Virus record (IMG/VR): IMGVR_UViG_3300020379_000310
Reading direction: 5' to 3' (one strand)
Length of the DNA: 64,000 nt
Origin: an uncultured virus (IMG/VR IMGVR_UViG_3300020379_000310)
Taxonomy: Duplodnaviria; Heunggongvirae; Uroviricota; Caudoviricetes
Shown: one piece after another, positions 1 to 64,000 of the stretch
How positions within the stretch are numbered: position 1 is the stretch's first letter
Layout: each line of letters begins with the position of its first letter
The notes under the pieces: model-generated
The model's database searches: none
What the model saw: only the letters and a program-made list of their open reading frames with translations
Told to the model about the DNA's origin: nothing
Made by a program: the position numbers and the translations under genes

Positions 1-25
1 ACCTCGCCCACATGTTTATAAAATT

Positions 26-445
26 ATGCCTGACCAATTTGAATATGAAAAAAATTATGAATCTTTTAAAAAAGATTATATTGAAAAAGCAAAGAAAATA
101 TATTATACCTTGAGAGAAGATATAAACGCTCAAATTGAATCCAATATGTACGCAAGTGTAACAGCTGACTGGCACCCACATGGTGTCGGTTGGAATGAAC
201 TTGCTAGTGAGGAGGAACAGGAAAAAGGAAAAAAATTTTGGGGAGAAGGTAGTGGTAATATAAAAACTTTATTTAAAAACCTTGAATGGCAAAGAAACAT
301 ATACAAAGAGTTTGGTGGAGAACTGGTCTGGTTAGAAAATAGGAATTACAACCCCAGAAGTATGGGCAAGTATCGTAGAAGGAGTGATTATACTCCAGAC
401 AAGTTTAATTATGACATTAATGTAAGGGAGATGTTTTATGAGTGA
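26..445 (+). CDS. hypothetical protein (possibly 5'-truncated by the window edge)
   Basis: 139 aa ORF overlapping the start of the next gene; no recognisable motif. Confidence 0.55.
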   Translation: MPDQFEYEKNYESFKKDYIEKAKKIYYTLREDINAQIESNMYASVTADWHPHGVGWNELASEEEQEKGKKFWGEGSGNIKTLFKNLEWQRNIYKEFGGELVWLENRNYNPRSMGKYRRRSDYTPDKFNYDINVREMFYE

Positions 446-1664
446 AACATTTTGTCCTTTACCTTGGAATCATTTAGCAACTCATCCACATGGGATATGT
501 ACTTTATGTTGTGAGTCAAATCAAGAAGAGGGTCAGTCTCAAGCATTTAATGAAACAAACAATAAATCATTTAGAAAGTTTTTGACATTACAGGATGTAA
601 GTGATTTTTCTGAAATTACTAATTCTGACAGTTTTAGTAAAGTTAGATTACAAATGTTAAATGGTGAAAAACCTGTTGAATGTAGTAAGTGCTGGGAAGC
701 AGAAAGTGTAGGTAATAAAAGTAAACGATATTATGAAAGTCGCCGTTTGCCTATGACTTTGAAAGAGGCAAAAGAAATAACGAATGATGATGGAACTTTA
801 AAGGAGGTCAATTATGAATTTGTGGAATTGCGTCTTGGCAACCATTGTAATGTTCAGTGCCGGACTTGCAATCCTTACTCGTCTTCTAGGTGGTTAAAGG
901 ATTGGGATAACATATATCCAGAAAGAAGAGCGCTTCCAGAATTCACGCGAAAAAGTAGTTTTAACTGGCCATTGGAAGAAGAGTTCTGGGAAAAACTTAT
1001 TGATAGGTGTAACGAACTACGATTGTTGTATATCAATGGTGGTGAACCCTTTCTTATAGACAAACATTTTAATTTTCTACAAACTCTAGTTGATAAAGGA
1101 ATATCAAAGAATGTAGAAATAGTTTATTCTACTAACTGTACCATTATTAATCACACATATGAAGATATATGGAAGGAGTTTAAAAAGGTACAGTTTATGT
1201 TGTCTATTGATTGTGTCGGTGAAAGGAACGAGTATATTAGAACTTATACCGCGTGGTCTAAAGTATTAGAGTTTGTTGATTGGATGAAAGATATTACAAG
1301 TAAGAATGATAACCTAGATTATAACATACTTCAAACTGTATCTACATATAATATATTTTATATACCAGAGTTCTATAAGTATTTTGATGGCGAACATATA
1401 AGTCATAACTTTGTAAAAGACCCCTCTCAGTATGACCCACTAATTTTACCACAAGTCATACAACAAAAGATTTTAGATAAGTTGTCTGGTTGTGGGGGAT
1501 ATGATGTTGTCAAAAACTATTTTAACATAGAAGGTATATCATATACTGACTTGGATTTAATGAAATCGTTTTTTCAAAAAACAGGTGCCATGGATGTTAC
1601 AAAGAAAACATCTTTTAAGAAAACCTTTCCAGAATTTTATGAGTTAATTAAAGATTATGAGTGA
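438..1664 (+). CDS. radical SAM protein with N-terminal SPASM/Twitch-like Cys-rich domain
   Basis: CNVQCRTC (CxxxCxxC), GGEP motif; N-terminal CPLPW...LCC...CSKCW. Confidence 0.9.
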   Translation: MSETFCPLPWNHLATHPHGICTLCCESNQEEGQSQAFNETNNKSFRKFLTLQDVSDFSEITNSDSFSKVRLQMLNGEKPVECSKCWEAESVGNKSKRYYESRRLPMTLKEAKEITNDDGTLKEVNYEFVELRLGNHCNVQCRTCNPYSSSRWLKDWDNIYPERRALPEFTRKSSFNWPLEEEFWEKLIDRCNELRLLYINGGEPFLIDKHFNFLQTLVDKGISKNVEIVYSTNCTIINHTYEDIWKEFKKVQFMLSIDCVGERNEYIRTYTAWSKVLEFVDWMKDITSKNDNLDYNILQTVSTYNIFYIPEFYKYFDGEHISHNFVKDPSQYDPLILPQVIQQKILDKLSGCGGYDVVKNYFNIEGISYTDLDLMKSFFQKTGAMDVTKKTSFKKTFPEFYELIKDYE

Positions 1665-2916
1665 TAAGAAAAATCTATGTATGTTGCCGTGGGTTCATCT
1701 ACACACATGGCCTAATGGAACAGTATATCCTTGTTGTGTTACTCCCATGAATTACAAAGCAGGAAACTTAAACGATAATACTTTAGAAGAGGTATATAAC
1801 AGTGACTTGATGAAAGACATTCGTGTCAAGATGATAAACGAAGAAAGACACGATGCATGTTCTAGGTGTTGGTTACAGGAAGACCAAGGCGGTATGTCAA
1901 TGAGACATAGAGCAAATAAAAGTTGGACGGAATACGAACACATGATTGATGATACTAAAGAAGATGGTACAGTGGAAGAAATGAAACTGCCATACTGGGA
2001 CTTTAGGTTTTCTAATATCTGTAATTTTAAATGTCGTAGTTGTGGGCCTCAATTGAGTACTGGTTGGTACACAGATGTAAAAAAGATTTCTGTTATAGAA
2101 ACTGGTAAACCAACATTACCAAACGATATACCAAAGGGAAATAAATTTGATTTGTGGGAACAGATAGAACCACACTTTGAATCTGTAGAGGAAATATATT
2201 TTGCTGGTGGTGAACCCCTTATAATGGAAGAACACTATCGCATATTAAAAAAACTAGACGCGATGGGAAAACACGATGTCTTGTTAAGATATAATACAAA
2301 CTTCAGTGAAATGAGATATAAAGATTTGCATGTACTAGAATTCTGGCCAAAATTTAAAAATGTAGAGGTTGGTGCTAGTATAGATGGGATGCAAGAACAA
2401 GGTGAATTTATTCGTAGTGGATTTAACTGGGAACAGTTCAAAGAAAACAGAAACAGGATGAAAGAAACATGTTCTCATGTAAACTTTTATGTTAGTTCTA
2501 CTATTAGTATTCAAAATGCATATCATGTAGTACCATTCCATCACGCGCTTGTAGACGGTGGGTATATTGACAGTTACAACTCTTTTAATGTTAATATCGT
2601 AACAGAACCGCCTTGGCTTGATACTAGAATATTACCAGACCATCACAAACAAAAACTTGTTGAAGTATATAATACTCATATTGATTTTCTTTCAGATAAA
2701 AATGCGTGGGCAACAAAACAGGGGTTTGAGGGGTTACGAAATCATGTTTCATCTGAATTAGACCCAAATACATCTTCATCTGGAAATCATTATCCAAGAA
2801 AACCAGAAGGATTGAGACAACTATTTAAATATAAAATGGAACAACTAGACGAAATAAGAAAAGAAAGTTTCTCAGAAACATTTCCAGAACTTGAGGATTT
2901 ATACGATGCCGTTTAA
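1657..2916 (+). CDS. radical SAM protein with N-terminal SPASM/Twitch-like domain
   Basis: CNFKCRSC, FAGGEPL; N-terminal CMLPW...YPCC...CSRCW. Confidence 0.9.
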   Translation: MSDKKNLCMLPWVHLHTWPNGTVYPCCVTPMNYKAGNLNDNTLEEVYNSDLMKDIRVKMINEERHDACSRCWLQEDQGGMSMRHRANKSWTEYEHMIDDTKEDGTVEEMKLPYWDFRFSNICNFKCRSCGPQLSTGWYTDVKKISVIETGKPTLPNDIPKGNKFDLWEQIEPHFESVEEIYFAGGEPLIMEEHYRILKKLDAMGKHDVLLRYNTNFSEMRYKDLHVLEFWPKFKNVEVGASIDGMQEQGEFIRSGFNWEQFKENRNRMKETCSHVNFYVSSTISIQNAYHVVPFHHALVDGGYIDSYNSFNVNIVTEPPWLDTRILPDHHKQKLVEVYNTHIDFLSDKNAWATKQGFEGLRNHVSSELDPNTSSSGNHYPRKPEGLRQLFKYKMEQLDEIRKESFSETFPELEDLYDAV

Positions 2917-4033
2917 AGAAAATGATAGACCTCGAAAAGAAGATAGGGTTTTTAAGACAGGTGTGGGTCATTGTAAGGATGCGGTGATTACATTAAGATT
3001 GAGAAATAGTAGAAATAATGATGTGTCACCATTGAACATAAAAATTAAATTAGATGATAATGATGCCGTTCAGTTATGGTATCAAAGATTTAAACACGAA
3101 CTAAAAAGTAATGCCTTTTTAAGAAAAGAACATGTATTCATGGGAGAAAGTACTTTGGATACAGAGGAGATGATTGAAAAAGTAAACTCCACCTTAGACC
3201 ACATATCAAAGTTTGACTTTGTTGCTGAACAATGGTCTCGGTGGCAAGACTTTGTAAAAGCAGACCAGACAAATGTAATTAATCAACCCCTAACAAAAAA
3301 CCCAGAAATATCTGAAAGATTATCAATAGAAGATTTTGCAGACGGCAACGATAATGAAAGAATGAATGTTGTTCATAATTATTTTCCATTGTTGTCAGGC
3401 CCAGCAGATAAAACTACTGCTCATTTATATGTTGCACCACCAGATGTTCAGGCTAGTATTTGTAGATTAAATTTAGAAGTTCACGAACTCCATACTACAC
3501 TACAGAATGATGAACAGGCAGACTTTAATATGCATGTTAATGTTTCTTGGCAAAGAGCGCCAAAGAAATTACCTGTATTACCAGAATCTTTTGACGATTT
3601 GTTTACCAAGTATACTAAGTTTGGGGATGTACTACTTGGATATCCTCAGATTGGAAAGACTCATATAGAAGCATACGCGGAAGAGGACGAAGAGCTAGAA
3701 GATGAACATGTAGAACCTATCAAATATCTTTCTGGTGATATGTTGATAAAATTTTCTACAGACCAACACGAAAACTGGGTAGAGGGATTTGATAACTGGT
3801 TAATAGAACAGGGATTAGACCCAGAAGATAAAACAGGTAGATATGGATATGCTAAGTTGGGAACAGTCGTAGATGTTGACTTAGATTTTGTACAAGAAGA
3901 AATATCTGGTAAGTATGATGATATTGATAGAATAATTGTGGTAGATAAAGAAGAACACCTTGACCATGAGTTTCCTTATAGCAGACACGATGATGACTAT
4001 GAAACTAAATTCTTGAGGTATTTACATGACTAG
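2906..4033 (+). CDS. hypothetical acidic protein
   Basis: Long ORF within the operon; ATG at 2906 preceded by GAGGA (ORF track starts at 2891). Confidence 0.7.
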   Translation: MPFKENDRPRKEDRVFKTGVGHCKDAVITLRLRNSRNNDVSPLNIKIKLDDNDAVQLWYQRFKHELKSNAFLRKEHVFMGESTLDTEEMIEKVNSTLDHISKFDFVAEQWSRWQDFVKADQTNVINQPLTKNPEISERLSIEDFADGNDNERMNVVHNYFPLLSGPADKTTAHLYVAPPDVQASICRLNLEVHELHTTLQNDEQADFNMHVNVSWQRAPKKLPVLPESFDDLFTKYTKFGDVLLGYPQIGKTHIEAYAEEDEELEDEHVEPIKYLSGDMLIKFSTDQHENWVEGFDNWLIEQGLDPEDKTGRYGYAKLGTVVDVDLDFVQEEISGKYDDIDRIIVVDKEEHLDHEFPYSRHDDDYETKFLRYLHD

Positions 4034-4574
4034 AATAAGCAGTGCGGATATAAGGGGTTTAGGAAATTGGAACTTTGACGAATATGTAGGGATGTTACCA
4101 GAAGAAGGAAATTTATTAGAAATAGGTTCGTTGTTTGGTAAGTCTGCTGTTTGTTGGGCTGAAACATTTGAGAGATATAATAAAAATTGGAACATACACG
4201 CGGTAGACTTGTTTGCTGGTTTTGCTGCTGGTGGAGGCATTTGGTCTAGTGCCAAACAAAGGATTAATCCAGACCCAGAATTTCATTGTACAGCTAAAGA
4301 ACATTTAGAAGAGTTCAAACGCAACACATCTTCATGGGATAACATTACATGGCAAAGAACCAATCATATCGGATATATTCCAAAACAAAAACCAGATGCA
4401 CTATTTTATGATGGTGACCATTCTTACATAGGTATGAAAGATACTATGAAAAACCTGTGGGATATAGAGTTTATATTTGTGGATGATTGTCATATGCCAG
4501 AGACAGTTAAAGTATTGGAAGAACTTGGAAGACCCTTTGAAATAAAACATGGAATGGCGGTCATCAATGGATAA
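4026..4574 (+). CDS. class I SAM-dependent methyltransferase (Methyltransf_24-like)
   Basis: LEIGSLFGKS motif I, VDLF, FYDGDHSY, VDD. Confidence 0.8.
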   Translation: MTRISSADIRGLGNWNFDEYVGMLPEEGNLLEIGSLFGKSAVCWAETFERYNKNWNIHAVDLFAGFAAGGGIWSSAKQRINPDPEFHCTAKEHLEEFKRNTSSWDNITWQRTNHIGYIPKQKPDALFYDGDHSYIGMKDTMKNLWDIEFIFVDDCHMPETVKVLEELGRPFEIKHGMAVING

Positions 4575-5748
4575 ACTTTGCGTATTGCCTTGGGTTCATA
4601 CAGAGTTCACTACAGATGGAACTGCTAATCCATGTTGTTTGTATAAAGGAGACCCAATGGGCAACTTGAAAGAAGAAAACTTTCTTGATGTTTGGAATGG
4701 GGACTCTTACACAAACCTAAGAAAAGAATTCCTTGATGGAAAGAAACCAGAAGGTTGTGCTATGTGTTGGGAAGGTGAAGATGCTGGATACCAATCTAAA
4801 AGACTTCAAGACAATAAACGATTTGAGAGACAACTAAAAGAAATAAAAGAACAACAAAACTTTATTGCAACTGATACTCCGAAATATCTTGATTTAAAGT
4901 TTGGTACTCTATGTAATTTAAAATGCAGAACATGTGGTAGTATAAACAGTTCAAAATGGCAAACAGATGAGAAAAAACTATACGGTAGAATATTAAACAA
5001 AAAAGACCCTCTGTGGATTATTAAAAACCCAAATGTGTGGGACGAACTTTTTGAGATTATGCATACGGTAGAACAAATGGACTTCACTGGTGGTGAACCA
5101 TTTATGATAGAAGAACATTTTGAGTTGTTGCGTAGAACAGTCGAGGCAGGACACGCGGAACACATATCTTTACATTATAACACAAACGGAACTATTCGTC
5201 CACCACAAAAAATATTTGACTTGTGGAAAGAGTTCAAGTCTTGTGAAGTGATGTTTAGTATTGATGGAATATTCAAGAAATTTGAATATATCAGACACCC
5301 AGCAAAATGGGATGAAGCGTGGGATAACTATAACTACTTTAAATCACTTGATTGGATGTATGTTCAAGTATGTCATACAGTCAGTCTTTATAATGTATAT
5401 TACCTAGATGAGTTTATAGACTTGTTTGGTAGAGAAAACATATACCTTAATCTTTTACACTTTCCTAGACAGTATTGTATTAGAAATATGCCAGATGTGT
5501 GTAAAGAAAAGGTTGCAGATAAACTTATAAATATTCCAGACATAAATGATATTATATTGTTTATGAATCAAGAAGCTCAATATGACAAACTTGATATGGG
5601 ATTTTTGCATGTTACAGAAAAATTGGACAACATAAGAAATGAAAGTTACAGTGAAATTTTTTCAGAATTTTATAGGATATTGATAGATGGCGGAATCGGA
5701 AGAGAACCTTGGACAGTTAAACAATACTTTAGACCGATTGGTGAATGA
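4567..5748 (+). CDS. radical SAM protein with N-terminal SPASM/Twitch-like domain
   Basis: CNLKCRTC, FTGGEPF; N-terminal CVLPW...PCC...CAMCW. Confidence 0.9.
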   Translation: MDKLCVLPWVHTEFTTDGTANPCCLYKGDPMGNLKEENFLDVWNGDSYTNLRKEFLDGKKPEGCAMCWEGEDAGYQSKRLQDNKRFERQLKEIKEQQNFIATDTPKYLDLKFGTLCNLKCRTCGSINSSKWQTDEKKLYGRILNKKDPLWIIKNPNVWDELFEIMHTVEQMDFTGGEPFMIEEHFELLRRTVEAGHAEHISLHYNTNGTIRPPQKIFDLWKEFKSCEVMFSIDGIFKKFEYIRHPAKWDEAWDNYNYFKSLDWMYVQVCHTVSLYNVYYLDEFIDLFGRENIYLNLLHFPRQYCIRNMPDVCKEKVADKLINIPDINDIILFMNQEAQYDKLDMGFLHVTEKLDNIRNESYSEIFSEFYRILIDGGIGREPWTVKQYFRPIGE

Positions 5749-7420
5749 AGTAGCTGGTCTTAGAACAGAATTATCAGACCTCAAAAAAATCAATACCAGT
5801 ATACTTAAAAAACAACTGGTGAGAAAGGGTGCCGACAAAGAACGACATTTTTTGTGGTTCGATAAAAAAAGCACCCAGACAAACCACGAAGATATTTTTA
5901 CTTGGCCTCAGGCAAACTGTTCTTCTAAACCCAACCATGTTTTTGCTAATATGACTAAAATACTGTCACATTACCAAACTGTAGATTGGCCTTACCAAGT
6001 TGGTGATATTGAAAACTTTGACCCAAACGGTGTTCACAAAAATACTAACAATCTTTATTTCTTAGAACCACAATATGTGTTTTCAAATCACTGGGAACAT
6101 TGCATCGACTTTATTCCAGAAACAGTTCAATGTTGGTTGCGAGAAAGAAAAATGGCTTTGGTCTTGTGGTTTCCCCACGAAGGATTTAATTTTGAACAGG
6201 GATTTAACCAAACAGGATGGTTGCAACATTTTCACAACCAAATGCGAAAACATCAATTGGAAAACATTATAAGTTACTTTGTGTTTGGTGATTTACAAGC
6301 ATCTCCAAACTATGATACCTTTTTAAGAACGCGACAAGGTAATGAAAGAACTCAATTTGAATTCACAAAAGTTATTTCTTATGATTTTTTTCACCAAGAT
6401 TACTGGAGAGATTATTCAGAAAGAACTGGTATCTATATAAGCAGAACCCAAAATCCAAAATACATGCATCAAAACACATATGGTCATTCTGAGTTAACAG
6501 GAGGATTTACTGACCATGTTATAGTTCCATATGAAGACTTTGATAGTGGTCTTTTACAAAGAGAAGCAGACCAAATAGTACAAGACTCATATGAAAGATG
6601 TAAACCAGATGAAGTATTAGTAGGGATTCCAAATGGGATTGAGAAAACCGCAGACCTTGTTTGTTTGAATGCTAGACCAAGGTCTCATAGACCAGTGCTG
6701 GTTGCTGAATTACATAGAATAGGATATAACAATGACAATTCATACATAAGTTTTCTTGGTAGAGAAGATATGATAAACCAACATGGAGACCTTATTAGTG
6801 GTCAACCTATTTGGAAAGAACATATGTTTAGGAATTTGGACATCACAGCATTTACTGCTAGAAAAGATAATCCTTTTATTGCTTTTCTTTCTCATGATAT
6901 TCAGATAGAACACACTTATAGATTTTGGAAAGAAAGAACTATGGTTCTCGCGGATAAACCAGTGTTGGAAGTACATGATGATGACAGACTAGTAACATCA
7001 CAGATGTATAAAGATTCATTTTTTAGTTTAGTATCAGAGACATTGTTTGGAGAAGATAAAGAATCACTTTTTATAACAGAAAAAACATTTAAACCAATAG
7101 CATATCGACATCCATTCATGATTGTTGGTAGCATGGGTACTTTAAGACATCTAAGATATCTTGGATATGAAACATTCCCAGAAATGTTTGATGAAAGTTA
7201 TGACCAAGAATATGACCCGAAAAAAAGGTTTTCTATTATATTAAGAAACTTGGAAAACTGGTATCAATTGACAAGAGATGAAAAAATTCACAAATATAAC
7301 GCTGTAAGAGAAAAATTAAAACACAACTTTGAACTATTTAAAAACTCAAGAGGTCAATTTGAGAAAGACACAGCTTATGTACTAAGTCAATTGTCATCTC
7401 ACAGTGTAGAGTTAATCTAA
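5687..7420 (+). CDS. putative glycosyltransferase (GT10/GT-B-like C-terminal domain)
   Basis: C-terminal FSLVSET...FITEKTFKPI...HPF...LGYETF resembles the nucleotide-sugar binding E..TEK motif of GT10-like enzymes. Confidence 0.55.
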   Translation: MAESEENLGQLNNTLDRLVNEVAGLRTELSDLKKINTSILKKQLVRKGADKERHFLWFDKKSTQTNHEDIFTWPQANCSSKPNHVFANMTKILSHYQTVDWPYQVGDIENFDPNGVHKNTNNLYFLEPQYVFSNHWEHCIDFIPETVQCWLRERKMALVLWFPHEGFNFEQGFNQTGWLQHFHNQMRKHQLENIISYFVFGDLQASPNYDTFLRTRQGNERTQFEFTKVISYDFFHQDYWRDYSERTGIYISRTQNPKYMHQNTYGHSELTGGFTDHVIVPYEDFDSGLLQREADQIVQDSYERCKPDEVLVGIPNGIEKTADLVCLNARPRSHRPVLVAELHRIGYNNDNSYISFLGREDMINQHGDLISGQPIWKEHMFRNLDITAFTARKDNPFIAFLSHDIQIEHTYRFWKERTMVLADKPVLEVHDDDRLVTSQMYKDSFFSLVSETLFGEDKESLFITEKTFKPIAYRHPFMIVGSMGTLRHLRYLGYETFPEMFDESYDQEYDPKKRFSIILRNLENWYQLTRDEKIHKYNAVREKLKHNFELFKNSRGQFEKDTAYVLSQLSSHSVELI

Positions 7421-8475
7421 TGTACTGGTCAAAAGGTGCCGACATAGAAAGTGGTAGTCAGCATATAACCGAATTTGAAAGAATTTTTGTTAAAGAACTA
7501 ATTGCTCAAAAACCAGATGACTGTGTTCTGGTAAATTCTACATGGTTTTCAAAACCAGAAAATGTTGATGATTTAAAAAAATGGTTTGAAGATAAAGGAA
7601 CCCCCAGAGTTTTATTGTACTCTGGTATGGATTGGGAAAACTCCACATGCACAGAATCTACGCAAGAAGCACATAGGTTCCTTAATAAGAATTATGAAGT
7701 CATCAATATAGGGAATACTGGCACTGGGCATTACTTTAGTTTTTGGTTGTCCTTTATACACAAACACCTTGACACCTTCTTTGATTCGTGTTATACTGAG
7801 ACACCTAACATAAAAAAATACTTTATGTGTTTGAATCATCAACCGCATAAACACAGAATAGAGTTTTTAAATCTTTTAAATGAAGTTGGTATATTTCACC
7901 ACGGTACTATTTCTGCTATAGTTCCTCATGAAGAATATAAGTTTGATAATCCTATCATTCTAAAAGAAAATAGACCACCTCATATTATGGAAAAATCTCA
8001 TGAATGGGAAAGAGTAAATGACAACCACTTAGCAAACGATATCATTTCTCTGGGAGACCCTAATTATTGGAACTCTCATTTTTGCACCGTTGTAACTGAA
8101 AGTGTAATGCATAGTGATGTGTTTTTAAGTGAGAAAACATTTAAACCATTAATAGGACTTAGACCTTTTATTATTTTGGGTGATGGTTTGTTATATGATA
8201 AACTAAAGGAACTCAAGTTTGATACATTTGAAGACTTGTTTCCAAGAATACATCGTAAAGGACAGGATGAATATTGGCGGGGAGGCGTACCTCGTGGTGA
8301 ACGCATAAATAACGCCGTACAAGACCTTAAAAATCTTCAAGAGAAATATGGAGATGCGGATAGTCTAATTACCTTATATAATAGTTTGGAAGATAGATTG
8401 ATGTATAATAGACAGAGGGTTTTAGAGGTGATTAATGAGAATTACAACAAGATAATGGAGATTAGTAAGTTATGA
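7420..8475 (+). CDS. putative glycosyltransferase (paralogue of the upstream gene)
   Basis: VVTES...FLSEKTFKPL..LRPF...LKFDTF, the same motif as 5687..7420. Confidence 0.55.
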   Translation: MYWSKGADIESGSQHITEFERIFVKELIAQKPDDCVLVNSTWFSKPENVDDLKKWFEDKGTPRVLLYSGMDWENSTCTESTQEAHRFLNKNYEVINIGNTGTGHYFSFWLSFIHKHLDTFFDSCYTETPNIKKYFMCLNHQPHKHRIEFLNLLNEVGIFHHGTISAIVPHEEYKFDNPIILKENRPPHIMEKSHEWERVNDNHLANDIISLGDPNYWNSHFCTVVTESVMHSDVFLSEKTFKPLIGLRPFIILGDGLLYDKLKELKFDTFEDLFPRIHRKGQDEYWRGGVPRGERINNAVQDLKNLQEKYGDADSLITLYNSLEDRLMYNRQRVLEVINENYNKIMEISKL

Positions 8476-9713
8476 CCAACATTGCATTTATTGGATTTGG
8501 TAAATTAGGTAAACCTTGTGCTGAGGTGATTGCACAAAAAGGACACGATGTAAGCGTTTATGATACACGCGAAGTAGAAAGTGAATATTGTAATGTTAAA
8601 GATACAATAGAAGAGGTTGTCAAAGATAGGTTATTTGTATTTGTCGCAGTGCCAACACCACATGACCCATTGTACGATGGTTCAGAACCTACTTACCACT
8701 TACCACCAAAAGATTTTAATTACGATACTGTTAAAGAAGTAATCGCAGAAGCAAATAAACATATGAATGAGAAGCAGACATTGGTTCTTATTAGTACTGT
8801 ATTGCCTGGCACTGTAAGAAGAGAGTTTGTTCCTTTGATTACAAATACTAAGTTTGTTTACAATCCTTACTTGATTGCCATGGGTACAGTCGCGTGGGAT
8901 ATGGTAAACCCAGAGATGGTAATGATAGGTACAGAAAACGGAGAAGAATCATTAGAGGCACATAGTCTCATACACTTCTATAATGAGATAATGGAAAACG
9001 AACCGCGTTATGAAGTTGGTACTTGGGATGAGTGCGAATGTATTAAGGTGTTTTATAATACCTTTATTAGTGCAAAGATTGGTCTTGTAAACATGATACA
9101 AGATGTCGCAGAGAGACAGGGTAATATTAATGTAGATGTAGTGACAAATGCATTAAAAAAGAGTTCTCAGAGAATCATGGGCCCCAGTTATATGAAATCT
9201 GGTATGGGTGATGGTGGCGCGTGTCATCCAAGAGATAATATTGCACTTAGATACATGGCACAAGAATTAAATCTGGGGTATGACTTGTTTGCTGAAATAA
9301 TGAAGGCACGAGACATACAAGCAGAAAACATGGCAGTTGCCATTTTAAAACACGGAAACAAAATTGGATTTACATCTGACTCATATAAACCAGATGTTCC
9401 ATATACAAATGGTAGTTACAGTTTATTAGTTCAACACTATGTAAAAGAACACGGTGGATTCATTACACCTCTTTCTTCACACCCACATGTGATTGTAAAG
9501 GTACATGAGTCTGATTTAATAGAAACCGATTTTGAGGGGGTCGTATTTGACCCTTGGAGAAGTCATGTGGGAATAAATGTTGTACACTACGGAGATACGA
9601 GAAATGAAAATTTTAAAGAAAAACAAGCAACTGCACAAATTCATGAAAGCTGGGAGACTAACCAAAGTGATCAAGAAGGCGTTGTCGGAGGTCTCGGAGA
9701 AGACCGACTCTAA
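8472..9713 (+). CDS. UDP-glucose/GDP-mannose 6-dehydrogenase family protein
   Basis: GFGKLG Rossmann motif, VAVPTP, STVLPGT, GGACHPRD catalytic Cys, YKPD. Confidence 0.9.
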   Translation: MTNIAFIGFGKLGKPCAEVIAQKGHDVSVYDTREVESEYCNVKDTIEEVVKDRLFVFVAVPTPHDPLYDGSEPTYHLPPKDFNYDTVKEVIAEANKHMNEKQTLVLISTVLPGTVRREFVPLITNTKFVYNPYLIAMGTVAWDMVNPEMVMIGTENGEESLEAHSLIHFYNEIMENEPRYEVGTWDECECIKVFYNTFISAKIGLVNMIQDVAERQGNINVDVVTNALKKSSQRIMGPSYMKSGMGDGGACHPRDNIALRYMAQELNLGYDLFAEIMKARDIQAENMAVAILKHGNKIGFTSDSYKPDVPYTNGSYSLLVQHYVKEHGGFITPLSSHPHVIVKVHESDLIETDFEGVVFDPWRSHVGINVVHYGDTRNENFKEKQATAQIHESWETNQSDQEGVVGGLGEDRL

Positions 9714-9816
9714 ACTTGATGAGATAGAACAGAAAGAAAAAGAAAAAAGAAAAGAAGAAGAACTCCAACGCAAGTTAGAAAAAATGCGAGAGAGAGACCC
9801 CTTTATCTATGACTAG
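9604..9816 (+). CDS. small basic coiled-coil hypothetical protein
   Basis: ATG at 9604 after GGAG; ends ...RERDPFIYD and overlaps the start of the next gene. Confidence 0.55.
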   Translation: MKILKKNKQLHKFMKAGRLTKVIKKALSEVSEKTDSKLDEIEQKEKEKRKEEELQRKLEKMRERDPFIYD

Positions 9817-10618
9817 ACTTGTATCATATGGATGTTCCCACACATCTGGTGCAGAATTAGCTGACCATATAATGTTGGGGACAGACATAGAAACTGTTGA
9901 TAAATTAAAATCTAAGTATATCTCTGGTGGTGATACACTACCGCAAGCTTGGAAAAAGATTTGGAACGAATATGGATTTTCGTTTGACCCATATTCTAAA
10001 TTTGATGACATCTTTCGTAGTGTTTCTTTAAAAGAAATACCGCATTTAGAAAGTGGCGAAGATATATGTAGGTCTTTAACATGGGTAAGGTATCTAACAG
10101 AACTACGCGGTCACACACATTACATAAATCGTGGTTTCGGTGGTGGTTCATTAGAACTTTGTGTATATTTATTGGAAGGGGATATCATTGACGGTATTAT
10201 TGATACTAAGAAAGATGAAGTTATTGTTCAAGTTCCTCACCCCTATAGATGGATGGAATTAGATTTTGATGGGATGCACAAAACCATTACTCCATATGAA
10301 CAGGGAAACTACTGGAATATGACTTGGAGTTATTATCAATTATTAAGACACATAAAACTGTTGGGTGTTAAATATTTTTTTATAGAAAAACCAACATGGA
10401 GACTAAGAAATGAAATTAGGGAAGACAATTTTGACTCTTGGTCAAATCCAATCAATAACAATAAAGAACTTTTTGCGAAATATTGGAACTGGATTGGAGA
10501 AAATGCGATACCAACAAACGATGAGTTTTACTCTAATCCTAAACACGCTGGTGAACATTACTACACAGAAACACATAAATTGATGGCGGAAAATTTAAAT
10601 GATAAGTTGGGGAATTAG
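9809..10618 (+). CDS. SGNH/GDSL-like hydrolase or acyltransferase
   Basis: N-terminal GCSHT (GxS block I), NRGFGGGS, C-terminal His. Confidence 0.55.
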   Translation: MTRLVSYGCSHTSGAELADHIMLGTDIETVDKLKSKYISGGDTLPQAWKKIWNEYGFSFDPYSKFDDIFRSVSLKEIPHLESGEDICRSLTWVRYLTELRGHTHYINRGFGGGSLELCVYLLEGDIIDGIIDTKKDEVIVQVPHPYRWMELDFDGMHKTITPYEQGNYWNMTWSYYQLLRHIKLLGVKYFFIEKPTWRLRNEIREDNFDSWSNPINNNKELFAKYWNWIGENAIPTNDEFYSNPKHAGEHYYTETHKLMAENLNDKLGN

Positions 10619-12014
10619 TGCTTGTACACATGACGCTTCTTTAGCGGTTGTTAAAGATGATGAGATATTGTTTGCCTCTCATAGTGAGAGATTTAGCGGT
10701 ATAAAAAATGATGCATTTCTTAATCCAGAAATTATCACGGAAGCAAAAAAGTATGGTGAACCAGATTATGTTTATTGGTATGAAAATCCTTGGTTAAAAT
10801 GGACAAGAAAAAAATACGCGGGCCAACAAAGACCGTGGGTAAGTCCTAAAAAATATTTAAAACACTTTGGAATAAAATCACCCTATTACACTACTCATCA
10901 CAAAGCACATGCAGCTGCTGGGTATTACACTTCACCTTTTAATAGTTCAGCAGTATTGGTTATTGATGCTATTGGTGAATGGACTACTACATCCATATGG
11001 AAAAATATGGAGAAAAAGTGGGCTGTAAGTTATCCAATATCATTGGGATTGTTTTATTCCGCGATGACAGATAGAATTGGATTGAAGGCAAATGAAGATG
11101 AGTATATTCTTATGGGTATGTCTGCTTATGGTGACCCAGATAGATTTTATGATGATATTAAAGAATTACTAAAAGAGAATCTACATAGAGGTTGTAAGTG
11201 GTGGAATCCACTATTAGAGGAAAAAGATTATTTCGATGTTGCAGCTGCCACGCAAAAAATATACGAAGAACATTTTGTGTCATTGTTAGAAAGAACTAAA
11301 GATATGACAGGTGAGGACAATCTAGTTTTCATGGGTGGTTGTGCTTTAAACTGTTTGGCAAATAGACTTATTCCAGAGCATTTTGATAATCATTGGATAA
11401 TGCCGAATCCTGGCGATGCTGGTTCTTCTATTGGTGCGATTGCATCTAAAGAATGTATAAAACTAAAATGGAAAACTCCGTATCTTGGATATAATATAGA
11501 AGGTAAATATCCAACCAACAATCTATTCAAAGAATTGGTAGATAATAAGATAGTTGGTGTTGCAAATGGGAGAGCTGAATTTGGCCCAAGAGCATTGGGT
11601 AATAGAAGTTTACTTGCAGACCCGAAAGGTTCTAAAATGAAAGACCTTGTAAACAAAATAAAAAAGAGACAAGAGTTTAGACCATTTGCACCTGTAGTAT
11701 TAGAATCAGAAGTACACAAGTACTTTGATGTACCAAGGGGATTCCAATCACCATATATGCAACATGTGGTTAAATGTAAACAACCAGAAGACTTTCCTGC
11801 CATCGTACATAAAGATGGAACTAGTAGGGTACAAACAGTAAACTCAGAACAACACAGTGGATTATCTCAGTTATTAAGAAAATGGAAAAAACACAGTGGA
11901 CACCCGATACTACTAAATACCAGCTTAAATATTAAAGGTGAACCAATCGTCAACGATGAAAAAGACGCGATTAGGTTTGAAAAAAAGTATGGAGTTAAAG
12001 TGTGCGTGAGATAA
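10599..12014 (+). CDS. carbamoyltransferase (NodU/CmcH/TobZ family)
   Basis: HDAS, HHKAHAA, IDAIGE, GGCALNC, PGDAG, EFGPRALGNRS, FRPFAP, LLNTSLN motifs. Confidence 0.95.
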   Translation: MISWGISACTHDASLAVVKDDEILFASHSERFSGIKNDAFLNPEIITEAKKYGEPDYVYWYENPWLKWTRKKYAGQQRPWVSPKKYLKHFGIKSPYYTTHHKAHAAAGYYTSPFNSSAVLVIDAIGEWTTTSIWKNMEKKWAVSYPISLGLFYSAMTDRIGLKANEDEYILMGMSAYGDPDRFYDDIKELLKENLHRGCKWWNPLLEEKDYFDVAAATQKIYEEHFVSLLERTKDMTGEDNLVFMGGCALNCLANRLIPEHFDNHWIMPNPGDAGSSIGAIASKECIKLKWKTPYLGYNIEGKYPTNNLFKELVDNKIVGVANGRAEFGPRALGNRSLLADPKGSKMKDLVNKIKKRQEFRPFAPVVLESEVHKYFDVPRGFQSPYMQHVVKCKQPEDFPAIVHKDGTSRVQTVNSEQHSGLSQLLRKWKKHSGHPILLNTSLNIKGEPIVNDEKDAIRFEKKYGVKVCVR

Positions 12015-12868
12015 AGTATCATAATGGTGAAACTATAAAGGTAGACGGACTACATTTCTATGGGTGTTCTTATATTGCTGGACAGGAATTACTTGACCAT
12101 GAAATACCAGACCCAATGGCTATTGACCCCAAAAAGATGATGCAACAAAAAGGAGAAAGAGTCGAAGATTATTATAGACGAAAACTTGCTAGAGAACTTC
12201 TTTTTAAGAAAAAACTAAAACTAGAAAAACAATTATCTTGGTGTCAACACACAACCAACCAACTAAAACTTAGATGTTATAATCATGGTATACATGGATG
12301 TTCTACTACTCAAGTAAAAGGTTTGATTGTACAACATATGGTACAGGGGTTATACGAAAAACAAAAAGAAGCTATAGTAGTTGGTATGACAGGATTTGCC
12401 AGAGAAATGGTTTTTGCAGAAGATGAATCTATGCTTTTAAATGTTGGAACACTTGGTTCCGCGAGAAGTTTAGTTGTAGCCACTCATGCAGAAAGAAGAG
12501 GTGATGTTCAGTTTGCAAAAAAATATATGATGCTCAAGGGTGTCTACACTTTGTTTTGGAATTATCTCCATGAAATCTACAATATAATCAATATTTGTGA
12601 ACTAAATGATATCAAGTTATATCTTATCCCCATGTTAGACCCATTTGACCCCAAATGGTATAAAAAACAATATGACATTGGTTTTAAAGAGGGTGAATTC
12701 AATGAACAAATTCAATTTATAGAATCAAAAATAGATAAGTATATAATAGAAGATATGAAGTTAGACCCTTTGGGGGCTAACATTATAAAACGATTACCAA
12801 GGGGCCATCCGTGTGCCGAAAGTCACGAAAAGTACGGTACTAAGGTTGGTGAGAAGTTAACAATATGA
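12002..12868 (+). CDS. SGNH/GDSL-like hydrolase or acyltransferase
   Basis: FYGCSY, NHGIHGCS, C-terminal GHP...H; paralogue of 9809..10618. Confidence 0.55.
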   Translation: MREIKYHNGETIKVDGLHFYGCSYIAGQELLDHEIPDPMAIDPKKMMQQKGERVEDYYRRKLARELLFKKKLKLEKQLSWCQHTTNQLKLRCYNHGIHGCSTTQVKGLIVQHMVQGLYEKQKEAIVVGMTGFAREMVFAEDESMLLNVGTLGSARSLVVATHAERRGDVQFAKKYMMLKGVYTLFWNYLHEIYNIINICELNDIKLYLIPMLDPFDPKWYKKQYDIGFKEGEFNEQIQFIESKIDKYIIEDMKLDPLGANIIKRLPRGHPCAESHEKYGTKVGEKLTI

Positions 12869-13161
12869 ACAACATATTAAGGTTCCCCACCAAAAAGAAA
12901 TGGGAACCTACTGGATACAGAATTAATCTATACACAGAAGAGGATATCTATATAGTTCTCTTATGCCTCAACATCTCCGATGATTTAGATGAACCGCAAA
13001 AATGGGTCAGAAAAGACCTACGCACCTTAGAGCCAGAATTTGTTATAGACAAGATGTCTACATGTCTTGACAATCAAGTTTTGTCCGATGCTTGTAAAAA
13101 AAGTATTAGGAAAATAATCAATTCAATAGAGGTCATACCTCTGTCAGCACTACACAATTAA
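12865..13161 (+). CDS. hypothetical protein
   Basis: 98 aa ORF with ATGA overlap. Confidence 0.65.
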   Translation: MNNILRFPTKKKWEPTGYRINLYTEEDIYIVLLCLNISDDLDEPQKWVRKDLRTLEPEFVIDKMSTCLDNQVLSDACKKSIRKIINSIEVIPLSALHN

Positions 13162-13232
13162 GGAGAGACCATGTAATAGAAATCTTTATGATGGATATCA
13201 ATTTTTTAACCAACCATCTGGAGAGATACCAA

Positions 13233-13994
13233 ATGCCAAGACGCAAAACGAACCTTCAAGTAATCGAAAATTTAAATTCCGATGTGAAAAGGGTGAAAGA
13301 GAAATCTACCTTAAAAATGCGTATAGAGGATTTAATTACAGTCGATGCAATCACAGAAACCCAAGGACAATTTTTTGCAGAGTATAAAAAAGATTGTAAA
13401 GCAATGTTACTACATGGGTGTGCTGGTACAGGAAAAACATACATTGCCCTGTATCGAGCATTAGAGGAGGTTTTACAAAGAGGAAACCCATACAAGAAAG
13501 TAGTCGTTATTCGGTCAGCAGTCCCATCAAGAGAGATAGGTCACTTGCCGGGCGATGAAACAGAAAAGACACAAGTATACATGCAACCATATATTGACAT
13601 GTGTTCCGATTTATTCCCAAAGAAAACACAAGCATTCCAAAGACTAATTGAACAAAAATATGTAGAGTGGATGATTACATCTTTTGTAAGGGGAATCACA
13701 CTGGACAATTCAATTATAATAGTCGATGAATGTCAAAATATGAACGACATGGAGATAAATTCAATCATAACTCGCGTAGGACACAATAGTAAGATACTAT
13801 TCTGTGGAGATTTCCGTCAAACAGACCTATATAAAAGAGGTGATTTGAGTGGATTGCAGAAATTCATGGTAATTGCTGAAAATATGCCTTCATTTAGGAC
13901 TTTAGAGTTTGATACAGACGATATTGTTAGGTCTGACCTAGTAAAAGAGTACTTAGTGGCGAGAATGTCATACGAAGAACAATATGGTACTTGA
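13233..13994 (+). CDS. phoH: PhoH-like ATPase
   Basis: GCAGTGKT Walker A, IGHLPG, RGITL, DECQN, GDFRQTD, DIVRS; GGAG RBS before ATG 13233. Confidence 0.95.
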   Translation: MPRRKTNLQVIENLNSDVKRVKEKSTLKMRIEDLITVDAITETQGQFFAEYKKDCKAMLLHGCAGTGKTYIALYRALEEVLQRGNPYKKVVVIRSAVPSREIGHLPGDETEKTQVYMQPYIDMCSDLFPKKTQAFQRLIEQKYVEWMITSFVRGITLDNSIIIVDECQNMNDMEINSIITRVGHNSKILFCGDFRQTDLYKRGDLSGLQKFMVIAENMPSFRTLEFDTDDIVRSDLVKEYLVARMSYEEQYGT

Positions 13995-14019
13995 CTTTTG
14001 CTAAAAGGCCGTGTATAAT
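13991..14019 (+). promoter_or_regulatory. sigma70-type (early) promoter
   Basis: TTGACT-17 bp-TATAAT upstream of the exonuclease gene. Confidence 0.75.
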
Positions 14020-14046
14020 GGTCACATAATATAGGATTTTTACATA

Positions 14047-14706
14047 ATGTTTACACATATTGACAAAAAGCACGATTTCCCCCAGTTAATGAGGGAGAAT
14101 TTTGAAGGAAAACGGACATATGTAACGGAAAATGGTGATAGATACCCTTCTATCACCACCGTTCTTGGATATAAGATAAAACCAGCCATAAAAGCATGGA
14201 GAAAGAAGGTAGGAGAACAGGCAGCGAACAAAATATCGCGTCAATCGTCTGTTCGAGGAACCAAAATTCATGGTATTTGTGAGGATTATCTTAATAACAA
14301 GGAACTTGATACTAAAATGTTGTCCTTTGTAGAGGAAGACATGTTCGATAACATGCGCCTTTACCTTGATAAGATAGATAACATACACGCGATTGAACAA
14401 TTTTTGTACAGCGACCATCTAAGACTTGCTGGTCAGGCTGATTGCATCGCTGAATTTGAGGGAAAATTGTCAATCATCGACTTTAAGACATCCGCAAAAC
14501 TCAAAAAGAAGTCATATATCAAGAATTATTTCGCTCAATGTGCTGGTTATGCCATCATGTTTGAGGAAAGAACTGGTATTCCAATAGACCAAAGTGTAAT
14601 TATTATAGGTGTACAAGACGAAGAACCACAACTTTTTGTAGAACATCGTGACAATTACACAGATTACCTACTAGAATGTAGAGATTTGTATGAAAATAAC
14701 GCTTGA
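14047..14706 (+). CDS. PD-(D/E)XK exonuclease (Cas4/lambda-exo-like)
   Basis: YPSITTVL, RGTKIH, AGQADCI, IIDFKTS, QCAGYA; follows phoH as in marine T4-like phages. Confidence 0.85.
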   Translation: MFTHIDKKHDFPQLMRENFEGKRTYVTENGDRYPSITTVLGYKIKPAIKAWRKKVGEQAANKISRQSSVRGTKIHGICEDYLNNKELDTKMLSFVEEDMFDNMRLYLDKIDNIHAIEQFLYSDHLRLAGQADCIAEFEGKLSIIDFKTSAKLKKKSYIKNYFAQCAGYAIMFEERTGIPIDQSVIIIGVQDEEPQLFVEHRDNYTDYLLECRDLYENNA

Positions 14707-14736
14707 CATTTGGTTGGTAAGCTGGTATTATAAATA
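14703..14736 (+). promoter_or_regulatory. overlapping sigma70 promoter and T4-type late promoter of the tmRNA gene
   Basis: TTGACA (14703)-17 bp-TATTAT (14726), overlapped by TATAAATA (14729-14736). Confidence 0.8.
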
Positions 14737-14741
14737 AATTA

Positions 14742-14997
14742 ACTCGTTGAAACAAGTCAAACGGTTAACAGGACGAGGGTGCAAATCCCTCCGCCTCCAC
14801 CAATTAATCCTTATAGACTCGACTAAGGGGGCGAATAGGATCGACTGGGACTTATTAGAGGAGTGGAGAGTTCGGAAATGGAGCTGCCGTAAGTGCGACA
14901 AAACTATAAACGCAGAAGAAGATACTGCTTATGAGGATTACGCTTTAGCGGCGTAAAATCGCTCGGGGTTCGGGGACGCCTATCAACAGAAGTCCCC
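14742..14997 (+). ncRNA. ssrA: circularly permuted (two-piece) tmRNA
   Basis: Acceptor piece first: T-arm GAGGG-TGCAAAT-CCCTC, then CGCCTCC-ACCA ending at 14802; 24 nt spacer; coding piece starts GGGGGCG at 14827, giving a 7 bp acceptor stem with G3-U70; resume codon GCA at 14912 encodes AEEDTAYEDYALAA* (stop ends 14956); 3' hairpin GGGGAC/GTCCCC. Confidence 0.95.
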
Positions 14998-15028
14998 ATT
15001 TTTATCTCATTAAGAGAAGGAGGAAGAT

Positions 15029-15139
15029 ATGTGGTTAATTACAGGACTCATTATCGGAGTCGTAGTTGGAGCATGGATTAAAGACCGAAAATCTTGGTTA
15101 GATTTTCTTGACTCACCATTTGATAAGCTGCCGTTTTAA
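15029..15139 (+). CDS. small single-pass membrane peptide (36 aa), not in the ORF track
   Basis: Strong RBS AAGGAGG; MWLITGLIIGVVVGAWIKDRKSWLDFLDSPFDKLPF. Confidence 0.7.
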   Translation: MWLITGLIIGVVVGAWIKDRKSWLDFLDSPFDKLPF

Positions 15140-15156
15140 CAAACTAACACTTTCAA

Positions 15157-15711
15157 ATGTACAGTTGGTTTTTGACCGCCGTATGTGCTGTATCACTTTG
15201 TTTGATACCAGTACAAAATGCGAATGACTACTTCATCGAAGAAGACAGGGTTTTAGTTGTTGACGAAGCAATAATCTTTATCGATAAAGAAATATCTTGT
15301 CTTGCAGTTAACATTTATCATGAAGCAAGGGGCGAAAGCAAAGAAGGTAAACTTGCAGTTGCTTTCGTAACCTTGAATCGTGTTAAAAGTAATGCATATC
15401 CAGACACAGTTTGTGGCGTTGTTTATCAAGGATACCACAAACCGTCTTGGAGAGATGAAACAAAAATGGTTCCAATCAGGCATCGTTGTCAGTTTAGTTG
15501 GTACTGTGATGGTAAACCCGACATAGTACGCGATTTCAACATATACGAAGAAATCATTAAACTGTCAATAGATGTTTGGGAAGATAGGTATGAAGATAAT
15601 ACAAATGGAAGTTTGTTTTATCATGCCGATTATGTGGAACCGACATGGGCGCAACACATGGCGAAAACAGTAAAGATAGATAGACATATATTCTATACCG
15701 CGAGTTATTAA
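15157..15711 (+). CDS. cell wall hydrolase, SleB/CwlJ (Hydrolase_2) family
   Basis: CLAVNIYHEARGE, VTLNRV, CQFSW, FYHADYV, HIFY; hydrophobic N-terminus. Confidence 0.9.
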   Translation: MYSWFLTAVCAVSLCLIPVQNANDYFIEEDRVLVVDEAIIFIDKEISCLAVNIYHEARGESKEGKLAVAFVTLNRVKSNAYPDTVCGVVYQGYHKPSWRDETKMVPIRHRCQFSWYCDGKPDIVRDFNIYEEIIKLSIDVWEDRYEDNTNGSLFYHADYVEPTWAQHMAKTVKIDRHIFYTASY

Positions 15712-16631
15712 TGACAAACAAGACTCATAATTTTATCGTGACAGGTGGATGTGGATTTATTGGTTCACATTTAGTAGAAGCATTACTCCTACATGGACAG
15801 AATGTTCTTGTCATAGATGATATGAGAACTGGGAAGACTAAACTCGATAGTAAGAATGTAGAGTACTTACATCAAGATGTTGCATCAGCAATTCCAGTTG
15901 GAAAGTTTGACGCAATATTTCACCTAGCCGCCACGCCCAGAATTAGGTTATCTCAGAAAGACCCATTCGGGACAATCACAAATAACTTTAATTCAACAAT
16001 GGTTGTTGCTGAGTATGCAAGAAGAGAACGAATTCCTTTGTTTTTCGCTGCTTCTTCTAGTACTCAGTTTCTTCATCATCAAGATAATCCTTATACTTTT
16101 TCTAAATGTGTAAATGAAGAAGTCTTACAACTCTATAATAAAATATACGATTTAGAATATCACATGTTGTATTTCTATAATGTATATGGCCCGCGAGAAG
16201 CAGACTACGGTGAATATAGTACTGTAGTTAGAGCATTTAAAAAATGCGTAGAAGAGGGAACCCCTCTCAGAGTTTTTGGTAGTGGTAGAAAACAGAGAGA
16301 CTTTACTCACATACACGATGCCATAGATGGTATACTAAAATTGCTAACAACAAAAAGTAAACCAAGAAATGTTCATTTAGGTTCTGGTAATCCAGTAAGT
16401 ATATTGGATGTCGCAAAGGCATTTGACCATGATTTCATTCATGAATTCGATAAGCCTGGCGAGGCAGAAATAACAGAATGTGAAAAACCATATATTGAAC
16501 CTTCATATGATGTTATAGCATATATCAAAAAATGGAAACAAGATTTTGAAGAAGAACAAATATTACATAATGTAAACAAAGATTTAAGAAAAGTGGAAGA
16601 AAAATATGCCAAAATTGATAGTGGACAATGA
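15711..16631 (+). CDS. NAD-dependent epimerase/dehydratase (extended SDR)
   Basis: TGGCGFIGSH, FHLAA, YTFSK (YxxxK), NVYGP, RDFTH. Confidence 0.9.
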   Translation: MTNKTHNFIVTGGCGFIGSHLVEALLLHGQNVLVIDDMRTGKTKLDSKNVEYLHQDVASAIPVGKFDAIFHLAATPRIRLSQKDPFGTITNNFNSTMVVAEYARRERIPLFFAASSSTQFLHHQDNPYTFSKCVNEEVLQLYNKIYDLEYHMLYFYNVYGPREADYGEYSTVVRAFKKCVEEGTPLRVFGSGRKQRDFTHIHDAIDGILKLLTTKSKPRNVHLGSGNPVSILDVAKAFDHDFIHEFDKPGEAEITECEKPYIEPSYDVIAYIKKWKQDFEEEQILHNVNKDLRKVEEKYAKIDSGQ

Positions 16632-16893
16632 CAAAGAAGAAGAAAAGGTTAGTGATGTATTCATGGTCACTAAAGAGTTTCATACATCAGCCGAGTTCTC
16701 ACAACACATAGAAAAGAAAGCTGTTCAGGCGGGAAATTATATTGATGTTCTTGTTGAATATTGTGGCAGAAATGAAATCGAAATAGAGAGTGTTAAGAAA
16801 TTACTTACAGCATCTCTAAAGGAAAAAATCAAAGCAGAAGCAATTGGACTTAACTTAGTTAAGGGACAGAAGTCTTGTAAGTTACCTATATGA
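16606..16893 (+). CDS. gp33: late promoter transcription coactivator gp33
   Basis: FSQHIEK, YIDVLVEYC, LKEKIKAEA..LNL; 33-59-32 synteny. Confidence 0.85.
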   Translation: MPKLIVDNDKEEEKVSDVFMVTKEFHTSAEFSQHIEKKAVQAGNYIDVLVEYCGRNEIEIESVKKLLTASLKEKIKAEAIGLNLVKGQKSCKLPI

Positions 16894-17471
16894 TTGAACC
16901 TTATGAAGTTTATAAACTATACCTAGCGATTAAACTTCATTTCACTACTAAGTCATATGATGTAGTGAAGTATAAGGGTAAGGTTAGAGTAAAACCAGAG
17001 ACTTTTCGTAAAAGAAAAGATATGGTATCTATAAAGAAACTTGCCAGAGACTATAAACGCGAGGAAATAATAGATTTTTTAGTTGCTAATTTTGTATCTG
17101 GAGAACGATGGGGTGGATTGTTTGATATACAGGCATCCAAGAGATACGAGGATTGGAAGATAAAAAAGAATCAGAGAGAATATCTCTTCAAAAGAGATGT
17201 CTCAAAGATACTACTAGAGATGGAAAAACAAAAAGTTGACGCTTTTTTTGAAAAAAATGGAAAACAGGGCTTGACTTTTCGTCTGTACTTTGGTAGAATG
17301 ATCGAAATTGAAACTCTTGTTATATTAGATAAGATTTTCGATTTTGTAGAAGAAACGGATGATATTTTACTAGAAGATGTTGTACTGCTAGTTAAAAAAT
17401 ATCGACCTTTCATAAGGGTGACCGACTCAATGAAGGAAGTCGCCAAAACACTTACTCAAAAACCTGTATAA
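16890..17471 (+). CDS. gp59: helicase loader gp59
   Basis: YKLYLAIKLHFT..YD..KY.GK, FLVANF, ETLVILD, KYRPF. Confidence 0.9.
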   Translation: MIEPYEVYKLYLAIKLHFTTKSYDVVKYKGKVRVKPETFRKRKDMVSIKKLARDYKREEIIDFLVANFVSGERWGGLFDIQASKRYEDWKIKKNQREYLFKRDVSKILLEMEKQKVDAFFEKNGKQGLTFRLYFGRMIEIETLVILDKIFDFVEETDDILLEDVVLLVKKYRPFIRVTDSMKEVAKTLTQKPV

Positions 17472-17474
17472 ATA
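17467..17474 (+). promoter_or_regulatory. T4-type late promoter
   Basis: TATAAATA followed by GGAG RBS. Confidence 0.7.
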
Positions 17475-17486
17475 GGAGTATACATT

Positions 17487-17669
17487 ATGAGTAGGAAACT
17501 ACGACCTCAGAATGATGAGAAGCGTATACGGAGAGTACCTAGTGAAGATAAGACTAGGCTTGACAAATACAAACATCTCGTGTATAATGAGGAAATCTAT
17601 GAGTCTGAAGAGTTTTTGGACGCTTTAGATAAAAAAAGTAAAATACAACGCAAACATAAACCAATATAA
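17487..17669 (+). CDS. hypothetical basic protein
   Basis: 60 aa ORF with GGAG RBS between gp59 and gp32. Confidence 0.65.
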   Translation: MSRKLRPQNDEKRIRRVPSEDKTRLDKYKHLVYNEEIYESEEFLDALDKKSKIQRKHKPI

Positions 17670-17686
17670 CGCACAAGGAGAAATAT

Positions 17687-18592
17687 ATGTCGTTTAATAC
17701 TATAGAAGAGCTACGCAAGTCGCGTGGCAACATGGACACTCTCATGTCACAAGTTGAGAAGATGTCTACAACCACCACCGAGTCTAATGACGATGGTAGG
17801 GAATGGAAACCAACTGTTGACCAAGCTGGCAATGGGTATGCAGTCATCCGATTTTTGCCCCCAGCAAAAGGTGAAGACCAATATTGGGCACGACTCTGGA
17901 CTCATGGTTTTCAAGGGCCTACTGGAAAGTGGTACATCGAAAACTCTCTCACAACTCTAGGACAACAAGACCCTGTTTCAGAATTGAACAGTGAATTGTG
18001 GAATAGTGGTGTTGAGTCTAACAAAGACATTGCTCGTAAACAAAAGCGTAGACAGTCTTTTTACTCCAACATTCTTGTTGTGAAAGACCCATCGAATCCA
18101 GAAAATGAAGGTAATGTATACCTTTATCGTTATGGCAAAAAAATCTTCGACAAAATTCAAGACTTGTTAAAGCCAGAATTTGAAGATGAAACTCCAGTAA
18201 ATCCTTTTGATTTCTGGGACGGCAGAAACTTCAAACTGAAGATTCGTCAAGTTGAGGGATTCCGAAACTATGACAAGTCGGAGTTTGAGTCTGCTCCATC
18301 ACCAGTAGCTGCTGATGATGAAATTGAGGCAATTTGGGCGAAACAATACTCTCTTGCAGAGATTGTAGACCCATCTAACTTCAAGTCTTATGAAGACCTT
18401 AAATCCAAATTGGATATGGTTCTTCAAGGTGCAAGCAAGGTTCCTACTGCTTCAACTGTTGCAGCCCAGACAGGCGACATTGAAGATGACTTGTTTGTTA
18501 ACCAACAATCTGAAACTACGGTAGTCTCCAATGGTTCAGATAGTGATGACGATGCAATGTCGTACTTTGCAAAACTTGCTGACGATTCCTAA
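17687..18592 (+). CDS. gp32: single-stranded DNA-binding protein gp32
   Basis: GNGYAVIRFLP, WYIENSLTT, YGKKIFDKI, NFKLKIR, acidic tail ending YFAKLADDS. Confidence 0.97.
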   Translation: MSFNTIEELRKSRGNMDTLMSQVEKMSTTTTESNDDGREWKPTVDQAGNGYAVIRFLPPAKGEDQYWARLWTHGFQGPTGKWYIENSLTTLGQQDPVSELNSELWNSGVESNKDIARKQKRRQSFYSNILVVKDPSNPENEGNVYLYRYGKKIFDKIQDLLKPEFEDETPVNPFDFWDGRNFKLKIRQVEGFRNYDKSEFESAPSPVAADDEIEAIWAKQYSLAEIVDPSNFKSYEDLKSKLDMVLQGASKVPTASTVAAQTGDIEDDLFVNQQSETTVVSNGSDSDDDAMSYFAKLADDS

Positions 18593-18611
18593 TATCGTTT
18601 AAGCGTTTGCG

Positions 18612-18644
18612 AGGGGCGACATAAATAGTGTCGCCCCTTTTTTT
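18612..18644 (+). terminator. rho-independent terminator after gp32
   Basis: AGGGGCGACA-TAAATAG-TGTCGCCCCT followed by a T run. Confidence 0.85.
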
Positions 18645-20174
18645 ATGGCAGAAATTATGGATGGAATTATATTTGGCGGACAATTAGAAGACTTTGCTGG
18701 TTCAATACACAAAGAAGATTCTAAAAACATTTCAATGAGAAGGTCTTCTGGTGGTCACAAGATTGCCACCTTTTTGAGGCAGAATGGTTATGAAATTGAT
18801 GTAGTAGATTATGTCCATCGCTGGAAAATAGAACAACTCAAACAATATCTAAAACCAATCGCAAAGGATTGTAAGTTCTTTGGATTTGGTTCTACATTCT
18901 TTTTAGACAGTCCAGTTGTCAAAGAACTGGTTGCGTGGTTAAAAGAAGAGTATCCTAATGTACCGCGTGTCGCTGGTAGTCAAAATGATAGCATGCGTAG
19001 TTTGGACATGGATTGGTATGTCTATGGTTATGGTGAAAATGCCATGTTAGAACTACTCAAACATTTTGATGGTGGGCCAGAACCCATACACTACAATAAA
19101 GTAATTAACTGTTATGTAAATTACAAATCATTTCCAAAAGAAGATTTAACAGTATCCTATCAAGAAAGAGATTTTGTCAATCCACGCGAAATCATGATGA
19201 TAGAGTTTGCCCGTGGGTGTAAGTTTAAATGTAAGTTTTGTAGTTTCCCGATACTAGGTGTTAAGGGGGATTACTCTCGTACAGCACAAAGCGTATATGA
19301 TGAGATGTCAGAAAACTATGACAAGTGGGGTATAGAACACTATCTTGTTATTGACGAAACATTTAATGATAGTTCAGAGAAAATAGAAAAGTTTGCTAAT
19401 GCAATAGAGAAACTTCCTTTCCAACCAAAGATGACCGCATTTATTCGTGGTGACTTACTTGCTTCGCGTCCTAGAGATTGGGACAATCTAATTAAGATGG
19501 GAATTACATCTCATTTCTATGGTATTGAAAGTATGAACCACAAGGCAGCTAAATCGGTTGGTAAGGGGATGAATACTGGTAGGATACAAGATGGTCTATT
19601 AGAAGTAAAAGAATACTTTCAGACAAATGCTGGATACTACAAGGGTCTAATATCCTTGATTGCTGGTTTGCCTTATGAGACTATTGATAGTTTACGCGAG
19701 ACAGTTAGATGGTGTTCTGAATACTGGTCTGACCAGAGTTATCATATGAACATATTGATGATTAAGTTATTAGGTAAACCATCTCTCAATCATAACTCAG
19801 AATTTGATTTGAATTGGAAAGATTACGGTTACAGGGAGTCCCAGTTCCCCAAAGATGATATAAAGTGGGATATGAGTATCAATCCGTTCTATAAGTTCCT
19901 CTATGAGTATGTGGCGACCTCTGGCGAGTACATTATGTGGGAAAATGACCATACTAACATGTATGATTGTTTTAAATTCTGCGTAGAAGAGTTTAGTCAA
20001 GCTAAGTTGAAGAACGCATTAGACCCATTTATGTATGATAAGTTCTTTATTGACCCAACTGTAAAGTGGAGTGATTTTGCTACTGAGACACATATGGAAA
20101 GGAGAGAATCCCATATCTTAGAACATGTGGATGGATATATTCAGTCTAAACTTAATCTTGCATCAAGAGTTTAG
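18645..20174 (+). CDS. radical SAM protein, class B (cobalamin-dependent methyltransferase)-like architecture
   Basis: EFARGCKFKCKFC, DETFN, GIES, GLPYET; long N-terminal domain with GYGE. Confidence 0.8.
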   Translation: MAEIMDGIIFGGQLEDFAGSIHKEDSKNISMRRSSGGHKIATFLRQNGYEIDVVDYVHRWKIEQLKQYLKPIAKDCKFFGFGSTFFLDSPVVKELVAWLKEEYPNVPRVAGSQNDSMRSLDMDWYVYGYGENAMLELLKHFDGGPEPIHYNKVINCYVNYKSFPKEDLTVSYQERDFVNPREIMMIEFARGCKFKCKFCSFPILGVKGDYSRTAQSVYDEMSENYDKWGIEHYLVIDETFNDSSEKIEKFANAIEKLPFQPKMTAFIRGDLLASRPRDWDNLIKMGITSHFYGIESMNHKAAKSVGKGMNTGRIQDGLLEVKEYFQTNAGYYKGLISLIAGLPYETIDSLRETVRWCSEYWSDQSYHMNILMIKLLGKPSLNHNSEFDLNWKDYGYRESQFPKDDIKWDMSINPFYKFLYEYVATSGEYIMWENDHTNMYDCFKFCVEEFSQAKLKNALDPFMYDKFFIDPTVKWSDFATETHMERRESHILEHVDGYIQSKLNLASRV

Positions 20175-21954
20175 TTTCTGGGTCAACCATTTGACTACTG
20201 GTATCTCTGTAGACACCAATTTTCTCTACCTTAGTTGCACCGACACCACTTCCTGTACTTGGCATGGTTGCAGTTCTTATTTCACTTGCTAATTGATTTT
20301 GTGAGGCAGCAGCTGCGTCTGCGCTTCTTCCAAACTCTGCGGCTGAAGCTTCTGAGGTAGCCATATTAATTGTTGTTGGCCCAGTGGGTGATGTTCCAGC
20401 TTGAGTTGATTCAATTGGTGCCATATCAGCAGCTGAAGTTTCAGTGATATTCATTTTTAAAGTACCATCTGGGTTATGCGTGGCACCATATTGCTCATCC
20501 CATGATGCTTGTTTCTTTTCCATTGCCTTAACATTACCACCAGTTAAGCCTGGGTTATCCATACTTGGTCTTGGTGGAGCAGTTCCATCACCTTCCATTA
20601 ATTTCGCCAATTTCTCCTGTACAAAGTCCATTATCATCCCATAGTTTTCTTTATACGCTGGGAAGTCTCCAACAGCAGCAAGAGATGCGTGGGCATCGTG
20701 TGGTCTTGGATCTTCTTCAGTACCAAATGCATCGTTGTATATGTCTCTTGCCAATAAACCAGCATCAATAGTAAGTGACCCAGCTACACTTGGAACAAAC
20801 ATACCAGCTGCCTCTGCACCAGCACCAGCAAAGTCTCCTTCAAATAATCGTGAAATTGCAAATCCTAACCCAGCACCAGCGCCGATAATTGGAATTGCTT
20901 TTAATCCAAATTTACCAACATGTTTTGTAAATGATTTTGCCATCATTTTGGGGTCTGGTTTTGGTAGTTTTGGTTTTTTCATTTTTACATCAACATTATC
21001 GTTAGCTGACGCAACTGGAGTTGAATTGATTGTTGAACGGGCATCAATGGTATCTATAGGTGGAGTATTAACTCTTGGAGCATCTATAGGTTGTTTTGTA
21101 TTAATGTCGATAACATTACTAGTAGGTGATTTTGGTTGACCAGCAGCATTTAGTGATGATGCAACGGATTTACTAGGTGGTTTTGGTAGTTTGCTAGCCA
21201 GTGTAGTTACACCTTTGCCAACAGCTTGAAGCGCGGGTTTCAACATATTGTCTAATGTTTCTGTTAAAATGGGAACACCAGACATTATCTTACCAAGGTT
21301 TTTTGTTATTCTTTGACTGAGGTCACCGAACACACCACCCAGTTCTTCTAACGATTCATCAACTCTATTTCTTAACGCTTCTGATGCTTCTTCAGCTTTT
21401 TCTCCACCACCTAAATTATCAAAAAGACCCATCGCTTGAGCAGCTGCCAATCCTCCGAGTCCAGCAGCCATTCCACTACTCATGCCGCTTCCTTTTCCTC
21501 CGCCCATACCAAGTCTTGCCCTAATAGAATTTTCTGACTCAACTGCTGGCCCAGAAGCAGCACTCAAACCAGAAGCCATAACTGCGGTGTCTCCTTTTAT
21601 ATCAACTAATACTTTTTCGATATCTTGTAATTGATTTACTACTGGGTCTCTACTAGAAACATCTGACAATGTAGATGTGGCTTGTGATGCTGATACTCCT
21701 GTTCCTGCTGATGATATTCCACCACCCATTCCAGCACCAGCAAATTTTCTTTGTCCGCCACCACCGATTCCACCAGCCTCTCCAGGCGCGTTTATTGGTT
21801 CTGGAGCACCAAATACAGCATCTCCTATTCCATATCCTAAAGCAGTACCACCGACTTGTCTTCCAAAACCTCCAGATGCTCTAACGCCAGATTGGGCTAC
21901 TCCTTTGCCGCCTCCCAAGAGTTTTTGACCAAATCTAGTAAAAAATCCTATCAA
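20152..21954 (-). CDS. putative tape measure / baseplate hub protein (gp29-like)
   Basis: 600 aa Gly/Ala-rich protein with GLKAIPIIGAGAGLGFA-type helices; directly downstream of gp26/gp51; TTG start after GGAG. Confidence 0.6.
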   Translation of the reverse strand: MIGFFTRFGQKLLGGGKGVAQSGVRASGGFGRQVGGTALGYGIGDAVFGAPEPINAPGEAGGIGGGGQRKFAGAGMGGGISSAGTGVSASQATSTLSDVSSRDPVVNQLQDIEKVLVDIKGDTAVMASGLSAASGPAVESENSIRARLGMGGGKGSGMSSGMAAGLGGLAAAQAMGLFDNLGGGEKAEEASEALRNRVDESLEELGGVFGDLSQRITKNLGKIMSGVPILTETLDNMLKPALQAVGKGVTTLASKLPKPPSKSVASSLNAAGQPKSPTSNVIDINTKQPIDAPRVNTPPIDTIDARSTINSTPVASANDNVDVKMKKPKLPKPDPKMMAKSFTKHVGKFGLKAIPIIGAGAGLGFAISRLFEGDFAGAGAEAAGMFVPSVAGSLTIDAGLLARDIYNDAFGTEEDPRPHDAHASLAAVGDFPAYKENYGMIMDFVQEKLAKLMEGDGTAPPRPSMDNPGLTGGNVKAMEKKQASWDEQYGATHNPDGTLKMNITETSAADMAPIESTQAGTSPTGPTTINMATSEASAAEFGRSADAAAASQNQLASEIRTATMPSTGSGVGATKVEKIGVYRDTSSQMVDPETKLLMQD

Positions 21955-21955
21955 C

Positions 21956-22090
21956 TTAATTTCTCCATTTATTAGACTTCATATCGTCTGCTTTTTTCTT
22001 TAAATGTTGGACTAACATTGATATATACACTTGCCTTTCCCACGGAACCCAACTCTCTATTTCTGTTAAACTATATTTATGTTCTTGCAT
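21956..22090 (-). CDS. gp51: gp51-like baseplate hub assembly module (short ORF missing from the track; probably also the C-terminus of a gp26 frameshift product)
   Basis: MQEHKYSLTEIESWVPWERQVYISMLVQHLKKK...; the frame stays open upstream through FHENLENYFKTNFLL to the end of gp26. Confidence 0.8.
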   Translation of the reverse strand: MQEHKYSLTEIESWVPWERQVYISMLVQHLKKKADDMKSNKWRN

Positions 22091-22140
22091 AAGTAGAAAG
22101 TTCGTTTTAAAGTAATTTTCTAAATTCTCATGAAAAAGGC

Positions 22141-22842
22141 TTATCCGAAAAAATCGTAATACCCATTCAAAAAGGTTTTGTTATTCTTTTCGCATTTCGG
22201 ACAACTATATTCAATCTCGCTTTCTATCACGGGCATTGACTCAAAAAACTTTTTAAATGCCTTGAATTGTTCTGAAGTAAGGTTATCAATAAATTCTTCC
22301 TTATCTTCTGGACTCAAATCTTCAGATTCAATGATACTGTCTCCAGCAAATATTTTGTCAATACATAGTTCCGCGACCTTAAATACATCCCCTTCTGTTT
22401 CTGACTTACCTAACATCATCATTTCTTTTACATTTGGATATCTCATTTCAACTAATACATCCTCAGAAAGTCTTACTTCTTTTTCATGACCTTCTGTTTC
22501 ATGTAATTTAAAATTACCCAAATCAATAGTGATGTCGATAGCATTTTCACAATGACCGCAGGCTAGTCTCGCCTCTACTGTTTCTGATATTGAAACCTTC
22601 CTTAGATTTAAAAAGATATTTTGCATATCAAACACTGGAAGTTCATCTCCAGAAATTTCACCAAATGAACAGTTCGTGATAATTTGTTGAGTAGCCTTTA
22701 TCATCTCATCTATATCTTTGGTTTCGTTTGCTAATATAAGCAGTTTCTCCTCTTTAACTAGGAAAGGTCTGAATTTTACACTCTTATTAAGAGAGTGTAC
22801 GCGAACATCTATCAGAGGATGTTCTGTCTGTGGTAGTGCCAT
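22141..22842 (-). CDS. gp26: baseplate hub assembly protein gp26-like (paralogue B)
   Basis: MALPQ, FRPFLVKEEK, CGHC, MRYP, FFESMP, CPKC; GGAGG RBS before ATG 22842; ends DFFG*. Confidence 0.9.
   Translation of the reverse strand: MALPQTEHPLIDVRVHSLNKSVKFRPFLVKEEKLLILANETKDIDEMIKATQQIITNCSFGEISGDELPVFDMQNIFLNLRKVSISETVEARLACGHCENAIDITIDLGNFKLHETEGHEKEVRLSEDVLVEMRYPNVKEMMMLGKSETEGDVFKVAELCIDKIFAGDSIIESEDLSPEDKEEFIDNLTSEQFKAFKKFFESMPVIESEIEYSCPKCEKNNKTFLNGYYDFFG
22147..22153 (-). promoter_or_regulatory. candidate -1 ribosomal frameshift slippery heptamer T TTT TTC
   Basis: X XXY YYZ heptamer in the gp26 frame, one codon before TAA; the -1 frame is open into gp51. Confidence 0.7.
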
Positions 22843-22856
22843 ATTATCCTCCAAAC

Positions 22857-23540
22857 CTATTCCGAAAACGACATATATCCATTCATTATATTGACATTTG
22901 TCGCTTCGCACTTTTCACAATTAAAAAATACTTCATTTTCAATAACTGGGATTGTCGCAAAAAATAAATTAATTTTTGCAAACTCATCTTTTGTTAAATT
23001 GTCAATGAACTCTTCTTTTTCTTCTAAGGTGGCATCTGATATTATTTCGCCACCATACTCTACTTTATCGATACACAAAGCAGCTATATCGAAAAAATCT
23101 ATTTGATTGTTTTTTTGTTCTGTTAGTACCATTGATGCGGTGGGATACTTCATTGATATTCTCAATTCATCGCGTATAGTTATGATATTTGTATGTTCTT
23201 TAACAACCTTCATTTTAAAGTTGTCCATATCAACAGCTATTTGATTCTCTTCACCGCACTCGTTACAGAAAATTAGATATTCTGGTGCATCTACATTTGA
23301 TATTTTTTGCAATTGAATCCAGATATTTTGGGTATCAAAAATAGGTAAAGTAGTCGCATCTACTTCACCCAAAGAACAATTTGTTATGCACTGAGATATA
23401 TTCTTGATAAGTGTTTGTGGGTCATCTATGGACTCAAACAATCTTTCTTCTTTTACCAAGAATGGTCTAAAAGGTATTTCTTTATCTAAAGCATAAACAT
23501 AAATGTTTGTCAAAGGATATTCCGCCTTTGGTAAAACCAT
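22857..23540 (-). CDS. gp26: baseplate hub assembly protein gp26-like (paralogue A)
   Basis: MVLPK, FRPFLVKEER, CNEC, MKYP, CEKC; GGAGG RBS. Confidence 0.85.
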   Translation of the reverse strand: MVLPKAEYPLTNIYVYALDKEIPFRPFLVKEERLFESIDDPQTLIKNISQCITNCSLGEVDATTLPIFDTQNIWIQLQKISNVDAPEYLIFCNECGEENQIAVDMDNFKMKVVKEHTNIITIRDELRISMKYPTASMVLTEQKNNQIDFFDIAALCIDKVEYGGEIISDATLEEKEEFIDNLTKDEFAKINLFFATIPVIENEVFFNCEKCEATNVNIMNGYMSFSE

Positions 23541-23557
23541 TACAAACCTCCAAAATT

Positions 23558-24190
23558 TTAATCAAGCCAATCGTTAATACTATTTGCTACCTTGTTGTTT
23601 ATAGCATTTCTAATACTTCCCTTACGGAAGTTAAATATACCAAACAATCTTTCTGCCTCACCAGCTGAAACTCCCCTAGAAGTCCATCTTCTAAAGGCAA
23701 ATGTTACATTAACTCTCACAATACCCTCAGCACTTTGACCCATTGGTAGAATGTTCATAAGTCTTGGAAATGCATCATATAGTTTCCATCGCGTGACTCT
23801 GTTGTCTTCTCTATCTAGGGTGTAAACTTCTACTGAACCAGTGTAATCTTCTGGAAATGCCACTTCTTTGGATAGTGGGTCTGCAATGAGAGTCATCCAA
23901 TTTTCAAAGTAGGTTCTTGCGTCCCAGTTATCGTCACAGAAAAATGTAAACGCTGCTGTATCACCAAAGTATTCTATACCATGCGCTCTTTGTTCTGTCC
24001 AGTGAGATATTTTTGTAGGTGTCCACATAATTTGCAGGCCTGGTATTTGTGCTTCCTCGCACAATAATGATACTTCTCTATCAGTCAAGAAATTAGCAGG
24101 ACTGTTAATTAGTACCTCAAATCTATTTGACCTTGCGAGGTCATTCTTTCTGACTTTAGATATGAAGTCATTTGTTTTAAAATATGCCAT
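23558..24190 (-). CDS. gp54: baseplate tail-tube initiator gp54 / tube-like protein
   Basis: LARSNRFEV, LLCEEAQIPG, YFENW, LYDAFP, VTFAFRRW. Confidence 0.7.
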   Translation of the reverse strand: MAYFKTNDFISKVRKNDLARSNRFEVLINSPANFLTDREVSLLCEEAQIPGLQIMWTPTKISHWTEQRAHGIEYFGDTAAFTFFCDDNWDARTYFENWMTLIADPLSKEVAFPEDYTGSVEVYTLDREDNRVTRWKLYDAFPRLMNILPMGQSAEGIVRVNVTFAFRRWTSRGVSAGEAERLFGIFNFRKGSIRNAINNKVANSINDWLD

Positions 24191-24759
24191 TAAATCATGC
24201 TCCTAGACTTTTGGAATACGGTATTCTTGTTAACATTAAAATCTTCTACTGGCAAAAATATTGCGCCTTTCCAATCTTGTGGATTGATTTCATAAAACCT
24301 TGACCTCATCTGTCTGGTTAAGTATCTTTTGACACATGGTTTTACTTCTGGGAATGTTGCTGAATTAGATAACAGGTTCCAGTTATATCTCATGGTTGTT
24401 TTGTCATCTATTCCCCTGTCGTTTACTGTTTCCATGAGTTTGCCTAATAACTGCGCTCTCATCATATAAGGTAGATAATGCAAATTCAATCCCCAGAATC
24501 CATCATTGGTTGGTTCAAAGGGGAGACACAAAGGAAACGCATCAAAGTACGGTAATTTTTCTTTGTGTTTAGCATCATATCTAAACATGTACATAGAACC
24601 AATTTCAAATTGACTTACTATCTTTCCTATGTCAGATGATATAGCGCTGGACGGACTGTTTACGCCACGCATAATCTGCCTTACTTGGTTCATGTACCAA
24701 TTAAATGACTTTCTTCCAGAGTCGGAGTTGGGTCTTATTTGTAGAAATGGATTTGCCAT
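24190..24759 (-). CDS. gp2: DNA end protector protein gp2
   Basis: YDAKHKEKLPYFDAFP, GLNLHYLP, CVKRYL, FLPVEDF. Confidence 0.9.
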   Translation of the reverse strand: MANPFLQIRPNSDSGRKSFNWYMNQVRQIMRGVNSPSSAISSDIGKIVSQFEIGSMYMFRYDAKHKEKLPYFDAFPLCLPFEPTNDGFWGLNLHYLPYMMRAQLLGKLMETVNDRGIDDKTTMRYNWNLLSNSATFPEVKPCVKRYLTRQMRSRFYEINPQDWKGAIFLPVEDFNVNKNTVFQKSRSMI

Positions 24760-24764
24760 AGCGA

Positions 24765-25205
24765 CTATTTATAATACATTCCCAATTCTTTTTCAGTAAT
24801 TATTTTAAATTCCCATCCTCTATTAAGACAAAATTCTTTTGCTGATTTCCACTTTGCTCCATTGACACCATATTGGGCAATTTCTTGTAAGTACTTTTTT
24901 GTTTTCCTTCTTGGTTCTGGAGGTTTGGTGAATCGTTCTGGTTTGATTTCTATCAGATATGTACCACCAACGGTCTTTAGATAGAAGTCTACAAAGTATC
25001 TGTGTATTTTCATGTCTATGGGTGACCTATAAGGTATCGCTATAGGTTCAGATGCCCACTCTAAAACATCTTGGTTCTTGTCGCACCAATTCATAAATTT
25101 TAGTTCATAGGCAGACCTATAAATAACCTGTGAAACATTCCCACGATACTTTTTTGTGTTTTTTGGAATAAATTTCCCTTGGTGAATATCTTTTCGGTAC
25201 GGCAT
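24765..25205 (-). CDS. gp4: head completion nuclease gp4
   Basis: PKNTKKYRG, YRSAYE, WASE, HRYFVDF, IEIKP, KWKSA, ITEKEL. Confidence 0.92.
   Translation of the reverse strand: MPYRKDIHQGKFIPKNTKKYRGNVSQVIYRSAYELKFMNWCDKNQDVLEWASEPIAIPYRSPIDMKIHRYFVDFYLKTVGGTYLIEIKPERFTKPPEPRRKTKKYLQEIAQYGVNGAKWKSAKEFCLNRGWEFKIITEKELGMYYK
24766..24773 (-). promoter_or_regulatory. T4-type late promoter for gp2
   Basis: TATAAATA on the minus strand, 6 nt before the gp2 ATG. Confidence 0.65.
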
Positions 25206-25207
25206 GT

Positions 25208-25244
25208 TATAAATAGTCCAATAAAATCATAAATACTATTTATT
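25208..25244. promoter_or_regulatory. divergent late promoters between gp4 and gp48
   Basis: TATAAATA at 25208 (+), CATAAATA at 25228 (+), AATAAATA on the minus strand at ~25237-25244. Confidence 0.65.
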
Positions 25245-25256
25245 CGGAGTTTTTAC

Positions 25257-26627
25257 ATGAGCAGTTCCATTTACAATTGGTTAGATGAAAAACTAGGTGG
25301 TATACTGCCAGGCGCGGTGCCACTTGGTGGTGGGGAACGAGACCAAGGCAGTGACCCAGAAGCAGCAGCTAACAAAGTTGCCAATGCGAACTCAACAGCA
25401 ACTGATAAAAATAATACCTCCAAAGAAAACAAAACTGCTACTAGAAGGAAAGTTACTTTTCAACAATTATCTTATCCAGACGGACTAGATAACACAGAAG
25501 AGTTTCCTCACCAAATCATATTCAATGTTTTAATTAGAGAAAGTTCTTTGGAATCTGGGGCAAACTCAGACATACCTAAAGCTGGCCGCGGTGAAACCTT
25601 TATGGACGATATGTCAAATGAAGGTGCAAAAGAAGTAGTAAAAAGTGTTGCGAAAGGTTCCGTTGTAGGTGCTACAGTTGCTTACGGTCTAACTCAAAAT
25701 GCAATAAAGGGTGGTGCTATTGCTGGTCTTGGATTTCTAGGTAAAGATTTTTTTGCAGATAAAGTTGGACAACTAACTCAACCAAAGATGGCAAGAAGGA
25801 ATGTCGCTTCTATTAGATTAGCTATGCCACAATCACCACAAAACAAAATGACTGCGGAATGGGATGTAACCGATTTTGGTGCCCTCATGGGTGCTATTGC
25901 TTCAAAGGATGGTGATAAAGCATTGAAAGATATGATTCGAGATGCAGACATGCAAACTGAAGCTGGACAATCTTTGTTAAGAACTGCCGCTGGTACATTG
26001 AACATAACAAAACAATTAGGATTAAACTTACCACTGCAATCAAGTATAGAATTGATGACTCGTAAAGTGCAGAACCCATTTAAAGAAACACTATTTAAAA
26101 CTATGGGATTTAGGGACTTTCCTTTTGTATTTAAATTTGCACCCAAGAACAGACATGAGTTACTACAGGCATTAAAAATTGTAAATGTATTTGAAAGGTT
26201 TATGACTCCACAAAAATCTCCTGCTAAGTTATTCCTTGAATACCCAGCTGAGTTTGAGATAGTGTATATGTACAAAGGTAAAGAAAATGCTTACTTTACA
26301 AACTTTTTTAATGACACTGCTTTGACTAGTTTCCAAGTTGACTATGGTAACAACGGAATGTATACCGCGTTCCAAGGAACAGAAGGTGCTCCATCTGAAA
26401 TTACTATGAGTCTAGGATTCAAAGAACTTACACTTCTTCACAGAGATGCTATTGTTGACTTCACAGACCAAAAAGAAGTTATGGGTGGATTCGACCAAGG
26501 GTCTATGGGTATAGGAGAGGGTGCTACTATTTCTGGGGAAACACAAATTACACCAGACCCCGCTACAGCAAAAATTACTGAGACTAGTAACGCAGAACCC
26601 TCATCAAGTAGTGGAGACAGTCAATAA
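25257..26627 (+). CDS. gp48: baseplate tail tube cap gp48
   Basis: LSYP, NPFKETLFKTMGFRDFPFVFKFAPKN, FLEYPAEF, FKELTLL. Confidence 0.85.
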   Translation: MSSSIYNWLDEKLGGILPGAVPLGGGERDQGSDPEAAANKVANANSTATDKNNTSKENKTATRRKVTFQQLSYPDGLDNTEEFPHQIIFNVLIRESSLESGANSDIPKAGRGETFMDDMSNEGAKEVVKSVAKGSVVGATVAYGLTQNAIKGGAIAGLGFLGKDFFADKVGQLTQPKMARRNVASIRLAMPQSPQNKMTAEWDVTDFGALMGAIASKDGDKALKDMIRDADMQTEAGQSLLRTAAGTLNITKQLGLNLPLQSSIELMTRKVQNPFKETLFKTMGFRDFPFVFKFAPKNRHELLQALKIVNVFERFMTPQKSPAKLFLEYPAEFEIVYMYKGKENAYFTNFFNDTALTSFQVDYGNNGMYTAFQGTEGAPSEITMSLGFKELTLLHRDAIVDFTDQKEVMGGFDQGSMGIGEGATISGETQITPDPATAKITETSNAEPSSSSGDSQ

Positions 26628-27139
26628 TGTCATTTTTTAAACAATTTCCTAGAACTCTTTATCTTGTAGATGGTACTCTGGTAAACATACCAGATTTATT
26701 TCGCCGTGTCAAACCGAATGAGTTATTTGACAACATGGCTTATCTAAATGAATATGAAGTTCAAGATGGACAAAGACCAGAACATATTTCATACGATTTA
26801 TATGAAACTGTTGATTACTACTGGGTTATATTAGTATGTAACAATATCATTGACCCATATCATGATTGGCCCAAGTCAAACCTAGATTTAGCTGAATTTG
26901 CAAAACAAAGATATGGTGAAGAAAACTTAGGTAAGATACACCATTATGTTGATTCAACAAATGAAAATATTAGGGTTAATTTTGATGAGACAAAATTTAA
27001 TTTAAATCAAATTAAAATTGTTACCAATATTCAACACGAAGAAAAAATAAATGAAGAGAAAAGAAAAATCAAATTACCTAAACCAGAGTTTATAGAAGAA
27101 ATATCTGGACAATTTAGGTCATTGATAAGAGGAAGATAA
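26627..27139 (+). CDS. gp53: baseplate wedge protein gp53
   Basis: FKQFP, RPEHISYDLY..YYWVILVCNNIIDPYHDWP, HHY, NEEKRKIK. Confidence 0.9.
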   Translation: MSFFKQFPRTLYLVDGTLVNIPDLFRRVKPNELFDNMAYLNEYEVQDGQRPEHISYDLYETVDYYWVILVCNNIIDPYHDWPKSNLDLAEFAKQRYGEENLGKIHHYVDSTNENIRVNFDETKFNLNQIKIVTNIQHEEKINEEKRKIKLPKPEFIEEISGQFRSLIRGR

Positions 27140-27145
27140 TACATT

Positions 27146-28591
27146 ATGGCACAAGTACAAATTCAAGCCGCTGGTGGCGTAGATATTGGAAAAATAATGC
27201 TCAAAGCTTCTCAAGAAGCTGGTGGTAAAGAAGTAGAAATCACTAACATGGTTGGTGATATTGTTATTCAAGAAAGTATTCATACAAATTATATGACTAT
27301 GGAGTTAACATGTGGTGACTCCGCAAATCTAATAGGTACACTTCCTATAGTTGGTGGTGAACTAATAACAATTAGGTTACATTCAAATCATTTGGAGTCA
27401 GATAAAGATTCACAAATTATCCACCAAACATTTGTTATAGATTCAATTGTAAACAGAAGATTCAAAGATGACAGGGAAGAGACTTATACTATAAAATGTA
27501 TTACTCCAGAAGGATATAAAAACAATACTACTGTAATCAGTGAAAGGTTTTCTGGGCCTCCGCGAGACATATTCCTAGAAATTTATAACAGGTTTATTAG
27601 GGATGGAAAAGTAATAACTGACGAAATACAAAAAGAGGGCCCAGATTTAAGTTTTCTTGACATGTCACAACAAACTTTTAAGAAAGATAATCACTGTTTT
27701 ATTTCTAATTACTGGACACCTTATAAATGCATGAATTATTTGGCGAGTAAAGTTGCACCAGCTCCTGCTGCTGGAAAAGAATTGATGCCCAATGTAAAAT
27801 ATTTTCAGTCTGATAAAGGACATTATGTAACAAGTCTTTCTAAGTTAGCTGCTTTTTACAAGGAACAGGGAGTTATATATGATGAGTTTTTCTTACTACC
27901 CAATAATGATACTCCATTCATGTTAGATGAACAAAGAACAACAGTTAGTGGTTATAGATTTTTAACTCCATTTGTATCAAAACAATTAAACACAATGGGA
28001 ACTTTGGAAATGCCATTTTACACGCATGACATTAAAGACCAAGTTTCTGGATTTCAAGGTAATATGACAGTCGGGTTTGACATGACAACAAGATTACCTT
28101 ATCATATGGAATTTGATTATACACCAAATCAACCAGAAAGAAGAAAACAGAATGTAAGAACTATGCCACAGGGGTATGAGGATTTTTTCCATCTTGAAGA
28201 CTTAACAACAATGAGACAGTTGTCAATGTCAGAACCAAGGTCTGCTTTGAATGTACAGATAGGTTCCTCTCAGATATGGACTGATAATGACTTTGGTATT
28301 GATTGGAGATTTTTCTTGGACACTGCTTACAGAGATACCGCGATAGAAGAGTTAAATAGATTGGAGATTGCTTTTACTGCTCCAGGCAGAACAGATATAG
28401 ACTTGGGTATGTTAGTGTATCTGAATATACCTAAAACTGGAGAAAAACCAAAAGGTTCCACATCTGTGTTTGATAAAAGACTGTCTGGAATTTATATTAT
28501 AACTGCAATAAGACACGGTGTGGGTACTGCTGATAGTAGTCACAATATGCGAATAACATGTGTCCGAGACAGTGTGGGGAGGGATGACTAA
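27146..28591 (+). CDS. putative baseplate hub protein (gp27-like)
   Basis: Located between gp53 and gp5; LPIVGGE, PGRTDIDLG, LSGIYIITAIRH, CVRDS. Confidence 0.65.
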   Translation: MAQVQIQAAGGVDIGKIMLKASQEAGGKEVEITNMVGDIVIQESIHTNYMTMELTCGDSANLIGTLPIVGGELITIRLHSNHLESDKDSQIIHQTFVIDSIVNRRFKDDREETYTIKCITPEGYKNNTTVISERFSGPPRDIFLEIYNRFIRDGKVITDEIQKEGPDLSFLDMSQQTFKKDNHCFISNYWTPYKCMNYLASKVAPAPAAGKELMPNVKYFQSDKGHYVTSLSKLAAFYKEQGVIYDEFFLLPNNDTPFMLDEQRTTVSGYRFLTPFVSKQLNTMGTLEMPFYTHDIKDQVSGFQGNMTVGFDMTTRLPYHMEFDYTPNQPERRKQNVRTMPQGYEDFFHLEDLTTMRQLSMSEPRSALNVQIGSSQIWTDNDFGIDWRFFLDTAYRDTAIEELNRLEIAFTAPGRTDIDLGMLVYLNIPKTGEKPKGSTSVFDKRLSGIYIITAIRHGVGTADSSHNMRITCVRDSVGRDD

Positions 28592-30945
28592 TGTCAATTA
28601 ATAAAATGAACACAAGATATCCAACTTTTGCTTGGTGGCAGGGTGTTGTTGAAGATAGAAATGACCCAGAAAAATTTGGAAGATATAAAGTTCGTATTTT
28701 AGGATATCATACACTTGATAAAAGTGTATTACCAACCGAATCTCTGCCTTGGGCTATTCCTATGCAACCAGTTACCTCTGCTGCTATATCTGGTGTTGGT
28801 TCATCACCAACTGGGTTAGTGGAAGGTTCTGCTGTTATTGGGTTTTTTGTTGATGGAGATGATGGTCAAATACCTGTTATCATGGGTTCATTTGGTGTTG
28901 AGGATAATGTTCCAACCGTCTTGCGTGAAGGAGAGGCCTCTCCAGAAAGTCCAGAATCTTTGGCACGAAGAGGATTCTATGACCCCAATGGAAAGTTCCC
29001 ACGCAGAAAACAATTAAAAGTACAAGAAAACATAACAGATAATGTCTTAAAGGATAAAGTAAAAGGATTTGTTTCAGATGGTCTTGGGGGATTAGTAAAC
29101 GAAAGCGGAGACAAACTTACAGGAAAAGAAGAGGGTGTTGAAGAAGTAGATGTCGGAAAAAATGTATTAGAAGAGGCATCTTCATCCAGACTTTCCAGAG
29201 GTACAGAATCATCTGAAGCTCACTATTCTTTAAAAGCAAAAAGAGACTCAAGGACAGTAAAAATACCAAGAGGGTTTGCAAGTAAAATAACTGGATGGAA
29301 CAATAGAGAAATTCCATTTGAACACGATGAAAGAAAGTCTCTTACAGATGCTATTGAAGGCATTGGGAATTTTATTACTAACAGTACAGATGAAAAAGAC
29401 GATGGTAAAATTTTAGTCAAGCCAGGCTTGTACGAACCAACTTATTGGGAAGAACCGCACCCACAAGGTTCGGAGAATTCTAAATCTCAGTATCCTTATA
29501 ACCATGTAAGAGAAACAGAAAGTGGACATGTGTTTGAAGTTGATGATACGCCAGGCGCAGAAAGAATTCATGAATATCATACCGCTGGTTCATTTAAAGA
29601 AATTCAACCAGATGGAACCAAAGTAGAAAAAATAGTTGGTGATGACTATGTTATTGATTTAAAAAACCGACTCATGTATGTCAACGGAAACTTTGACTTG
29701 ATGGTAGAGGGTGATTATAACCTTAATGTTAAAGGTAACAAATACGAACACATATCTGGCCACTCTTATAATACGGTCAAGGGAAACAGACTGAATAAAA
29801 TTCAAGGACATGAATTAGTTGATACACAGAGTTCATACTTGTTAATGACTGCTGGTAATTTCAATTGCCAAGTAGGACAATCTGACGGAGATAGTAAAAA
29901 AATTGGTAATTATAGACTGCGTGTTTTAGGAGAACACAATACAACAGTCCAAGGTAAACAAAAAGTTATGAATAGACAGGATTATAAACACACTGTCTCT
30001 GGAGACTTTACAGTAAATACAAGTATTAGAACTACTCTTGACCCAACTGCTGCCGTAGAAGCAGCCTCACAGGGTTCAGTTCCAACCCCAGATGCATTGA
30101 TTACAGGTGGTTCAATCAAATTACAAGCTGTCAAGAATATTCAAGTAACAGCTAAAGCAGATGGTACACCAAAAGTGCCAGGCTCTCCTTTTGGTAGTTC
30201 AGTTAATATTGTTGGTGATAGAATTAATACTACCGCGAGAATAGATATGGTTGAAAGAATTGGTGGATTACCAGGCCCTGTACCTAATCCAGTTGATTTC
30301 CCACCGATACTTCAAACAGCAGACTCTTATGGTAAAAAATACGCTTTCCATATTGGTACTACTGCTGGTATGTCAAGAGTTGTATTGTCTGCTCCAACTG
30401 GGCCAATTTTAGATGGTCTTGTTCCAACTTTCTCAGTACCTACAATCGAAAACAAAGTTATCGGTGCTGGTACAATTGTTGACATGGTTGATGGTGCTGG
30501 ACAGATAGACCAATTGATAACTGGTATTGGTAATATCAACCAAGGAGTTGGTGGTGCTGGAACGATAAACCAGAACATATCTTCTCCAAGCATTCTTGCT
30601 ATGGTTGGTGGTGCGAATCCATTACCGTCTATCGGGCCTATTGTTGATGGTACAAGTCATAGACAGATGTCGCCTGCTTCTATCCTTGATAGAACAATTG
30701 GTTTCTACACTAATACTGTAGCGGGAATAACCACATTCGCTTCTACTGGTAATGTCCTAATAGGTGCGCCGGTGGTTGCTATAACGGCACCTGCTACTAC
30801 CATGTCTGGTACTCTTACTGTTACTGGAATAGTTACTGGTACTGGTGTCACACTTCAAGGTCACACTCATGTATACGCGCCTGGTACTGGTGGTGCAAGT
30901 TCTCCGCAACCAGCAACAACTAGCACCTCTACTGGAGTAGGATAG
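28591..30945 (+). CDS. gp5: baseplate hub / central spike gp5 (no lysozyme domain)
   Basis: WWQGVVEDRNDP..GRYKVR OB-fold, LPWA, YPYNHVRETESGH.FEVDDTPGAERI, VxG beta-helix repeats, C-terminal GHTH. Confidence 0.9.
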   Translation: MSINKMNTRYPTFAWWQGVVEDRNDPEKFGRYKVRILGYHTLDKSVLPTESLPWAIPMQPVTSAAISGVGSSPTGLVEGSAVIGFFVDGDDGQIPVIMGSFGVEDNVPTVLREGEASPESPESLARRGFYDPNGKFPRRKQLKVQENITDNVLKDKVKGFVSDGLGGLVNESGDKLTGKEEGVEEVDVGKNVLEEASSSRLSRGTESSEAHYSLKAKRDSRTVKIPRGFASKITGWNNREIPFEHDERKSLTDAIEGIGNFITNSTDEKDDGKILVKPGLYEPTYWEEPHPQGSENSKSQYPYNHVRETESGHVFEVDDTPGAERIHEYHTAGSFKEIQPDGTKVEKIVGDDYVIDLKNRLMYVNGNFDLMVEGDYNLNVKGNKYEHISGHSYNTVKGNRLNKIQGHELVDTQSSYLLMTAGNFNCQVGQSDGDSKKIGNYRLRVLGEHNTTVQGKQKVMNRQDYKHTVSGDFTVNTSIRTTLDPTAAVEAASQGSVPTPDALITGGSIKLQAVKNIQVTAKADGTPKVPGSPFGSSVNIVGDRINTTARIDMVERIGGLPGPVPNPVDFPPILQTADSYGKKYAFHIGTTAGMSRVVLSAPTGPILDGLVPTFSVPTIENKVIGAGTIVDMVDGAGQIDQLITGIGNINQGVGGAGTINQNISSPSILAMVGGANPLPSIGPIVDGTSHRQMSPASILDRTIGFYTNTVAGITTFASTGNVLIGAPVVAITAPATTMSGTLTVTGIVTGTGVTLQGHTHVYAPGTGGASSPQPATTSTSTGVG

Positions 30946-30949
30946 ATAA

Positions 30950-31573
30950 ATGAGTTGTAAAGGAATAGGAGAAGCGTTTAGTGAACTTGCTGGAGGAATC
31001 GATGAGATTTCGGAAAAGCTAGACACCGCTATTGATGAACTTGTCGATGGTGTTGCGGATGGTATAGGACTAACCGCCGCCAAAGTTAAGTTTGACGCGA
31101 TGCTGATAGAAATAGAAGCAGCTTTCCGAAAAGAATTTCCCGGCTTAGAAGATTTTTTTGAACAGTTAAAAGAAGGAATACCTTTATCAGAAGAACTTCA
31201 AACTGTTATGAATCTTGGCGCACAAACAGTTGCCGCTGTAGAGAAAGTCAAAGAGTTAAAAGAAAAGTATGGAAGTGACTCAGTAGTAGATGATATTCTA
31301 AACGACCCAGCTGGATTTGTTGATAGTTTGGGGGGTGACTTAGAAGCTTTGTGTGAAGCTATGCCTAATTATGAGAAGGCAAAAGATGGTTCAATTAAAG
31401 TCAAGGCAGCTAAATTTAATTTTGATGGTGCAGAACTAGATGTTCAAGAAATAGCAAACGAAGGTCTTTCACCAACGATAAGGAGAATCAAGGAATCTTT
31501 AAAGAACCTAACAGTAACCTTTGAGTCTGCTTCAACAACTGTTAATAAAGATTTAGCTAATCCATTTACTTAA
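30950..31573 (+). CDS. hypothetical helical protein
   Basis: 207 aa ORF between gp5 and gp25. Confidence 0.7.
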   Translation: MSCKGIGEAFSELAGGIDEISEKLDTAIDELVDGVADGIGLTAAKVKFDAMLIEIEAAFRKEFPGLEDFFEQLKEGIPLSEELQTVMNLGAQTVAAVEKVKELKEKYGSDSVVDDILNDPAGFVDSLGGDLEALCEAMPNYEKAKDGSIKVKAAKFNFDGAELDVQEIANEGLSPTIRRIKESLKNLTVTFESASTTVNKDLANPFT

Positions 31574-31582
31574 AGGAAGTAT

Positions 31583-31590
31583 TATAAATA
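31583..31590 (+). promoter_or_regulatory. T4-type late promoter
   Basis: TATAAATA 5 nt before the gp25 ATG. Confidence 0.65.
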
Positions 31591-31595
31591 GTCAA

Positions 31596-31991
31596 ATGAT
31601 TAAGAAACCTACTACAATATACAAAGATTTCGATTTGAGTTTTACAAAAAACCCAAATACAAAGGATATTGCTCGTAGAGTAGATGTTCAGGCGGTCAAG
31701 CAAGCATTAAAAAGTTTATTGTTGACTCAGTATTATGAAAAACCATTTCAACCCAACTTTGGTTCACCAATCAGAGGATTGTTGTTTCAACCAGTTGACT
31801 TGGTAACAGGAACTAATCTTGCTACTGAAATAAAAAGATGTATTCAAAACTTTGAGAAAAGAGTTGTAGTAGAGGATGTAGAAGTATATCCAGAAGTAGA
31901 CCAGAACGCATTTAGATGTAAAATATTTTTCTACATAAGAGGTATAAAAAATTTACAAGAACTTGGAATAGTATTAGAGAGGGTAAGATAG
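31596..31991 (+). CDS. gp25: baseplate wedge subunit gp25
   Basis: YKDFDLSF..NP.T.DI, EKPFQPNFGS, FEKRV, LERVR. Confidence 0.93.
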   Translation: MIKKPTTIYKDFDLSFTKNPNTKDIARRVDVQAVKQALKSLLLTQYYEKPFQPNFGSPIRGLLFQPVDLVTGTNLATEIKRCIQNFEKRVVVEDVEVYPEVDQNAFRCKIFFYIRGIKNLQELGIVLERVR

Positions 31992-33925
31992 TGGCAGTCA
32001 AAAATGTAACAGAATTAGATTTCGATACAATAAAAACAAATCTAAAAACACACTTAAAAAATCAAACTGAGTTTGAAGACTATGATTTTGAAGCATCTGG
32101 TATTTCTCAACTTGTAGATTTATTGGCATATAATACACATTATAATGCTGTTCTTGCTCACATGGTATCAAACGAATCGTTTATTGATTCTGCGGTAAAA
32201 AGAAACTCGGTTGTGTCTATTGCGAAGACAATGGGATACACGCCAAGGTCTGCCCGTTCAGCAAAAGCAACTCTCGATTTAACTGTTGTTCCTGCTCCGT
32301 CTTATACAGCGACCAGTTTAACTATCAGTAAAGAGAAAGTTTTTACTTCCAATGTAAACGGAAGAAATTATAATTTTGTACCAGAAAAAGATTACAGTGT
32401 AGACAAATCGATTGTCAATGGTGTTTCAGCTTTTAGATTTACTGATATTGTTGTCGTGGAAGGAACAAGAGTACAAACATCCGAAGTAATTAGTTCTACA
32501 AATCGTTCTGGCCCAGTAGTACTACCAAATGATAATGTTGATACCACAACACTTTCTGTTAAGGTTCAGACCTCTACAACTAATTTAAACGCGACCACAT
32601 TTGCTAAATCAGAAACAATTACAACCGCTAAATCAACTTCAGCGATATATTATCTTGAAGAGAGAACGGATGGATACTACCAAGTTGTATTTGGTGATGG
32701 TGTTTTAGGTAAACAATTAGATGTTGGAAATATAGTTATATGTGACTACATCATTTCTAATACCACAGAAGGTAATGGTGCAAGAACATTTAGTCCACCC
32801 ACGAATATTACAGGAACAGGAGAACAAATAACAGGACAAACGAAAAGTGCCTCCAGTGGTGGATTTGATTTAGAAACTGTAGACAGTATTCGATTTAACG
32901 CACCGCGATTCAACTCTGCGAAAGGTAGGGTTGTTACTGCAACTGACTACGAAACAGCAATCAAACAGTCCAACCCCAATATTAAATCCGTAACTGTGTG
33001 GGGTGGAGAAGACAATGTGCCTCCAGTTTACGGTAGAGTTTACATATCATTACAACCTCAAAGTGGGTTTGTTATAACAGAATCAGAAAAAGATGATTTA
33101 GTTAAAAATGTTATTAATCCAAAACTACCAGTATCTTTGGTTACAGAGTTTGTTGATTCAGAAAACTTGTTTATCGGATTTAATATCGCGGTTACTTATG
33201 ACCCGAAATTAACCACACAGAGTTCAGATGCAATCAAGACAGATATTTTAAATAAAATTTCACAACACTTTGAAACAAATGTTAATGAGTTGAAGAAAAA
33301 CTTCTTCTTCTCAAAACTAAGTAGAGAACTTGATTTAGTAAATGATTCTATTATTGGTAACAATATAGAAATGAGATTAATGAAAAAAATAGCACCTACT
33401 ATTGGTGAAGATACTAGGTATGAATTAAAATACAATAATAAATTATTAGCTAGTTCTGTAAGAACAAATTATTTTACTGCTAATATTAACGGTTCCCAAG
33501 ATGAGGTCTATATAACTGATAGACCAGATGAAACCTTTACTGCGTCACAACAATACAACGGACAAAGATTTAATCTCGCAAAAGGTGACCTTATCTTAAA
33601 ATTAAAAACAACCAACGCTGTTGTCGGTGGAACTGTGGGTACTATTGATTATGATACTGGGTCATTAGATATAAAATCTTTGAGAGTAGACGCGGTTAGT
33701 GGAGCATCAAACAATAATATCAGAGTTTATATAACTCCGCATGAAAGCGCGAAAAATATTTCTACAGATGATTTGGTTCGTGCAACCGAAGAACAATCAT
33801 ATGCTGTTACTGCTTTACCAGCAAGAAATATAATACTGTCCCTTGATGACTCTCAGATAGACACCACAAACAATGTTAAACAGGGTGTTGCTGTTACAAT
33901 GATATCAAGGGTACAGGATGACTAA
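31991..33925 (+). CDS. gp6: baseplate wedge subunit gp6
   Basis: ELDFDTIK, DYDFEAS, LAYNTHY, FGDGVLGK, RVVTATDY, VWGGEDN.PP.YGRV. Confidence 0.95.
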   Translation: MAVKNVTELDFDTIKTNLKTHLKNQTEFEDYDFEASGISQLVDLLAYNTHYNAVLAHMVSNESFIDSAVKRNSVVSIAKTMGYTPRSARSAKATLDLTVVPAPSYTATSLTISKEKVFTSNVNGRNYNFVPEKDYSVDKSIVNGVSAFRFTDIVVVEGTRVQTSEVISSTNRSGPVVLPNDNVDTTTLSVKVQTSTTNLNATTFAKSETITTAKSTSAIYYLEERTDGYYQVVFGDGVLGKQLDVGNIVICDYIISNTTEGNGARTFSPPTNITGTGEQITGQTKSASSGGFDLETVDSIRFNAPRFNSAKGRVVTATDYETAIKQSNPNIKSVTVWGGEDNVPPVYGRVYISLQPQSGFVITESEKDDLVKNVINPKLPVSLVTEFVDSENLFIGFNIAVTYDPKLTTQSSDAIKTDILNKISQHFETNVNELKKNFFFSKLSRELDLVNDSIIGNNIEMRLMKKIAPTIGEDTRYELKYNNKLLASSVRTNYFTANINGSQDEVYITDRPDETFTASQQYNGQRFNLAKGDLILKLKTTNAVVGGTVGTIDYDTGSLDIKSLRVDAVSGASNNNIRVYITPHESAKNISTDDLVRATEEQSYAVTALPARNIILSLDDSQIDTTNNVKQGVAVTMISRVQDD

Positions 33926-36900
33926 TAGAATACCATCATATCTTGAGTATGTAAAAAATATCACTGTAACAAGCGGTGGTACTGGATATAATAGCTCAAG
34001 CTTAACAGTAAAGATTAGTGCTCCCACTGGTGATAACCCAATTCAAGCAACCGCAACTGCTACTATTGATTTTGCTGGTGCTGGTGACATCACCGCGATT
34101 AATGTTACTAATGCTGGTGATGGATATGAAGGAACTCCTAATGCTATAGTTCAAGGTGGTGCTACTAGTGTAGGCATAACATCTGGTAATTTAAATACTG
34201 GACTTGATGCTGGAACATATACTGGAGTTGCCCCTACTTCTACAAGTCAAGATGGTGTCCTTGCTACATTCAATATTGTTATTGATGCAAATGGTGATGT
34301 AACATCTATATCAACCAATGCAAAGGGTAATGGATTTGCACAGGGAGATACTATATCATTTCTTCCTACAGCACTCGGTGGTACAGGTTCAGAAAAAACA
34401 ATTGTTGCCACTGTAACTCATATTGAAGGTGGCCAGAACGCTGTACTTGCAGTAGAGATTGATAAGATTGCAAAATCTGACATATATTCTCAACCAAAAA
34501 TTTCTAAGATGATTGGGAATCAATTACCAGAATTTATTAGAGATGACCATCAACTTTTTGTAACTTTCATTGAAAAGTATTTTGATTTTTTAGAATCTAC
34601 AAATACAACAGATTCAACCAAACACGGCCCATTAAAAGTACTACAGGATTTTCTATCTAAATTAGATGTAGACTTTAACGATGACGGAAGTATAAACACA
34701 GATGATAACTTCCTTAAAGAATTTTATAAAGACTATGCAAAAGATTTACCTTTAGGTCAGACTGCTAAATTAAGTCTTGTACTAAAAAGAATCAACGACT
34801 TCTATACCGCAAAAGGTAGTAAAGAAGCAATAAAACTTTTATTTAGAATACTTTACGATGAGGATGTAGAGTTATTTAATGCACAAGAATTCGTACTTAG
34901 ACCATCTTCAAGTAAATGGCAACAAGATTATGTTGTTAAGGTATACGAAAGGTCAACATATATCAATGCAACCACACCCGATTATGACCCACAGGATTTT
35001 TCTGGTCAACAAGTAGACCTTCATTATTATCAGTCAACTGGTTCGGTTACAAATTCTTTTACTAAAAGAGCAAGTGTTCAATCTGTTAAGAAGATTGCTT
35101 ACACTAACCCACAAGCATATGAACTCGTTTTAACTGGGATTGATAATACATTCTCATTGCCCGGCGGTGGTGCTGCCAGTGTTTCATATGATGAAATATT
35201 ACAACCAGAAATAGCTGGTGACATAGGAACAATTGTAGGAACAGGAAGTGGTGGTGTTTATGAAAACCCAGATGTTTCAGTAGTTGATGGCACATATAGT
35301 ATTGGTGCTTCAGATTACAGTTCTTACATTGACATACCTTATTCAAATAATCTTGTTGTATCAAAAGGCACTTATGTAAAGACAGCTGGAAACAAAATAT
35401 ACCTTGCTGTTAATAGTGGAACAACAAGTAATAGTGGAAGTGGCCCAACTCACGAATCGGGTGAAAATACAGATGGTAGTGTTAAATTTAGATTTATTCA
35501 ACTAACAACTGCTACAGGTCATTATAGTACAGGAAGTTCTGGTGCTACATTTACTGTCGTTATTGCTGGTAACGCGGTATCTAGTGTCACAGTTACAGAT
35601 GATGGTACAGATTACTATCCGAATGAAGTTATAGAAATTCCTGCTACTAAGTTTGGTGGAACAGGAACAGGTGTTAAAATAAAAGTTGCCACTATCACCA
35701 ATGGTAAAATTAAAAAGGCAATTATTATAGATGGTGGTTCTGGTTTTGCTGCTAATCCAGATGTTCTCATAACTCCAAATAGTTCAGATACAATTGCTAC
35801 TACTGCTCTTTTAGAAACAAGAACTACGGATGGTGCAATAACAGATATAGTATTTACTAACAATACAAGTGGTGTTGGATATAATAATTTACCAGCTTTA
35901 AGAATATCTGTAGGTCTGACACTCACCTTTGTTAGTTTAGCAGGAGAGACTTTCCCATCTGGCGGAACAGATGTTTTCAGTGCCATGAAAGGTATTGTAA
36001 CAAGAGTGTTAAACTCTGCAAAATTTAATTCTATAAAGACAGGTTCAAGTGCAACTGCTGGTGGATTTAAAATTGGTGATTCATATGTTATCAATGAAAC
36101 TGGTGGTATTCTGGGAGTGTATGCTACTGATTACTTCCTTGAAGATTATACAATAACTGGTATATCGAATAATGCATATATTAGAATTACCTCTCTTGAT
36201 GCAAATGGATACCCTGCTACATTTGAAGTACTCGCGGTAGGACAGGGATTCAATAGAGAAGATTTTACAATAGAACTAACTTCCCCAACAGGAAATATTG
36301 CTCTTGTAGATTTTGAAACAGGATATAATGCAGTACTCGGTGGAGTTGCTGGAGATGCTGGTGGATTCTTATCAGACGCGAACAAGTTATTTGATAATTT
36401 AGTTTATCAACCATTTGCTTATCAAATACAATCAGAGTTACAAGCAAAAGAATGGAAAGAATATGTTAAGAGGTCTGCTCACCCAGCTGGATTTGCTGTA
36501 TTTGGTGACTTGCAGATTAAACAAGATATCGATTTCTCTAGTGGATTCACAGTTGAAACAGATGTTTACATGTTCTTCAAGTATCCAGATGTAGAAGAAT
36601 TACTAGTCGCTGAAACAGTTGTCAAAGATATTAGTATTACAGAAGCAGGGCCTGACGAAATATTCCCAGGCGATGCAATCAATAATTTTGATATAGGAAT
36701 TGCTTCTGCTGATTCAGTTGGTGTTTCAGACGAAGATGGCCCGTATACATTTACTGGTACATCCGTAAGAATTTACTACGCGACTTCAGATGGAACTGAA
36801 ACTGGTGACCCATACTTTGTACAACATGGAACAGCATCGGATGACTATGTAGAAAGATTTGGTGTTGGTGACTACTTCTTAAATGATGGTGGTGCATATG

Positions 36901-37721
36901 TAGAACTCGGTAATCCACAAAAACTAGTAGAAATCAACTTTAACTCTACTGATACTGGAGAGTACGCGACAGATTACTTCTTAAATGATGCTGGTAGATA
37001 TACAGTTCTCATCGCAGACGATGCTGAAAGAAGTACAGAATTCTACTTTGCTGGAGATGTATTAACATCACTCGAAGTTCAGACTGTCGCAACCGATAGT
37101 GTAGACATGGGTGAGACTGTATTGATATCATTCGTATTCTTCAGAGAACCTACTGATACATTCGATACTGCTGATAGTGTTGTTGTAGAAGCTCAACCAA
37201 GACCTACTGACACATTTGACATCGCTGACGCGGTGAACAAGTTTGATATCGGAGTCAACCCAACAGATACACCAAATGCTGATGAGTCAACAGTATTTGA
37301 TGTAACTGCTGCTAGAGCTGATACATTTACAAGTGATGATACTATATCAATAGAACCACAATTGATTGGTACTGACACTACCGCGATGCAAGACTCACCA
37401 TCTTTAGAACACGGTGGTGTATATGCAGATACATTTAACATCGCTGATGCGGTGACCAAGTTTGATATTGGTGTAAATCCATCTGATACAGGCGCTACTG
37501 CTGACAGTATAAATAACTTTGATATCACAACTGCGCCGACAGATACTTCAAATACTGCTGATTCGCTTACCACTTTAAACATAGAAATCGACTTAACAGG
37601 TTCTTCTGTAGACGAAGATGTTGCTATGGGAGATAGTGGTAGTCTTATATCACAGTCATATACAGTCGATTTAACTTATTTTGCCGAAGATTATGTCGCT
37701 GATACTGTAGTGAATTTTTAA
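33918..37721 (+). CDS. gp7: baseplate wedge initiator gp7-like protein with accessory domains
   Basis: QLPEFI, FIEKYFDFLE, FYTAKGS..AIKLLFRILY, YQPFAYQIQS, HPAGF; acidic C-terminal repeats. Confidence 0.8.
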   Translation: MTNRIPSYLEYVKNITVTSGGTGYNSSSLTVKISAPTGDNPIQATATATIDFAGAGDITAINVTNAGDGYEGTPNAIVQGGATSVGITSGNLNTGLDAGTYTGVAPTSTSQDGVLATFNIVIDANGDVTSISTNAKGNGFAQGDTISFLPTALGGTGSEKTIVATVTHIEGGQNAVLAVEIDKIAKSDIYSQPKISKMIGNQLPEFIRDDHQLFVTFIEKYFDFLESTNTTDSTKHGPLKVLQDFLSKLDVDFNDDGSINTDDNFLKEFYKDYAKDLPLGQTAKLSLVLKRINDFYTAKGSKEAIKLLFRILYDEDVELFNAQEFVLRPSSSKWQQDYVVKVYERSTYINATTPDYDPQDFSGQQVDLHYYQSTGSVTNSFTKRASVQSVKKIAYTNPQAYELVLTGIDNTFSLPGGGAASVSYDEILQPEIAGDIGTIVGTGSGGVYENPDVSVVDGTYSIGASDYSSYIDIPYSNNLVVSKGTYVKTAGNKIYLAVNSGTTSNSGSGPTHESGENTDGSVKFRFIQLTTATGHYSTGSSGATFTVVIAGNAVSSVTVTDDGTDYYPNEVIEIPATKFGGTGTGVKIKVATITNGKIKKAIIIDGGSGFAANPDVLITPNSSDTIATTALLETRTTDGAITDIVFTNNTSGVGYNNLPALRISVGLTLTFVSLAGETFPSGGTDVFSAMKGIVTRVLNSAKFNSIKTGSSATAGGFKIGDSYVINETGGILGVYATDYFLEDYTITGISNNAYIRITSLDANGYPATFEVLAVGQGFNREDFTIELTSPTGNIALVDFETGYNAVLGGVAGDAGGFLSDANKLFDNLVYQPFAYQIQSELQAKEWKEYVKRSAHPAGFAVFGDLQIKQDIDFSSGFTVETDVYMFFKYPDVEELLVAETVVKDISITEAGPDEIFPGDAINNFDIGIASADSVGVSDEDGPYTFTGTSVRIYYATSDGTETGDPYFVQHGTASDDYVERFGVGDYFLNDGGAYVELGNPQKLVEINFNSTDTGEYATDYFLNDAGRYTVLIADDAERSTEFYFAGDVLTSLEVQTVATDSVDMGETVLISFVFFREPTDTFDTADSVVVEAQPRPTDTFDIADAVNKFDIGVNPTDTPNADESTVFDVTAARADTFTSDDTISIEPQLIGTDTTAMQDSPSLEHGGVYADTFNIADAVTKFDIGVNPSDTGATADSINNFDITTAPTDTSNTADSLTTLNIEIDLTGSSVDEDVAMGDSGSLISQSYTVDLTYFAEDYVADTVVNF
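37140..37570 (+). repeat. degenerate ~18-19 aa acidic tandem repeats in the gp7 C-terminus
   Basis: DTFDIADAVNKFDIGVNPTDT / DTFNIADAVTKFDIGVNPSDT and related units. Confidence 0.7.
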
Positions 37722-37738
37722 AAACTAATTTTAATTCT

Positions 37739-37746
37739 TATAAATA
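37739..37746 (+). promoter_or_regulatory. T4-type late promoter
   Basis: TATAAATA in the intergenic region upstream of a GAGGAG RBS. Confidence 0.75.
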
Positions 37747-37786
37747 AGGAATAACAAGGCAATAACTAATATTAGAGGAGATAAAC

Positions 37787-38236
37787 ATGTTGCAAAATAA
37801 TGCCTTAAGCGCCAAGGGTCGATTGACCGTTGAGCTCTTTGACAAAAGGGGTACTCTTCTTGAGACCCAAGAAGTAAAGAATGTTGTTGTAAACAACGGT
37901 CTTAATTATATCGCATCTCGTATGAAAGATGCCACTGCCACTGCGATGTCACATATGGCAATCGGTTCAGATAATACTGCTGCCGCTGCTGGTAACACCG
38001 CACTAGGTACAGAACTTGGTAGGGTCGCTTTGACTTCTACTACTGTAACTTCAAACTCAGTCGCTTATGTTGGGGACTTCCCCGCTGGTACTGGTACTGG
38101 AGCAGTAGTTGAGGCAGCTATCTTAAATGCCAGTTCGGGTGGAACACTACTATGTAGAACCGTATTCAGTGTGGTGAATAAAGCCGCTGCTGATACGCTA
38201 AAAATCACTTGGACGGTTACTGTATCTGACTCCTAA
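37787..38236 (+). CDS. putative tail/baseplate structural protein (fibre-attachment-like)
   Basis: NVVVNNG, MAIGS..TAA, LGTELGR, AVVEAAI, LKITWTV pattern. Confidence 0.6.
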   Translation: MLQNNALSAKGRLTVELFDKRGTLLETQEVKNVVVNNGLNYIASRMKDATATAMSHMAIGSDNTAAAAGNTALGTELGRVALTSTTVTSNSVAYVGDFPAGTGTGAVVEAAILNASSGGTLLCRTVFSVVNKAAADTLKITWTVTVSDS

Positions 38237-38259
38237 GAGTTAAACTAAGGAGTTAGTAC

Positions 38260-39858
38260 ATGGCCATTCTGTTACTAGAACAGGCAAGGTTTCATCAGGC
38301 GAGGTCTTTCTATAGAGATATCTATAACGGCAATGATAAATTTTATCTTGCGGCCTCGCGTACTGAAACATGGACGGATGATACTGCGCCTGATACATCG
38401 GTAGATAATCGTATTGATGTACAGAATTTCAGAGATAAGATACTTTTTGTAAAGAAAGTACAATCTGCTGACACGGCTATGTTAGCTCGAAGGATTGATT
38501 GGGTAACTGGGACAGTATATGATAGGTATGATGATAACTATTCATCTACGAATGCCTCTTATTCTGGTGCGACTTCATTACAGACTGCTAATTTTTACAT
38601 TTTAACAGACAATTTTAATGTCTATAAATGTATTGACAATAACAATAGTGGACAAAGTACTGTAAAACCAAATAGTACTGGTACTGAAATATTTACAACC
38701 TCAGATGGTTATAAATGGAAGTTTCTATTTCAAATAGGTGCTTCTGATAGAACTAAGTTTTTATCTACAGCATTTATGCCAGTCAGAAAAGTATCTGGTG
38801 CTGGTCAACCATCGTTTGATGTAAACGGTGAGATTGATAGTATTACAGTTAGTGCTGGAGGAAGTGGATATACTTCTGTTCCTACCATTACTATAAACGG
38901 TGATGGAACTGGTGCTACTGCTGTTGCTACTCTTTCTGGTGGTGCTGTATCGTCAATAACCGTTACCACTGCTGGTACTGGATACACATTTGCAGATATA
39001 GTAATAACTGGTGGTGGAGGTGCTAACGCAAAAGCAGATGCTGTTTTAGGTAGTACTGATACTGCAACACTACAAACGAATGTAGAAGGTACTGCGGTAA
39101 AAGGTACTATTGATAATATACTTGTAACCAATCAAGGAACAGATTATACTGCCGGAGATGTAACACTCAAAATTACTGGCGATGGAGCTGGGGCAACCTG
39201 TGCTGCTGTAGTAAATACAAACGGAAATATTACAGGTGTTACTATTACAAATCCAGGCTCTGGATATACAAACGCAACAATAACATTAACACAAAGTTCT
39301 GGTTCTGGTATTAATGCTAGTTTTAGAGTTATTATATCACCGATTGACGGACATGGTGCTCACCCACAAAAAGAATTGTTTTGTAAAAGAGTGGGAGTAA
39401 CAGTATCATTTGATAATGACTCAAGAGATTTAATTACTGGTAATGATTATAGACAAGTAGGATTGGTAAAAAACATTACTAAATATGGGTTAAGTAGTCT
39501 ATTCGATGATGCAACTGGTTCTCCTCATTTTATTATCGGAGTCACAGACCCAAATAATTATGGCGCGGATGATATTGTAGAATCAACAACTGGAGGTAAC
39601 TTTACAGTAGCTCAGTTGAGGGATACGACAGGAAACGGAACAGACGATAGTGTATATCTGCAAGAAAATACTGCTGGTATTGGTTCTTCAGACACTATTA
39701 ATAATTTAACAAAAGGACTCTCTAATTTGACTATAAATAGTCTTACAAATCCAGAAATAGACCACAATTCTGGAGATGTTATTTACTTTGACAATAGAAA
39801 ACCTATTACAAGGGAAGAGGGTCAAGTAGAGACAGTAAAAATAATATTTACTTTCTAA
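38260..39858 (+). CDS. gp8: baseplate wedge subunit gp8-like
   Basis: [54 protein letters not shown]. Confidence 0.85.
39732..39739 (+). promoter_or_regulatory. possible late promoter inside gp8 for the VrlC-like gene
   Basis: TATAAATA about 130 nt upstream of ATG 39871. Confidence 0.4.
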
Positions 39859-39870
39859 AAGGGATAAAAG

Positions 39871-42800
39871 ATGGCGATTGATTTAAATGTAACACCATAT
39901 TATAATGACTTTTCAGCGGCTAAGAAATTTAATCGCGTGGTCTTTAAGCCTGGTGTTGCTGTACAAGCAAGGGAACTAACACAACTCCAAGATTACATGC
40001 TGAACACTTTTAAGGAGTTTGGTGATTTTGTATTTAAAGATGGTGCTACTGTAAGAGGTGGTTTTGGATATCCTGTTCTTATCCCATTTATAAAAATCAA
40101 TGACCTAGATGCTGATTCTACAGCCATATCAAATGATACTCTTGCAAATTATGTTGGCGATACTATAGTAGGTGGTACAACAGGAATAGAAGCAGTAATT
40201 AAATCTGTAAGAACTGGTACTGATACAGAAGCGGTTGAAAAGAAAACTCTTTATTTAAACTATACCAAAGGTAACGAAAAAAGTGCTGGAACTATTGCTT
40301 CTAATGTCAGATTTGATGCTGGTGAAACTTTAACAGTTACCAGTACTAATGTTGAGAGAAATGGTGATACATTTGTTGTAGATAACAATACAGATATAAA
40401 CAGTTTTACAAAAAATTTCTATGGATATGCTATTGATTTTGTATTAGAAGAAGGTATAATTTATGCACAGGGTAAATTTGTCTCTCATGATACTCAAATA
40501 ATTAGACTTGATAACTATAATCCAAATGTTAATTATTTTGTTGGTGTCAAAGTTAACGAAACAATTGTTTCATCGGATGATGATACAAGTCTTTTAGACC
40601 CAGCTACAGGCGCTTACAATTTCAATGCGCCTGGCGCCGACAGAACAAAAGTAGACACAGTAATTACTAAAGTACCTTTTGGTAAAAATCACGAACTCAA
40701 TAAAACATATGAACTGGGTGAGTTTATATCAAATGGTGATAACATTTATGAAGTAACTACTGCTGGTACGACTTCCTCTTCTGGTACTGGGCCAAATCAT
40801 ACGACAGGAAATGCTACAGATGGTAGTGTTGTATTTAAGTATTTTGAATTCCCCGAAGGATTCACTGCCCTGTATAAAATTAACAAAGGTCAAATTGAAA
40901 AAAGATATGACGGTGATTTAACCGAACTCGCGGAACTGGGTAAACAGTTGGCTGCTGAACAAAGAGAAAGTGATGGTGATTATGTTGTAGAACCTTTCAC
41001 CATTAAAATTAGAGAACATTTAAAAACCGTAAAGGGTGTTACATTTGACACATCTACAAATACAAATTACGGTCAAGGACAATTTGTAAATCACTTAGGA
41101 AAACTTTACGAAGTGGTTTTAGCTGGTACTTCCGATTCATCTACTCCGCCAACCCACTCCAGTGGTGATGTTTTAAGTGGTACTGTTAAGTTTGGTGCTA
41201 GAGGTGCTTCATACAGGTTTGATAACGATGGAACAAACTTTACAACAGATAGTGACCCTGGCGATGCTGATAGACTATCGGTGACCGTATCGCCTGGCGT
41301 AGCATATGTAAATGGTTTCCGCAGACAATTTTATAAAAATACTGCTCTTAAAGTCAGAAAAGGAACATCTACGGAAATAAAGGAAGCGAGAGATGTTACA
41401 TTGGGATATGGTAACTTTTTCGATGTCAAAGAAGTTTGTGGTACATTCGATATAGAGAATGGTGCTTTATGTAACATTGGTTATTATGGTACTATAGGTT
41501 CACAGACAGGTGCAGCCGCAGTTTCAGATGGAACTTTTGGTACTCATGCTTCTTTAGGAACAGTTATTGGTACATGTAGAGTTCGCGCTATGAAAAGAGC
41601 ATCTGGAAATCCAGGCGCTGCTACTACTCAATACAGACTTTTTGTATACGATGTAAGAATAAAAGATGGTAAACTATCTGACGCGAGAACAATTCAATTT
41701 CCAAACTCTACCGACAGTGGATTCGCTGATATTTTATTAGAAGACCTTAATGGAAATGGAACAAAAGATTCTGCTGTACTTAGTGGTACAATGTATAACA
41801 AGATGGTGTATCATACACCTTGGAACTTTACTAAAACACTTGCAGCTGCTGGTGGTGGTTCATATGATACTCAATATTATTATACTGAAGAATTCAATGT
41901 AAGTGTTGCCGCTAATGGTACATTTAGTATTAGTACTTCCTCGCTTGGGTCTGAAGTTATATTCCCATATTCTGTCTCTGGACTTACACAAACCATATTA
42001 GATAATAGATTTTACATGGTTTGTAAAACGCCAGGCATCACAGATTTTGGTGATGGAACTACCATATCTGGTTCCGAGGGTAGAGTTATCCGACTCACAC
42101 CTAGTCAAGTAACTGCAGCTGCTAATGGACAAAGTATGTCGTTTGACATGGGAGCTCCTAGTGCTGGATACGATGCTTACATACAAATGGAAGTAAAAGT
42201 AGTAGACGCTGTACCAGTACCAAAATCTTATAATACTGGTAGATATGTGACCATCGACACCAATGATAACGCTGGAGGCAGTGACGGGCCTTGGAATCTT
42301 GGTATCACGGATGTTAAATCAATTGAAGCAATATACATTCAACCATCATCAACAAATGTATACTTGGATGATGCAGATGGCAAAACAAATTACAAAGACG
42401 ATTTTATTTTAGATAATGGACAAAGAGATAATTTTTATGGTCACGCGAAACTCATTAAGAAACTTGGAAGTCCAGTAAGCACCACTGCAGCTTATATAAC
42501 TGTTAAGTTAAGTCACTTTACCGCTAACTATGGTGGTTCCAACGGAACATATTTTGCAAAAGATTCCTATCCAGTAGACGATACTGGTGCCACTGGTATT
42601 TACACTTTTGAAATTCCAAATTATATATCAAACCAATCGGGACAGTTTATTTTAAGAGATTCCATTGATTTTAGACCTATGGTTAAAAATACAGCTGTTT
42701 CTGCTACAACATTGGCGACAGCAACTAACAATCCATATAGAACAGAGGAATTTGATTTACCTTCTAATGGTATTCAATTCCCAACTCCAAATACTAGTTT

Positions 42801-45800
42801 TACTACAGATGTAGAATATTACTTACCTAGAGTTGACAACATTATTATTGATAGGTCTGGGTCATTCCGAGTTATAGAAGGTATTTCAAAAATACCAGCT
42901 AAACCCCCAATTGAAGATGCAGACTCTATGCAAGTAGCAGAAGTTTTTGTTGCGCCTTTCCCATCGGTTGCGCCAAGTGTTGCAACTAAATTTGATGCCC
43001 CAGAATCACAGGTCAGACATCAATTGAAGGGACAGAACAGACGATATACAATGGAAGATATTGGTCAAATTGAACAAAGAATTAATCGACTAGAATATTA
43101 TCTTGCTTTATCTCTTTTAGAAATGCAAGCAAAAGACCAACAAATACTAGATGCAAACGGAAATGACAGATTTAAAAACGGTATCTATGTAAATTCTTTT
43201 GATAGTGACTCACTAAGTGATTTGGATGACCCAAATTATTCTGCTTCCTATAATTCATCTAAGAAAAGATTAGGCCCAGCTTTTAATGATTATCAAGCAG
43301 ATTTAATATTAAACGAAACACATGGTACTTCTGGTTGGACAAGACAGGGTTCTGTCATAACCAGACCATTTATCTTAGAGTCTGGTACTGAAAACCGATA
43401 CGCTACTAAAGTAAGAAATTGCGTAGGTGAGTTACAATTTAATTACGAAGGAGAAATGGAAATTTTCCCTCGTTCAGATAACCAACCAAGTTCAACACAA
43501 GATGACCCAAATCCACAGTTTATTGGTATATCAAATGCACAAGCGACTCAGAATGCTGCCTCTGCGATTAATGCCTCAAGAAATGTAGTTGGATTTGAGA
43601 CTTCATTTGAAAGAGGTCTTTATGACGCAGCTACTGACACAGTAGACCCAACTGGGTACTTTGACCATAACACAAGAGAAGTTACAATTGAAACTGGTTC
43701 TGAAGCTGGAGCGTTTACTGGAGATGTTACGGGCACGGTTGGAACAAACACCCAATTTAATGAGGTTTTTGGCACATTGTTTGAACAAACTGGTGCTGGT
43801 GCTGTTAGTGGACAGATAACTGGAAATGTTTCGGGTTCTGTCTCATTGACTCCAACTATGAAAGTTCAACATATTGTTGAAACATCTGTTCCAATTATAC
43901 AAACTGCTTCATCTCAACTTCAACATACTCAAAAATTTAAAATAGACGATGTAGTTAGGGATGTTTCACTGTTACCTAATATGCGACAAAATAGAATCGC
44001 TGTTAGGGTTCGTAGAATGAAACCAAATACTAGATTGTATTTTTACTTTGATGACCAACCACAGAGTAATAGATGTTGTCCTTGTGATGTCGAAAGATTT
44101 GATGCACATATTCCAGTATGGCAGGCTTCTGGTGCAAGAACAGGTCACTCATTCCTTCAGACTAGACTAATAAACACTCCATTGGGTGTGGCAGAAGACC
44201 CAGACTTAAATTACCTTTACACTGGTTCAGCTCCTGCTGATATGGGAGACCCAGTTGTTACTGACCAAAATGGTGACGCTGCTTTTGTTTATTTCTTGCC
44301 TGCTGGTAATGGTGCTGCTGAAGGTTCTGGATTTGATAACATTACTTTCCCTGTGGGTACTCGTAGAATGAGAGTTACAGATGACCTAACAGATAGGTAT
44401 AATTTTGTAACCACACAAGCTGAAACAGATTACTCTGCTTTCGCATTACATCAATATAGAAAAAGTGTAGATTTAACCGTTGAACATCATGTCATGAGTA
44501 CATCTACTACAAAAGATTTTTCGGGTGCCACAAAAAATGTTACGGGCGAACATATTCTTGATGTTGGTATTCAGCCTGGCGAAATGGAAATATCCATTAA
44601 TGACTTGAAAGCTGACCTAGATGTTACACAACCAAGTTTCATAGTTCATCCACCGAGATTTGTCGGTGACCCAATTGGACAAACTTTTGGAATAGGAGAT
44701 GCTCCAAATGGAGCCTTTGTTAAAAAAGTAAGAGTTTTCTTCAGAGACAGGCCAGGCCAAAGTGCTAATGTTGCAAATCCGGCTACTGATACTGGACAAG
44801 GTATCACTATGCAAATAAGAAAAGTTGTCAATGGATATCCAGGCCAAATGATAATGGCTTCAACTTTCAAGCAAGCTAGTGAAGTAAAAACTACAGAATC
44901 TTTATCAATTACTGGTGGCGTAGATTTAGGAACAAATTATAATTTTGCTGCCTCGCAAGCTACAGATTTTGAATTTGATGAACCAGTATATGTTGCACCA
45001 AACGAAGAGTATGCATTTGTTCTTCTACCAGAAAGAAATGACCCTAATTATAATATATGGATTTCTAAGTTGGGTGAAAATAAACTTGGAACTACACAAA
45101 GAGTTACTGCTGAAGAAACAAATATTGCTGGAATGTTATTTACATCTTCAAACAGTAGGGCTTGGAGTGCTCATCAAACAGAAGATATAAAATTTAGTAT
45201 ATTCTATTGTCAGTTTACTCTCGGAGAAGGAACTGTAGAGTTTGTTAACGAAGACGCGGAATATATTACTGGTTCAGATTATACTGCTGGTAGACCACAA
45301 GAGGGACAAAATGTTCATGGGTTTGATGTAACTATTTCTGGTGGCGGTTCTGGATACAGTGTCAATGATGTTATTCAACTGAACCAAATCAATACTACCT
45401 CTAATAATAACACTATTGCTGGTAGTGGAGTAAAATTAAAAGTTACTAGTGTAAGTTCTGGTGCTGTAACTGGTGTAGAGGTTCTTGATACTGGAACAGG
45501 TTTCCAACCAATTAGAGGTTTGACCCCAGCATTGGTACATCCCGGCAGCGTAGGACAATTAGCTGTTGTTCCTACTGGTGGTTCTGGTGCTAACTTTACA
45601 TTAAAAATAAAACATGGTATAGTAGAACAAGTTGACCCTCGCACAGAAAAAATTGAAATAACTTACGATAAGGTTGTTGCTGACCAAGCCATAACCGATA
45701 GTTCATTGTACTTTAAAGTCGGTGAAGTTATAGGAACTGGTGCTACTGAATTGGAGGGTGGTTTAAGAAAAACAGAATTTAAAGTTGCTAGTATTTCTAA

Positions 45801-46974
45801 CAAAGTATTCAACAACTTTAGAACAAACACTACCATAAAAGATTTCCCACGGGCTAAACTGACTTACAGTGCTGCTGTAACAAATTCTACTGGTGCAACT
45901 GCGCCTGGCGGAACTTATGTAGATGTCCAACCAGTAGATAGAAGATTTACTACAGAAGAGGCTGCTATATATTCTGCTTCCAATGAGTTCGCACTTACTG
46001 GTAGTGGTAGATATGGTAAGAAAACTTTTAGACAAAGATATACCATGTCAACGGATACCGAAGACTTATCACCTATAATACCTCTTTATAGAAACGCGGT
46101 TATTACTAGGGCATTTGAAATTAATAATGATGCTACAGGTGAGGAAGCAAACGGTGGTGCTGCTAAATCTAAATTTATTTCCAGAAAGGTTAGACTTGAT
46201 GATGGACAGGAAGCAGAAGATGTCAGACTTTCTGTTGCTTTGAAACAACCCGCTGGTTCTGAGTTCAAGGTATACTTTAAAGGTCAATCCCCAGAGGATG
46301 ACGGTGATTTTTATGAAGATTTGCCTTGGACAGAAATGGAATTAGTAACTGGACAAAATCAAGGTAATTCTGCATCGCGGAATCAGTTTATTGACTTTGA
46401 CTTCCAGTTACCAAGTACTGTTCTTGACGGAAATGGTGTATTTAACTATACTACTAAGCGTGTAAACGCACTTACAATAGGAACTGCTGGTTCTGGTTAT
46501 GCCAATACTAGTTCAGTGGACTTTATTGTAACTGGTGGTGGTACACCTACAAGACCTGCCGCTATTAAGGCAACTGCCTTAGCTGGTGGTGGTTTGGGAA
46601 CTATTGAAATTGTAGACCCAGGCCGAGGATATAGTAGTGCTCCTACAATAACTGTGGCAAAAAACCACGCGGTAAGTACATTTATTGCAGGCGGAACATT
46701 TGTAGGTAACGGTTCAAACTTATATGAAGCTACTGTGGGTGGTACAACTGGTGCTGCTTCAGCTTCATCCGCACCAGTACATACAAGTGGTACTGCTACA
46801 GACGGTGATGTTACTTGGACTTATAGAGGAGTAAGACCTGTAGTAACTTGCACAGTTGCGGATACTACATTTGAGAGGTTTAAAACCTTCTCCACTAAAT
46901 TAGTTATGCTTACATCCAATACTTCTTCTATACCAGAAGCTAAACAATTGAGGATTATCGCCTTACAGGCGTAA
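39871..46974 (+). CDS. large virion structural / tail fibre-base protein (VrlC/DUF4815-like)
   Basis: LNVTPYYNDF, FKPGVAVQARELTQLQ, NAPGADR, YYLPRVD, RYTMEDIGQIEQRINRLEYY, LRIIALQ terminus; 2367 aa. Confidence 0.85.
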   Translation: MAIDLNVTPYYNDFSAAKKFNRVVFKPGVAVQARELTQLQDYMLNTFKEFGDFVFKDGATVRGGFGYPVLIPFIKINDLDADSTAISNDTLANYVGDTIVGGTTGIEAVIKSVRTGTDTEAVEKKTLYLNYTKGNEKSAGTIASNVRFDAGETLTVTSTNVERNGDTFVVDNNTDINSFTKNFYGYAIDFVLEEGIIYAQGKFVSHDTQIIRLDNYNPNVNYFVGVKVNETIVSSDDDTSLLDPATGAYNFNAPGADRTKVDTVITKVPFGKNHELNKTYELGEFISNGDNIYEVTTAGTTSSSGTGPNHTTGNATDGSVVFKYFEFPEGFTALYKINKGQIEKRYDGDLTELAELGKQLAAEQRESDGDYVVEPFTIKIREHLKTVKGVTFDTSTNTNYGQGQFVNHLGKLYEVVLAGTSDSSTPPTHSSGDVLSGTVKFGARGASYRFDNDGTNFTTDSDPGDADRLSVTVSPGVAYVNGFRRQFYKNTALKVRKGTSTEIKEARDVTLGYGNFFDVKEVCGTFDIENGALCNIGYYGTIGSQTGAAAVSDGTFGTHASLGTVIGTCRVRAMKRASGNPGAATTQYRLFVYDVRIKDGKLSDARTIQFPNSTDSGFADILLEDLNGNGTKDSAVLSGTMYNKMVYHTPWNFTKTLAAAGGGSYDTQYYYTEEFNVSVAANGTFSISTSSLGSEVIFPYSVSGLTQTILDNRFYMVCKTPGITDFGDGTTISGSEGRVIRLTPSQVTAAANGQSMSFDMGAPSAGYDAYIQMEVKVVDAVPVPKSYNTGRYVTIDTNDNAGGSDGPWNLGITDVKSIEAIYIQPSSTNVYLDDADGKTNYKDDFILDNGQRDNFYGHAKLIKKLGSPVSTTAAYITVKLSHFTANYGGSNGTYFAKDSYPVDDTGATGIYTFEIPNYISNQSGQFILRDSIDFRPMVKNTAVSATTLATATNNPYRTEEFDLPSNGIQFPTPNTSFTTDVEYYLPRVDNIIIDRSGSFRVIEGISKIPAKPPIEDADSMQVAEVFVAPFPSVAPSVATKFDAPESQVRHQLKGQNRRYTMEDIGQIEQRINRLEYYLALSLLEMQAKDQQILDANGNDRFKNGIYVNSFDSDSLSDLDDPNYSASYNSSKKRLGPAFNDYQADLILNETHGTSGWTRQGSVITRPFILESGTENRYATKVRNCVGELQFNYEGEMEIFPRSDNQPSSTQDDPNPQFIGISNAQATQNAASAINASRNVVGFETSFERGLYDAATDTVDPTGYFDHNTREVTIETGSEAGAFTGDVTGTVGTNTQFNEVFGTLFEQTGAGAVSGQITGNVSGSVSLTPTMKVQHIVETSVPIIQTASSQLQHTQKFKIDDVVRDVSLLPNMRQNRIAVRVRRMKPNTRLYFYFDDQPQSNRCCPCDVERFDAHIPVWQASGARTGHSFLQTRLINTPLGVAEDPDLNYLYTGSAPADMGDPVVTDQNGDAAFVYFLPAGNGAAEGSGFDNITFPVGTRRMRVTDDLTDRYNFVTTQAETDYSAFALHQYRKSVDLTVEHHVMSTSTTKDFSGATKNVTGEHILDVGIQPGEMEISINDLKADLDVTQPSFIVHPPRFVGDPIGQTFGIGDAPNGAFVKKVRVFFRDRPGQSANVANPATDTGQGITMQIRKVVNGYPGQMIMASTFKQASEVKTTESLSITGGVDLGTNYNFAASQATDFEFDEPVYVAPNEEYAFVLLPERNDPNYNIWISKLGENKLGTTQRVTAEETNIAGMLFTSSNSRAWSAHQTEDIKFSIFYCQFTLGEGTVEFVNEDAEYITGSDYTAGRPQEGQNVHGFDVTISGGGSGYSVNDVIQLNQINTTSNNNTIAGSGVKLKVTSVSSGAVTGVEVLDTGTGFQPIRGLTPALVHPGSVGQLAVVPTGGSGANFTLKIKHGIVEQVDPRTEKIEITYDKVVADQAITDSSLYFKVGEVIGTGATELEGGLRKTEFKVASISNKVFNNFRTNTTIKDFPRAKLTYSAAVTNSTGATAPGGTYVDVQPVDRRFTTEEAAIYSASNEFALTGSGRYGKKTFRQRYTMSTDTEDLSPIIPLYRNAVITRAFEINNDATGEEANGGAAKSKFISRKVRLDDGQEAEDVRLSVALKQPAGSEFKVYFKGQSPEDDGDFYEDLPWTEMELVTGQNQGNSASRNQFIDFDFQLPSTVLDGNGVFNYTTKRVNALTIGTAGSGYANTSSVDFIVTGGGTPTRPAAIKATALAGGGLGTIEIVDPGRGYSSAPTITVAKNHAVSTFIAGGTFVGNGSNLYEATVGGTTGAASASSAPVHTSGTATDGDVTWTYRGVRPVVTCTVADTTFERFKTFSTKLVMLTSNTSSIPEAKQLRIIALQA

Positions 46975-46984
46975 TAAATAGAGT

Positions 46985-47209
46985 ATGGAAAACAAGGTTT
47001 CAAGTTTAGAGTATAGAAGAGATGATGAATCTGGTGCATTATTAAATGTTGACCATAATTCATTGGCTGCATACAAAAGGAGGAAACATCTTGCTAACCA
47101 AAAAACAGTTCAGATTAATGAAATGTCAAATGATATAAATAGTCTAAAGCAAGATTTCCAAGAAATCAAAAGCATTTTAATGCAACTTGTTAATAACATT
47201 GATAAATAA
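46985..47209 (+). CDS. small coiled-coil hypothetical protein
   Basis: RDDESGALLN...INSLKQDFQEIKSILMQL, directly after the VrlC-like gene. Confidence 0.75.
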   Translation: MENKVSSLEYRRDDESGALLNVDHNSLAAYKRRKHLANQKTVQINEMSNDINSLKQDFQEIKSILMQLVNNIDK

Positions 47210-47225
47210 AAGATAGGGAAGAGAC

Positions 47226-48071
47226 ATGTCAACTATAACACTAAGAGCATCTAAGGGTTCACCCCTCACTAATACTGAGGTGGATACTAACTTTAGTAAC
47301 CTCAACAACGACAAGTATGAGTCGGGTAATAATGTGTCAGTTGGTACTCTTACTGCTAGTGGCAATGTTACTTTCGGCATCGCTGCCACTGTATCTGCTG
47401 CTGGAAGTACACAGGGTACTGCTACTGCATTAACCAAAACATACAACATTGTATCTACTGCATCTGCGAACCAAGGTATTATTTTACCTTCTGCAGCTGC
47501 TGGTCTGGTAATCAACATATATAACATTAGTGGCAATACTATTAAAGTATATCCCGCTTCTACAGAAACCATCGATGGTGGTTCTGCAAACGCACCAGTT
47601 GAAGTAGTAACTGCAAACGGTGCTGAGTTAGTTGGTGTTAGTACTGGTGGTTGGAGACAAGTTGGTTCTGGCGGTAGTAATTTAGCTTCAATAACAGTAA
47701 ACGATTCCGCAGAACTATTGGGAGACTTGAAGTATGGAATTAATGCTTCACTTTCAACTTCTGGTTCTGGACAAGGTGATGCAACTGCAATAACTGAAAC
47801 AATCAATGTGGTTGGTACAGTTGGTGGTAGTTCAGAGGGTGTGGTTTTACCAACCGCAGCTGCTGGATTACATGTAGTTGTTGCTAATATCACTACGACT
47901 GATTGCAAATTGTATCCCGCTACATCGGATACTATTGAAAGTGGTTCCGCAAACGCAGCTGTAACACTGCCCGCGAAAACTACATTTACTTTAACATGTC
48001 AAGACGCGACCAATTGGGTGAAACATAGAGGACTTGCAGTCTACAATTCATCTGGTTCGTTGCTAAACTAA
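47226..48071 (+). CDS. tail fibre-like protein with internal duplication
   Basis: N-terminal LRASKGSPLTNTEVDTNF; two repeats of G.QG.ATA.T...GV.LP.AAAGL...K.YPA...TI..GSANA.V. Confidence 0.7.
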   Translation: MSTITLRASKGSPLTNTEVDTNFSNLNNDKYESGNNVSVGTLTASGNVTFGIAATVSAAGSTQGTATALTKTYNIVSTASANQGIILPSAAAGLVINIYNISGNTIKVYPASTETIDGGSANAPVEVVTANGAELVGVSTGGWRQVGSGGSNLASITVNDSAELLGDLKYGINASLSTSGSGQGDATAITETINVVGTVGGSSEGVVLPTAAAGLHVVVANITTTDCKLYPATSDTIESGSANAAVTLPAKTTFTLTCQDATNWVKHRGLAVYNSSGSLLN

Positions 48072-48082
48072 GGAGAAATTGA

Positions 48083-49057
48083 ATGGCAGGGCCAGTTACA
48101 CTTAAAGCAGGGTCATATCCGGCGCCCGTTGGGGGATTACAAGGTCTCAGAGAATTATCAGCCACTGAGATTAAAGACCAAGTAGCCGGCGTGCTTACTT
48201 TGAAATTTGCCGCTGACACGGATGGTTCTGGGACAGGAGAACTAAATGTTGTTACTGGTGGTTCTGCTGGTAGTGATGAAATCGGAACATTTACAAACAG
48301 AGAGAGAACTGAATCTGTAGGTGACCACCCTGCTGGTGGTGGAACTACGGATACTATCTACCGATTTAATCAACCAGTTGCTGCTGTAAGTGAGTCTGGA
48401 CAAATTAATCCTATGCGATGGACAGGAACAGCTTTAGAACAATCAACAGATACAGAATTAGACACTGAAGTATTAGATTTAGTTTTAACTGCAATGGCTG
48501 CTGAAGACGCAAATACAGTCGGACAATATAAAATTGGAACATCTTCACCTTCTGGTGGAACATGGACTTCAAGATATACTATTACAGAGACACAAGTTGA
48601 CGGAACAGATGTAAACTACTACCTCTATCAAAAAACTGCACCAACTACAGATGCTGGAACAGACCAAAATTTACTTTTAAAACTTGGTGACGAAGGTCAA
48701 CCAAACGAAATGTCAACTGCAAACTTACAAACATTAGTGCCTGCAATGAGAAACAGAATTGTTTCTAGTGGAGTAGGAACTTATCTACTTCAAACAGGTT
48801 CACCATCTGCTACTGGAACATGGGTACAGATGGGGTCAACGATGACTGACCAATTAAAAGACATCTCATCACAGAACTATGCTGGAGACTACACAGGGTC
48901 ATACACTGGGTACTATGACCGATTCTTTGCTGGATTCTTAAATGGTGCATACGCTGGTTCATATTCTGGTACATATACTGGATATTATGCTGGTAACACT
49001 GTACAATCAACAAGTTCCACGCAAGAAACAAAACAGCTGTTTATTAGAACCGCTTAA
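48083..49057 (+). CDS. putative virion structural protein with a C-terminal YxG repeat
   Basis: AAGGAG RBS; Thr/Gly-rich; NYAGDYTGSYTGYY...AYAGSYSGTYTGYYAG. Confidence 0.65.
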   Translation: MAGPVTLKAGSYPAPVGGLQGLRELSATEIKDQVAGVLTLKFAADTDGSGTGELNVVTGGSAGSDEIGTFTNRERTESVGDHPAGGGTTDTIYRFNQPVAAVSESGQINPMRWTGTALEQSTDTELDTEVLDLVLTAMAAEDANTVGQYKIGTSSPSGGTWTSRYTITETQVDGTDVNYYLYQKTAPTTDAGTDQNLLLKLGDEGQPNEMSTANLQTLVPAMRNRIVSSGVGTYLLQTGSPSATGTWVQMGSTMTDQLKDISSQNYAGDYTGSYTGYYDRFFAGFLNGAYAGSYSGTYTGYYAGNTVQSTSSTQETKQLFIRTA

Positions 49058-49060
49058 GAC

Positions 49061-49100
49061 TTGACATATATAGTGGGGTAGGTGTATAATAAACCTACCC
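49061..49100 (+). promoter_or_regulatory. sigma70-type promoter overlapping an inverted repeat
   Basis: TTGACA (49061)-18 bp-TATAAT (49085); GGGTAGGT/ACCTACCC arms flank the -10 box. Confidence 0.7.
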
Positions 49101-49121
49101 ATTTAATCATGAGGAAATATT

Positions 49122-49634
49122 ATGACCGAAGAAAAGGCGAAATATCGCAACCCCCGATGGATAGATAAAGAAAACCGATCGCTATTCTGCGAGATTTTGG
49201 TTGGGCAAAATTATCGTCCAGCACAAATTAATGTTGGTAATATCAAAGAAGGTCTTGTTAACGAAGACTTTAATGCCGTCATGGAAATCTTCACCGAAGA
49301 AGACATCGATGCAAACACAGAAGCACATAAGAATGTTGTCATTGAACAGGAAGAGAAAGACGCAGAACAACGCGAGGTTCATAGAAATAGAGTAATGCAA
49401 GAAGCATTGTTCAATATGAAACTAGAAGCTTTTGAAATTCCTGCCATCAAAAACTCAGATGATAAACGAATCAAAAAACTAATTCGTAAAGCAAAAACTC
49501 AATTAGAAGTACAGGCATGGGTAACTACATTACTTCAAATGGAAGCATTGTATCAAGTTCCCAACATGTTTAAGCCAGATGGTACACATCCAGAGTTTGC
49601 TCCAGATATACCAGAACCCCCAACGGAACCGTAA
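49122..49634 (+). CDS. hypothetical protein, possibly a tail fibre assembly chaperone
   Basis: GAGGA RBS; YRNPRWID...LFCEI resembles fibre chaperone N-termini; follows the fibre genes. Confidence 0.5.
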   Translation: MTEEKAKYRNPRWIDKENRSLFCEILVGQNYRPAQINVGNIKEGLVNEDFNAVMEIFTEEDIDANTEAHKNVVIEQEEKDAEQREVHRNRVMQEALFNMKLEAFEIPAIKNSDDKRIKKLIRKAKTQLEVQAWVTTLLQMEALYQVPNMFKPDGTHPEFAPDIPEPPTEP

Positions 49635-50338
49635 TGAACGGATATCTTTATGTCGCATCTCGTGATGAAAGATATCTAAAAGCTGCTGTCCAATCTGCTG
49701 AATCATTATTAGATTTTCATCCCAATGCAAAGATAACACTCTTCACGGAAGAAAGGTGGGATGGAACATACGACAGAAAACTTTTTGATAATATCATTTA
49801 TTGTGATGACCATGTGAGAGCAAAACTATGGGCGTTATCCAGAACTCCATATGATAAAACAATGTATATAGATTGTGACACCTATATTCAACACGAAGAT
49901 ATAAAAAAGGTCTTTACTTTACTAGGAAAAGATGATATAATATTCACGCGGAATAGACCCTACAATGCAAAAATAACTAAACTAAGCGATACTGAAGAGA
50001 TGATATATCATTGTGGTATCTTTGCATATAAGAAGAAACCTATTGTGATGGATTTAATGATGGATTGGTTTCAGCAATACTGTGACCAGATTAGACCAGA
50101 ATATGACCCCTCGCCATATCCAAGGGAAGTATGTAAGTGGGATACATTTAGTATGTGGTATCTCTTAGAGAAAAAATACAAGGATAAAATTAAAGTTGGA
50201 GACTTCCCATGGCCAGATGCTAGATGGAACTTCTGCATGGGACAACGACCAGAAGAGTTGGCGGGGATGCCGATTATTATAACACATTATACTTTGAATA
50301 GAGTATACAAAGAACAGGAATCATTTCAGTTAAGATGA
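49634..50338 (+). CDS. glycosyltransferase, GT-A fold (GT8-like)
   Basis: KLWALSRTPYDKTMYIDCD (DxD), HCGIF, RWN, ITHY. Confidence 0.75.
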   Translation: MNGYLYVASRDERYLKAAVQSAESLLDFHPNAKITLFTEERWDGTYDRKLFDNIIYCDDHVRAKLWALSRTPYDKTMYIDCDTYIQHEDIKKVFTLLGKDDIIFTRNRPYNAKITKLSDTEEMIYHCGIFAYKKKPIVMDLMMDWFQQYCDQIRPEYDPSPYPREVCKWDTFSMWYLLEKKYKDKIKVGDFPWPDARWNFCMGQRPEELAGMPIIITHYTLNRVYKEQESFQLR

Positions 50339-50961
50339 AAACTATAGAATTGAAAAATCCAGATGTTTTAGACATCCTTGACAGGTGGATGGATTTTTAT
50401 AATAACAATGTAAAAGAACCTTTACCAATGGATGAAAGAAGGTTTGGTAACAGGGATATGGATTACTATTGTTCAGAAGAGTATCTTAGAGAAGTTCAAG
50501 CAAAAGGTGAAGACCACAAAGGCCCACCAGAGTATGCGAAGGTATGTGATTTCCACTTGACACACGGAGTTGATAAAGAACTTAGAAGAGAGTCCTTGAA
50601 GACTTGTGCTGAATTATCCGCGTGGTTGTGTGCTAAATTTAATGCGGTACATGTTTACTATCCAGCTGGTGGTTTCATGTCGTGGCATAATAACTGGGAT
50701 TGTCCCGGCTACAATATTTTATTATCACATAGTGATGGTTGTGGATTCTTTAAACACTTAGATGAAGATGGAAATGTTGTGACTATCCATGACCCAATTG
50801 GTTGGAACTGTAAGATAGGATATTATGGTGGTAAAGATGAACAACCATATTGGCATACCGCTGGGAGTCGAGGCCCAAGACAAACATTTGGTTTCGTTGT
50901 TCCAGATAAAGATTTGTGGCAAGATATGGTTGAAGATATCTCTACTATAGATGTAGTCTAA
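50335..50961 (+). CDS. 2OG-Fe(II) oxygenase / cupin-like protein
   Basis: YYPAGGFMSWHNNWD...YWHTAGS..PR jelly-roll His motifs. Confidence 0.6.
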   Translation: MKTIELKNPDVLDILDRWMDFYNNNVKEPLPMDERRFGNRDMDYYCSEEYLREVQAKGEDHKGPPEYAKVCDFHLTHGVDKELRRESLKTCAELSAWLCAKFNAVHVYYPAGGFMSWHNNWDCPGYNILLSHSDGCGFFKHLDEDGNVVTIHDPIGWNCKIGYYGGKDEQPYWHTAGSRGPRQTFGFVVPDKDLWQDMVEDISTIDVV

Positions 50962-51641
50962 AAGAATCCTTCCCTTTGTCCTATGACCATGAATCGGTCA
51001 AACTCTTTCTTACCATCCCAAGAATAATATATTTGTTGTTTGGTTCCCTCATATCCACACTCTTCTATTCCTATTTGTTCTTTTAGTGCCTCTATTGAGT
51101 TCACACAATTGATACCATACATCTCTTCAACTACATTTGAGTTTTGCATCGCGTAGACGGCATTAGGATTCTTACCCACTAGTTCTGTTAGAGGATACAT
51201 TTGTTCGGTGTGAATACAGATTACTACATCAACATCAATCTTGTTTAGATTCTCAAACTCAAATGGTATGTCCAGATTCCAATGACGAATGTTTACAAAT
51301 TTTTCTTGGGCGTAATACTTGTGAAATGATTTAGAAAGATTGATACTCTCTTCATCCATGTCCACCAAATGAATCTGAGAGACATCTAGGTTCTCACATA
51401 AAAGTGGAACCATAGGAAGACCTAACCAAGAATTAAGAATTAATATTCTAAGGTTACCTTGTTTGGTATAATATTCTTCCAAGTATTCTTTTAGTTCTTC
51501 AACCAACCAGATTGAAGCATCCATATTATTTTCCTGTAGAGATTGCCTAAAATCTACAAGTTTGTGAGGCATTTTGTTTTCTATAACATGTAGCGCCTCA
51601 CCCCAGTATTTAAAGTTATTTAAAAAATTAAAATTTAACAT
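50958..51641 (-). CDS. degenerate class I methyltransferase-like protein
   Basis: ILILNSWLG (altered motif I), LVDMDEES, DVVIC..TEQM, RFMVIG. Confidence 0.5.
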   Translation of the reverse strand: MLNFNFLNNFKYWGEALHVIENKMPHKLVDFRQSLQENNMDASIWLVEELKEYLEEYYTKQGNLRILILNSWLGLPMVPLLCENLDVSQIHLVDMDEESINLSKSFHKYYAQEKFVNIRHWNLDIPFEFENLNKIDVDVVICIHTEQMYPLTELVGKNPNAVYAMQNSNVVEEMYGINCVNSIEALKEQIGIEECGYEGTKQQIYYSWDGKKEFDRFMVIGQREGFF

Positions 51642-52302
51642 CTTCACCTTTTCCCATTGAGTCAAAAATACAAACATAAGGTAGTTCGCGGTATGTATGT
51701 TTATCTATATCGTGTGGGAAGATATAGCCTTGGTTAAAACTATATACCCAACCTATAGGAAACAATTTGATTTTGGTTATTCTTCTGTTATAAAAGAAGT
51801 TATCAAGACCACGATAGTACCATAGTATTTGTTTCTGATATTTATTAAAATATTCTGTAATCTCTTCTGTGTTTAAGTTATCATTCCACCTCAGAACCGA
51901 AGAGTTTAGATCTGTATATTTATGTGGAATGTGTCTAGTGTTTTTAAATTGAGTTTCTAAATCGTGCCAGTATGTCTTTACAAAACAAAGACAGTCTTCT
52001 GGGTCATAGTCTGCGATGGAACTTATATCTTTCTGAATGATAGTATCAATATCAAAGAACATCTTTTCACCCTTCTGTGTAACAATAGTTTCATCGAAGA
52101 GATACATTTTATTCCACCACTTTACTAACTTGTTTCCGCCCGGCAATGCGAGTGGCGTAATGTTCTCATCTAGTCCCTTTGGATTTTCTGTTAAGCAATA
52201 GAAACTAAAATCTTGTGGGAGATATTGTAGACAAGCCTCATAGATATTATTTACATGTTGGTGGTTGTATTTGTCACCCCACTTTACTGTGTAGATATTC
52301 AA
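51628..52302 (-). CDS. glycosyltransferase, GT-A fold (KWGxKY family)
   Basis: VKWGDKY, WWNKMYLF, FFDID, NSSVLRW. Confidence 0.75.
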   Translation of the reverse strand: MNIYTVKWGDKYNHQHVNNIYEACLQYLPQDFSFYCLTENPKGLDENITPLALPGGNKLVKWWNKMYLFDETIVTQKGEKMFFDIDTIIQKDISSIADYDPEDCLCFVKTYWHDLETQFKNTRHIPHKYTDLNSSVLRWNDNLNTEEITEYFNKYQKQILWYYRGLDNFFYNRRITKIKLFPIGWVYSFNQGYIFPHDIDKHTYRELPYVCIFDSMGKGEDVKF

Positions 52303-52931
52303 AATGGTTCCCTCACATAAACTACATTACCAGACGCGGTAATTCTTTCTTCATCTGAAGTGTAAAAAGGATAAACCATATGTGGTAGTTTCGCATCAAA
52401 CAAAATCATCTTTCCTTCAAATCCTTTATCAACTGGTATCGCTACTTCTTCTGGGACACCCATTGGAGAGTTCATCACAAAACAAAGTCTTGATGTTTTA
52501 GGGTCTTTCTTTTCTGGAAAGAATTTGTCTTCCTCCTCTAAATCATATGGTACATTTATAAAGATAACAAATGAAAACAATCCGCCATGATTATGCATGG
52601 GATTGAATTCATGTTTCTTCTGATAGTTTATCCACACACTTTCTAATCCTATTGGAAGTAGAGGGTGACTAGTATCTTTTTGCACTTTCATATAGTGTTC
52701 TATTTCTGGTCTGTAGAAGTTATTCATGATATCTACTTTTACAGATGAAGGCATGTCTTCTATTCTTATTTGCCTTTCCAGATGCCCTGCTAAATTATAA
52801 TTGTTTGAAGTATTACCAACAAAGTTTCTATAATACTCCAAGGTTTCGGGACTCACCTCACCTGTCCATATGCAGTTATGTTTTGATATTAGTTCTTCTG
52901 CTATGAACCAGTTGGGACTCATCATTGCCAT
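52299..52931 (-). CDS. 2OG-Fe(II) oxygenase (TIGR02466-like)
   Basis: WINYQKKHEFNPMHNH, SFVIF, HMVYPF, RITASGN. Confidence 0.8.
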   Translation of the reverse strand: MAMMSPNWFIAEELISKHNCIWTGEVSPETLEYYRNFVGNTSNNYNLAGHLERQIRIEDMPSSVKVDIMNNFYRPEIEHYMKVQKDTSHPLLPIGLESVWINYQKKHEFNPMHNHGGLFSFVIFINVPYDLEEEDKFFPEKKDPKTSRLCFVMNSPMGVPEEVAIPVDKGFEGKMILFDAKLPHMVYPFYTSDEERITASGNVVYVREPF

Positions 52932-52936
52932 GTATC

Positions 52937-53095
52937 CTACCAATGTCTTAATACTCCCGATATAATAAAGAAACAGGTGAAGAAGTTTACCAAGACAACT
53001 ACGGTTCTCATTATTGCAACCATATCAGCCTCGTGTGAATCATCCGATGCCTTTTCCCCTAAAGACATGCACCATAGTTTCCAAAGTTTTTTCAT
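52937..53095 (-). CDS. small membrane protein (52 aa), not in the ORF track
   Basis: MKKLWKLWCMSLGEKASDDSHEADMVAIMRTVVVLVNFFTCFFIISGVLRHW; GGAGG RBS; fills the gap in the operon. Confidence 0.75.
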   Translation of the reverse strand: MKKLWKLWCMSLGEKASDDSHEADMVAIMRTVVVLVNFFTCFFIISGVLRHW

Positions 53096-53097
53096 TC

Positions 53098-53910
53098 CTA
53101 CCTCCAATGTTCTAATAGTTTGGGGTCTGCAAGTTCGTCTTGTTTAGTATGTCCTCTACTTTCATCCTCAAACGGTAATAAATCTACATTAAATACACAC
53201 AAAATACAATTGGGTCTGTATATACCCACATTCAAATCATCTTCATCCCATGACCTACCTCTATTATATGAATATGCCATATGTGATGGAAAGTAATCCC
53301 ATAGTTTAGCACCATACTCACCCCATCTCCATGAGTGATAGTTATCTGTTCCGTCTGTATATGTGAACCATATCTTTTCTTGATTCTCTAATACATCTTC
53401 CCATATAGGTTCACATTGGTCATCACTCCATACTTGACAACTTCCATTCGTGTACGCGCCATGTGCTAGTTTAAATTGTCTAGTCTGCATGGGTTTCGGG
53501 TCTTGCCACCAAGACCGCATTTTAGTTGGTTGTTCTGTGTTGTAAGTTAGAAGTGGTGTAATATCATTCTGGATAATTACATCCAAATCAAAGAAGATGA
53601 AGCGTCCTGTCGGCTTATCTGGGCCGAAATTGTGAGTATTAAAAACGAAAGTTTTAGGCCTGTCCCAACAGCGAGCCATGCCGTACTTAAACTCGTCAGC
53701 GCCGAACCAGTATTTAGGATGGATGGTAGGGATATCGGGAAATGGTATAACCTTAATATCTGGTAATAGTCCCTTATCATTGTCGGTATAACAGTAGAAA
53801 TGAAAATCCATTGTCGAAGGTGTATTGCGCTTAGACATGTTATAAAGACGGTTAACAAAGTGCGGGCCATATTTTTCTCCCCATTTACTACAAACTACAT
53901 TAACTCGCAT
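53098..53910 (-). CDS. glycosyltransferase, GT-A fold (KWGxKY family)
   Basis: CSKWGEKY, CYTD, FFDLDVII, NGSCQVW, YSYNRG; GGAG RBS before ATG 53910. Confidence 0.75.
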   Translation of the reverse strand: MRVNVVCSKWGEKYGPHFVNRLYNMSKRNTPSTMDFHFYCYTDNDKGLLPDIKVIPFPDIPTIHPKYWFGADEFKYGMARCWDRPKTFVFNTHNFGPDKPTGRFIFFDLDVIIQNDITPLLTYNTEQPTKMRSWWQDPKPMQTRQFKLAHGAYTNGSCQVWSDDQCEPIWEDVLENQEKIWFTYTDGTDNYHSWRWGEYGAKLWDYFPSHMAYSYNRGRSWDEDDLNVGIYRPNCILCVFNVDLLPFEDESRGHTKQDELADPKLLEHWR

Positions 53911-56416
53911 GGCAATCTCCACAATTTCTGGTACAAACGCTGAGGGGTTTCCTCTTCAAGTGTTGACTTATATTCTCAAAGTCATGGTTATAAATTATCT
54001 CACCGATATTAAATTTCGTCCCATCATTATACTTGAAATTGTATGTATAGTCAATAGGATGATAAGGAAATAATTTGTGTTCCATTACATCTCTAGCAAT
54101 GTACGCACACGGAAAAAGGTTGCCTTGCGAATTCACATAAAAATATTCACTTTTCCTCGCGTCACACCATACTGGTTCCTTCTCTTTCATCTTAGGTTTC
54201 TTGGTTCGTACTTCCTCATCCTTCTTAAACCGTTTCAATGTTTCCAGACTCACTGGAATATCACTAGCAATACTATCATTTACCTTTATTTCGTTTTCGG
54301 TTGGTTGTGTAGGAAGTACATGTTCAACCCTATCAACAAAAGGTAGGTCTTTTATATATGCCTTGAATGTTTGAACGGTGACTGTACAACCTAATTTTTC
54401 TTTAAAATACCGACAAATGGACTCAATTTGGTCACAATTGGTTGGGTCAGTAATTTCACACATAAATGTAACCCATTGTAACTTAAAGTTTTCAACTACG
54501 GTCTTGAGAGAATCTAGTGTATGTTCTTTTCCATTGACAAAAATATCATTAAATTCATTCCCAGTATCATTTTGTTTGGTAGATAGTTGTATTAATGCAC
54601 CTTCTGGATTGCCATCATCATATAATCCTGTGTATAAGTCACTATATTGTTCTCCATGCATTTGGAAATACTTGACAAGAGTGTCATTATCTTTTACACT
54701 ATCTTGATTTATAATGGATATGAGTTCTTGTTTGGGCATGATGTTGTATAGTCGCTCAAATACTTTCTCATAATCTTCTTTATAAAATAATTCTTTTAGG
54801 TTTTGCAGATAGTATTTTTTGTACAGGGATTGAACATCCTCAATTGATGCATCCCAGAACACTCTTTGCATCCCATGTTCTTTAATGTTATCCATAACAT
54901 CTTTTTTGATTTGTGGTAGTGTGTTCTTATCCCATAGTCTTTTGTACAACGCAAAACATTGTAGAAAACTTATGTTCCAGAAATATCTAACAGGCCCCAG
55001 TTCTTTCGCTTCATCAAACGCGGTTAGGTGAGACTTGTATATGTACCTTTGTTTGTATAAGTCATATATCTCATTTGCATCTTTATTCCAATACAAAGAC
55101 TCATCACCCTGTAATAGTACAGGGTCATCTGGATAGTCAGCGAGAAACTTTTTATGCATTGAAATCATATCACCAGAGTCATATAGTTCTTTGATAATAT
55201 CCTTGTGGTGCGGTTCTATTTGTCGTATAAAGATAAGGTCAGATATCTCTCTTTCTAATTCTGGTACATGTACCTTCACTTCAGAAATTGTACCTTTAAA
55301 ATATTCCTCCAACTCTGGGAAGTCATTAATCATTTTCTCTGAGAGGGATTGCAAATCATTTGTTTCAATAAGTTCTTTAATGTCTGATATTGTATTCTTA
55401 TCCATATAGTTTTCTTGTAGCATACTATCTGTTAGAGATTCAAATCCAATCCACTCGCGTAGTGTTTCAAACTCTTTTGAATATTGTTCCCAATCTTGTT
55501 TTAGTTGTGGTAAGTCTTTGAGGAATTTTTCTTCTAGTGTGTCGTAGTCCTTGGTACGCAACAATTGAGATATCTTGTTGGTATGTTTATTTTTATCAAA
55601 GAAGTTATCTGGGAACTTGGGTAACCACAATCTTTCAAATTCTGTTTTGCCGTGCCAATGCGTGAGTAGATTGTAATCTCTCAACTCGTGTGGTTTAAGA
55701 TTGTTTTTGTTTCTACCACCAACGGATGCTTCAAAGATACAGAACTTTGCATCTTCTCTATACAGGTGTTGCGTGACATCATTTGGATGTTGTCTCCCTC
55801 TATTGTAGGAGTATACCCAATCACTAGGTAAGAACGACCAATAGTTATCGCCTACTGCTTGATGTTCTCTGTATGGGTAGTAGTTATCGGTTCCTTTCCA
55901 AAAGGTTTTAAACACCGTGTCCTTGTGTTTCATTACATCATTGTAAATCTTTTCCCCTTGGTCAGTACACCATAACATGACACTAGAGTTATATAATGTG
56001 CCACGCATATCTGTAAATCTTCTGTCATTGAGAACTTTTGGATTTTCCCAATTGGAATAAATCATGTGCGGAGTTTTCGATAGTTCAAATATGTCATCGA
56101 TGTTATTTTGAATGATAACATCTAAATCCAAATAACAAAAAGGCCCTTTGGTTTTTAACCAGTGGTGAGAATTTAGTACGAGAAATTTTGACCTATCCCA
56201 ACAGAAGTTTTCTTGACCAAACCAATGCCGTGGATGGAGAGGGTCTACATTGGGTATAGACCGAATCTTAATATCCTTGTGTATATCTTCTGGTTCGTCT
56301 GTGTAGCATATGAACTTAAACCTTTTGGTGTAGTTCTGCTGAACCATTCTGTATAAATTGTTTACATATTCTGGAGAGTACTTATTGCCCCATTTCATGC
56401 AAAGAAAGTGCATCAT
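53900..56416 (-). CDS. glycosyltransferase fused to helical repeats and a C-terminal SPASM-like Fe-S domain
   Basis: N-terminal CMKWGNKY, YLDLDVII, NSSVMLW; C-terminal CDARKSEYFYVNSQGNLFPC...CTRNCGDC. Confidence 0.7.
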   Translation of the reverse strand: MMHFLCMKWGNKYSPEYVNNLYRMVQQNYTKRFKFICYTDEPEDIHKDIKIRSIPNVDPLHPRHWFGQENFCWDRSKFLVLNSHHWLKTKGPFCYLDLDVIIQNNIDDIFELSKTPHMIYSNWENPKVLNDRRFTDMRGTLYNSSVMLWCTDQGEKIYNDVMKHKDTVFKTFWKGTDNYYPYREHQAVGDNYWSFLPSDWVYSYNRGRQHPNDVTQHLYREDAKFCIFEASVGGRNKNNLKPHELRDYNLLTHWHGKTEFERLWLPKFPDNFFDKNKHTNKISQLLRTKDYDTLEEKFLKDLPQLKQDWEQYSKEFETLREWIGFESLTDSMLQENYMDKNTISDIKELIETNDLQSLSEKMINDFPELEEYFKGTISEVKVHVPELEREISDLIFIRQIEPHHKDIIKELYDSGDMISMHKKFLADYPDDPVLLQGDESLYWNKDANEIYDLYKQRYIYKSHLTAFDEAKELGPVRYFWNISFLQCFALYKRLWDKNTLPQIKKDVMDNIKEHGMQRVFWDASIEDVQSLYKKYYLQNLKELFYKEDYEKVFERLYNIMPKQELISIINQDSVKDNDTLVKYFQMHGEQYSDLYTGLYDDGNPEGALIQLSTKQNDTGNEFNDIFVNGKEHTLDSLKTVVENFKLQWVTFMCEITDPTNCDQIESICRYFKEKLGCTVTVQTFKAYIKDLPFVDRVEHVLPTQPTENEIKVNDSIASDIPVSLETLKRFKKDEEVRTKKPKMKEKEPVWCDARKSEYFYVNSQGNLFPCAYIARDVMEHKLFPYHPIDYTYNFKYNDGTKFNIGEIIYNHDFENISQHLKRKPLSVCTRNCGDCHAS

Positions 56417-57035
56417 AATATTTTTGTCTCAAATTGTAATTGACTTCATTTTGTCCGTTTAGTAGAACAATTGGATAATCTTTTTTTATTTGATGAGCTC
56501 TTGGTGAAGTATCTGTTTCCATATCTACCCCAGCAAGAAAAGAATATATCAATCCTTTTGGGAATGTTCTTTTGAAAAACCTTCCATCATATAAAAAATT
56601 ATCATCCTTACCATCGTATTTATGCAAGTTAAAATCAAAGTTTTTGAAAAACGACTCTGTTATATAGGCGGCATTATCACAGTGCCACGCCATGACACTA
56701 GAGTTCCACGCACCGCCAAAGTCTTTCCAGTAAGTTTCACATATAGTGGGTTCATCACAATACCCAAACAGTGGCTCAAGGTCTCCCTGTACGATTAAAT
56801 CTAAGTCTAAATATAAAGTTGGGCCACCAAAATCTTTGCCAAGAAGTAAAATTTTTTCCCAGTTGCCCAGACCAGTAGACTTCTGTGTAAGTATTCCTTG
56901 TTGTAATCCTTCTGGGTCATCGGTGCGACACCAAAAGTTACCACCCTGTAGATAAGGTTTACACATATTATAAATAGTGTTTACATCATTGGAAGAGTAT
57001 TTGTTTCCGTATTTTAGCGTAACAATTGTTCTCAT
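56382..57035 (-). CDS. glycosyltransferase, GT-A fold (KWGxKY family)
   Basis: LKYGNKY, WEKI, LYLDLD, NSSVMAW. Confidence 0.75.
   Translation of the reverse strand: MRTIVTLKYGNKYSSNDVNTIYNMCKPYLQGGNFWCRTDDPEGLQQGILTQKSTGLGNWEKILLLGKDFGGPTLYLDLDLIVQGDLEPLFGYCDEPTICETYWKDFGGAWNSSVMAWHCDNAAYITESFFKNFDFNLHKYDGKDDNFLYDGRFFKRTFPKGLIYSFLAGVDMETDTSPRAHQIKKDYPIVLLNGQNEVNYNLRQKYYDALSLHEMGQ
56969..56976 (+). promoter_or_regulatory. T4-type late promoter inside the antisense GT gene
   Basis: TATAAATA about 80 nt upstream of ATG 57054. Confidence 0.5.
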
Positions 57036-57053
57036 AATTTAAAGGTATATTCC

Positions 57054-57389
57054 ATGGCAAAAAAAGTAATTAAAAATTTAACGATAGACCAAGGTGCAAC
57101 CTTTAGCGAGACCTTAACTGTAACTACAGATGGGTCAACCGCTAAAAATCTTACTGGCTATACAACAACATCACAGTTCAGAAAAAGCTATGACAGTACT
57201 ACTTATACAAGTTTTACAACCGCTCAAGTTGACGCTACTGGAGTTATAACTTTATCTCTGACTGCTACACAAACTACCGCGTTAAAGTCTGGTAGATATG
57301 TATATGATGTTGAAATTGCAAATTCGCCAGAAGTACTTAGAGTACAAGAAGGTATCATAACAGTAACACCACAAGTAACTAAATCATAA
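57054..57389 (+). CDS. conserved virion-associated beta-sandwich protein
   Basis: NLTIDQGATFS, LTGYT..SQFRKSY, GRYVYDVEI, RVQEGIITVTP. Confidence 0.7.
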   Translation: MAKKVIKNLTIDQGATFSETLTVTTDGSTAKNLTGYTTTSQFRKSYDSTTYTSFTTAQVDATGVITLSLTATQTTALKSGRYVYDVEIANSPEVLRVQEGIITVTPQVTKS

Positions 57390-57398
57390 GGAAGAACA

Positions 57399-57542
57399 GT
57401 GACAAAAGATTTTCGTAGTGTACAACAGGACTTGACCGAATTAAATGGGGATGGTAACCGCGATAGGGGTAGGTATGGTGAAGACGAACCTAAAGAAAAC
57501 CTAGAGGAAAAACCTAATTCGGAGACCCAAAAGGAAGAATAA
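57399..57542 (+). CDS. small hypothetical protein (47 aa), not in the ORF track
   Basis: AAGGA RBS, GTG start, MTKDFRSVQQDLTELNGDGNRDRGRYGEDE...; TAATG coupling to the next gene. Confidence 0.55.
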   Translation: MTKDFRSVQQDLTELNGDGNRDRGRYGEDEPKENLEEKPNSETQKEE

Positions 57543-59056
57543 TGGACGAGCTAAAAAAACTCTTTGAAGCAGTTGCAAAAGAAAAAACTAGAAACCAGCA
57601 ATTGCAAAAAGAAGAAATTCTCAAAGAAGTAGAGAAGTCTCAAAAGAAGAAAACCCACAGTAAAAAAGTCCAAGAGGATTTCTGGGGGGTGTTTAAGAGC
57701 GAGTTAAATAAACTTTCAGAAGTTGAAGAACAAAACAAAAATAAGTTACAAAAGTTAGAAGAAATCAGAGATGAATTTAAAGATGTAACTCCAATCATAT
57801 ATGAAGAAGAGGTTGAAGAGGTACAGGAACAAGTTGTTCCAGATTTCTTTGCAGACATTGACCCACAAAAAATGGCATCAGAGTTTGATATTCGACCAGT
57901 GAGTCAGATATCAGAAAATGATATGTCTCAATCTGAACCATATGAATTAAAAGACCATCCTACTACACTTGTAGAAATGCCAGATAAAACAGTAGACCCA
58001 GACATTTCTATATTAGAAGCAAAAGTTAATAAGTTAGAATTGAAATATGCTGGTTTAGTGGATGAAGAACCAGAAGAGATAACAGAAGAATCACAACCAG
58101 AGTCATTCAATGTAAGTAAGGATGCCTATAGTGCGGTCATGGATGTCCTTAATCTCAAACCTGTAGAGAAGAAAGACAAGGACGAAAGACAATTACAAGA
58201 ACTCGCGGTACAATATCTTGCTGATAAGAAACAGTCTGTACAGGAACAAGTTGATGAGACTGCAAGTGTACAGAAACAAATAAACGAAATCAATACAAAC
58301 ATCCGACAATTGATATTGGGTATGCAAGGTATCGGTGGCGGTGGTGAAGTTAGATTAGAATTCCTAGATGATGTTGACCGTTCATCCGCTACAACAGATG
58401 GTAGGTTCTTACGCTATAGTTCTTCCACTAAGAAGTGGGAAGGCATTGCAATTGATACAGGTGACCAAGCTGCAATACTGGATAATTCTGGAACACCATC
58501 ACTTGCATCTGGTGTAACAGCAGCTGAAATTAGAACATTAATTGATGCCCAACCAACTGGTTCTTATGTAACTCTTAGTTCATTATCTGTGGGTAGTGAA
58601 GCATCTGCATCTGGTGACGGAGGAATTGCATATAATAATTCTACTGGTGTATTCACATACACACCACCAGATTTAAGTTCATTTGCGACACTCGCTAGTC
58701 CAGCACTTACTGGTAATCCTACTGCGCCAACACAATCCGCGAGTGATAATAGTACAAAGATTGCTACTACTGCTTATGTTGAAACAGCTACTGCAAATCT
58801 TGTTGACTCTGCTCCCTCAACTTTAAACACTTTAAATGAACTTGCGGCTGCTTTGGGAGATGATGAAAACTTTTCTACTACAGTAACAAATAATATTGCT
58901 ACTAAAGCACCACTTGCTAGTCCATCATTAACAGGAACACCAACTGCTCCAACCGCGTCTACTGGTACAGATACAACACAAATCGCCACTACAGCATTTG
59001 TAAAACAGGAAATTGATGCGCTCAAGGCCTTGTTATACGCTTACGACCAATCCTAA
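57542..59056 (+). CDS. fibre/whisker-like protein (coiled-coil N-terminus, tail-fibre repeats at the C-terminus)
   Basis: GGGGEVRLEFLDDVD; two LASP.LTG.PTAPT...T.IATTA.V repeats; LNTLNELAAALGDD.NF. Confidence 0.7.
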   Translation: MDELKKLFEAVAKEKTRNQQLQKEEILKEVEKSQKKKTHSKKVQEDFWGVFKSELNKLSEVEEQNKNKLQKLEEIRDEFKDVTPIIYEEEVEEVQEQVVPDFFADIDPQKMASEFDIRPVSQISENDMSQSEPYELKDHPTTLVEMPDKTVDPDISILEAKVNKLELKYAGLVDEEPEEITEESQPESFNVSKDAYSAVMDVLNLKPVEKKDKDERQLQELAVQYLADKKQSVQEQVDETASVQKQINEINTNIRQLILGMQGIGGGGEVRLEFLDDVDRSSATTDGRFLRYSSSTKKWEGIAIDTGDQAAILDNSGTPSLASGVTAAEIRTLIDAQPTGSYVTLSSLSVGSEASASGDGGIAYNNSTGVFTYTPPDLSSFATLASPALTGNPTAPTQSASDNSTKIATTAYVETATANLVDSAPSTLNTLNELAAALGDDENFSTTVTNNIATKAPLASPSLTGTPTAPTASTGTDTTQIATTAFVKQEIDALKALLYAYDQS

Positions 59057-59060
59057 GTCT

Positions 59061-59068
59061 TATAAATA
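59061..59068 (+). promoter_or_regulatory. T4-type late promoter
   Basis: TATAAATA upstream of gp13. Confidence 0.75.
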
Positions 59069-59103
59069 GTCAAAGTATTAAAACTATTTAAATAGGGGTT
59101 CAC

Positions 59104-60060
59104 ATGGCTTTATCCACAAGACAAGGACTCATTGACTATTGTTTACGAAGGTTGGGACACCCTGTAATAGAAATCAATGTCGATGAAGACCAAATATCAG
59201 ATAGAATCGATGACGCCTTTCAACATTGGAATGAGTACCATTTCGATGGTGTCGAAAGGGCATACATCAAACATAAACTAACTGGTTCAACATTAACCTT
59301 AACTGGTAGCGCTACTTTTGAAACTGGAGAAACCATTACTGGTGGAACATCTGGTGCAAAATCAACGGTACACGAATCAAGTTCTGGTACTTCAGTAGTA
59401 TATGAAAAATCAAGTACAGCAGCTGCATTTGAGGCGAATGAGGTTATTACTGGTTCAAATTCTGGTACAACTGCTACGATACAAAGTATATCAAAGGGAG
59501 ATATAGAAAACGGATACATCCCAATAGGTAACGAAGTATTAAATATAGTTAGAGTATTTAAGTTTGGTGCATTAGTTGGTAGTAAATCAGATGGACTATT
59601 TGATGTAGATTATCAATTTGCATTGAATGACTTATATAATCTACTTTCTGCTGATATTACATACTACTCAATGGTCAAGACACACATGAATTTATTGGAA
59701 AACATTTTCAGAAATGAAAGACCCATTAGGTTCAATAGAAAAACAAACAGACTATATCTTGATACAGATATGGATGGAACATTTGACATTGATAATTACA
59801 TTGTCGCGGAGGCATATTCAATTATAGACCCCGCTACATTTACAGAAGTCTACGATGATATGTTCTTAAAAAGATATGCGACTGCTCTTATCAAGAGGCA
59901 GTGGGGCGAGAATATGAAAAAGTTTGGGGGAATCGCGTTGCCAGGCGGTGTAACACTGAATGGTGACCAGATATATGGAGAGGCAATTCAAGAAGTTTCT
60001 ATTATAGAAGATGAAATGCAAATGAAATATGAATTACCCCCAATGATGATGACAGGGTAG
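59104..60060 (+). CDS. gp13: neck protein gp13
   Basis: YCLRRLGHPVIEINVD, YHFDG, LKRYATALIKRQWGEN.KKF.GI.LPGGVTLNG. Confidence 0.95.
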   Translation: MALSTRQGLIDYCLRRLGHPVIEINVDEDQISDRIDDAFQHWNEYHFDGVERAYIKHKLTGSTLTLTGSATFETGETITGGTSGAKSTVHESSSGTSVVYEKSSTAAAFEANEVITGSNSGTTATIQSISKGDIENGYIPIGNEVLNIVRVFKFGALVGSKSDGLFDVDYQFALNDLYNLLSADITYYSMVKTHMNLLENIFRNERPIRFNRKTNRLYLDTDMDGTFDIDNYIVAEAYSIIDPATFTEVYDDMFLKRYATALIKRQWGENMKKFGGIALPGGVTLNGDQIYGEAIQEVSIIEDEMQMKYELPPMMMTG

Positions 60061-60064
60061 ATAA

Positions 60065-60817
60065 ATGGCTACAAATGTTTACTTCCAATCAGGCAATACA
60101 AGTGGTACTACTAATGAACAACGATTAGTAGAGGACTTGGTTATTGAAAGTCTAAAGATATATGGACACGATGTTCACTATATGCCTAGGACTTTGGTAA
60201 ACAGGGACACCATCTTTGATGAAGATGAGTTATCTAAGTTCACGCAACAGTATCCACTCGAAATGTATATGGAAAATGTCGAGGGATATGAGGGTGAAGG
60301 AGAACTATTTACTAGGTTTGGAATAGAAATCAGAGACCAAGCAACATTTGTTCTTTCCAAGAGAAGGTGGGAACAGATGGTTGATAGAGAAGAAGATGCT
60401 GGCGGTACATTCCAGTTGACGGCAAGACCCGCTGAGGGAGACTTGTTATACTTTCCTAAAACCAAATCTCTCTTTGAGATTAAACTAGTAGAGTTTCAAA
60501 ATCCATTCTATCAACTAGGAAAGATTTACACATTCAGACTTCAATGCGAACTCTTTGAGTACAGTTCAGAAAGATTGGATACTGGTGATACTGATATTGA
60601 TGGAATAGAAGACCTACAAAGTCTTGACATTCTACAGTTCCAGTTCCAGTTAGAGAACGGAGACTTGTTGAAACAGGAAAATAATGATACTCTAATATTA
60701 GAGAGTTTCCAAACTAGTAGAGGAAATGTTGGTGTTGACAACAAAGACTTTGATGACTGGCAGTCAGCATCGAACATACTTGATTTTACGGAAAGTAATC
60801 CATTTGGTGAGATATAA
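60065..60817 (+). CDS. gp14: neck protein gp14
   Basis: EQRLVEDLVIESLKIYG, FGIEIRD, PAEGDLLYFP, FYQLGK, DFTESNPFG. Confidence 0.95.
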   Translation: MATNVYFQSGNTSGTTNEQRLVEDLVIESLKIYGHDVHYMPRTLVNRDTIFDEDELSKFTQQYPLEMYMENVEGYEGEGELFTRFGIEIRDQATFVLSKRRWEQMVDREEDAGGTFQLTARPAEGDLLYFPKTKSLFEIKLVEFQNPFYQLGKIYTFRLQCELFEYSSERLDTGDTDIDGIEDLQSLDILQFQFQLENGDLLKQENNDTLILESFQTSRGNVGVDNKDFDDWQSASNILDFTESNPFGEI

Positions 60818-61812
60818 TGTTTAAAAATAAACAATTTTACAATCAACATACACGCAAAGCCATCATTGCATTTGGTACTATTTTTAATAATATCCAAATA
60901 AACAGGGTGAACGCGAGTAGTGTTACTGAACAAGTAGTTAGGGTTCCACTTTCTTATTCTACAAAACAAAAGTTTTTGACTAGGATTGAGGCAATTCCAG
61001 ACACGGAATCGCGTGGAGAGGTTGCAATTAGTTTGCCTCGCATGGGGTTTGAGATAGTTGGGTTTCAATATGACCCATCCAGAAAAGTCTCACCTATACA
61101 GAAAAACATAACTACATCTGGTGCAGCCACAAACTCATACAAAACAAGTTTTGTTTCCACTCCATATGACATGAACATGTCTTTGTATGTGTTCGCAAAA
61201 AATCAAGAGGATGCATTACAAATAGTAGAACAGATTTTCCCATACTTCAACCCAGACTTTAATGTGACGATAAATGATTTGCCTGAGTTGGGTATTAAAA
61301 GAGATATAAAAATAACTTTGGATAGTGTTAGTTATGAAGATACCTTTGAAGGTTCTTTTGCAGATAGACAAAGTATCAACTGGACACTAAATTTTACAAT
61401 GAAATTAAATTATTATGGATTTGTAGATAAACAGTCCTTCATTAAGAAAGCAATAGCAAATGTGTTTGAAAATGAAAACCTAGAAGGGCCTAAAGTACAA
61501 CTTGGATACTCAGTTGGAACAACACTACCAACCGCAACCGCTACTATAGGTAGTGGTTCGGTAACAGGATTTACTATAACATATGGTGGGTCTGGATATA
61601 CTAGTCCACCAAATATTACTCTTACTGGTAATGCCAGAGCTCACGCGGAACTTACAGATGGAGTAGTTACCAGTATTGTTATAGATGACGCTGGAAGTGG
61701 TTATTCAGAAGCACCTACTGTGACATTTGAGGAACCACCTAATTATAATGCAGACCCCTATAAGGATGACCCATATAGGTTCGTGGAGGAGTTTGACCAA
61801 ACTTATGTATAA
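60817..61812 (+). CDS. gp15: tail sheath stabiliser / completion protein gp15
   Basis: RKAIIAFGTIFNNI, VPLSY..KQKF, LPRMGFE, QIVEQIFPYFNP. Confidence 0.93.
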   Translation: MFKNKQFYNQHTRKAIIAFGTIFNNIQINRVNASSVTEQVVRVPLSYSTKQKFLTRIEAIPDTESRGEVAISLPRMGFEIVGFQYDPSRKVSPIQKNITTSGAATNSYKTSFVSTPYDMNMSLYVFAKNQEDALQIVEQIFPYFNPDFNVTINDLPELGIKRDIKITLDSVSYEDTFEGSFADRQSINWTLNFTMKLNYYGFVDKQSFIKKAIANVFENENLEGPKVQLGYSVGTTLPTATATIGSGSVTGFTITYGGSGYTSPPNITLTGNARAHAELTDGVVTSIVIDDAGSGYSEAPTVTFEEPPNYNADPYKDDPYRFVEEFDQTYV

Positions 61813-61814
61813 CT

Positions 61815-62258
61815 ATGCCAAAAAATAAAGTATTTGATGCACTTGATAAAACATTCAACACCGTAACTACAGAACTTGCTGAAAAGAAAGGTGGTGCTAT
61901 CACTGTGCCCGAAAAAGAGGATGAGAAACTAGATAAAGATTTTGAGGAAGCAAGAAATCTTTTGAAACGCTCTGCTGAGTATGCGGAAGAAGCTGCTCAA
62001 GGTATTTTAAATGTTGCTACCAACAGTGACAACCCTCGTGCCTATGAAGTTGCTGGACAAATTATCAAGACTATGGGTGAACAAGCCAAAGACATGATGG
62101 AAGTCCAAGAAAAGAAACACCGAATAGAAAAGAATTCGGATACACCAAAGACTATTAGTAGAACAACTAACAACTTGGTGTTTACAGGAACAACTTCAGA
62201 ACTTATGAAACAATTGAAGAAAGAAAACGAAAAAATTATAGACCATGAATCAGATTGA
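61815..62258 (+). CDS. gp16: terminase small subunit gp16
   Basis: DFEEAR, PRAYEVAGQIIK, NNLVFTGTTSEL. Confidence 0.92.
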   Translation: MPKNKVFDALDKTFNTVTTELAEKKGGAITVPEKEDEKLDKDFEEARNLLKRSAEYAEEAAQGILNVATNSDNPRAYEVAGQIIKTMGEQAKDMMEVQEKKHRIEKNSDTPKTISRTTNNLVFTGTTSELMKQLKKENEKIIDHESD

Positions 62259-63873
62259 GGCATCATATCACGGTAATCCCAACCTAAAATCAATTGGATA
62301 TGAACATGATTTTTCTAAGGAACAATTAGAAGAATTAATTAAATGTGAAAGTGACCCAGTTTATTTTATAGAGAACTACTGTCAAATTGTAACCTTGGAT
62401 AAAGGTCTACAACCTTTTAAACTGTACGACTGTCAGAAAAGAAAGGTAGATTTCATTATGAATAATCGAAAGACTATTCTTATGGAAGGTAGACAGCAAG
62501 GTAAAACAGTAACAGCAGCTGCGTGTATATTACATTATTCTATATTCAATGCAGATAAAAACATTGCTATCATGGCGAACAAAACTGCTGCTGCTCGTGA
62601 AGTATTAAACAGATATCAAACTATGTATGAGAACCTTCCTGTCTGGATGCAACAGGGTGTCAAGACATGGAACAAGGGGGATGTGGACTTAGAGAATGGT
62701 TCTCGCGTGTTTACATCTGCAACCACATCATCTGGTATTCGGGGTAAATCAGTTAACTGGTTGTACATTGATGAGGCTGCAATCATACCAAATAACATAG
62801 CAGAAGAGTTTTTTGCATCTGTATATCCTACTATCTCTGCTGGTGAGACCACGAAGATTCTTCTTACATCTACACCACTGGGATACAATCACTTCTGGAA
62901 GTTCTGGAATGAATCAGAAAAGGGTACGAATGGATTTCAAAATATGTTCATTCCCCATACTGAAATCCCAGGCCGAGATGATAACTGGGTAGAAGAACAG
63001 TTCAAGTTATTAGGTGAAGTGAAGTTTAACCAAGAGGTGTTGTGTGACTTCTTGGGGTCAACGAATACTTTGATTAGTGGTAAATCTCTTGCTACTATGT
63101 CATCAACAGACCCAGTATATAAGAAGGATGGTCTGGATATTTATGAAGAACCTCAAGAAGATAAATATTATGTGATAGCGGCTGACACTGCGAGAGGAAT
63201 AGGGGGAGATTTTTCTGCCTTTATTGTTATCGACATAACAGCGATGCCGTTTAAAGTTGTTGGTAAGTATAGAGATAATAAAGTTTCACCTTTATTGTAT
63301 CCAGACTTCATAGGAAAAGTTGCAAGAGACTACAACGATGCTTATGTTTTACTTGAGACAAATGATATAGGACAACAAGTTGTAGATATACTTCACCAAG
63401 AACTAGAGTATGAGAACATTTTTAGTACAGTACAGGAAAAAACTAAACAATATGTTTCGCCTGGCTTCGGAAAACAAAGTACTCTAGGGGTGCGAACATC
63501 AAAAGCAGTAAAAAGACAGGGATGTTTGGCACTAAAAAGTTTGATTGAGGAACAGAAGTTCTTAATATTTGATGCTGAGTGTATAAGTGAACTGTCAACT
63601 TTTGTTGAGAGGAGTGGTACATTTGCTGCTGATGAAGGATACCACGATGACCTTGCCATGTGTATGGTACTATTTGCATGGTTATCAACCAATACATTCT
63701 TTAAGGATTTGACTAATGTCGATATTCGTGACAATTTATACAATTCACAAATGAGAATGATAGAAAATGATTTAACACCATTTGGGCTTGTGGTAGACGG
63801 ACATGAACCAGAAGCAGAAGTTATGGATGGTGACTACTGGATGTTTGGTGATGAGAAAGAAAAATTTTTATAA
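62245..63873 (+). CDS. gp17: terminase large subunit gp17
   Basis: GNPNLK, RQQGKT, YIDEAA, STPLG, DTARG, HDDLAM. Confidence 0.97.
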   Translation: MNQIEASYHGNPNLKSIGYEHDFSKEQLEELIKCESDPVYFIENYCQIVTLDKGLQPFKLYDCQKRKVDFIMNNRKTILMEGRQQGKTVTAAACILHYSIFNADKNIAIMANKTAAAREVLNRYQTMYENLPVWMQQGVKTWNKGDVDLENGSRVFTSATTSSGIRGKSVNWLYIDEAAIIPNNIAEEFFASVYPTISAGETTKILLTSTPLGYNHFWKFWNESEKGTNGFQNMFIPHTEIPGRDDNWVEEQFKLLGEVKFNQEVLCDFLGSTNTLISGKSLATMSSTDPVYKKDGLDIYEEPQEDKYYVIAADTARGIGGDFSAFIVIDITAMPFKVVGKYRDNKVSPLLYPDFIGKVARDYNDAYVLLETNDIGQQVVDILHQELEYENIFSTVQEKTKQYVSPGFGKQSTLGVRTSKAVKRQGCLALKSLIEEQKFLIFDAECISELSTFVERSGTFAADEGYHDDLAMCMVLFAWLSTNTFFKDLTNVDIRDNLYNSQMRMIENDLTPFGLVVDGHEPEAEVMDGDYWMFGDEKEKFL

Positions 63874-63876
63874 ATA
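63869..63876 (+). promoter_or_regulatory. T4-type late promoter for gp18
   Basis: TATAAATA overlapping the gp17 stop codon. Confidence 0.75.
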
Positions 63877-63937
63877 ATTGTCAAGGAATAACTATTTAGT
63901 CAAGATAGATTAAAAACGAAATACGAAGGAGAACAAA

Positions 63938-64000
63938 ATGGCTTTCCAATTATCGCCTGGCGTCTTAACGAAAGAACAAGACCTTACTAATGTTGTCCCC
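63938..64000 (+). CDS. gp18: tail sheath protein gp18 (5' end, truncated by the window)
   Basis: AAGGAG RBS; MAFQLSPGVLTKEQDLTNVVP; follows gp17. Confidence 0.88.
   Translation, partial: MAFQLSPGVLTKEQDLTNVVP

Follow-up and report, generated by a model that had tools for sequence, protein, structure and literature searches.

Flank-dependent avoidance of short palindromes suggests base modification at 5'-GCY-3' in a marine T4-like phage

Genome and annotated features

The window, i.e. the whole 64,000-nt stretch of DNA that was analysed, lies within the record of a marine T4-like phage (G000), whose whole genome comprises 161,406 bases and 202 called proteins. Near its start the window crosses the junction between the tail and the head of the contig, with window positions 1-344 corresponding to G000 161063-161406 and window position 359 to G000 base 1. 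At this junction 14 bases are absent from the record, and contigs from four public runs span it. The contig tail thus joins the contig head, which shows that the genome is closed. The lineage was found in public runs from at least 10 studies and represents an abundant ocean phage lineage. A megablast search with a 12-kb portion of the window in a phage collection returned no match. The features concerned are the following:

1..64000, no strand: palindromes CCGG, CCWGG, CCATGG, CCTAGG, CTTAAG, CTGCAG, CTCGAG and GCGC, purged and kept only where they overlap GCY/RGC (exact counts and nulls)
344..359, no strand: junction between contig tail and contig head
438..13161, plus strand: accessory enzyme cluster (Pfam and PHROGs annotation)
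18645..20174, plus strand: B12-binding radical SAM methylase-like gene, present in this lineage only, 88% identical in G007
40630..40634, no strand: example of a doubly flanked site, gcgCCTGGcgc (GCCWGGC)
48119..48122, no strand: example of a singly flanked CCGG, tatCCGGcgc
G000 90193-91014: gene of a Mom-family GNAT (PF25680), between the clamp and clamp-loader genes

Protein annotation was based on Pfam for all 202 proteins, on PHROGs for 96 of the 202 and on PADLOC for 99 of the 202. Besides two of six twitch-domain radical SAM paralogues, the accessory cluster encodes a UDP-glucose dehydrogenase, a carbamoyltransferase, a Methyltransf_24 protein (4026-4574) and three unknown proteins (380, 577 and 351 aa); no link between this cluster and the footprint described below was found. 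The comparator genomes were the cultured phages Melnitz and HTVC008M along with G001, G002, G005, G006 and G007.

Palindrome avoidance and its exemption motif

An earlier note on the window had claimed that every CCGG (about 12) is GCCGG or CCGGC, that every CCWGG (about 30) is GCCWGG or CCWGGC, and that GGNCC appears as GGCCC or GGGCC only. Exact counting gave 12 of 12 and 30 of 30, with the CCWGG positions of the note correct to within one base, and all 36 GGNCC sites are GGSCC. GGWCC, ACGT, TCTAGA, TTCGAA, GGTACC, GTGCAC and TGCGCA are missing from the window altogether. For C...G palindromes, a site is termed flanked when a 5' G or a 3' C adjoins it. Over the whole genome all CCGG (29/29, seven on both sides) and all CCWGG (65/65) are flanked, GGWCC is absent, and 33 of the 65 CCWGG sites are doubly flanked versus 4.2-4.5 expected. 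The same applies to CCATGG (10/10), CCTAGG (5/5), CCGCGG (1/1), CTTAAG (6/6), CTGCAG (5/5) and CTCGAG (2/2), giving 123 flanked sites out of 123 for the pooled C...G palindromes, CCGG and CCWGG included, against a baseline of 0.27 (p = 5e-71).

Expectations were obtained from 200 synonymous-codon shuffles of the genome, and Markov expectations were also used. The note had proposed a count against such nulls, and unflanked CCGG, CCWGG and GGWCC, each at 0, fall far below the codon-shuffle expectation (88.4, 89.7 and 103.8, respectively); across the unflanked C...G site types, 0 was observed where 88, 90, 18, 6.7, 23, 19 and 7 were expected. Flanked sites are close to neutral when summed (122 vs approximately 129 expected), with CCGG at 29 vs 43.0 and CCWGG at 65 vs 38.6. 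The control words CATG (137 flanked vs 140.9 expected), CTAG, CAATTG, CATATG and CTATAG show no flank effect. Strong depletion extends to approximately 28 of the 64 palindromic hexamers and to several tetramers, for example ACGT (0 vs 186 expected), TCTAGA (0 vs 66) and GATC (34 vs 475-592). It was reached through synonymous recoding, as is evident from codon choice: glycine is encoded by GGC in 67 of 74 Pro-Gly pairs (11% GGC overall), in 23 of 23 cases of CCW-GGN without a preceding G, and by GGC or GGG in 70 of 70 Gly-Pro pairs (20% overall), which confirms the GC-rich glycine codons that the note had read against the codon bias. Chance or codon bias as the cause is ruled out by the Markov and codon-shuffle nulls; the footprint is real, and stronger than had been stated.

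The protective motif had been given as GGC/GCC. Most exempt sites do overlap it, but GGC alone does not account for the pattern, since AGC/GCT junctions exempt sites as well, namely all the CTTAAG, CTGCAG and CTCGAG sites counted above. GCGC with purines at both 3' flanks is absent (0 vs 23.8 expected), while GCGC with a T flank only occurs at expectation (37 vs 42.3), and GCATGC carries a 5' R or a 3' Y in five of five cases. Palindromes whose sole internal GC is YGC/GCR are purged (TGCGCA 0 vs 33, GTGCAC 0 vs 19, TCGCGA 0 vs 17, ACGCGT 0 vs 9). None of the 12 palindromic hexamers with RGC/GCY falls below an observed/expected ratio of 0.3, compared with 28 of the other 52, and GGCC is not purged (157 vs 154-171). 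The AGC/GCT and T-flank exemptions and the purging of YGC/GCR thus define the exemption motif as 5'-GCY-3' (RGC on the other strand), a motif read from an evolutionary footprint and not from measurement of a modified base. At least nine site types follow this common rule. Plain GpC was rejected as the motif, as TGCGCA, GTGCAC, ACGCGT and TCGCGA are all at 0, and so was RGCY, as TGC-TTAAG and CGC-TTAAG junctions are exempt.

Some counts depart from the rule. AGCT, which contains GCT, is depleted about two-fold (241 vs 525 expected), and therefore GCT may not be fully protective, or AGCT may face another selective pressure. For flanked CTGCAG, too, fewer sites occur than the codon shuffle predicts (5 vs 20.4). 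Singly flanked CCWGG is strand-asymmetric, with CCAGGC only at 28 vs 19.0 expected and GCCAGG only at 4 vs 15.1, an asymmetry not expected if GCY acted in a simple symmetric way.

Relatives and the search for a modifying enzyme

Phage C5-methyltransferases of clades I and II are described as methylating GpC[C/T], with a partner TET enzyme oxidising the product (Burke et al., 2021, as excerpted from PMC8256090); GCY had been derived from the footprint before this specificity was consulted. The nearest cultured relative is the OM43 phage Melnitz (70% identity in the major capsid protein). It encodes a PF00145 methyltransferase (E = 7e-55) immediately followed by a Tet_JBP protein (PF12851, 5208-6194, 43 bits vs a cut-off of 34.9), and 103 of its 105 sites are flanked. 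In 70 IMG/VR loci with a methyltransferase 76-93% identical to that of Melnitz, CCGG (49/54) and CCWGG (127/130) are flanked, CCATGG (39/40) and GCGC (137/140) obey the GCY rule, and singly flanked CCWGG is nearly symmetric (54 vs 44). No exemption by GCY is seen in T4-like relatives that lack the cassette (flanked sites 192/462 in G001, 69/280 in G005 and 41/130 in G002), and the same sites may be purged fully whatever the flank, as are CCGG in G005 (0 vs 109 expected) and CCWGG in G002 (0). The flank rule is kept in G007 (103/103), which shares 85% nucleotide identity with G000, and in G006 (56/56). PF00145 was not found in these two genomes or in three smaller relatives.

The note had seen no dpdA or DNA methyltransferase in the window, and this holds for the whole genome. 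A six-frame search with PF00145 gave no candidate at E <= 1, the positive control being the Melnitz methyltransferase matched at E = 2e-56; TET/JBP dioxygenase (PF12851) gave no match at E <= 1, PF01555, PF02086 and PF01702 were negative in six frames, and Pfam returned no C5-methyltransferase, TET, DpdA or amino-methyltransferase among the 202 proteins. That a methyltransferase lies in an unrecovered stretch is ruled out, as the genome is closed. The lineage encodes no recognisable writer of these four kinds.

Other enzymes were considered as well. The Methyltransf_24 protein was rejected as the writer, since G007 follows the rule but lacks a homologue of this protein. The B12-binding radical SAM gene may be put forward as a speculative candidate. 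A SAM methyltransferase (G000 126703-127374), one of a methyltransferase pair at G000 126.7-128.3 kb, matches the core of PADLOC mad2, a DNA N6-methyltransferase (E = 3e-18), with DVSG instead of NPPY as motif IV. It contains a cysteine pair that we took to be catalytic by RNA m5C methyltransferase motifs, an assignment rejected because the cysteines are not conserved among 21 homologues; a PDB sequence search and Atlas yielded generic class I methyltransferases only. Searches with the two remaining small methyltransferases, of which the Methyltransf_24 protein of the window is one, gave nothing. In phylogenetic profiling over seven comparator genomes, a small sample, no enzyme besides Mom tracked the rule.

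Possible explanations and known systems

In our view the most likely reading, with a probability of roughly 0.6, is that the virion DNA is modified after replication, in a sequence-specific manner, on a base of 5'-GCY-3', most likely the cytosine. Nucleases directed against some 20 short palindromes, presumably restriction enzymes of the host population, would purge those sites; a site that contains GCY, or gains it through a 5' G or a 3' C, would have one base pair modified and be shielded, and shielded sites would persist at about neutral frequency. A flank on a single side would lead to modification of one strand only and thus to partial counter-selection, which may be why doubly flanked sites accumulate. 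The logic of shielded and purged sites, already proposed in the note, fits the data, and no other explanation fits as well. The interpretation given in the note is partly supported, as GGC alone is not the motif and the 7-deazaguanine route is not supported. From the pattern we infer the existence of a chemical modification in this phage, its location on cytosine and the role of restriction enzymes as selective agent. Adenine modification was rejected as the source, because CCGG and GCGC contain no adenine and the SAS motif of phage Mu is not protective. The writer could be an enzyme unrelated to known DNA methyltransferases, TET or DpdA, either a Mom-subfamily GNAT acting on cytosine or a radical SAM or atypical SAM enzyme, a proposal that we consider tentative and slightly less probable than its opposite. 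More broadly, unrecognised writers, each with a 3-base motif of its own, may be common among marine T4-like phages that infect SAR11- and OM43-type hosts; HTVC008M and G001, whose flank rules are given below, likewise lack any recognisable C5-methyltransferase.

The more specific case, in which a divergent Mom-family GNAT writes on a non-adenine base of GCY/RGC, is unlikely, yet has several points in its favour. Mom is the only recognisable DNA-modifying enzyme of G000 (PF25680, E = 3.9e-59, profile positions 2-202 of 202; PHROG 'Mom-like'). Four of the 202 proteins are shared with Melnitz and missing from HTVC008M, G001 and G005; among them Mom is the sole enzyme-like one, the others being 75-90 aa long. 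The gene downstream of Mom encodes a nucleotidyltransferase-cupin protein. G006 and G007 carry Mom with 89-90% conservation; a lineage with a 78% identical Mom in the same slot has six of six unique sites flanked; and another carries Mom between DNA polymerase and UvsX, the slot of the methyltransferase-TET cassette in Melnitz. Two of the three residues given as essential in Mu Mom (R111, S124 and R151; excerpt of PMC13219725) differ in the subfamily, with K for R111 and I for R151 in the aligned proteins of G000, Melnitz and the Edwardsiella and Psychrobacter phages. However, Mu Mom acts on the adenine of SAS, where it forms N6-carbamoylmethyl-adenine in a Gly-tRNA-dependent manner (excerpt of PMC13219725), and CCGG and GCGC lack adenine. 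Sites containing SAS are purged in G000 (GGWCC, GTCGAC and GTGCAC 0; CTGCAG unless flanked); either the specificity of Mom differs or its modification fails to block these nucleases. Moreover, the closest homologues (55% and 53% identical) belong to Edwardsiella and Psychrobacter phages in which GGCC is purged (4 vs 109 and 19 vs 93 expected), so GCY is not shielded there, and in Melnitz the methyltransferase-TET cassette suffices alone. A profile search for Mom relatives gave Mu-like prophages only and was not used.

Alternatively, the phage DNA would bear no modification, and host nucleases or methyltransferases with longer or flank-sensitive recognition would cause the flank dependence. Relatives without a recognisable C5-methyltransferase have other absolute flank rules: a 3' C follows GATC (83/83) and GANTC (43/43) in HTVC008M, where GTATAC likewise occurs only with a 3' C, and GTAC (167/167) in G001, where the same is true of GTCGAC. 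Such rules might thus reflect how the selective agents of these habitats act in general. We find the host-side explanation improbable, as one GCY rule governs all the G000 site types, G005 and G002 purge the same sites at any flank, and the motif coincides with the specificity measured for a phage methyltransferase family (excerpt of PMC8256090), which it tracks in the 70 loci.

The note had named a deazaguanine, or else a methylated or hypermodified C, as the base modified in GGC/GCC. In the deazaguanine case a DpdA-like enzyme (a transglycosylase) would put a 7-deazaguanine or similar base into GGC; in phage CAjan, the model for this reading, G is modified in GA and GGC and HaeIII is blocked (excerpt of PMC7544227). 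The overlap of most exempt sites with GGC/GCC agrees with this, as does a 214-aa PP-loop protein encoded between the ribonucleotide reductase genes, QueC-like in its last 60 residues (E = 1.7e-9 with Pfam, 2e-7 with PADLOC), although the match is partial (residues 144-206). It was the only hit when dpdA, folE, queD, queE and queC were sought in the rest of the genome, as the note had suggested: TGT/DpdA was not found with PF01702 in six frames, with PHROGs (96/202 proteins) or with PADLOC (99/202), and FolE, QueD and QueE were not found by Pfam in the 202 proteins. Furthermore, GA is unprotected, as GATC is depleted without any flank rule, AGC/GCT junctions and T flanks exempt sites too, and the QueC-like gene does not go with the rule, since Melnitz obeys the rule and lacks the gene, while G001 has the gene and does not obey the rule. 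The deazaguanine route is thus even less probable than the host-side one.

Least probable of all is that the footprint is a relic of a methyltransferase-TET cassette lately lost, with flanked sites not yet decayed. In its favour, G000 shows the footprint of cassette-bearing relatives while lacking the cassette itself, and one of its proteins, of 90 aa, shares homology with the final cassette gene of Melnitz (E = 2e-10). However, the rule is exceptionless over 282 sites in three diverged lineage genomes without the cassette, and flanked sites stand near their neutral expectation. In addition, 48 of the 92 aligned G000 sites are absent from the orthologous place in G007, and all are flanked nonetheless, so the rule is actively maintained.

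If modification at GCY is accepted as the preferred reading, the conditional avoidance of sites reveals the modification motif of a phage from sequence alone. The footprint would be an orphan one: the lineage behaves as if GCY-modified yet has none of the known writers, and thus points to an undiscovered DNA-modifying enzyme. Such modifications bear on cloning, digestion and base-calling of marine viral DNA, as well as on defence evasion by phages of streamlined bacteria.

As in the classical restriction-site avoidance of virulent phages, short palindromes are depleted beyond codon and Markov expectation; in G000, however, avoidance depends on a 3-base context and sites overlapping GCY remain at neutral frequency, and the pattern can therefore be taken as a read-out of the modification motif. 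The chlorella-virus methyltransferases offer another likeness, in that a GC-containing motif of 2-4 bases shields many restriction sites at once. One of them, M.CviJI, has the motif RGCY, which does not fit the exempt TGCT and CGCT junctions. The GpC specificity of M.CviPI (cited in PMC8256090) does not fit the purged YGC/GCR sites, and no such enzyme is encoded in G000. With the DpdA system of CAjan the phage would share a short-motif modification shielding sites such as that of HaeIII, including GGC overlaps (excerpt of PMC7544227), whereas in G000 DpdA and the preQ0 pathway were not found, GA is unprotected and AGC/GCT is protected. Compared with Mu Mom, the G000 protein is a full-length family member, 35% identical and with S124, H58, Y59, D149 and Y159 kept, and differs by the two arginine substitutions and a C-terminal extension. 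Finally, neither the methyltransferase nor the TET enzyme of the C5-methyltransferase/TET system is found in the closed genome of G000 or in its close relatives, and the CCWGG strand asymmetry is much stronger in G000 than in cassette-bearing loci; in contrast, Melnitz and the 70 contigs with the cassette show the same footprint as G000, and its exemption motif GCY equals the specificity of the clade I and II methyltransferases as measured (excerpt of PMC8256090).

Genome of origin and restriction-site counts

The window maps to G000, the 161,406-base IMG/VR record, as follows:

Window 359-64000: G000 bases 1-63642
Window 1-344: last 344 bases of the G000 record
Between the record's end and its first base in the window: 14 bases missing from the record

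The end-to-start junction of the record was found to be spanned unbroken by contigs of four public runs. Since both the window and these contigs cross it, G000 is closed and in effect complete, despite a CheckV completeness estimate of 91%. Gene calling yielded 202 genes covering 95% of the genome, and their Pfam profile is that of a T4-like myovirus (gp23, gp20, gp18, gp32, gp41, gp43, gp44/62, gp45, UvsX/Y/W and RegA). By major capsid protein the closest isolates are the OM43 phage Melnitz (70% identity) and the Pelagibacter phage HTVC008M (68%), while the capsid protein of the IMG/VR genome G001 (100% complete) is 80% identical.

The earlier note had reported that CCGG, CCWGG and GGNCC occur only where they overlap GGC/GCC, and an exact recount found its counts in the window all correct. 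The observation is confirmed and widened. In the whole of G000, CCGG (29/29) and CCWGG (65/65) always carry a 5' G or 3' C, i.e., are flanked, and GGWCC is absent. Under a null of 200 synonymous-codon shuffles of G000, 88 unflanked CCGG, 90 CCWGG and 104 GGWCC were expected and none of any was observed; flanked sites were near expectation, and unpurged control words showed no flank effect. Recoding is apparent at the codon level, as the note had also described, with GGC used in 67 of 74 Pro-Gly cases and GGC or GGG in all 70 Gly-Pro cases.

The exempting motif

Our analysis revealed further purged palindromes in G000, including ACGT (0 observed vs 186 expected), GATC (34 vs 592), TCTAGA (0 vs 66), TTCGAA (0 vs 47) and GGTACC (0 vs 36); 28 of the 64 palindromic hexamers have an observed/expected ratio below 0.3. 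Among purged sites of the C...G type, each survivor has a 5' G or 3' C (pooled 123/123). Three of these site types, CTTAAG (6/6), CTGCAG (5/5) and CTCGAG (2/2), form an AGC junction in place of GGC. Hexamers with YGC/GCR as internal GC are purged (TGCGCA, GTGCAC, ACGCGT and TCGCGA, all 0), whereas none of the 12 with RGC/GCY is. GCGC is missing when its 3' flank is a purine on both strands (0 vs 23.8 expected), but occurs as often as expected once a pyrimidine, C or T, takes either of these positions. Because AGC junctions are exempt, YGC/GCR sites are purged and GCGC needs a pyrimidine flank, the exempting motif is 5'-GCY-3' (RGC on the other strand), worked out from counts independently of Burke et al. 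(2021). A 5' G brings the first cytosine of a site into GCY because the second base of every informative C...G site is Y. The earlier reading is probably correct in proposing a motif-specific protective modification, but not in its motif (GGC instead of GCY/RGC) or in the chemistry proposed. CGCG is commoner than expected genome-wide (235 vs 127); its palindromic extensions TCGCGA, ACGCGT and GCGCGC are absent and CCGCGG occurs once, and ACGCGA/TCGCGT is four-fold enriched (100 vs 25.8).

Flanking on both sides is strongly favored for CCWGG in G000 (33 vs 4.2-4.5 expected), while CCGG with a single flank and A or T at the opposite side (9 vs 33.5) and flanked CTGCAG (5 vs 20.4) are depleted. 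Both patterns agree with some selection against sites that carry the modification on a single strand. With sites oriented to the A-containing strand, single-flank CCWGG is also asymmetric: CCAGGC-only occurs 28 times (19.0 expected) and GCCAGG-only 4 times (15.1 expected); 61 of the 65 sites genome-wide read CCAGGC on that strand. The close relatives G007 (28 vs 5) and G006 (12 vs 1) resemble G000, whereas Melnitz shows a weaker bias (40 vs 12) and methyltransferase-bearing loci almost none (54 vs 44). Example sites are:

Window 29422: aagCCAGGctt
Window 20549: aagCCTGGgtt

Candidate writers

Searches of G000 found no C5-methyltransferase, TET, N6/N4- or Dam-type methyltransferase and no TGT/DpdA; the same methyltransferase search picks up the Melnitz enzyme. 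In G000, uvsX lies directly 3' of the DNA polymerase gene. PF00145 was likewise not found in G007 and G006, yet the rule holds there at 103/103 and 56/56 sites, respectively, and 48 of 92 aligned G000 sites are missing at the orthologous place in G007. For these reasons the rule is under present maintenance in a lineage lacking the known writers. Candidate genes and other genes of note are:

G000 90193-91014 (L002:13193-14014): Mom homologue, between clamp and clamp-loader genes
G000 126703-128306 (L004:15703-17306): two small SAM methyltransferase genes
Within the window: B12 radical SAM methylase-like gene
Window 438-2916 plus L006:13177-19523, on both sides of the genome junction: six radical SAM paralogues with a twitch domain (NF033640, E between 1e-87 and 1e-120)

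None of the candidate writers (Mom homologue, Mad2-like methyltransferase, B12 radical SAM gene) could be linked to the footprint. Only 4 of the 202 G000 proteins are common to Melnitz and absent from HTVC008M, G001 and the T4-like relative G005, namely the Mom-family GNAT plus three others, each 75-90 aa long. The Mom homologue retains S124, H58, Y59, D149 and Y159, with R111 replaced by K and R151 by I. That it writes the GCY footprint seems unlikely, as Mu Mom acts on adenine in SAS (PMC13219725), SAS-containing sites are purged in G000, and GGCC is purged in both phages with the closest Mom homologues. The protein ends in SLRGIL and its Melnitz counterpart in TLEGFF. In another T4-like lineage (IMG/VR loci L135-L138), a 66% identical homologue lies between DNA polymerase and UvsX, where Melnitz and its relatives have their methyltransferase-TET cassette.

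The G006 counterparts of the two SAM methyltransferases are 57% and 48% identical, compared to 80-97% for most genes. Relatives of the first of the two enzymes are common in marine viral contigs, and the family has an invariant DVSG motif. This lineage-specific enzyme is similar to the MADS DNA methyltransferase Mad2 in the core region, but it carries DVSG at motif IV and lacks a conserved cysteine. The gene cluster of the radical SAM paralogues also encodes UDP-glucose dehydrogenases, a carbamoyltransferase, a small kinase, a 75-aa protein and uncharacterised proteins. The 75-aa basic protein (G000 157234-157461; L006:15828-16055), assigned to no family, is 100% identical in G006 and G007, the genomes being 85% identical; Melnitz has a 72% identical counterpart, two genes 3' of its Mom gene.

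Comparison with known systems

The 7-deazaguanine route suggested in the earlier note is very unlikely, since the DpdA of phage CAjan targets the G of GA and GGC (PMC7544227), whereas in G000 GA is unprotected and AGC/GCT protected; a whole-genome search found neither DpdA nor a preQ0 pathway. The sole preQ0-related match, a partial QueC-like protein, occurs in G001, where the rule does not hold, and is missing from rule-following Melnitz.

Other relatives follow different flank rules. In the whole HTVC008M record (L010-L012), every GATC (83), GANTC (43) and GTATAC (14) site is preceded by G or followed by C (p down to 2e-53), GGCC is among the purged words (22 vs 102), and PF00145 and PF01555 were not found. 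In G001 (L096-L104, 171,566 bases), 167/167 GTAC and 13/13 GTCGAC are likewise preceded by G or followed by C, and a 3' G accompanies 14/14 CTGCAG and 20/20 CAGCTG; neither a C5-methyltransferase nor Mom was found.

Melnitz follows the G000 rule (CCGG 15/15, CCWGG 68/68, GGWCC 0, CTGCAG 14/14), with two CCATGG as exceptions. Directly 3' of its DNA polymerase gene it encodes a C5-methyltransferase (PF00145) followed by a Tet_JBP dioxygenase, labeled only 'hhaIM' and 'hypothetical' in the record:

L007:4010-8386 (MZ577097): C5-methyltransferase, Tet_JBP dioxygenase, 427-aa uncharacterised protein, P-loop kinase and 99-aa protein ('hhaIM' and hypotheticals in the annotation)

A homologue of the 99-aa protein is kept in G000 at 104610-104882 (E = 2e-10). 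The footprint was seen in 70 IMG/VR loci whose methyltransferase is 76-93% identical to that of Melnitz; of 80 loci with a Melnitz-type methyltransferase, 65 have a TET homologue and 64 adjoin DNA polymerase. It was not seen in the cassette-free T4-like relatives G001, G005 and G002. According to Burke et al. (2021; PMC8256090), phage methyltransferases of this kind act chiefly on GpC[C/T], and the TETs oxidise the product. G000 falls outside these methyltransferase-TET systems in that their defining enzymes are absent, but it appears to work in the same way.
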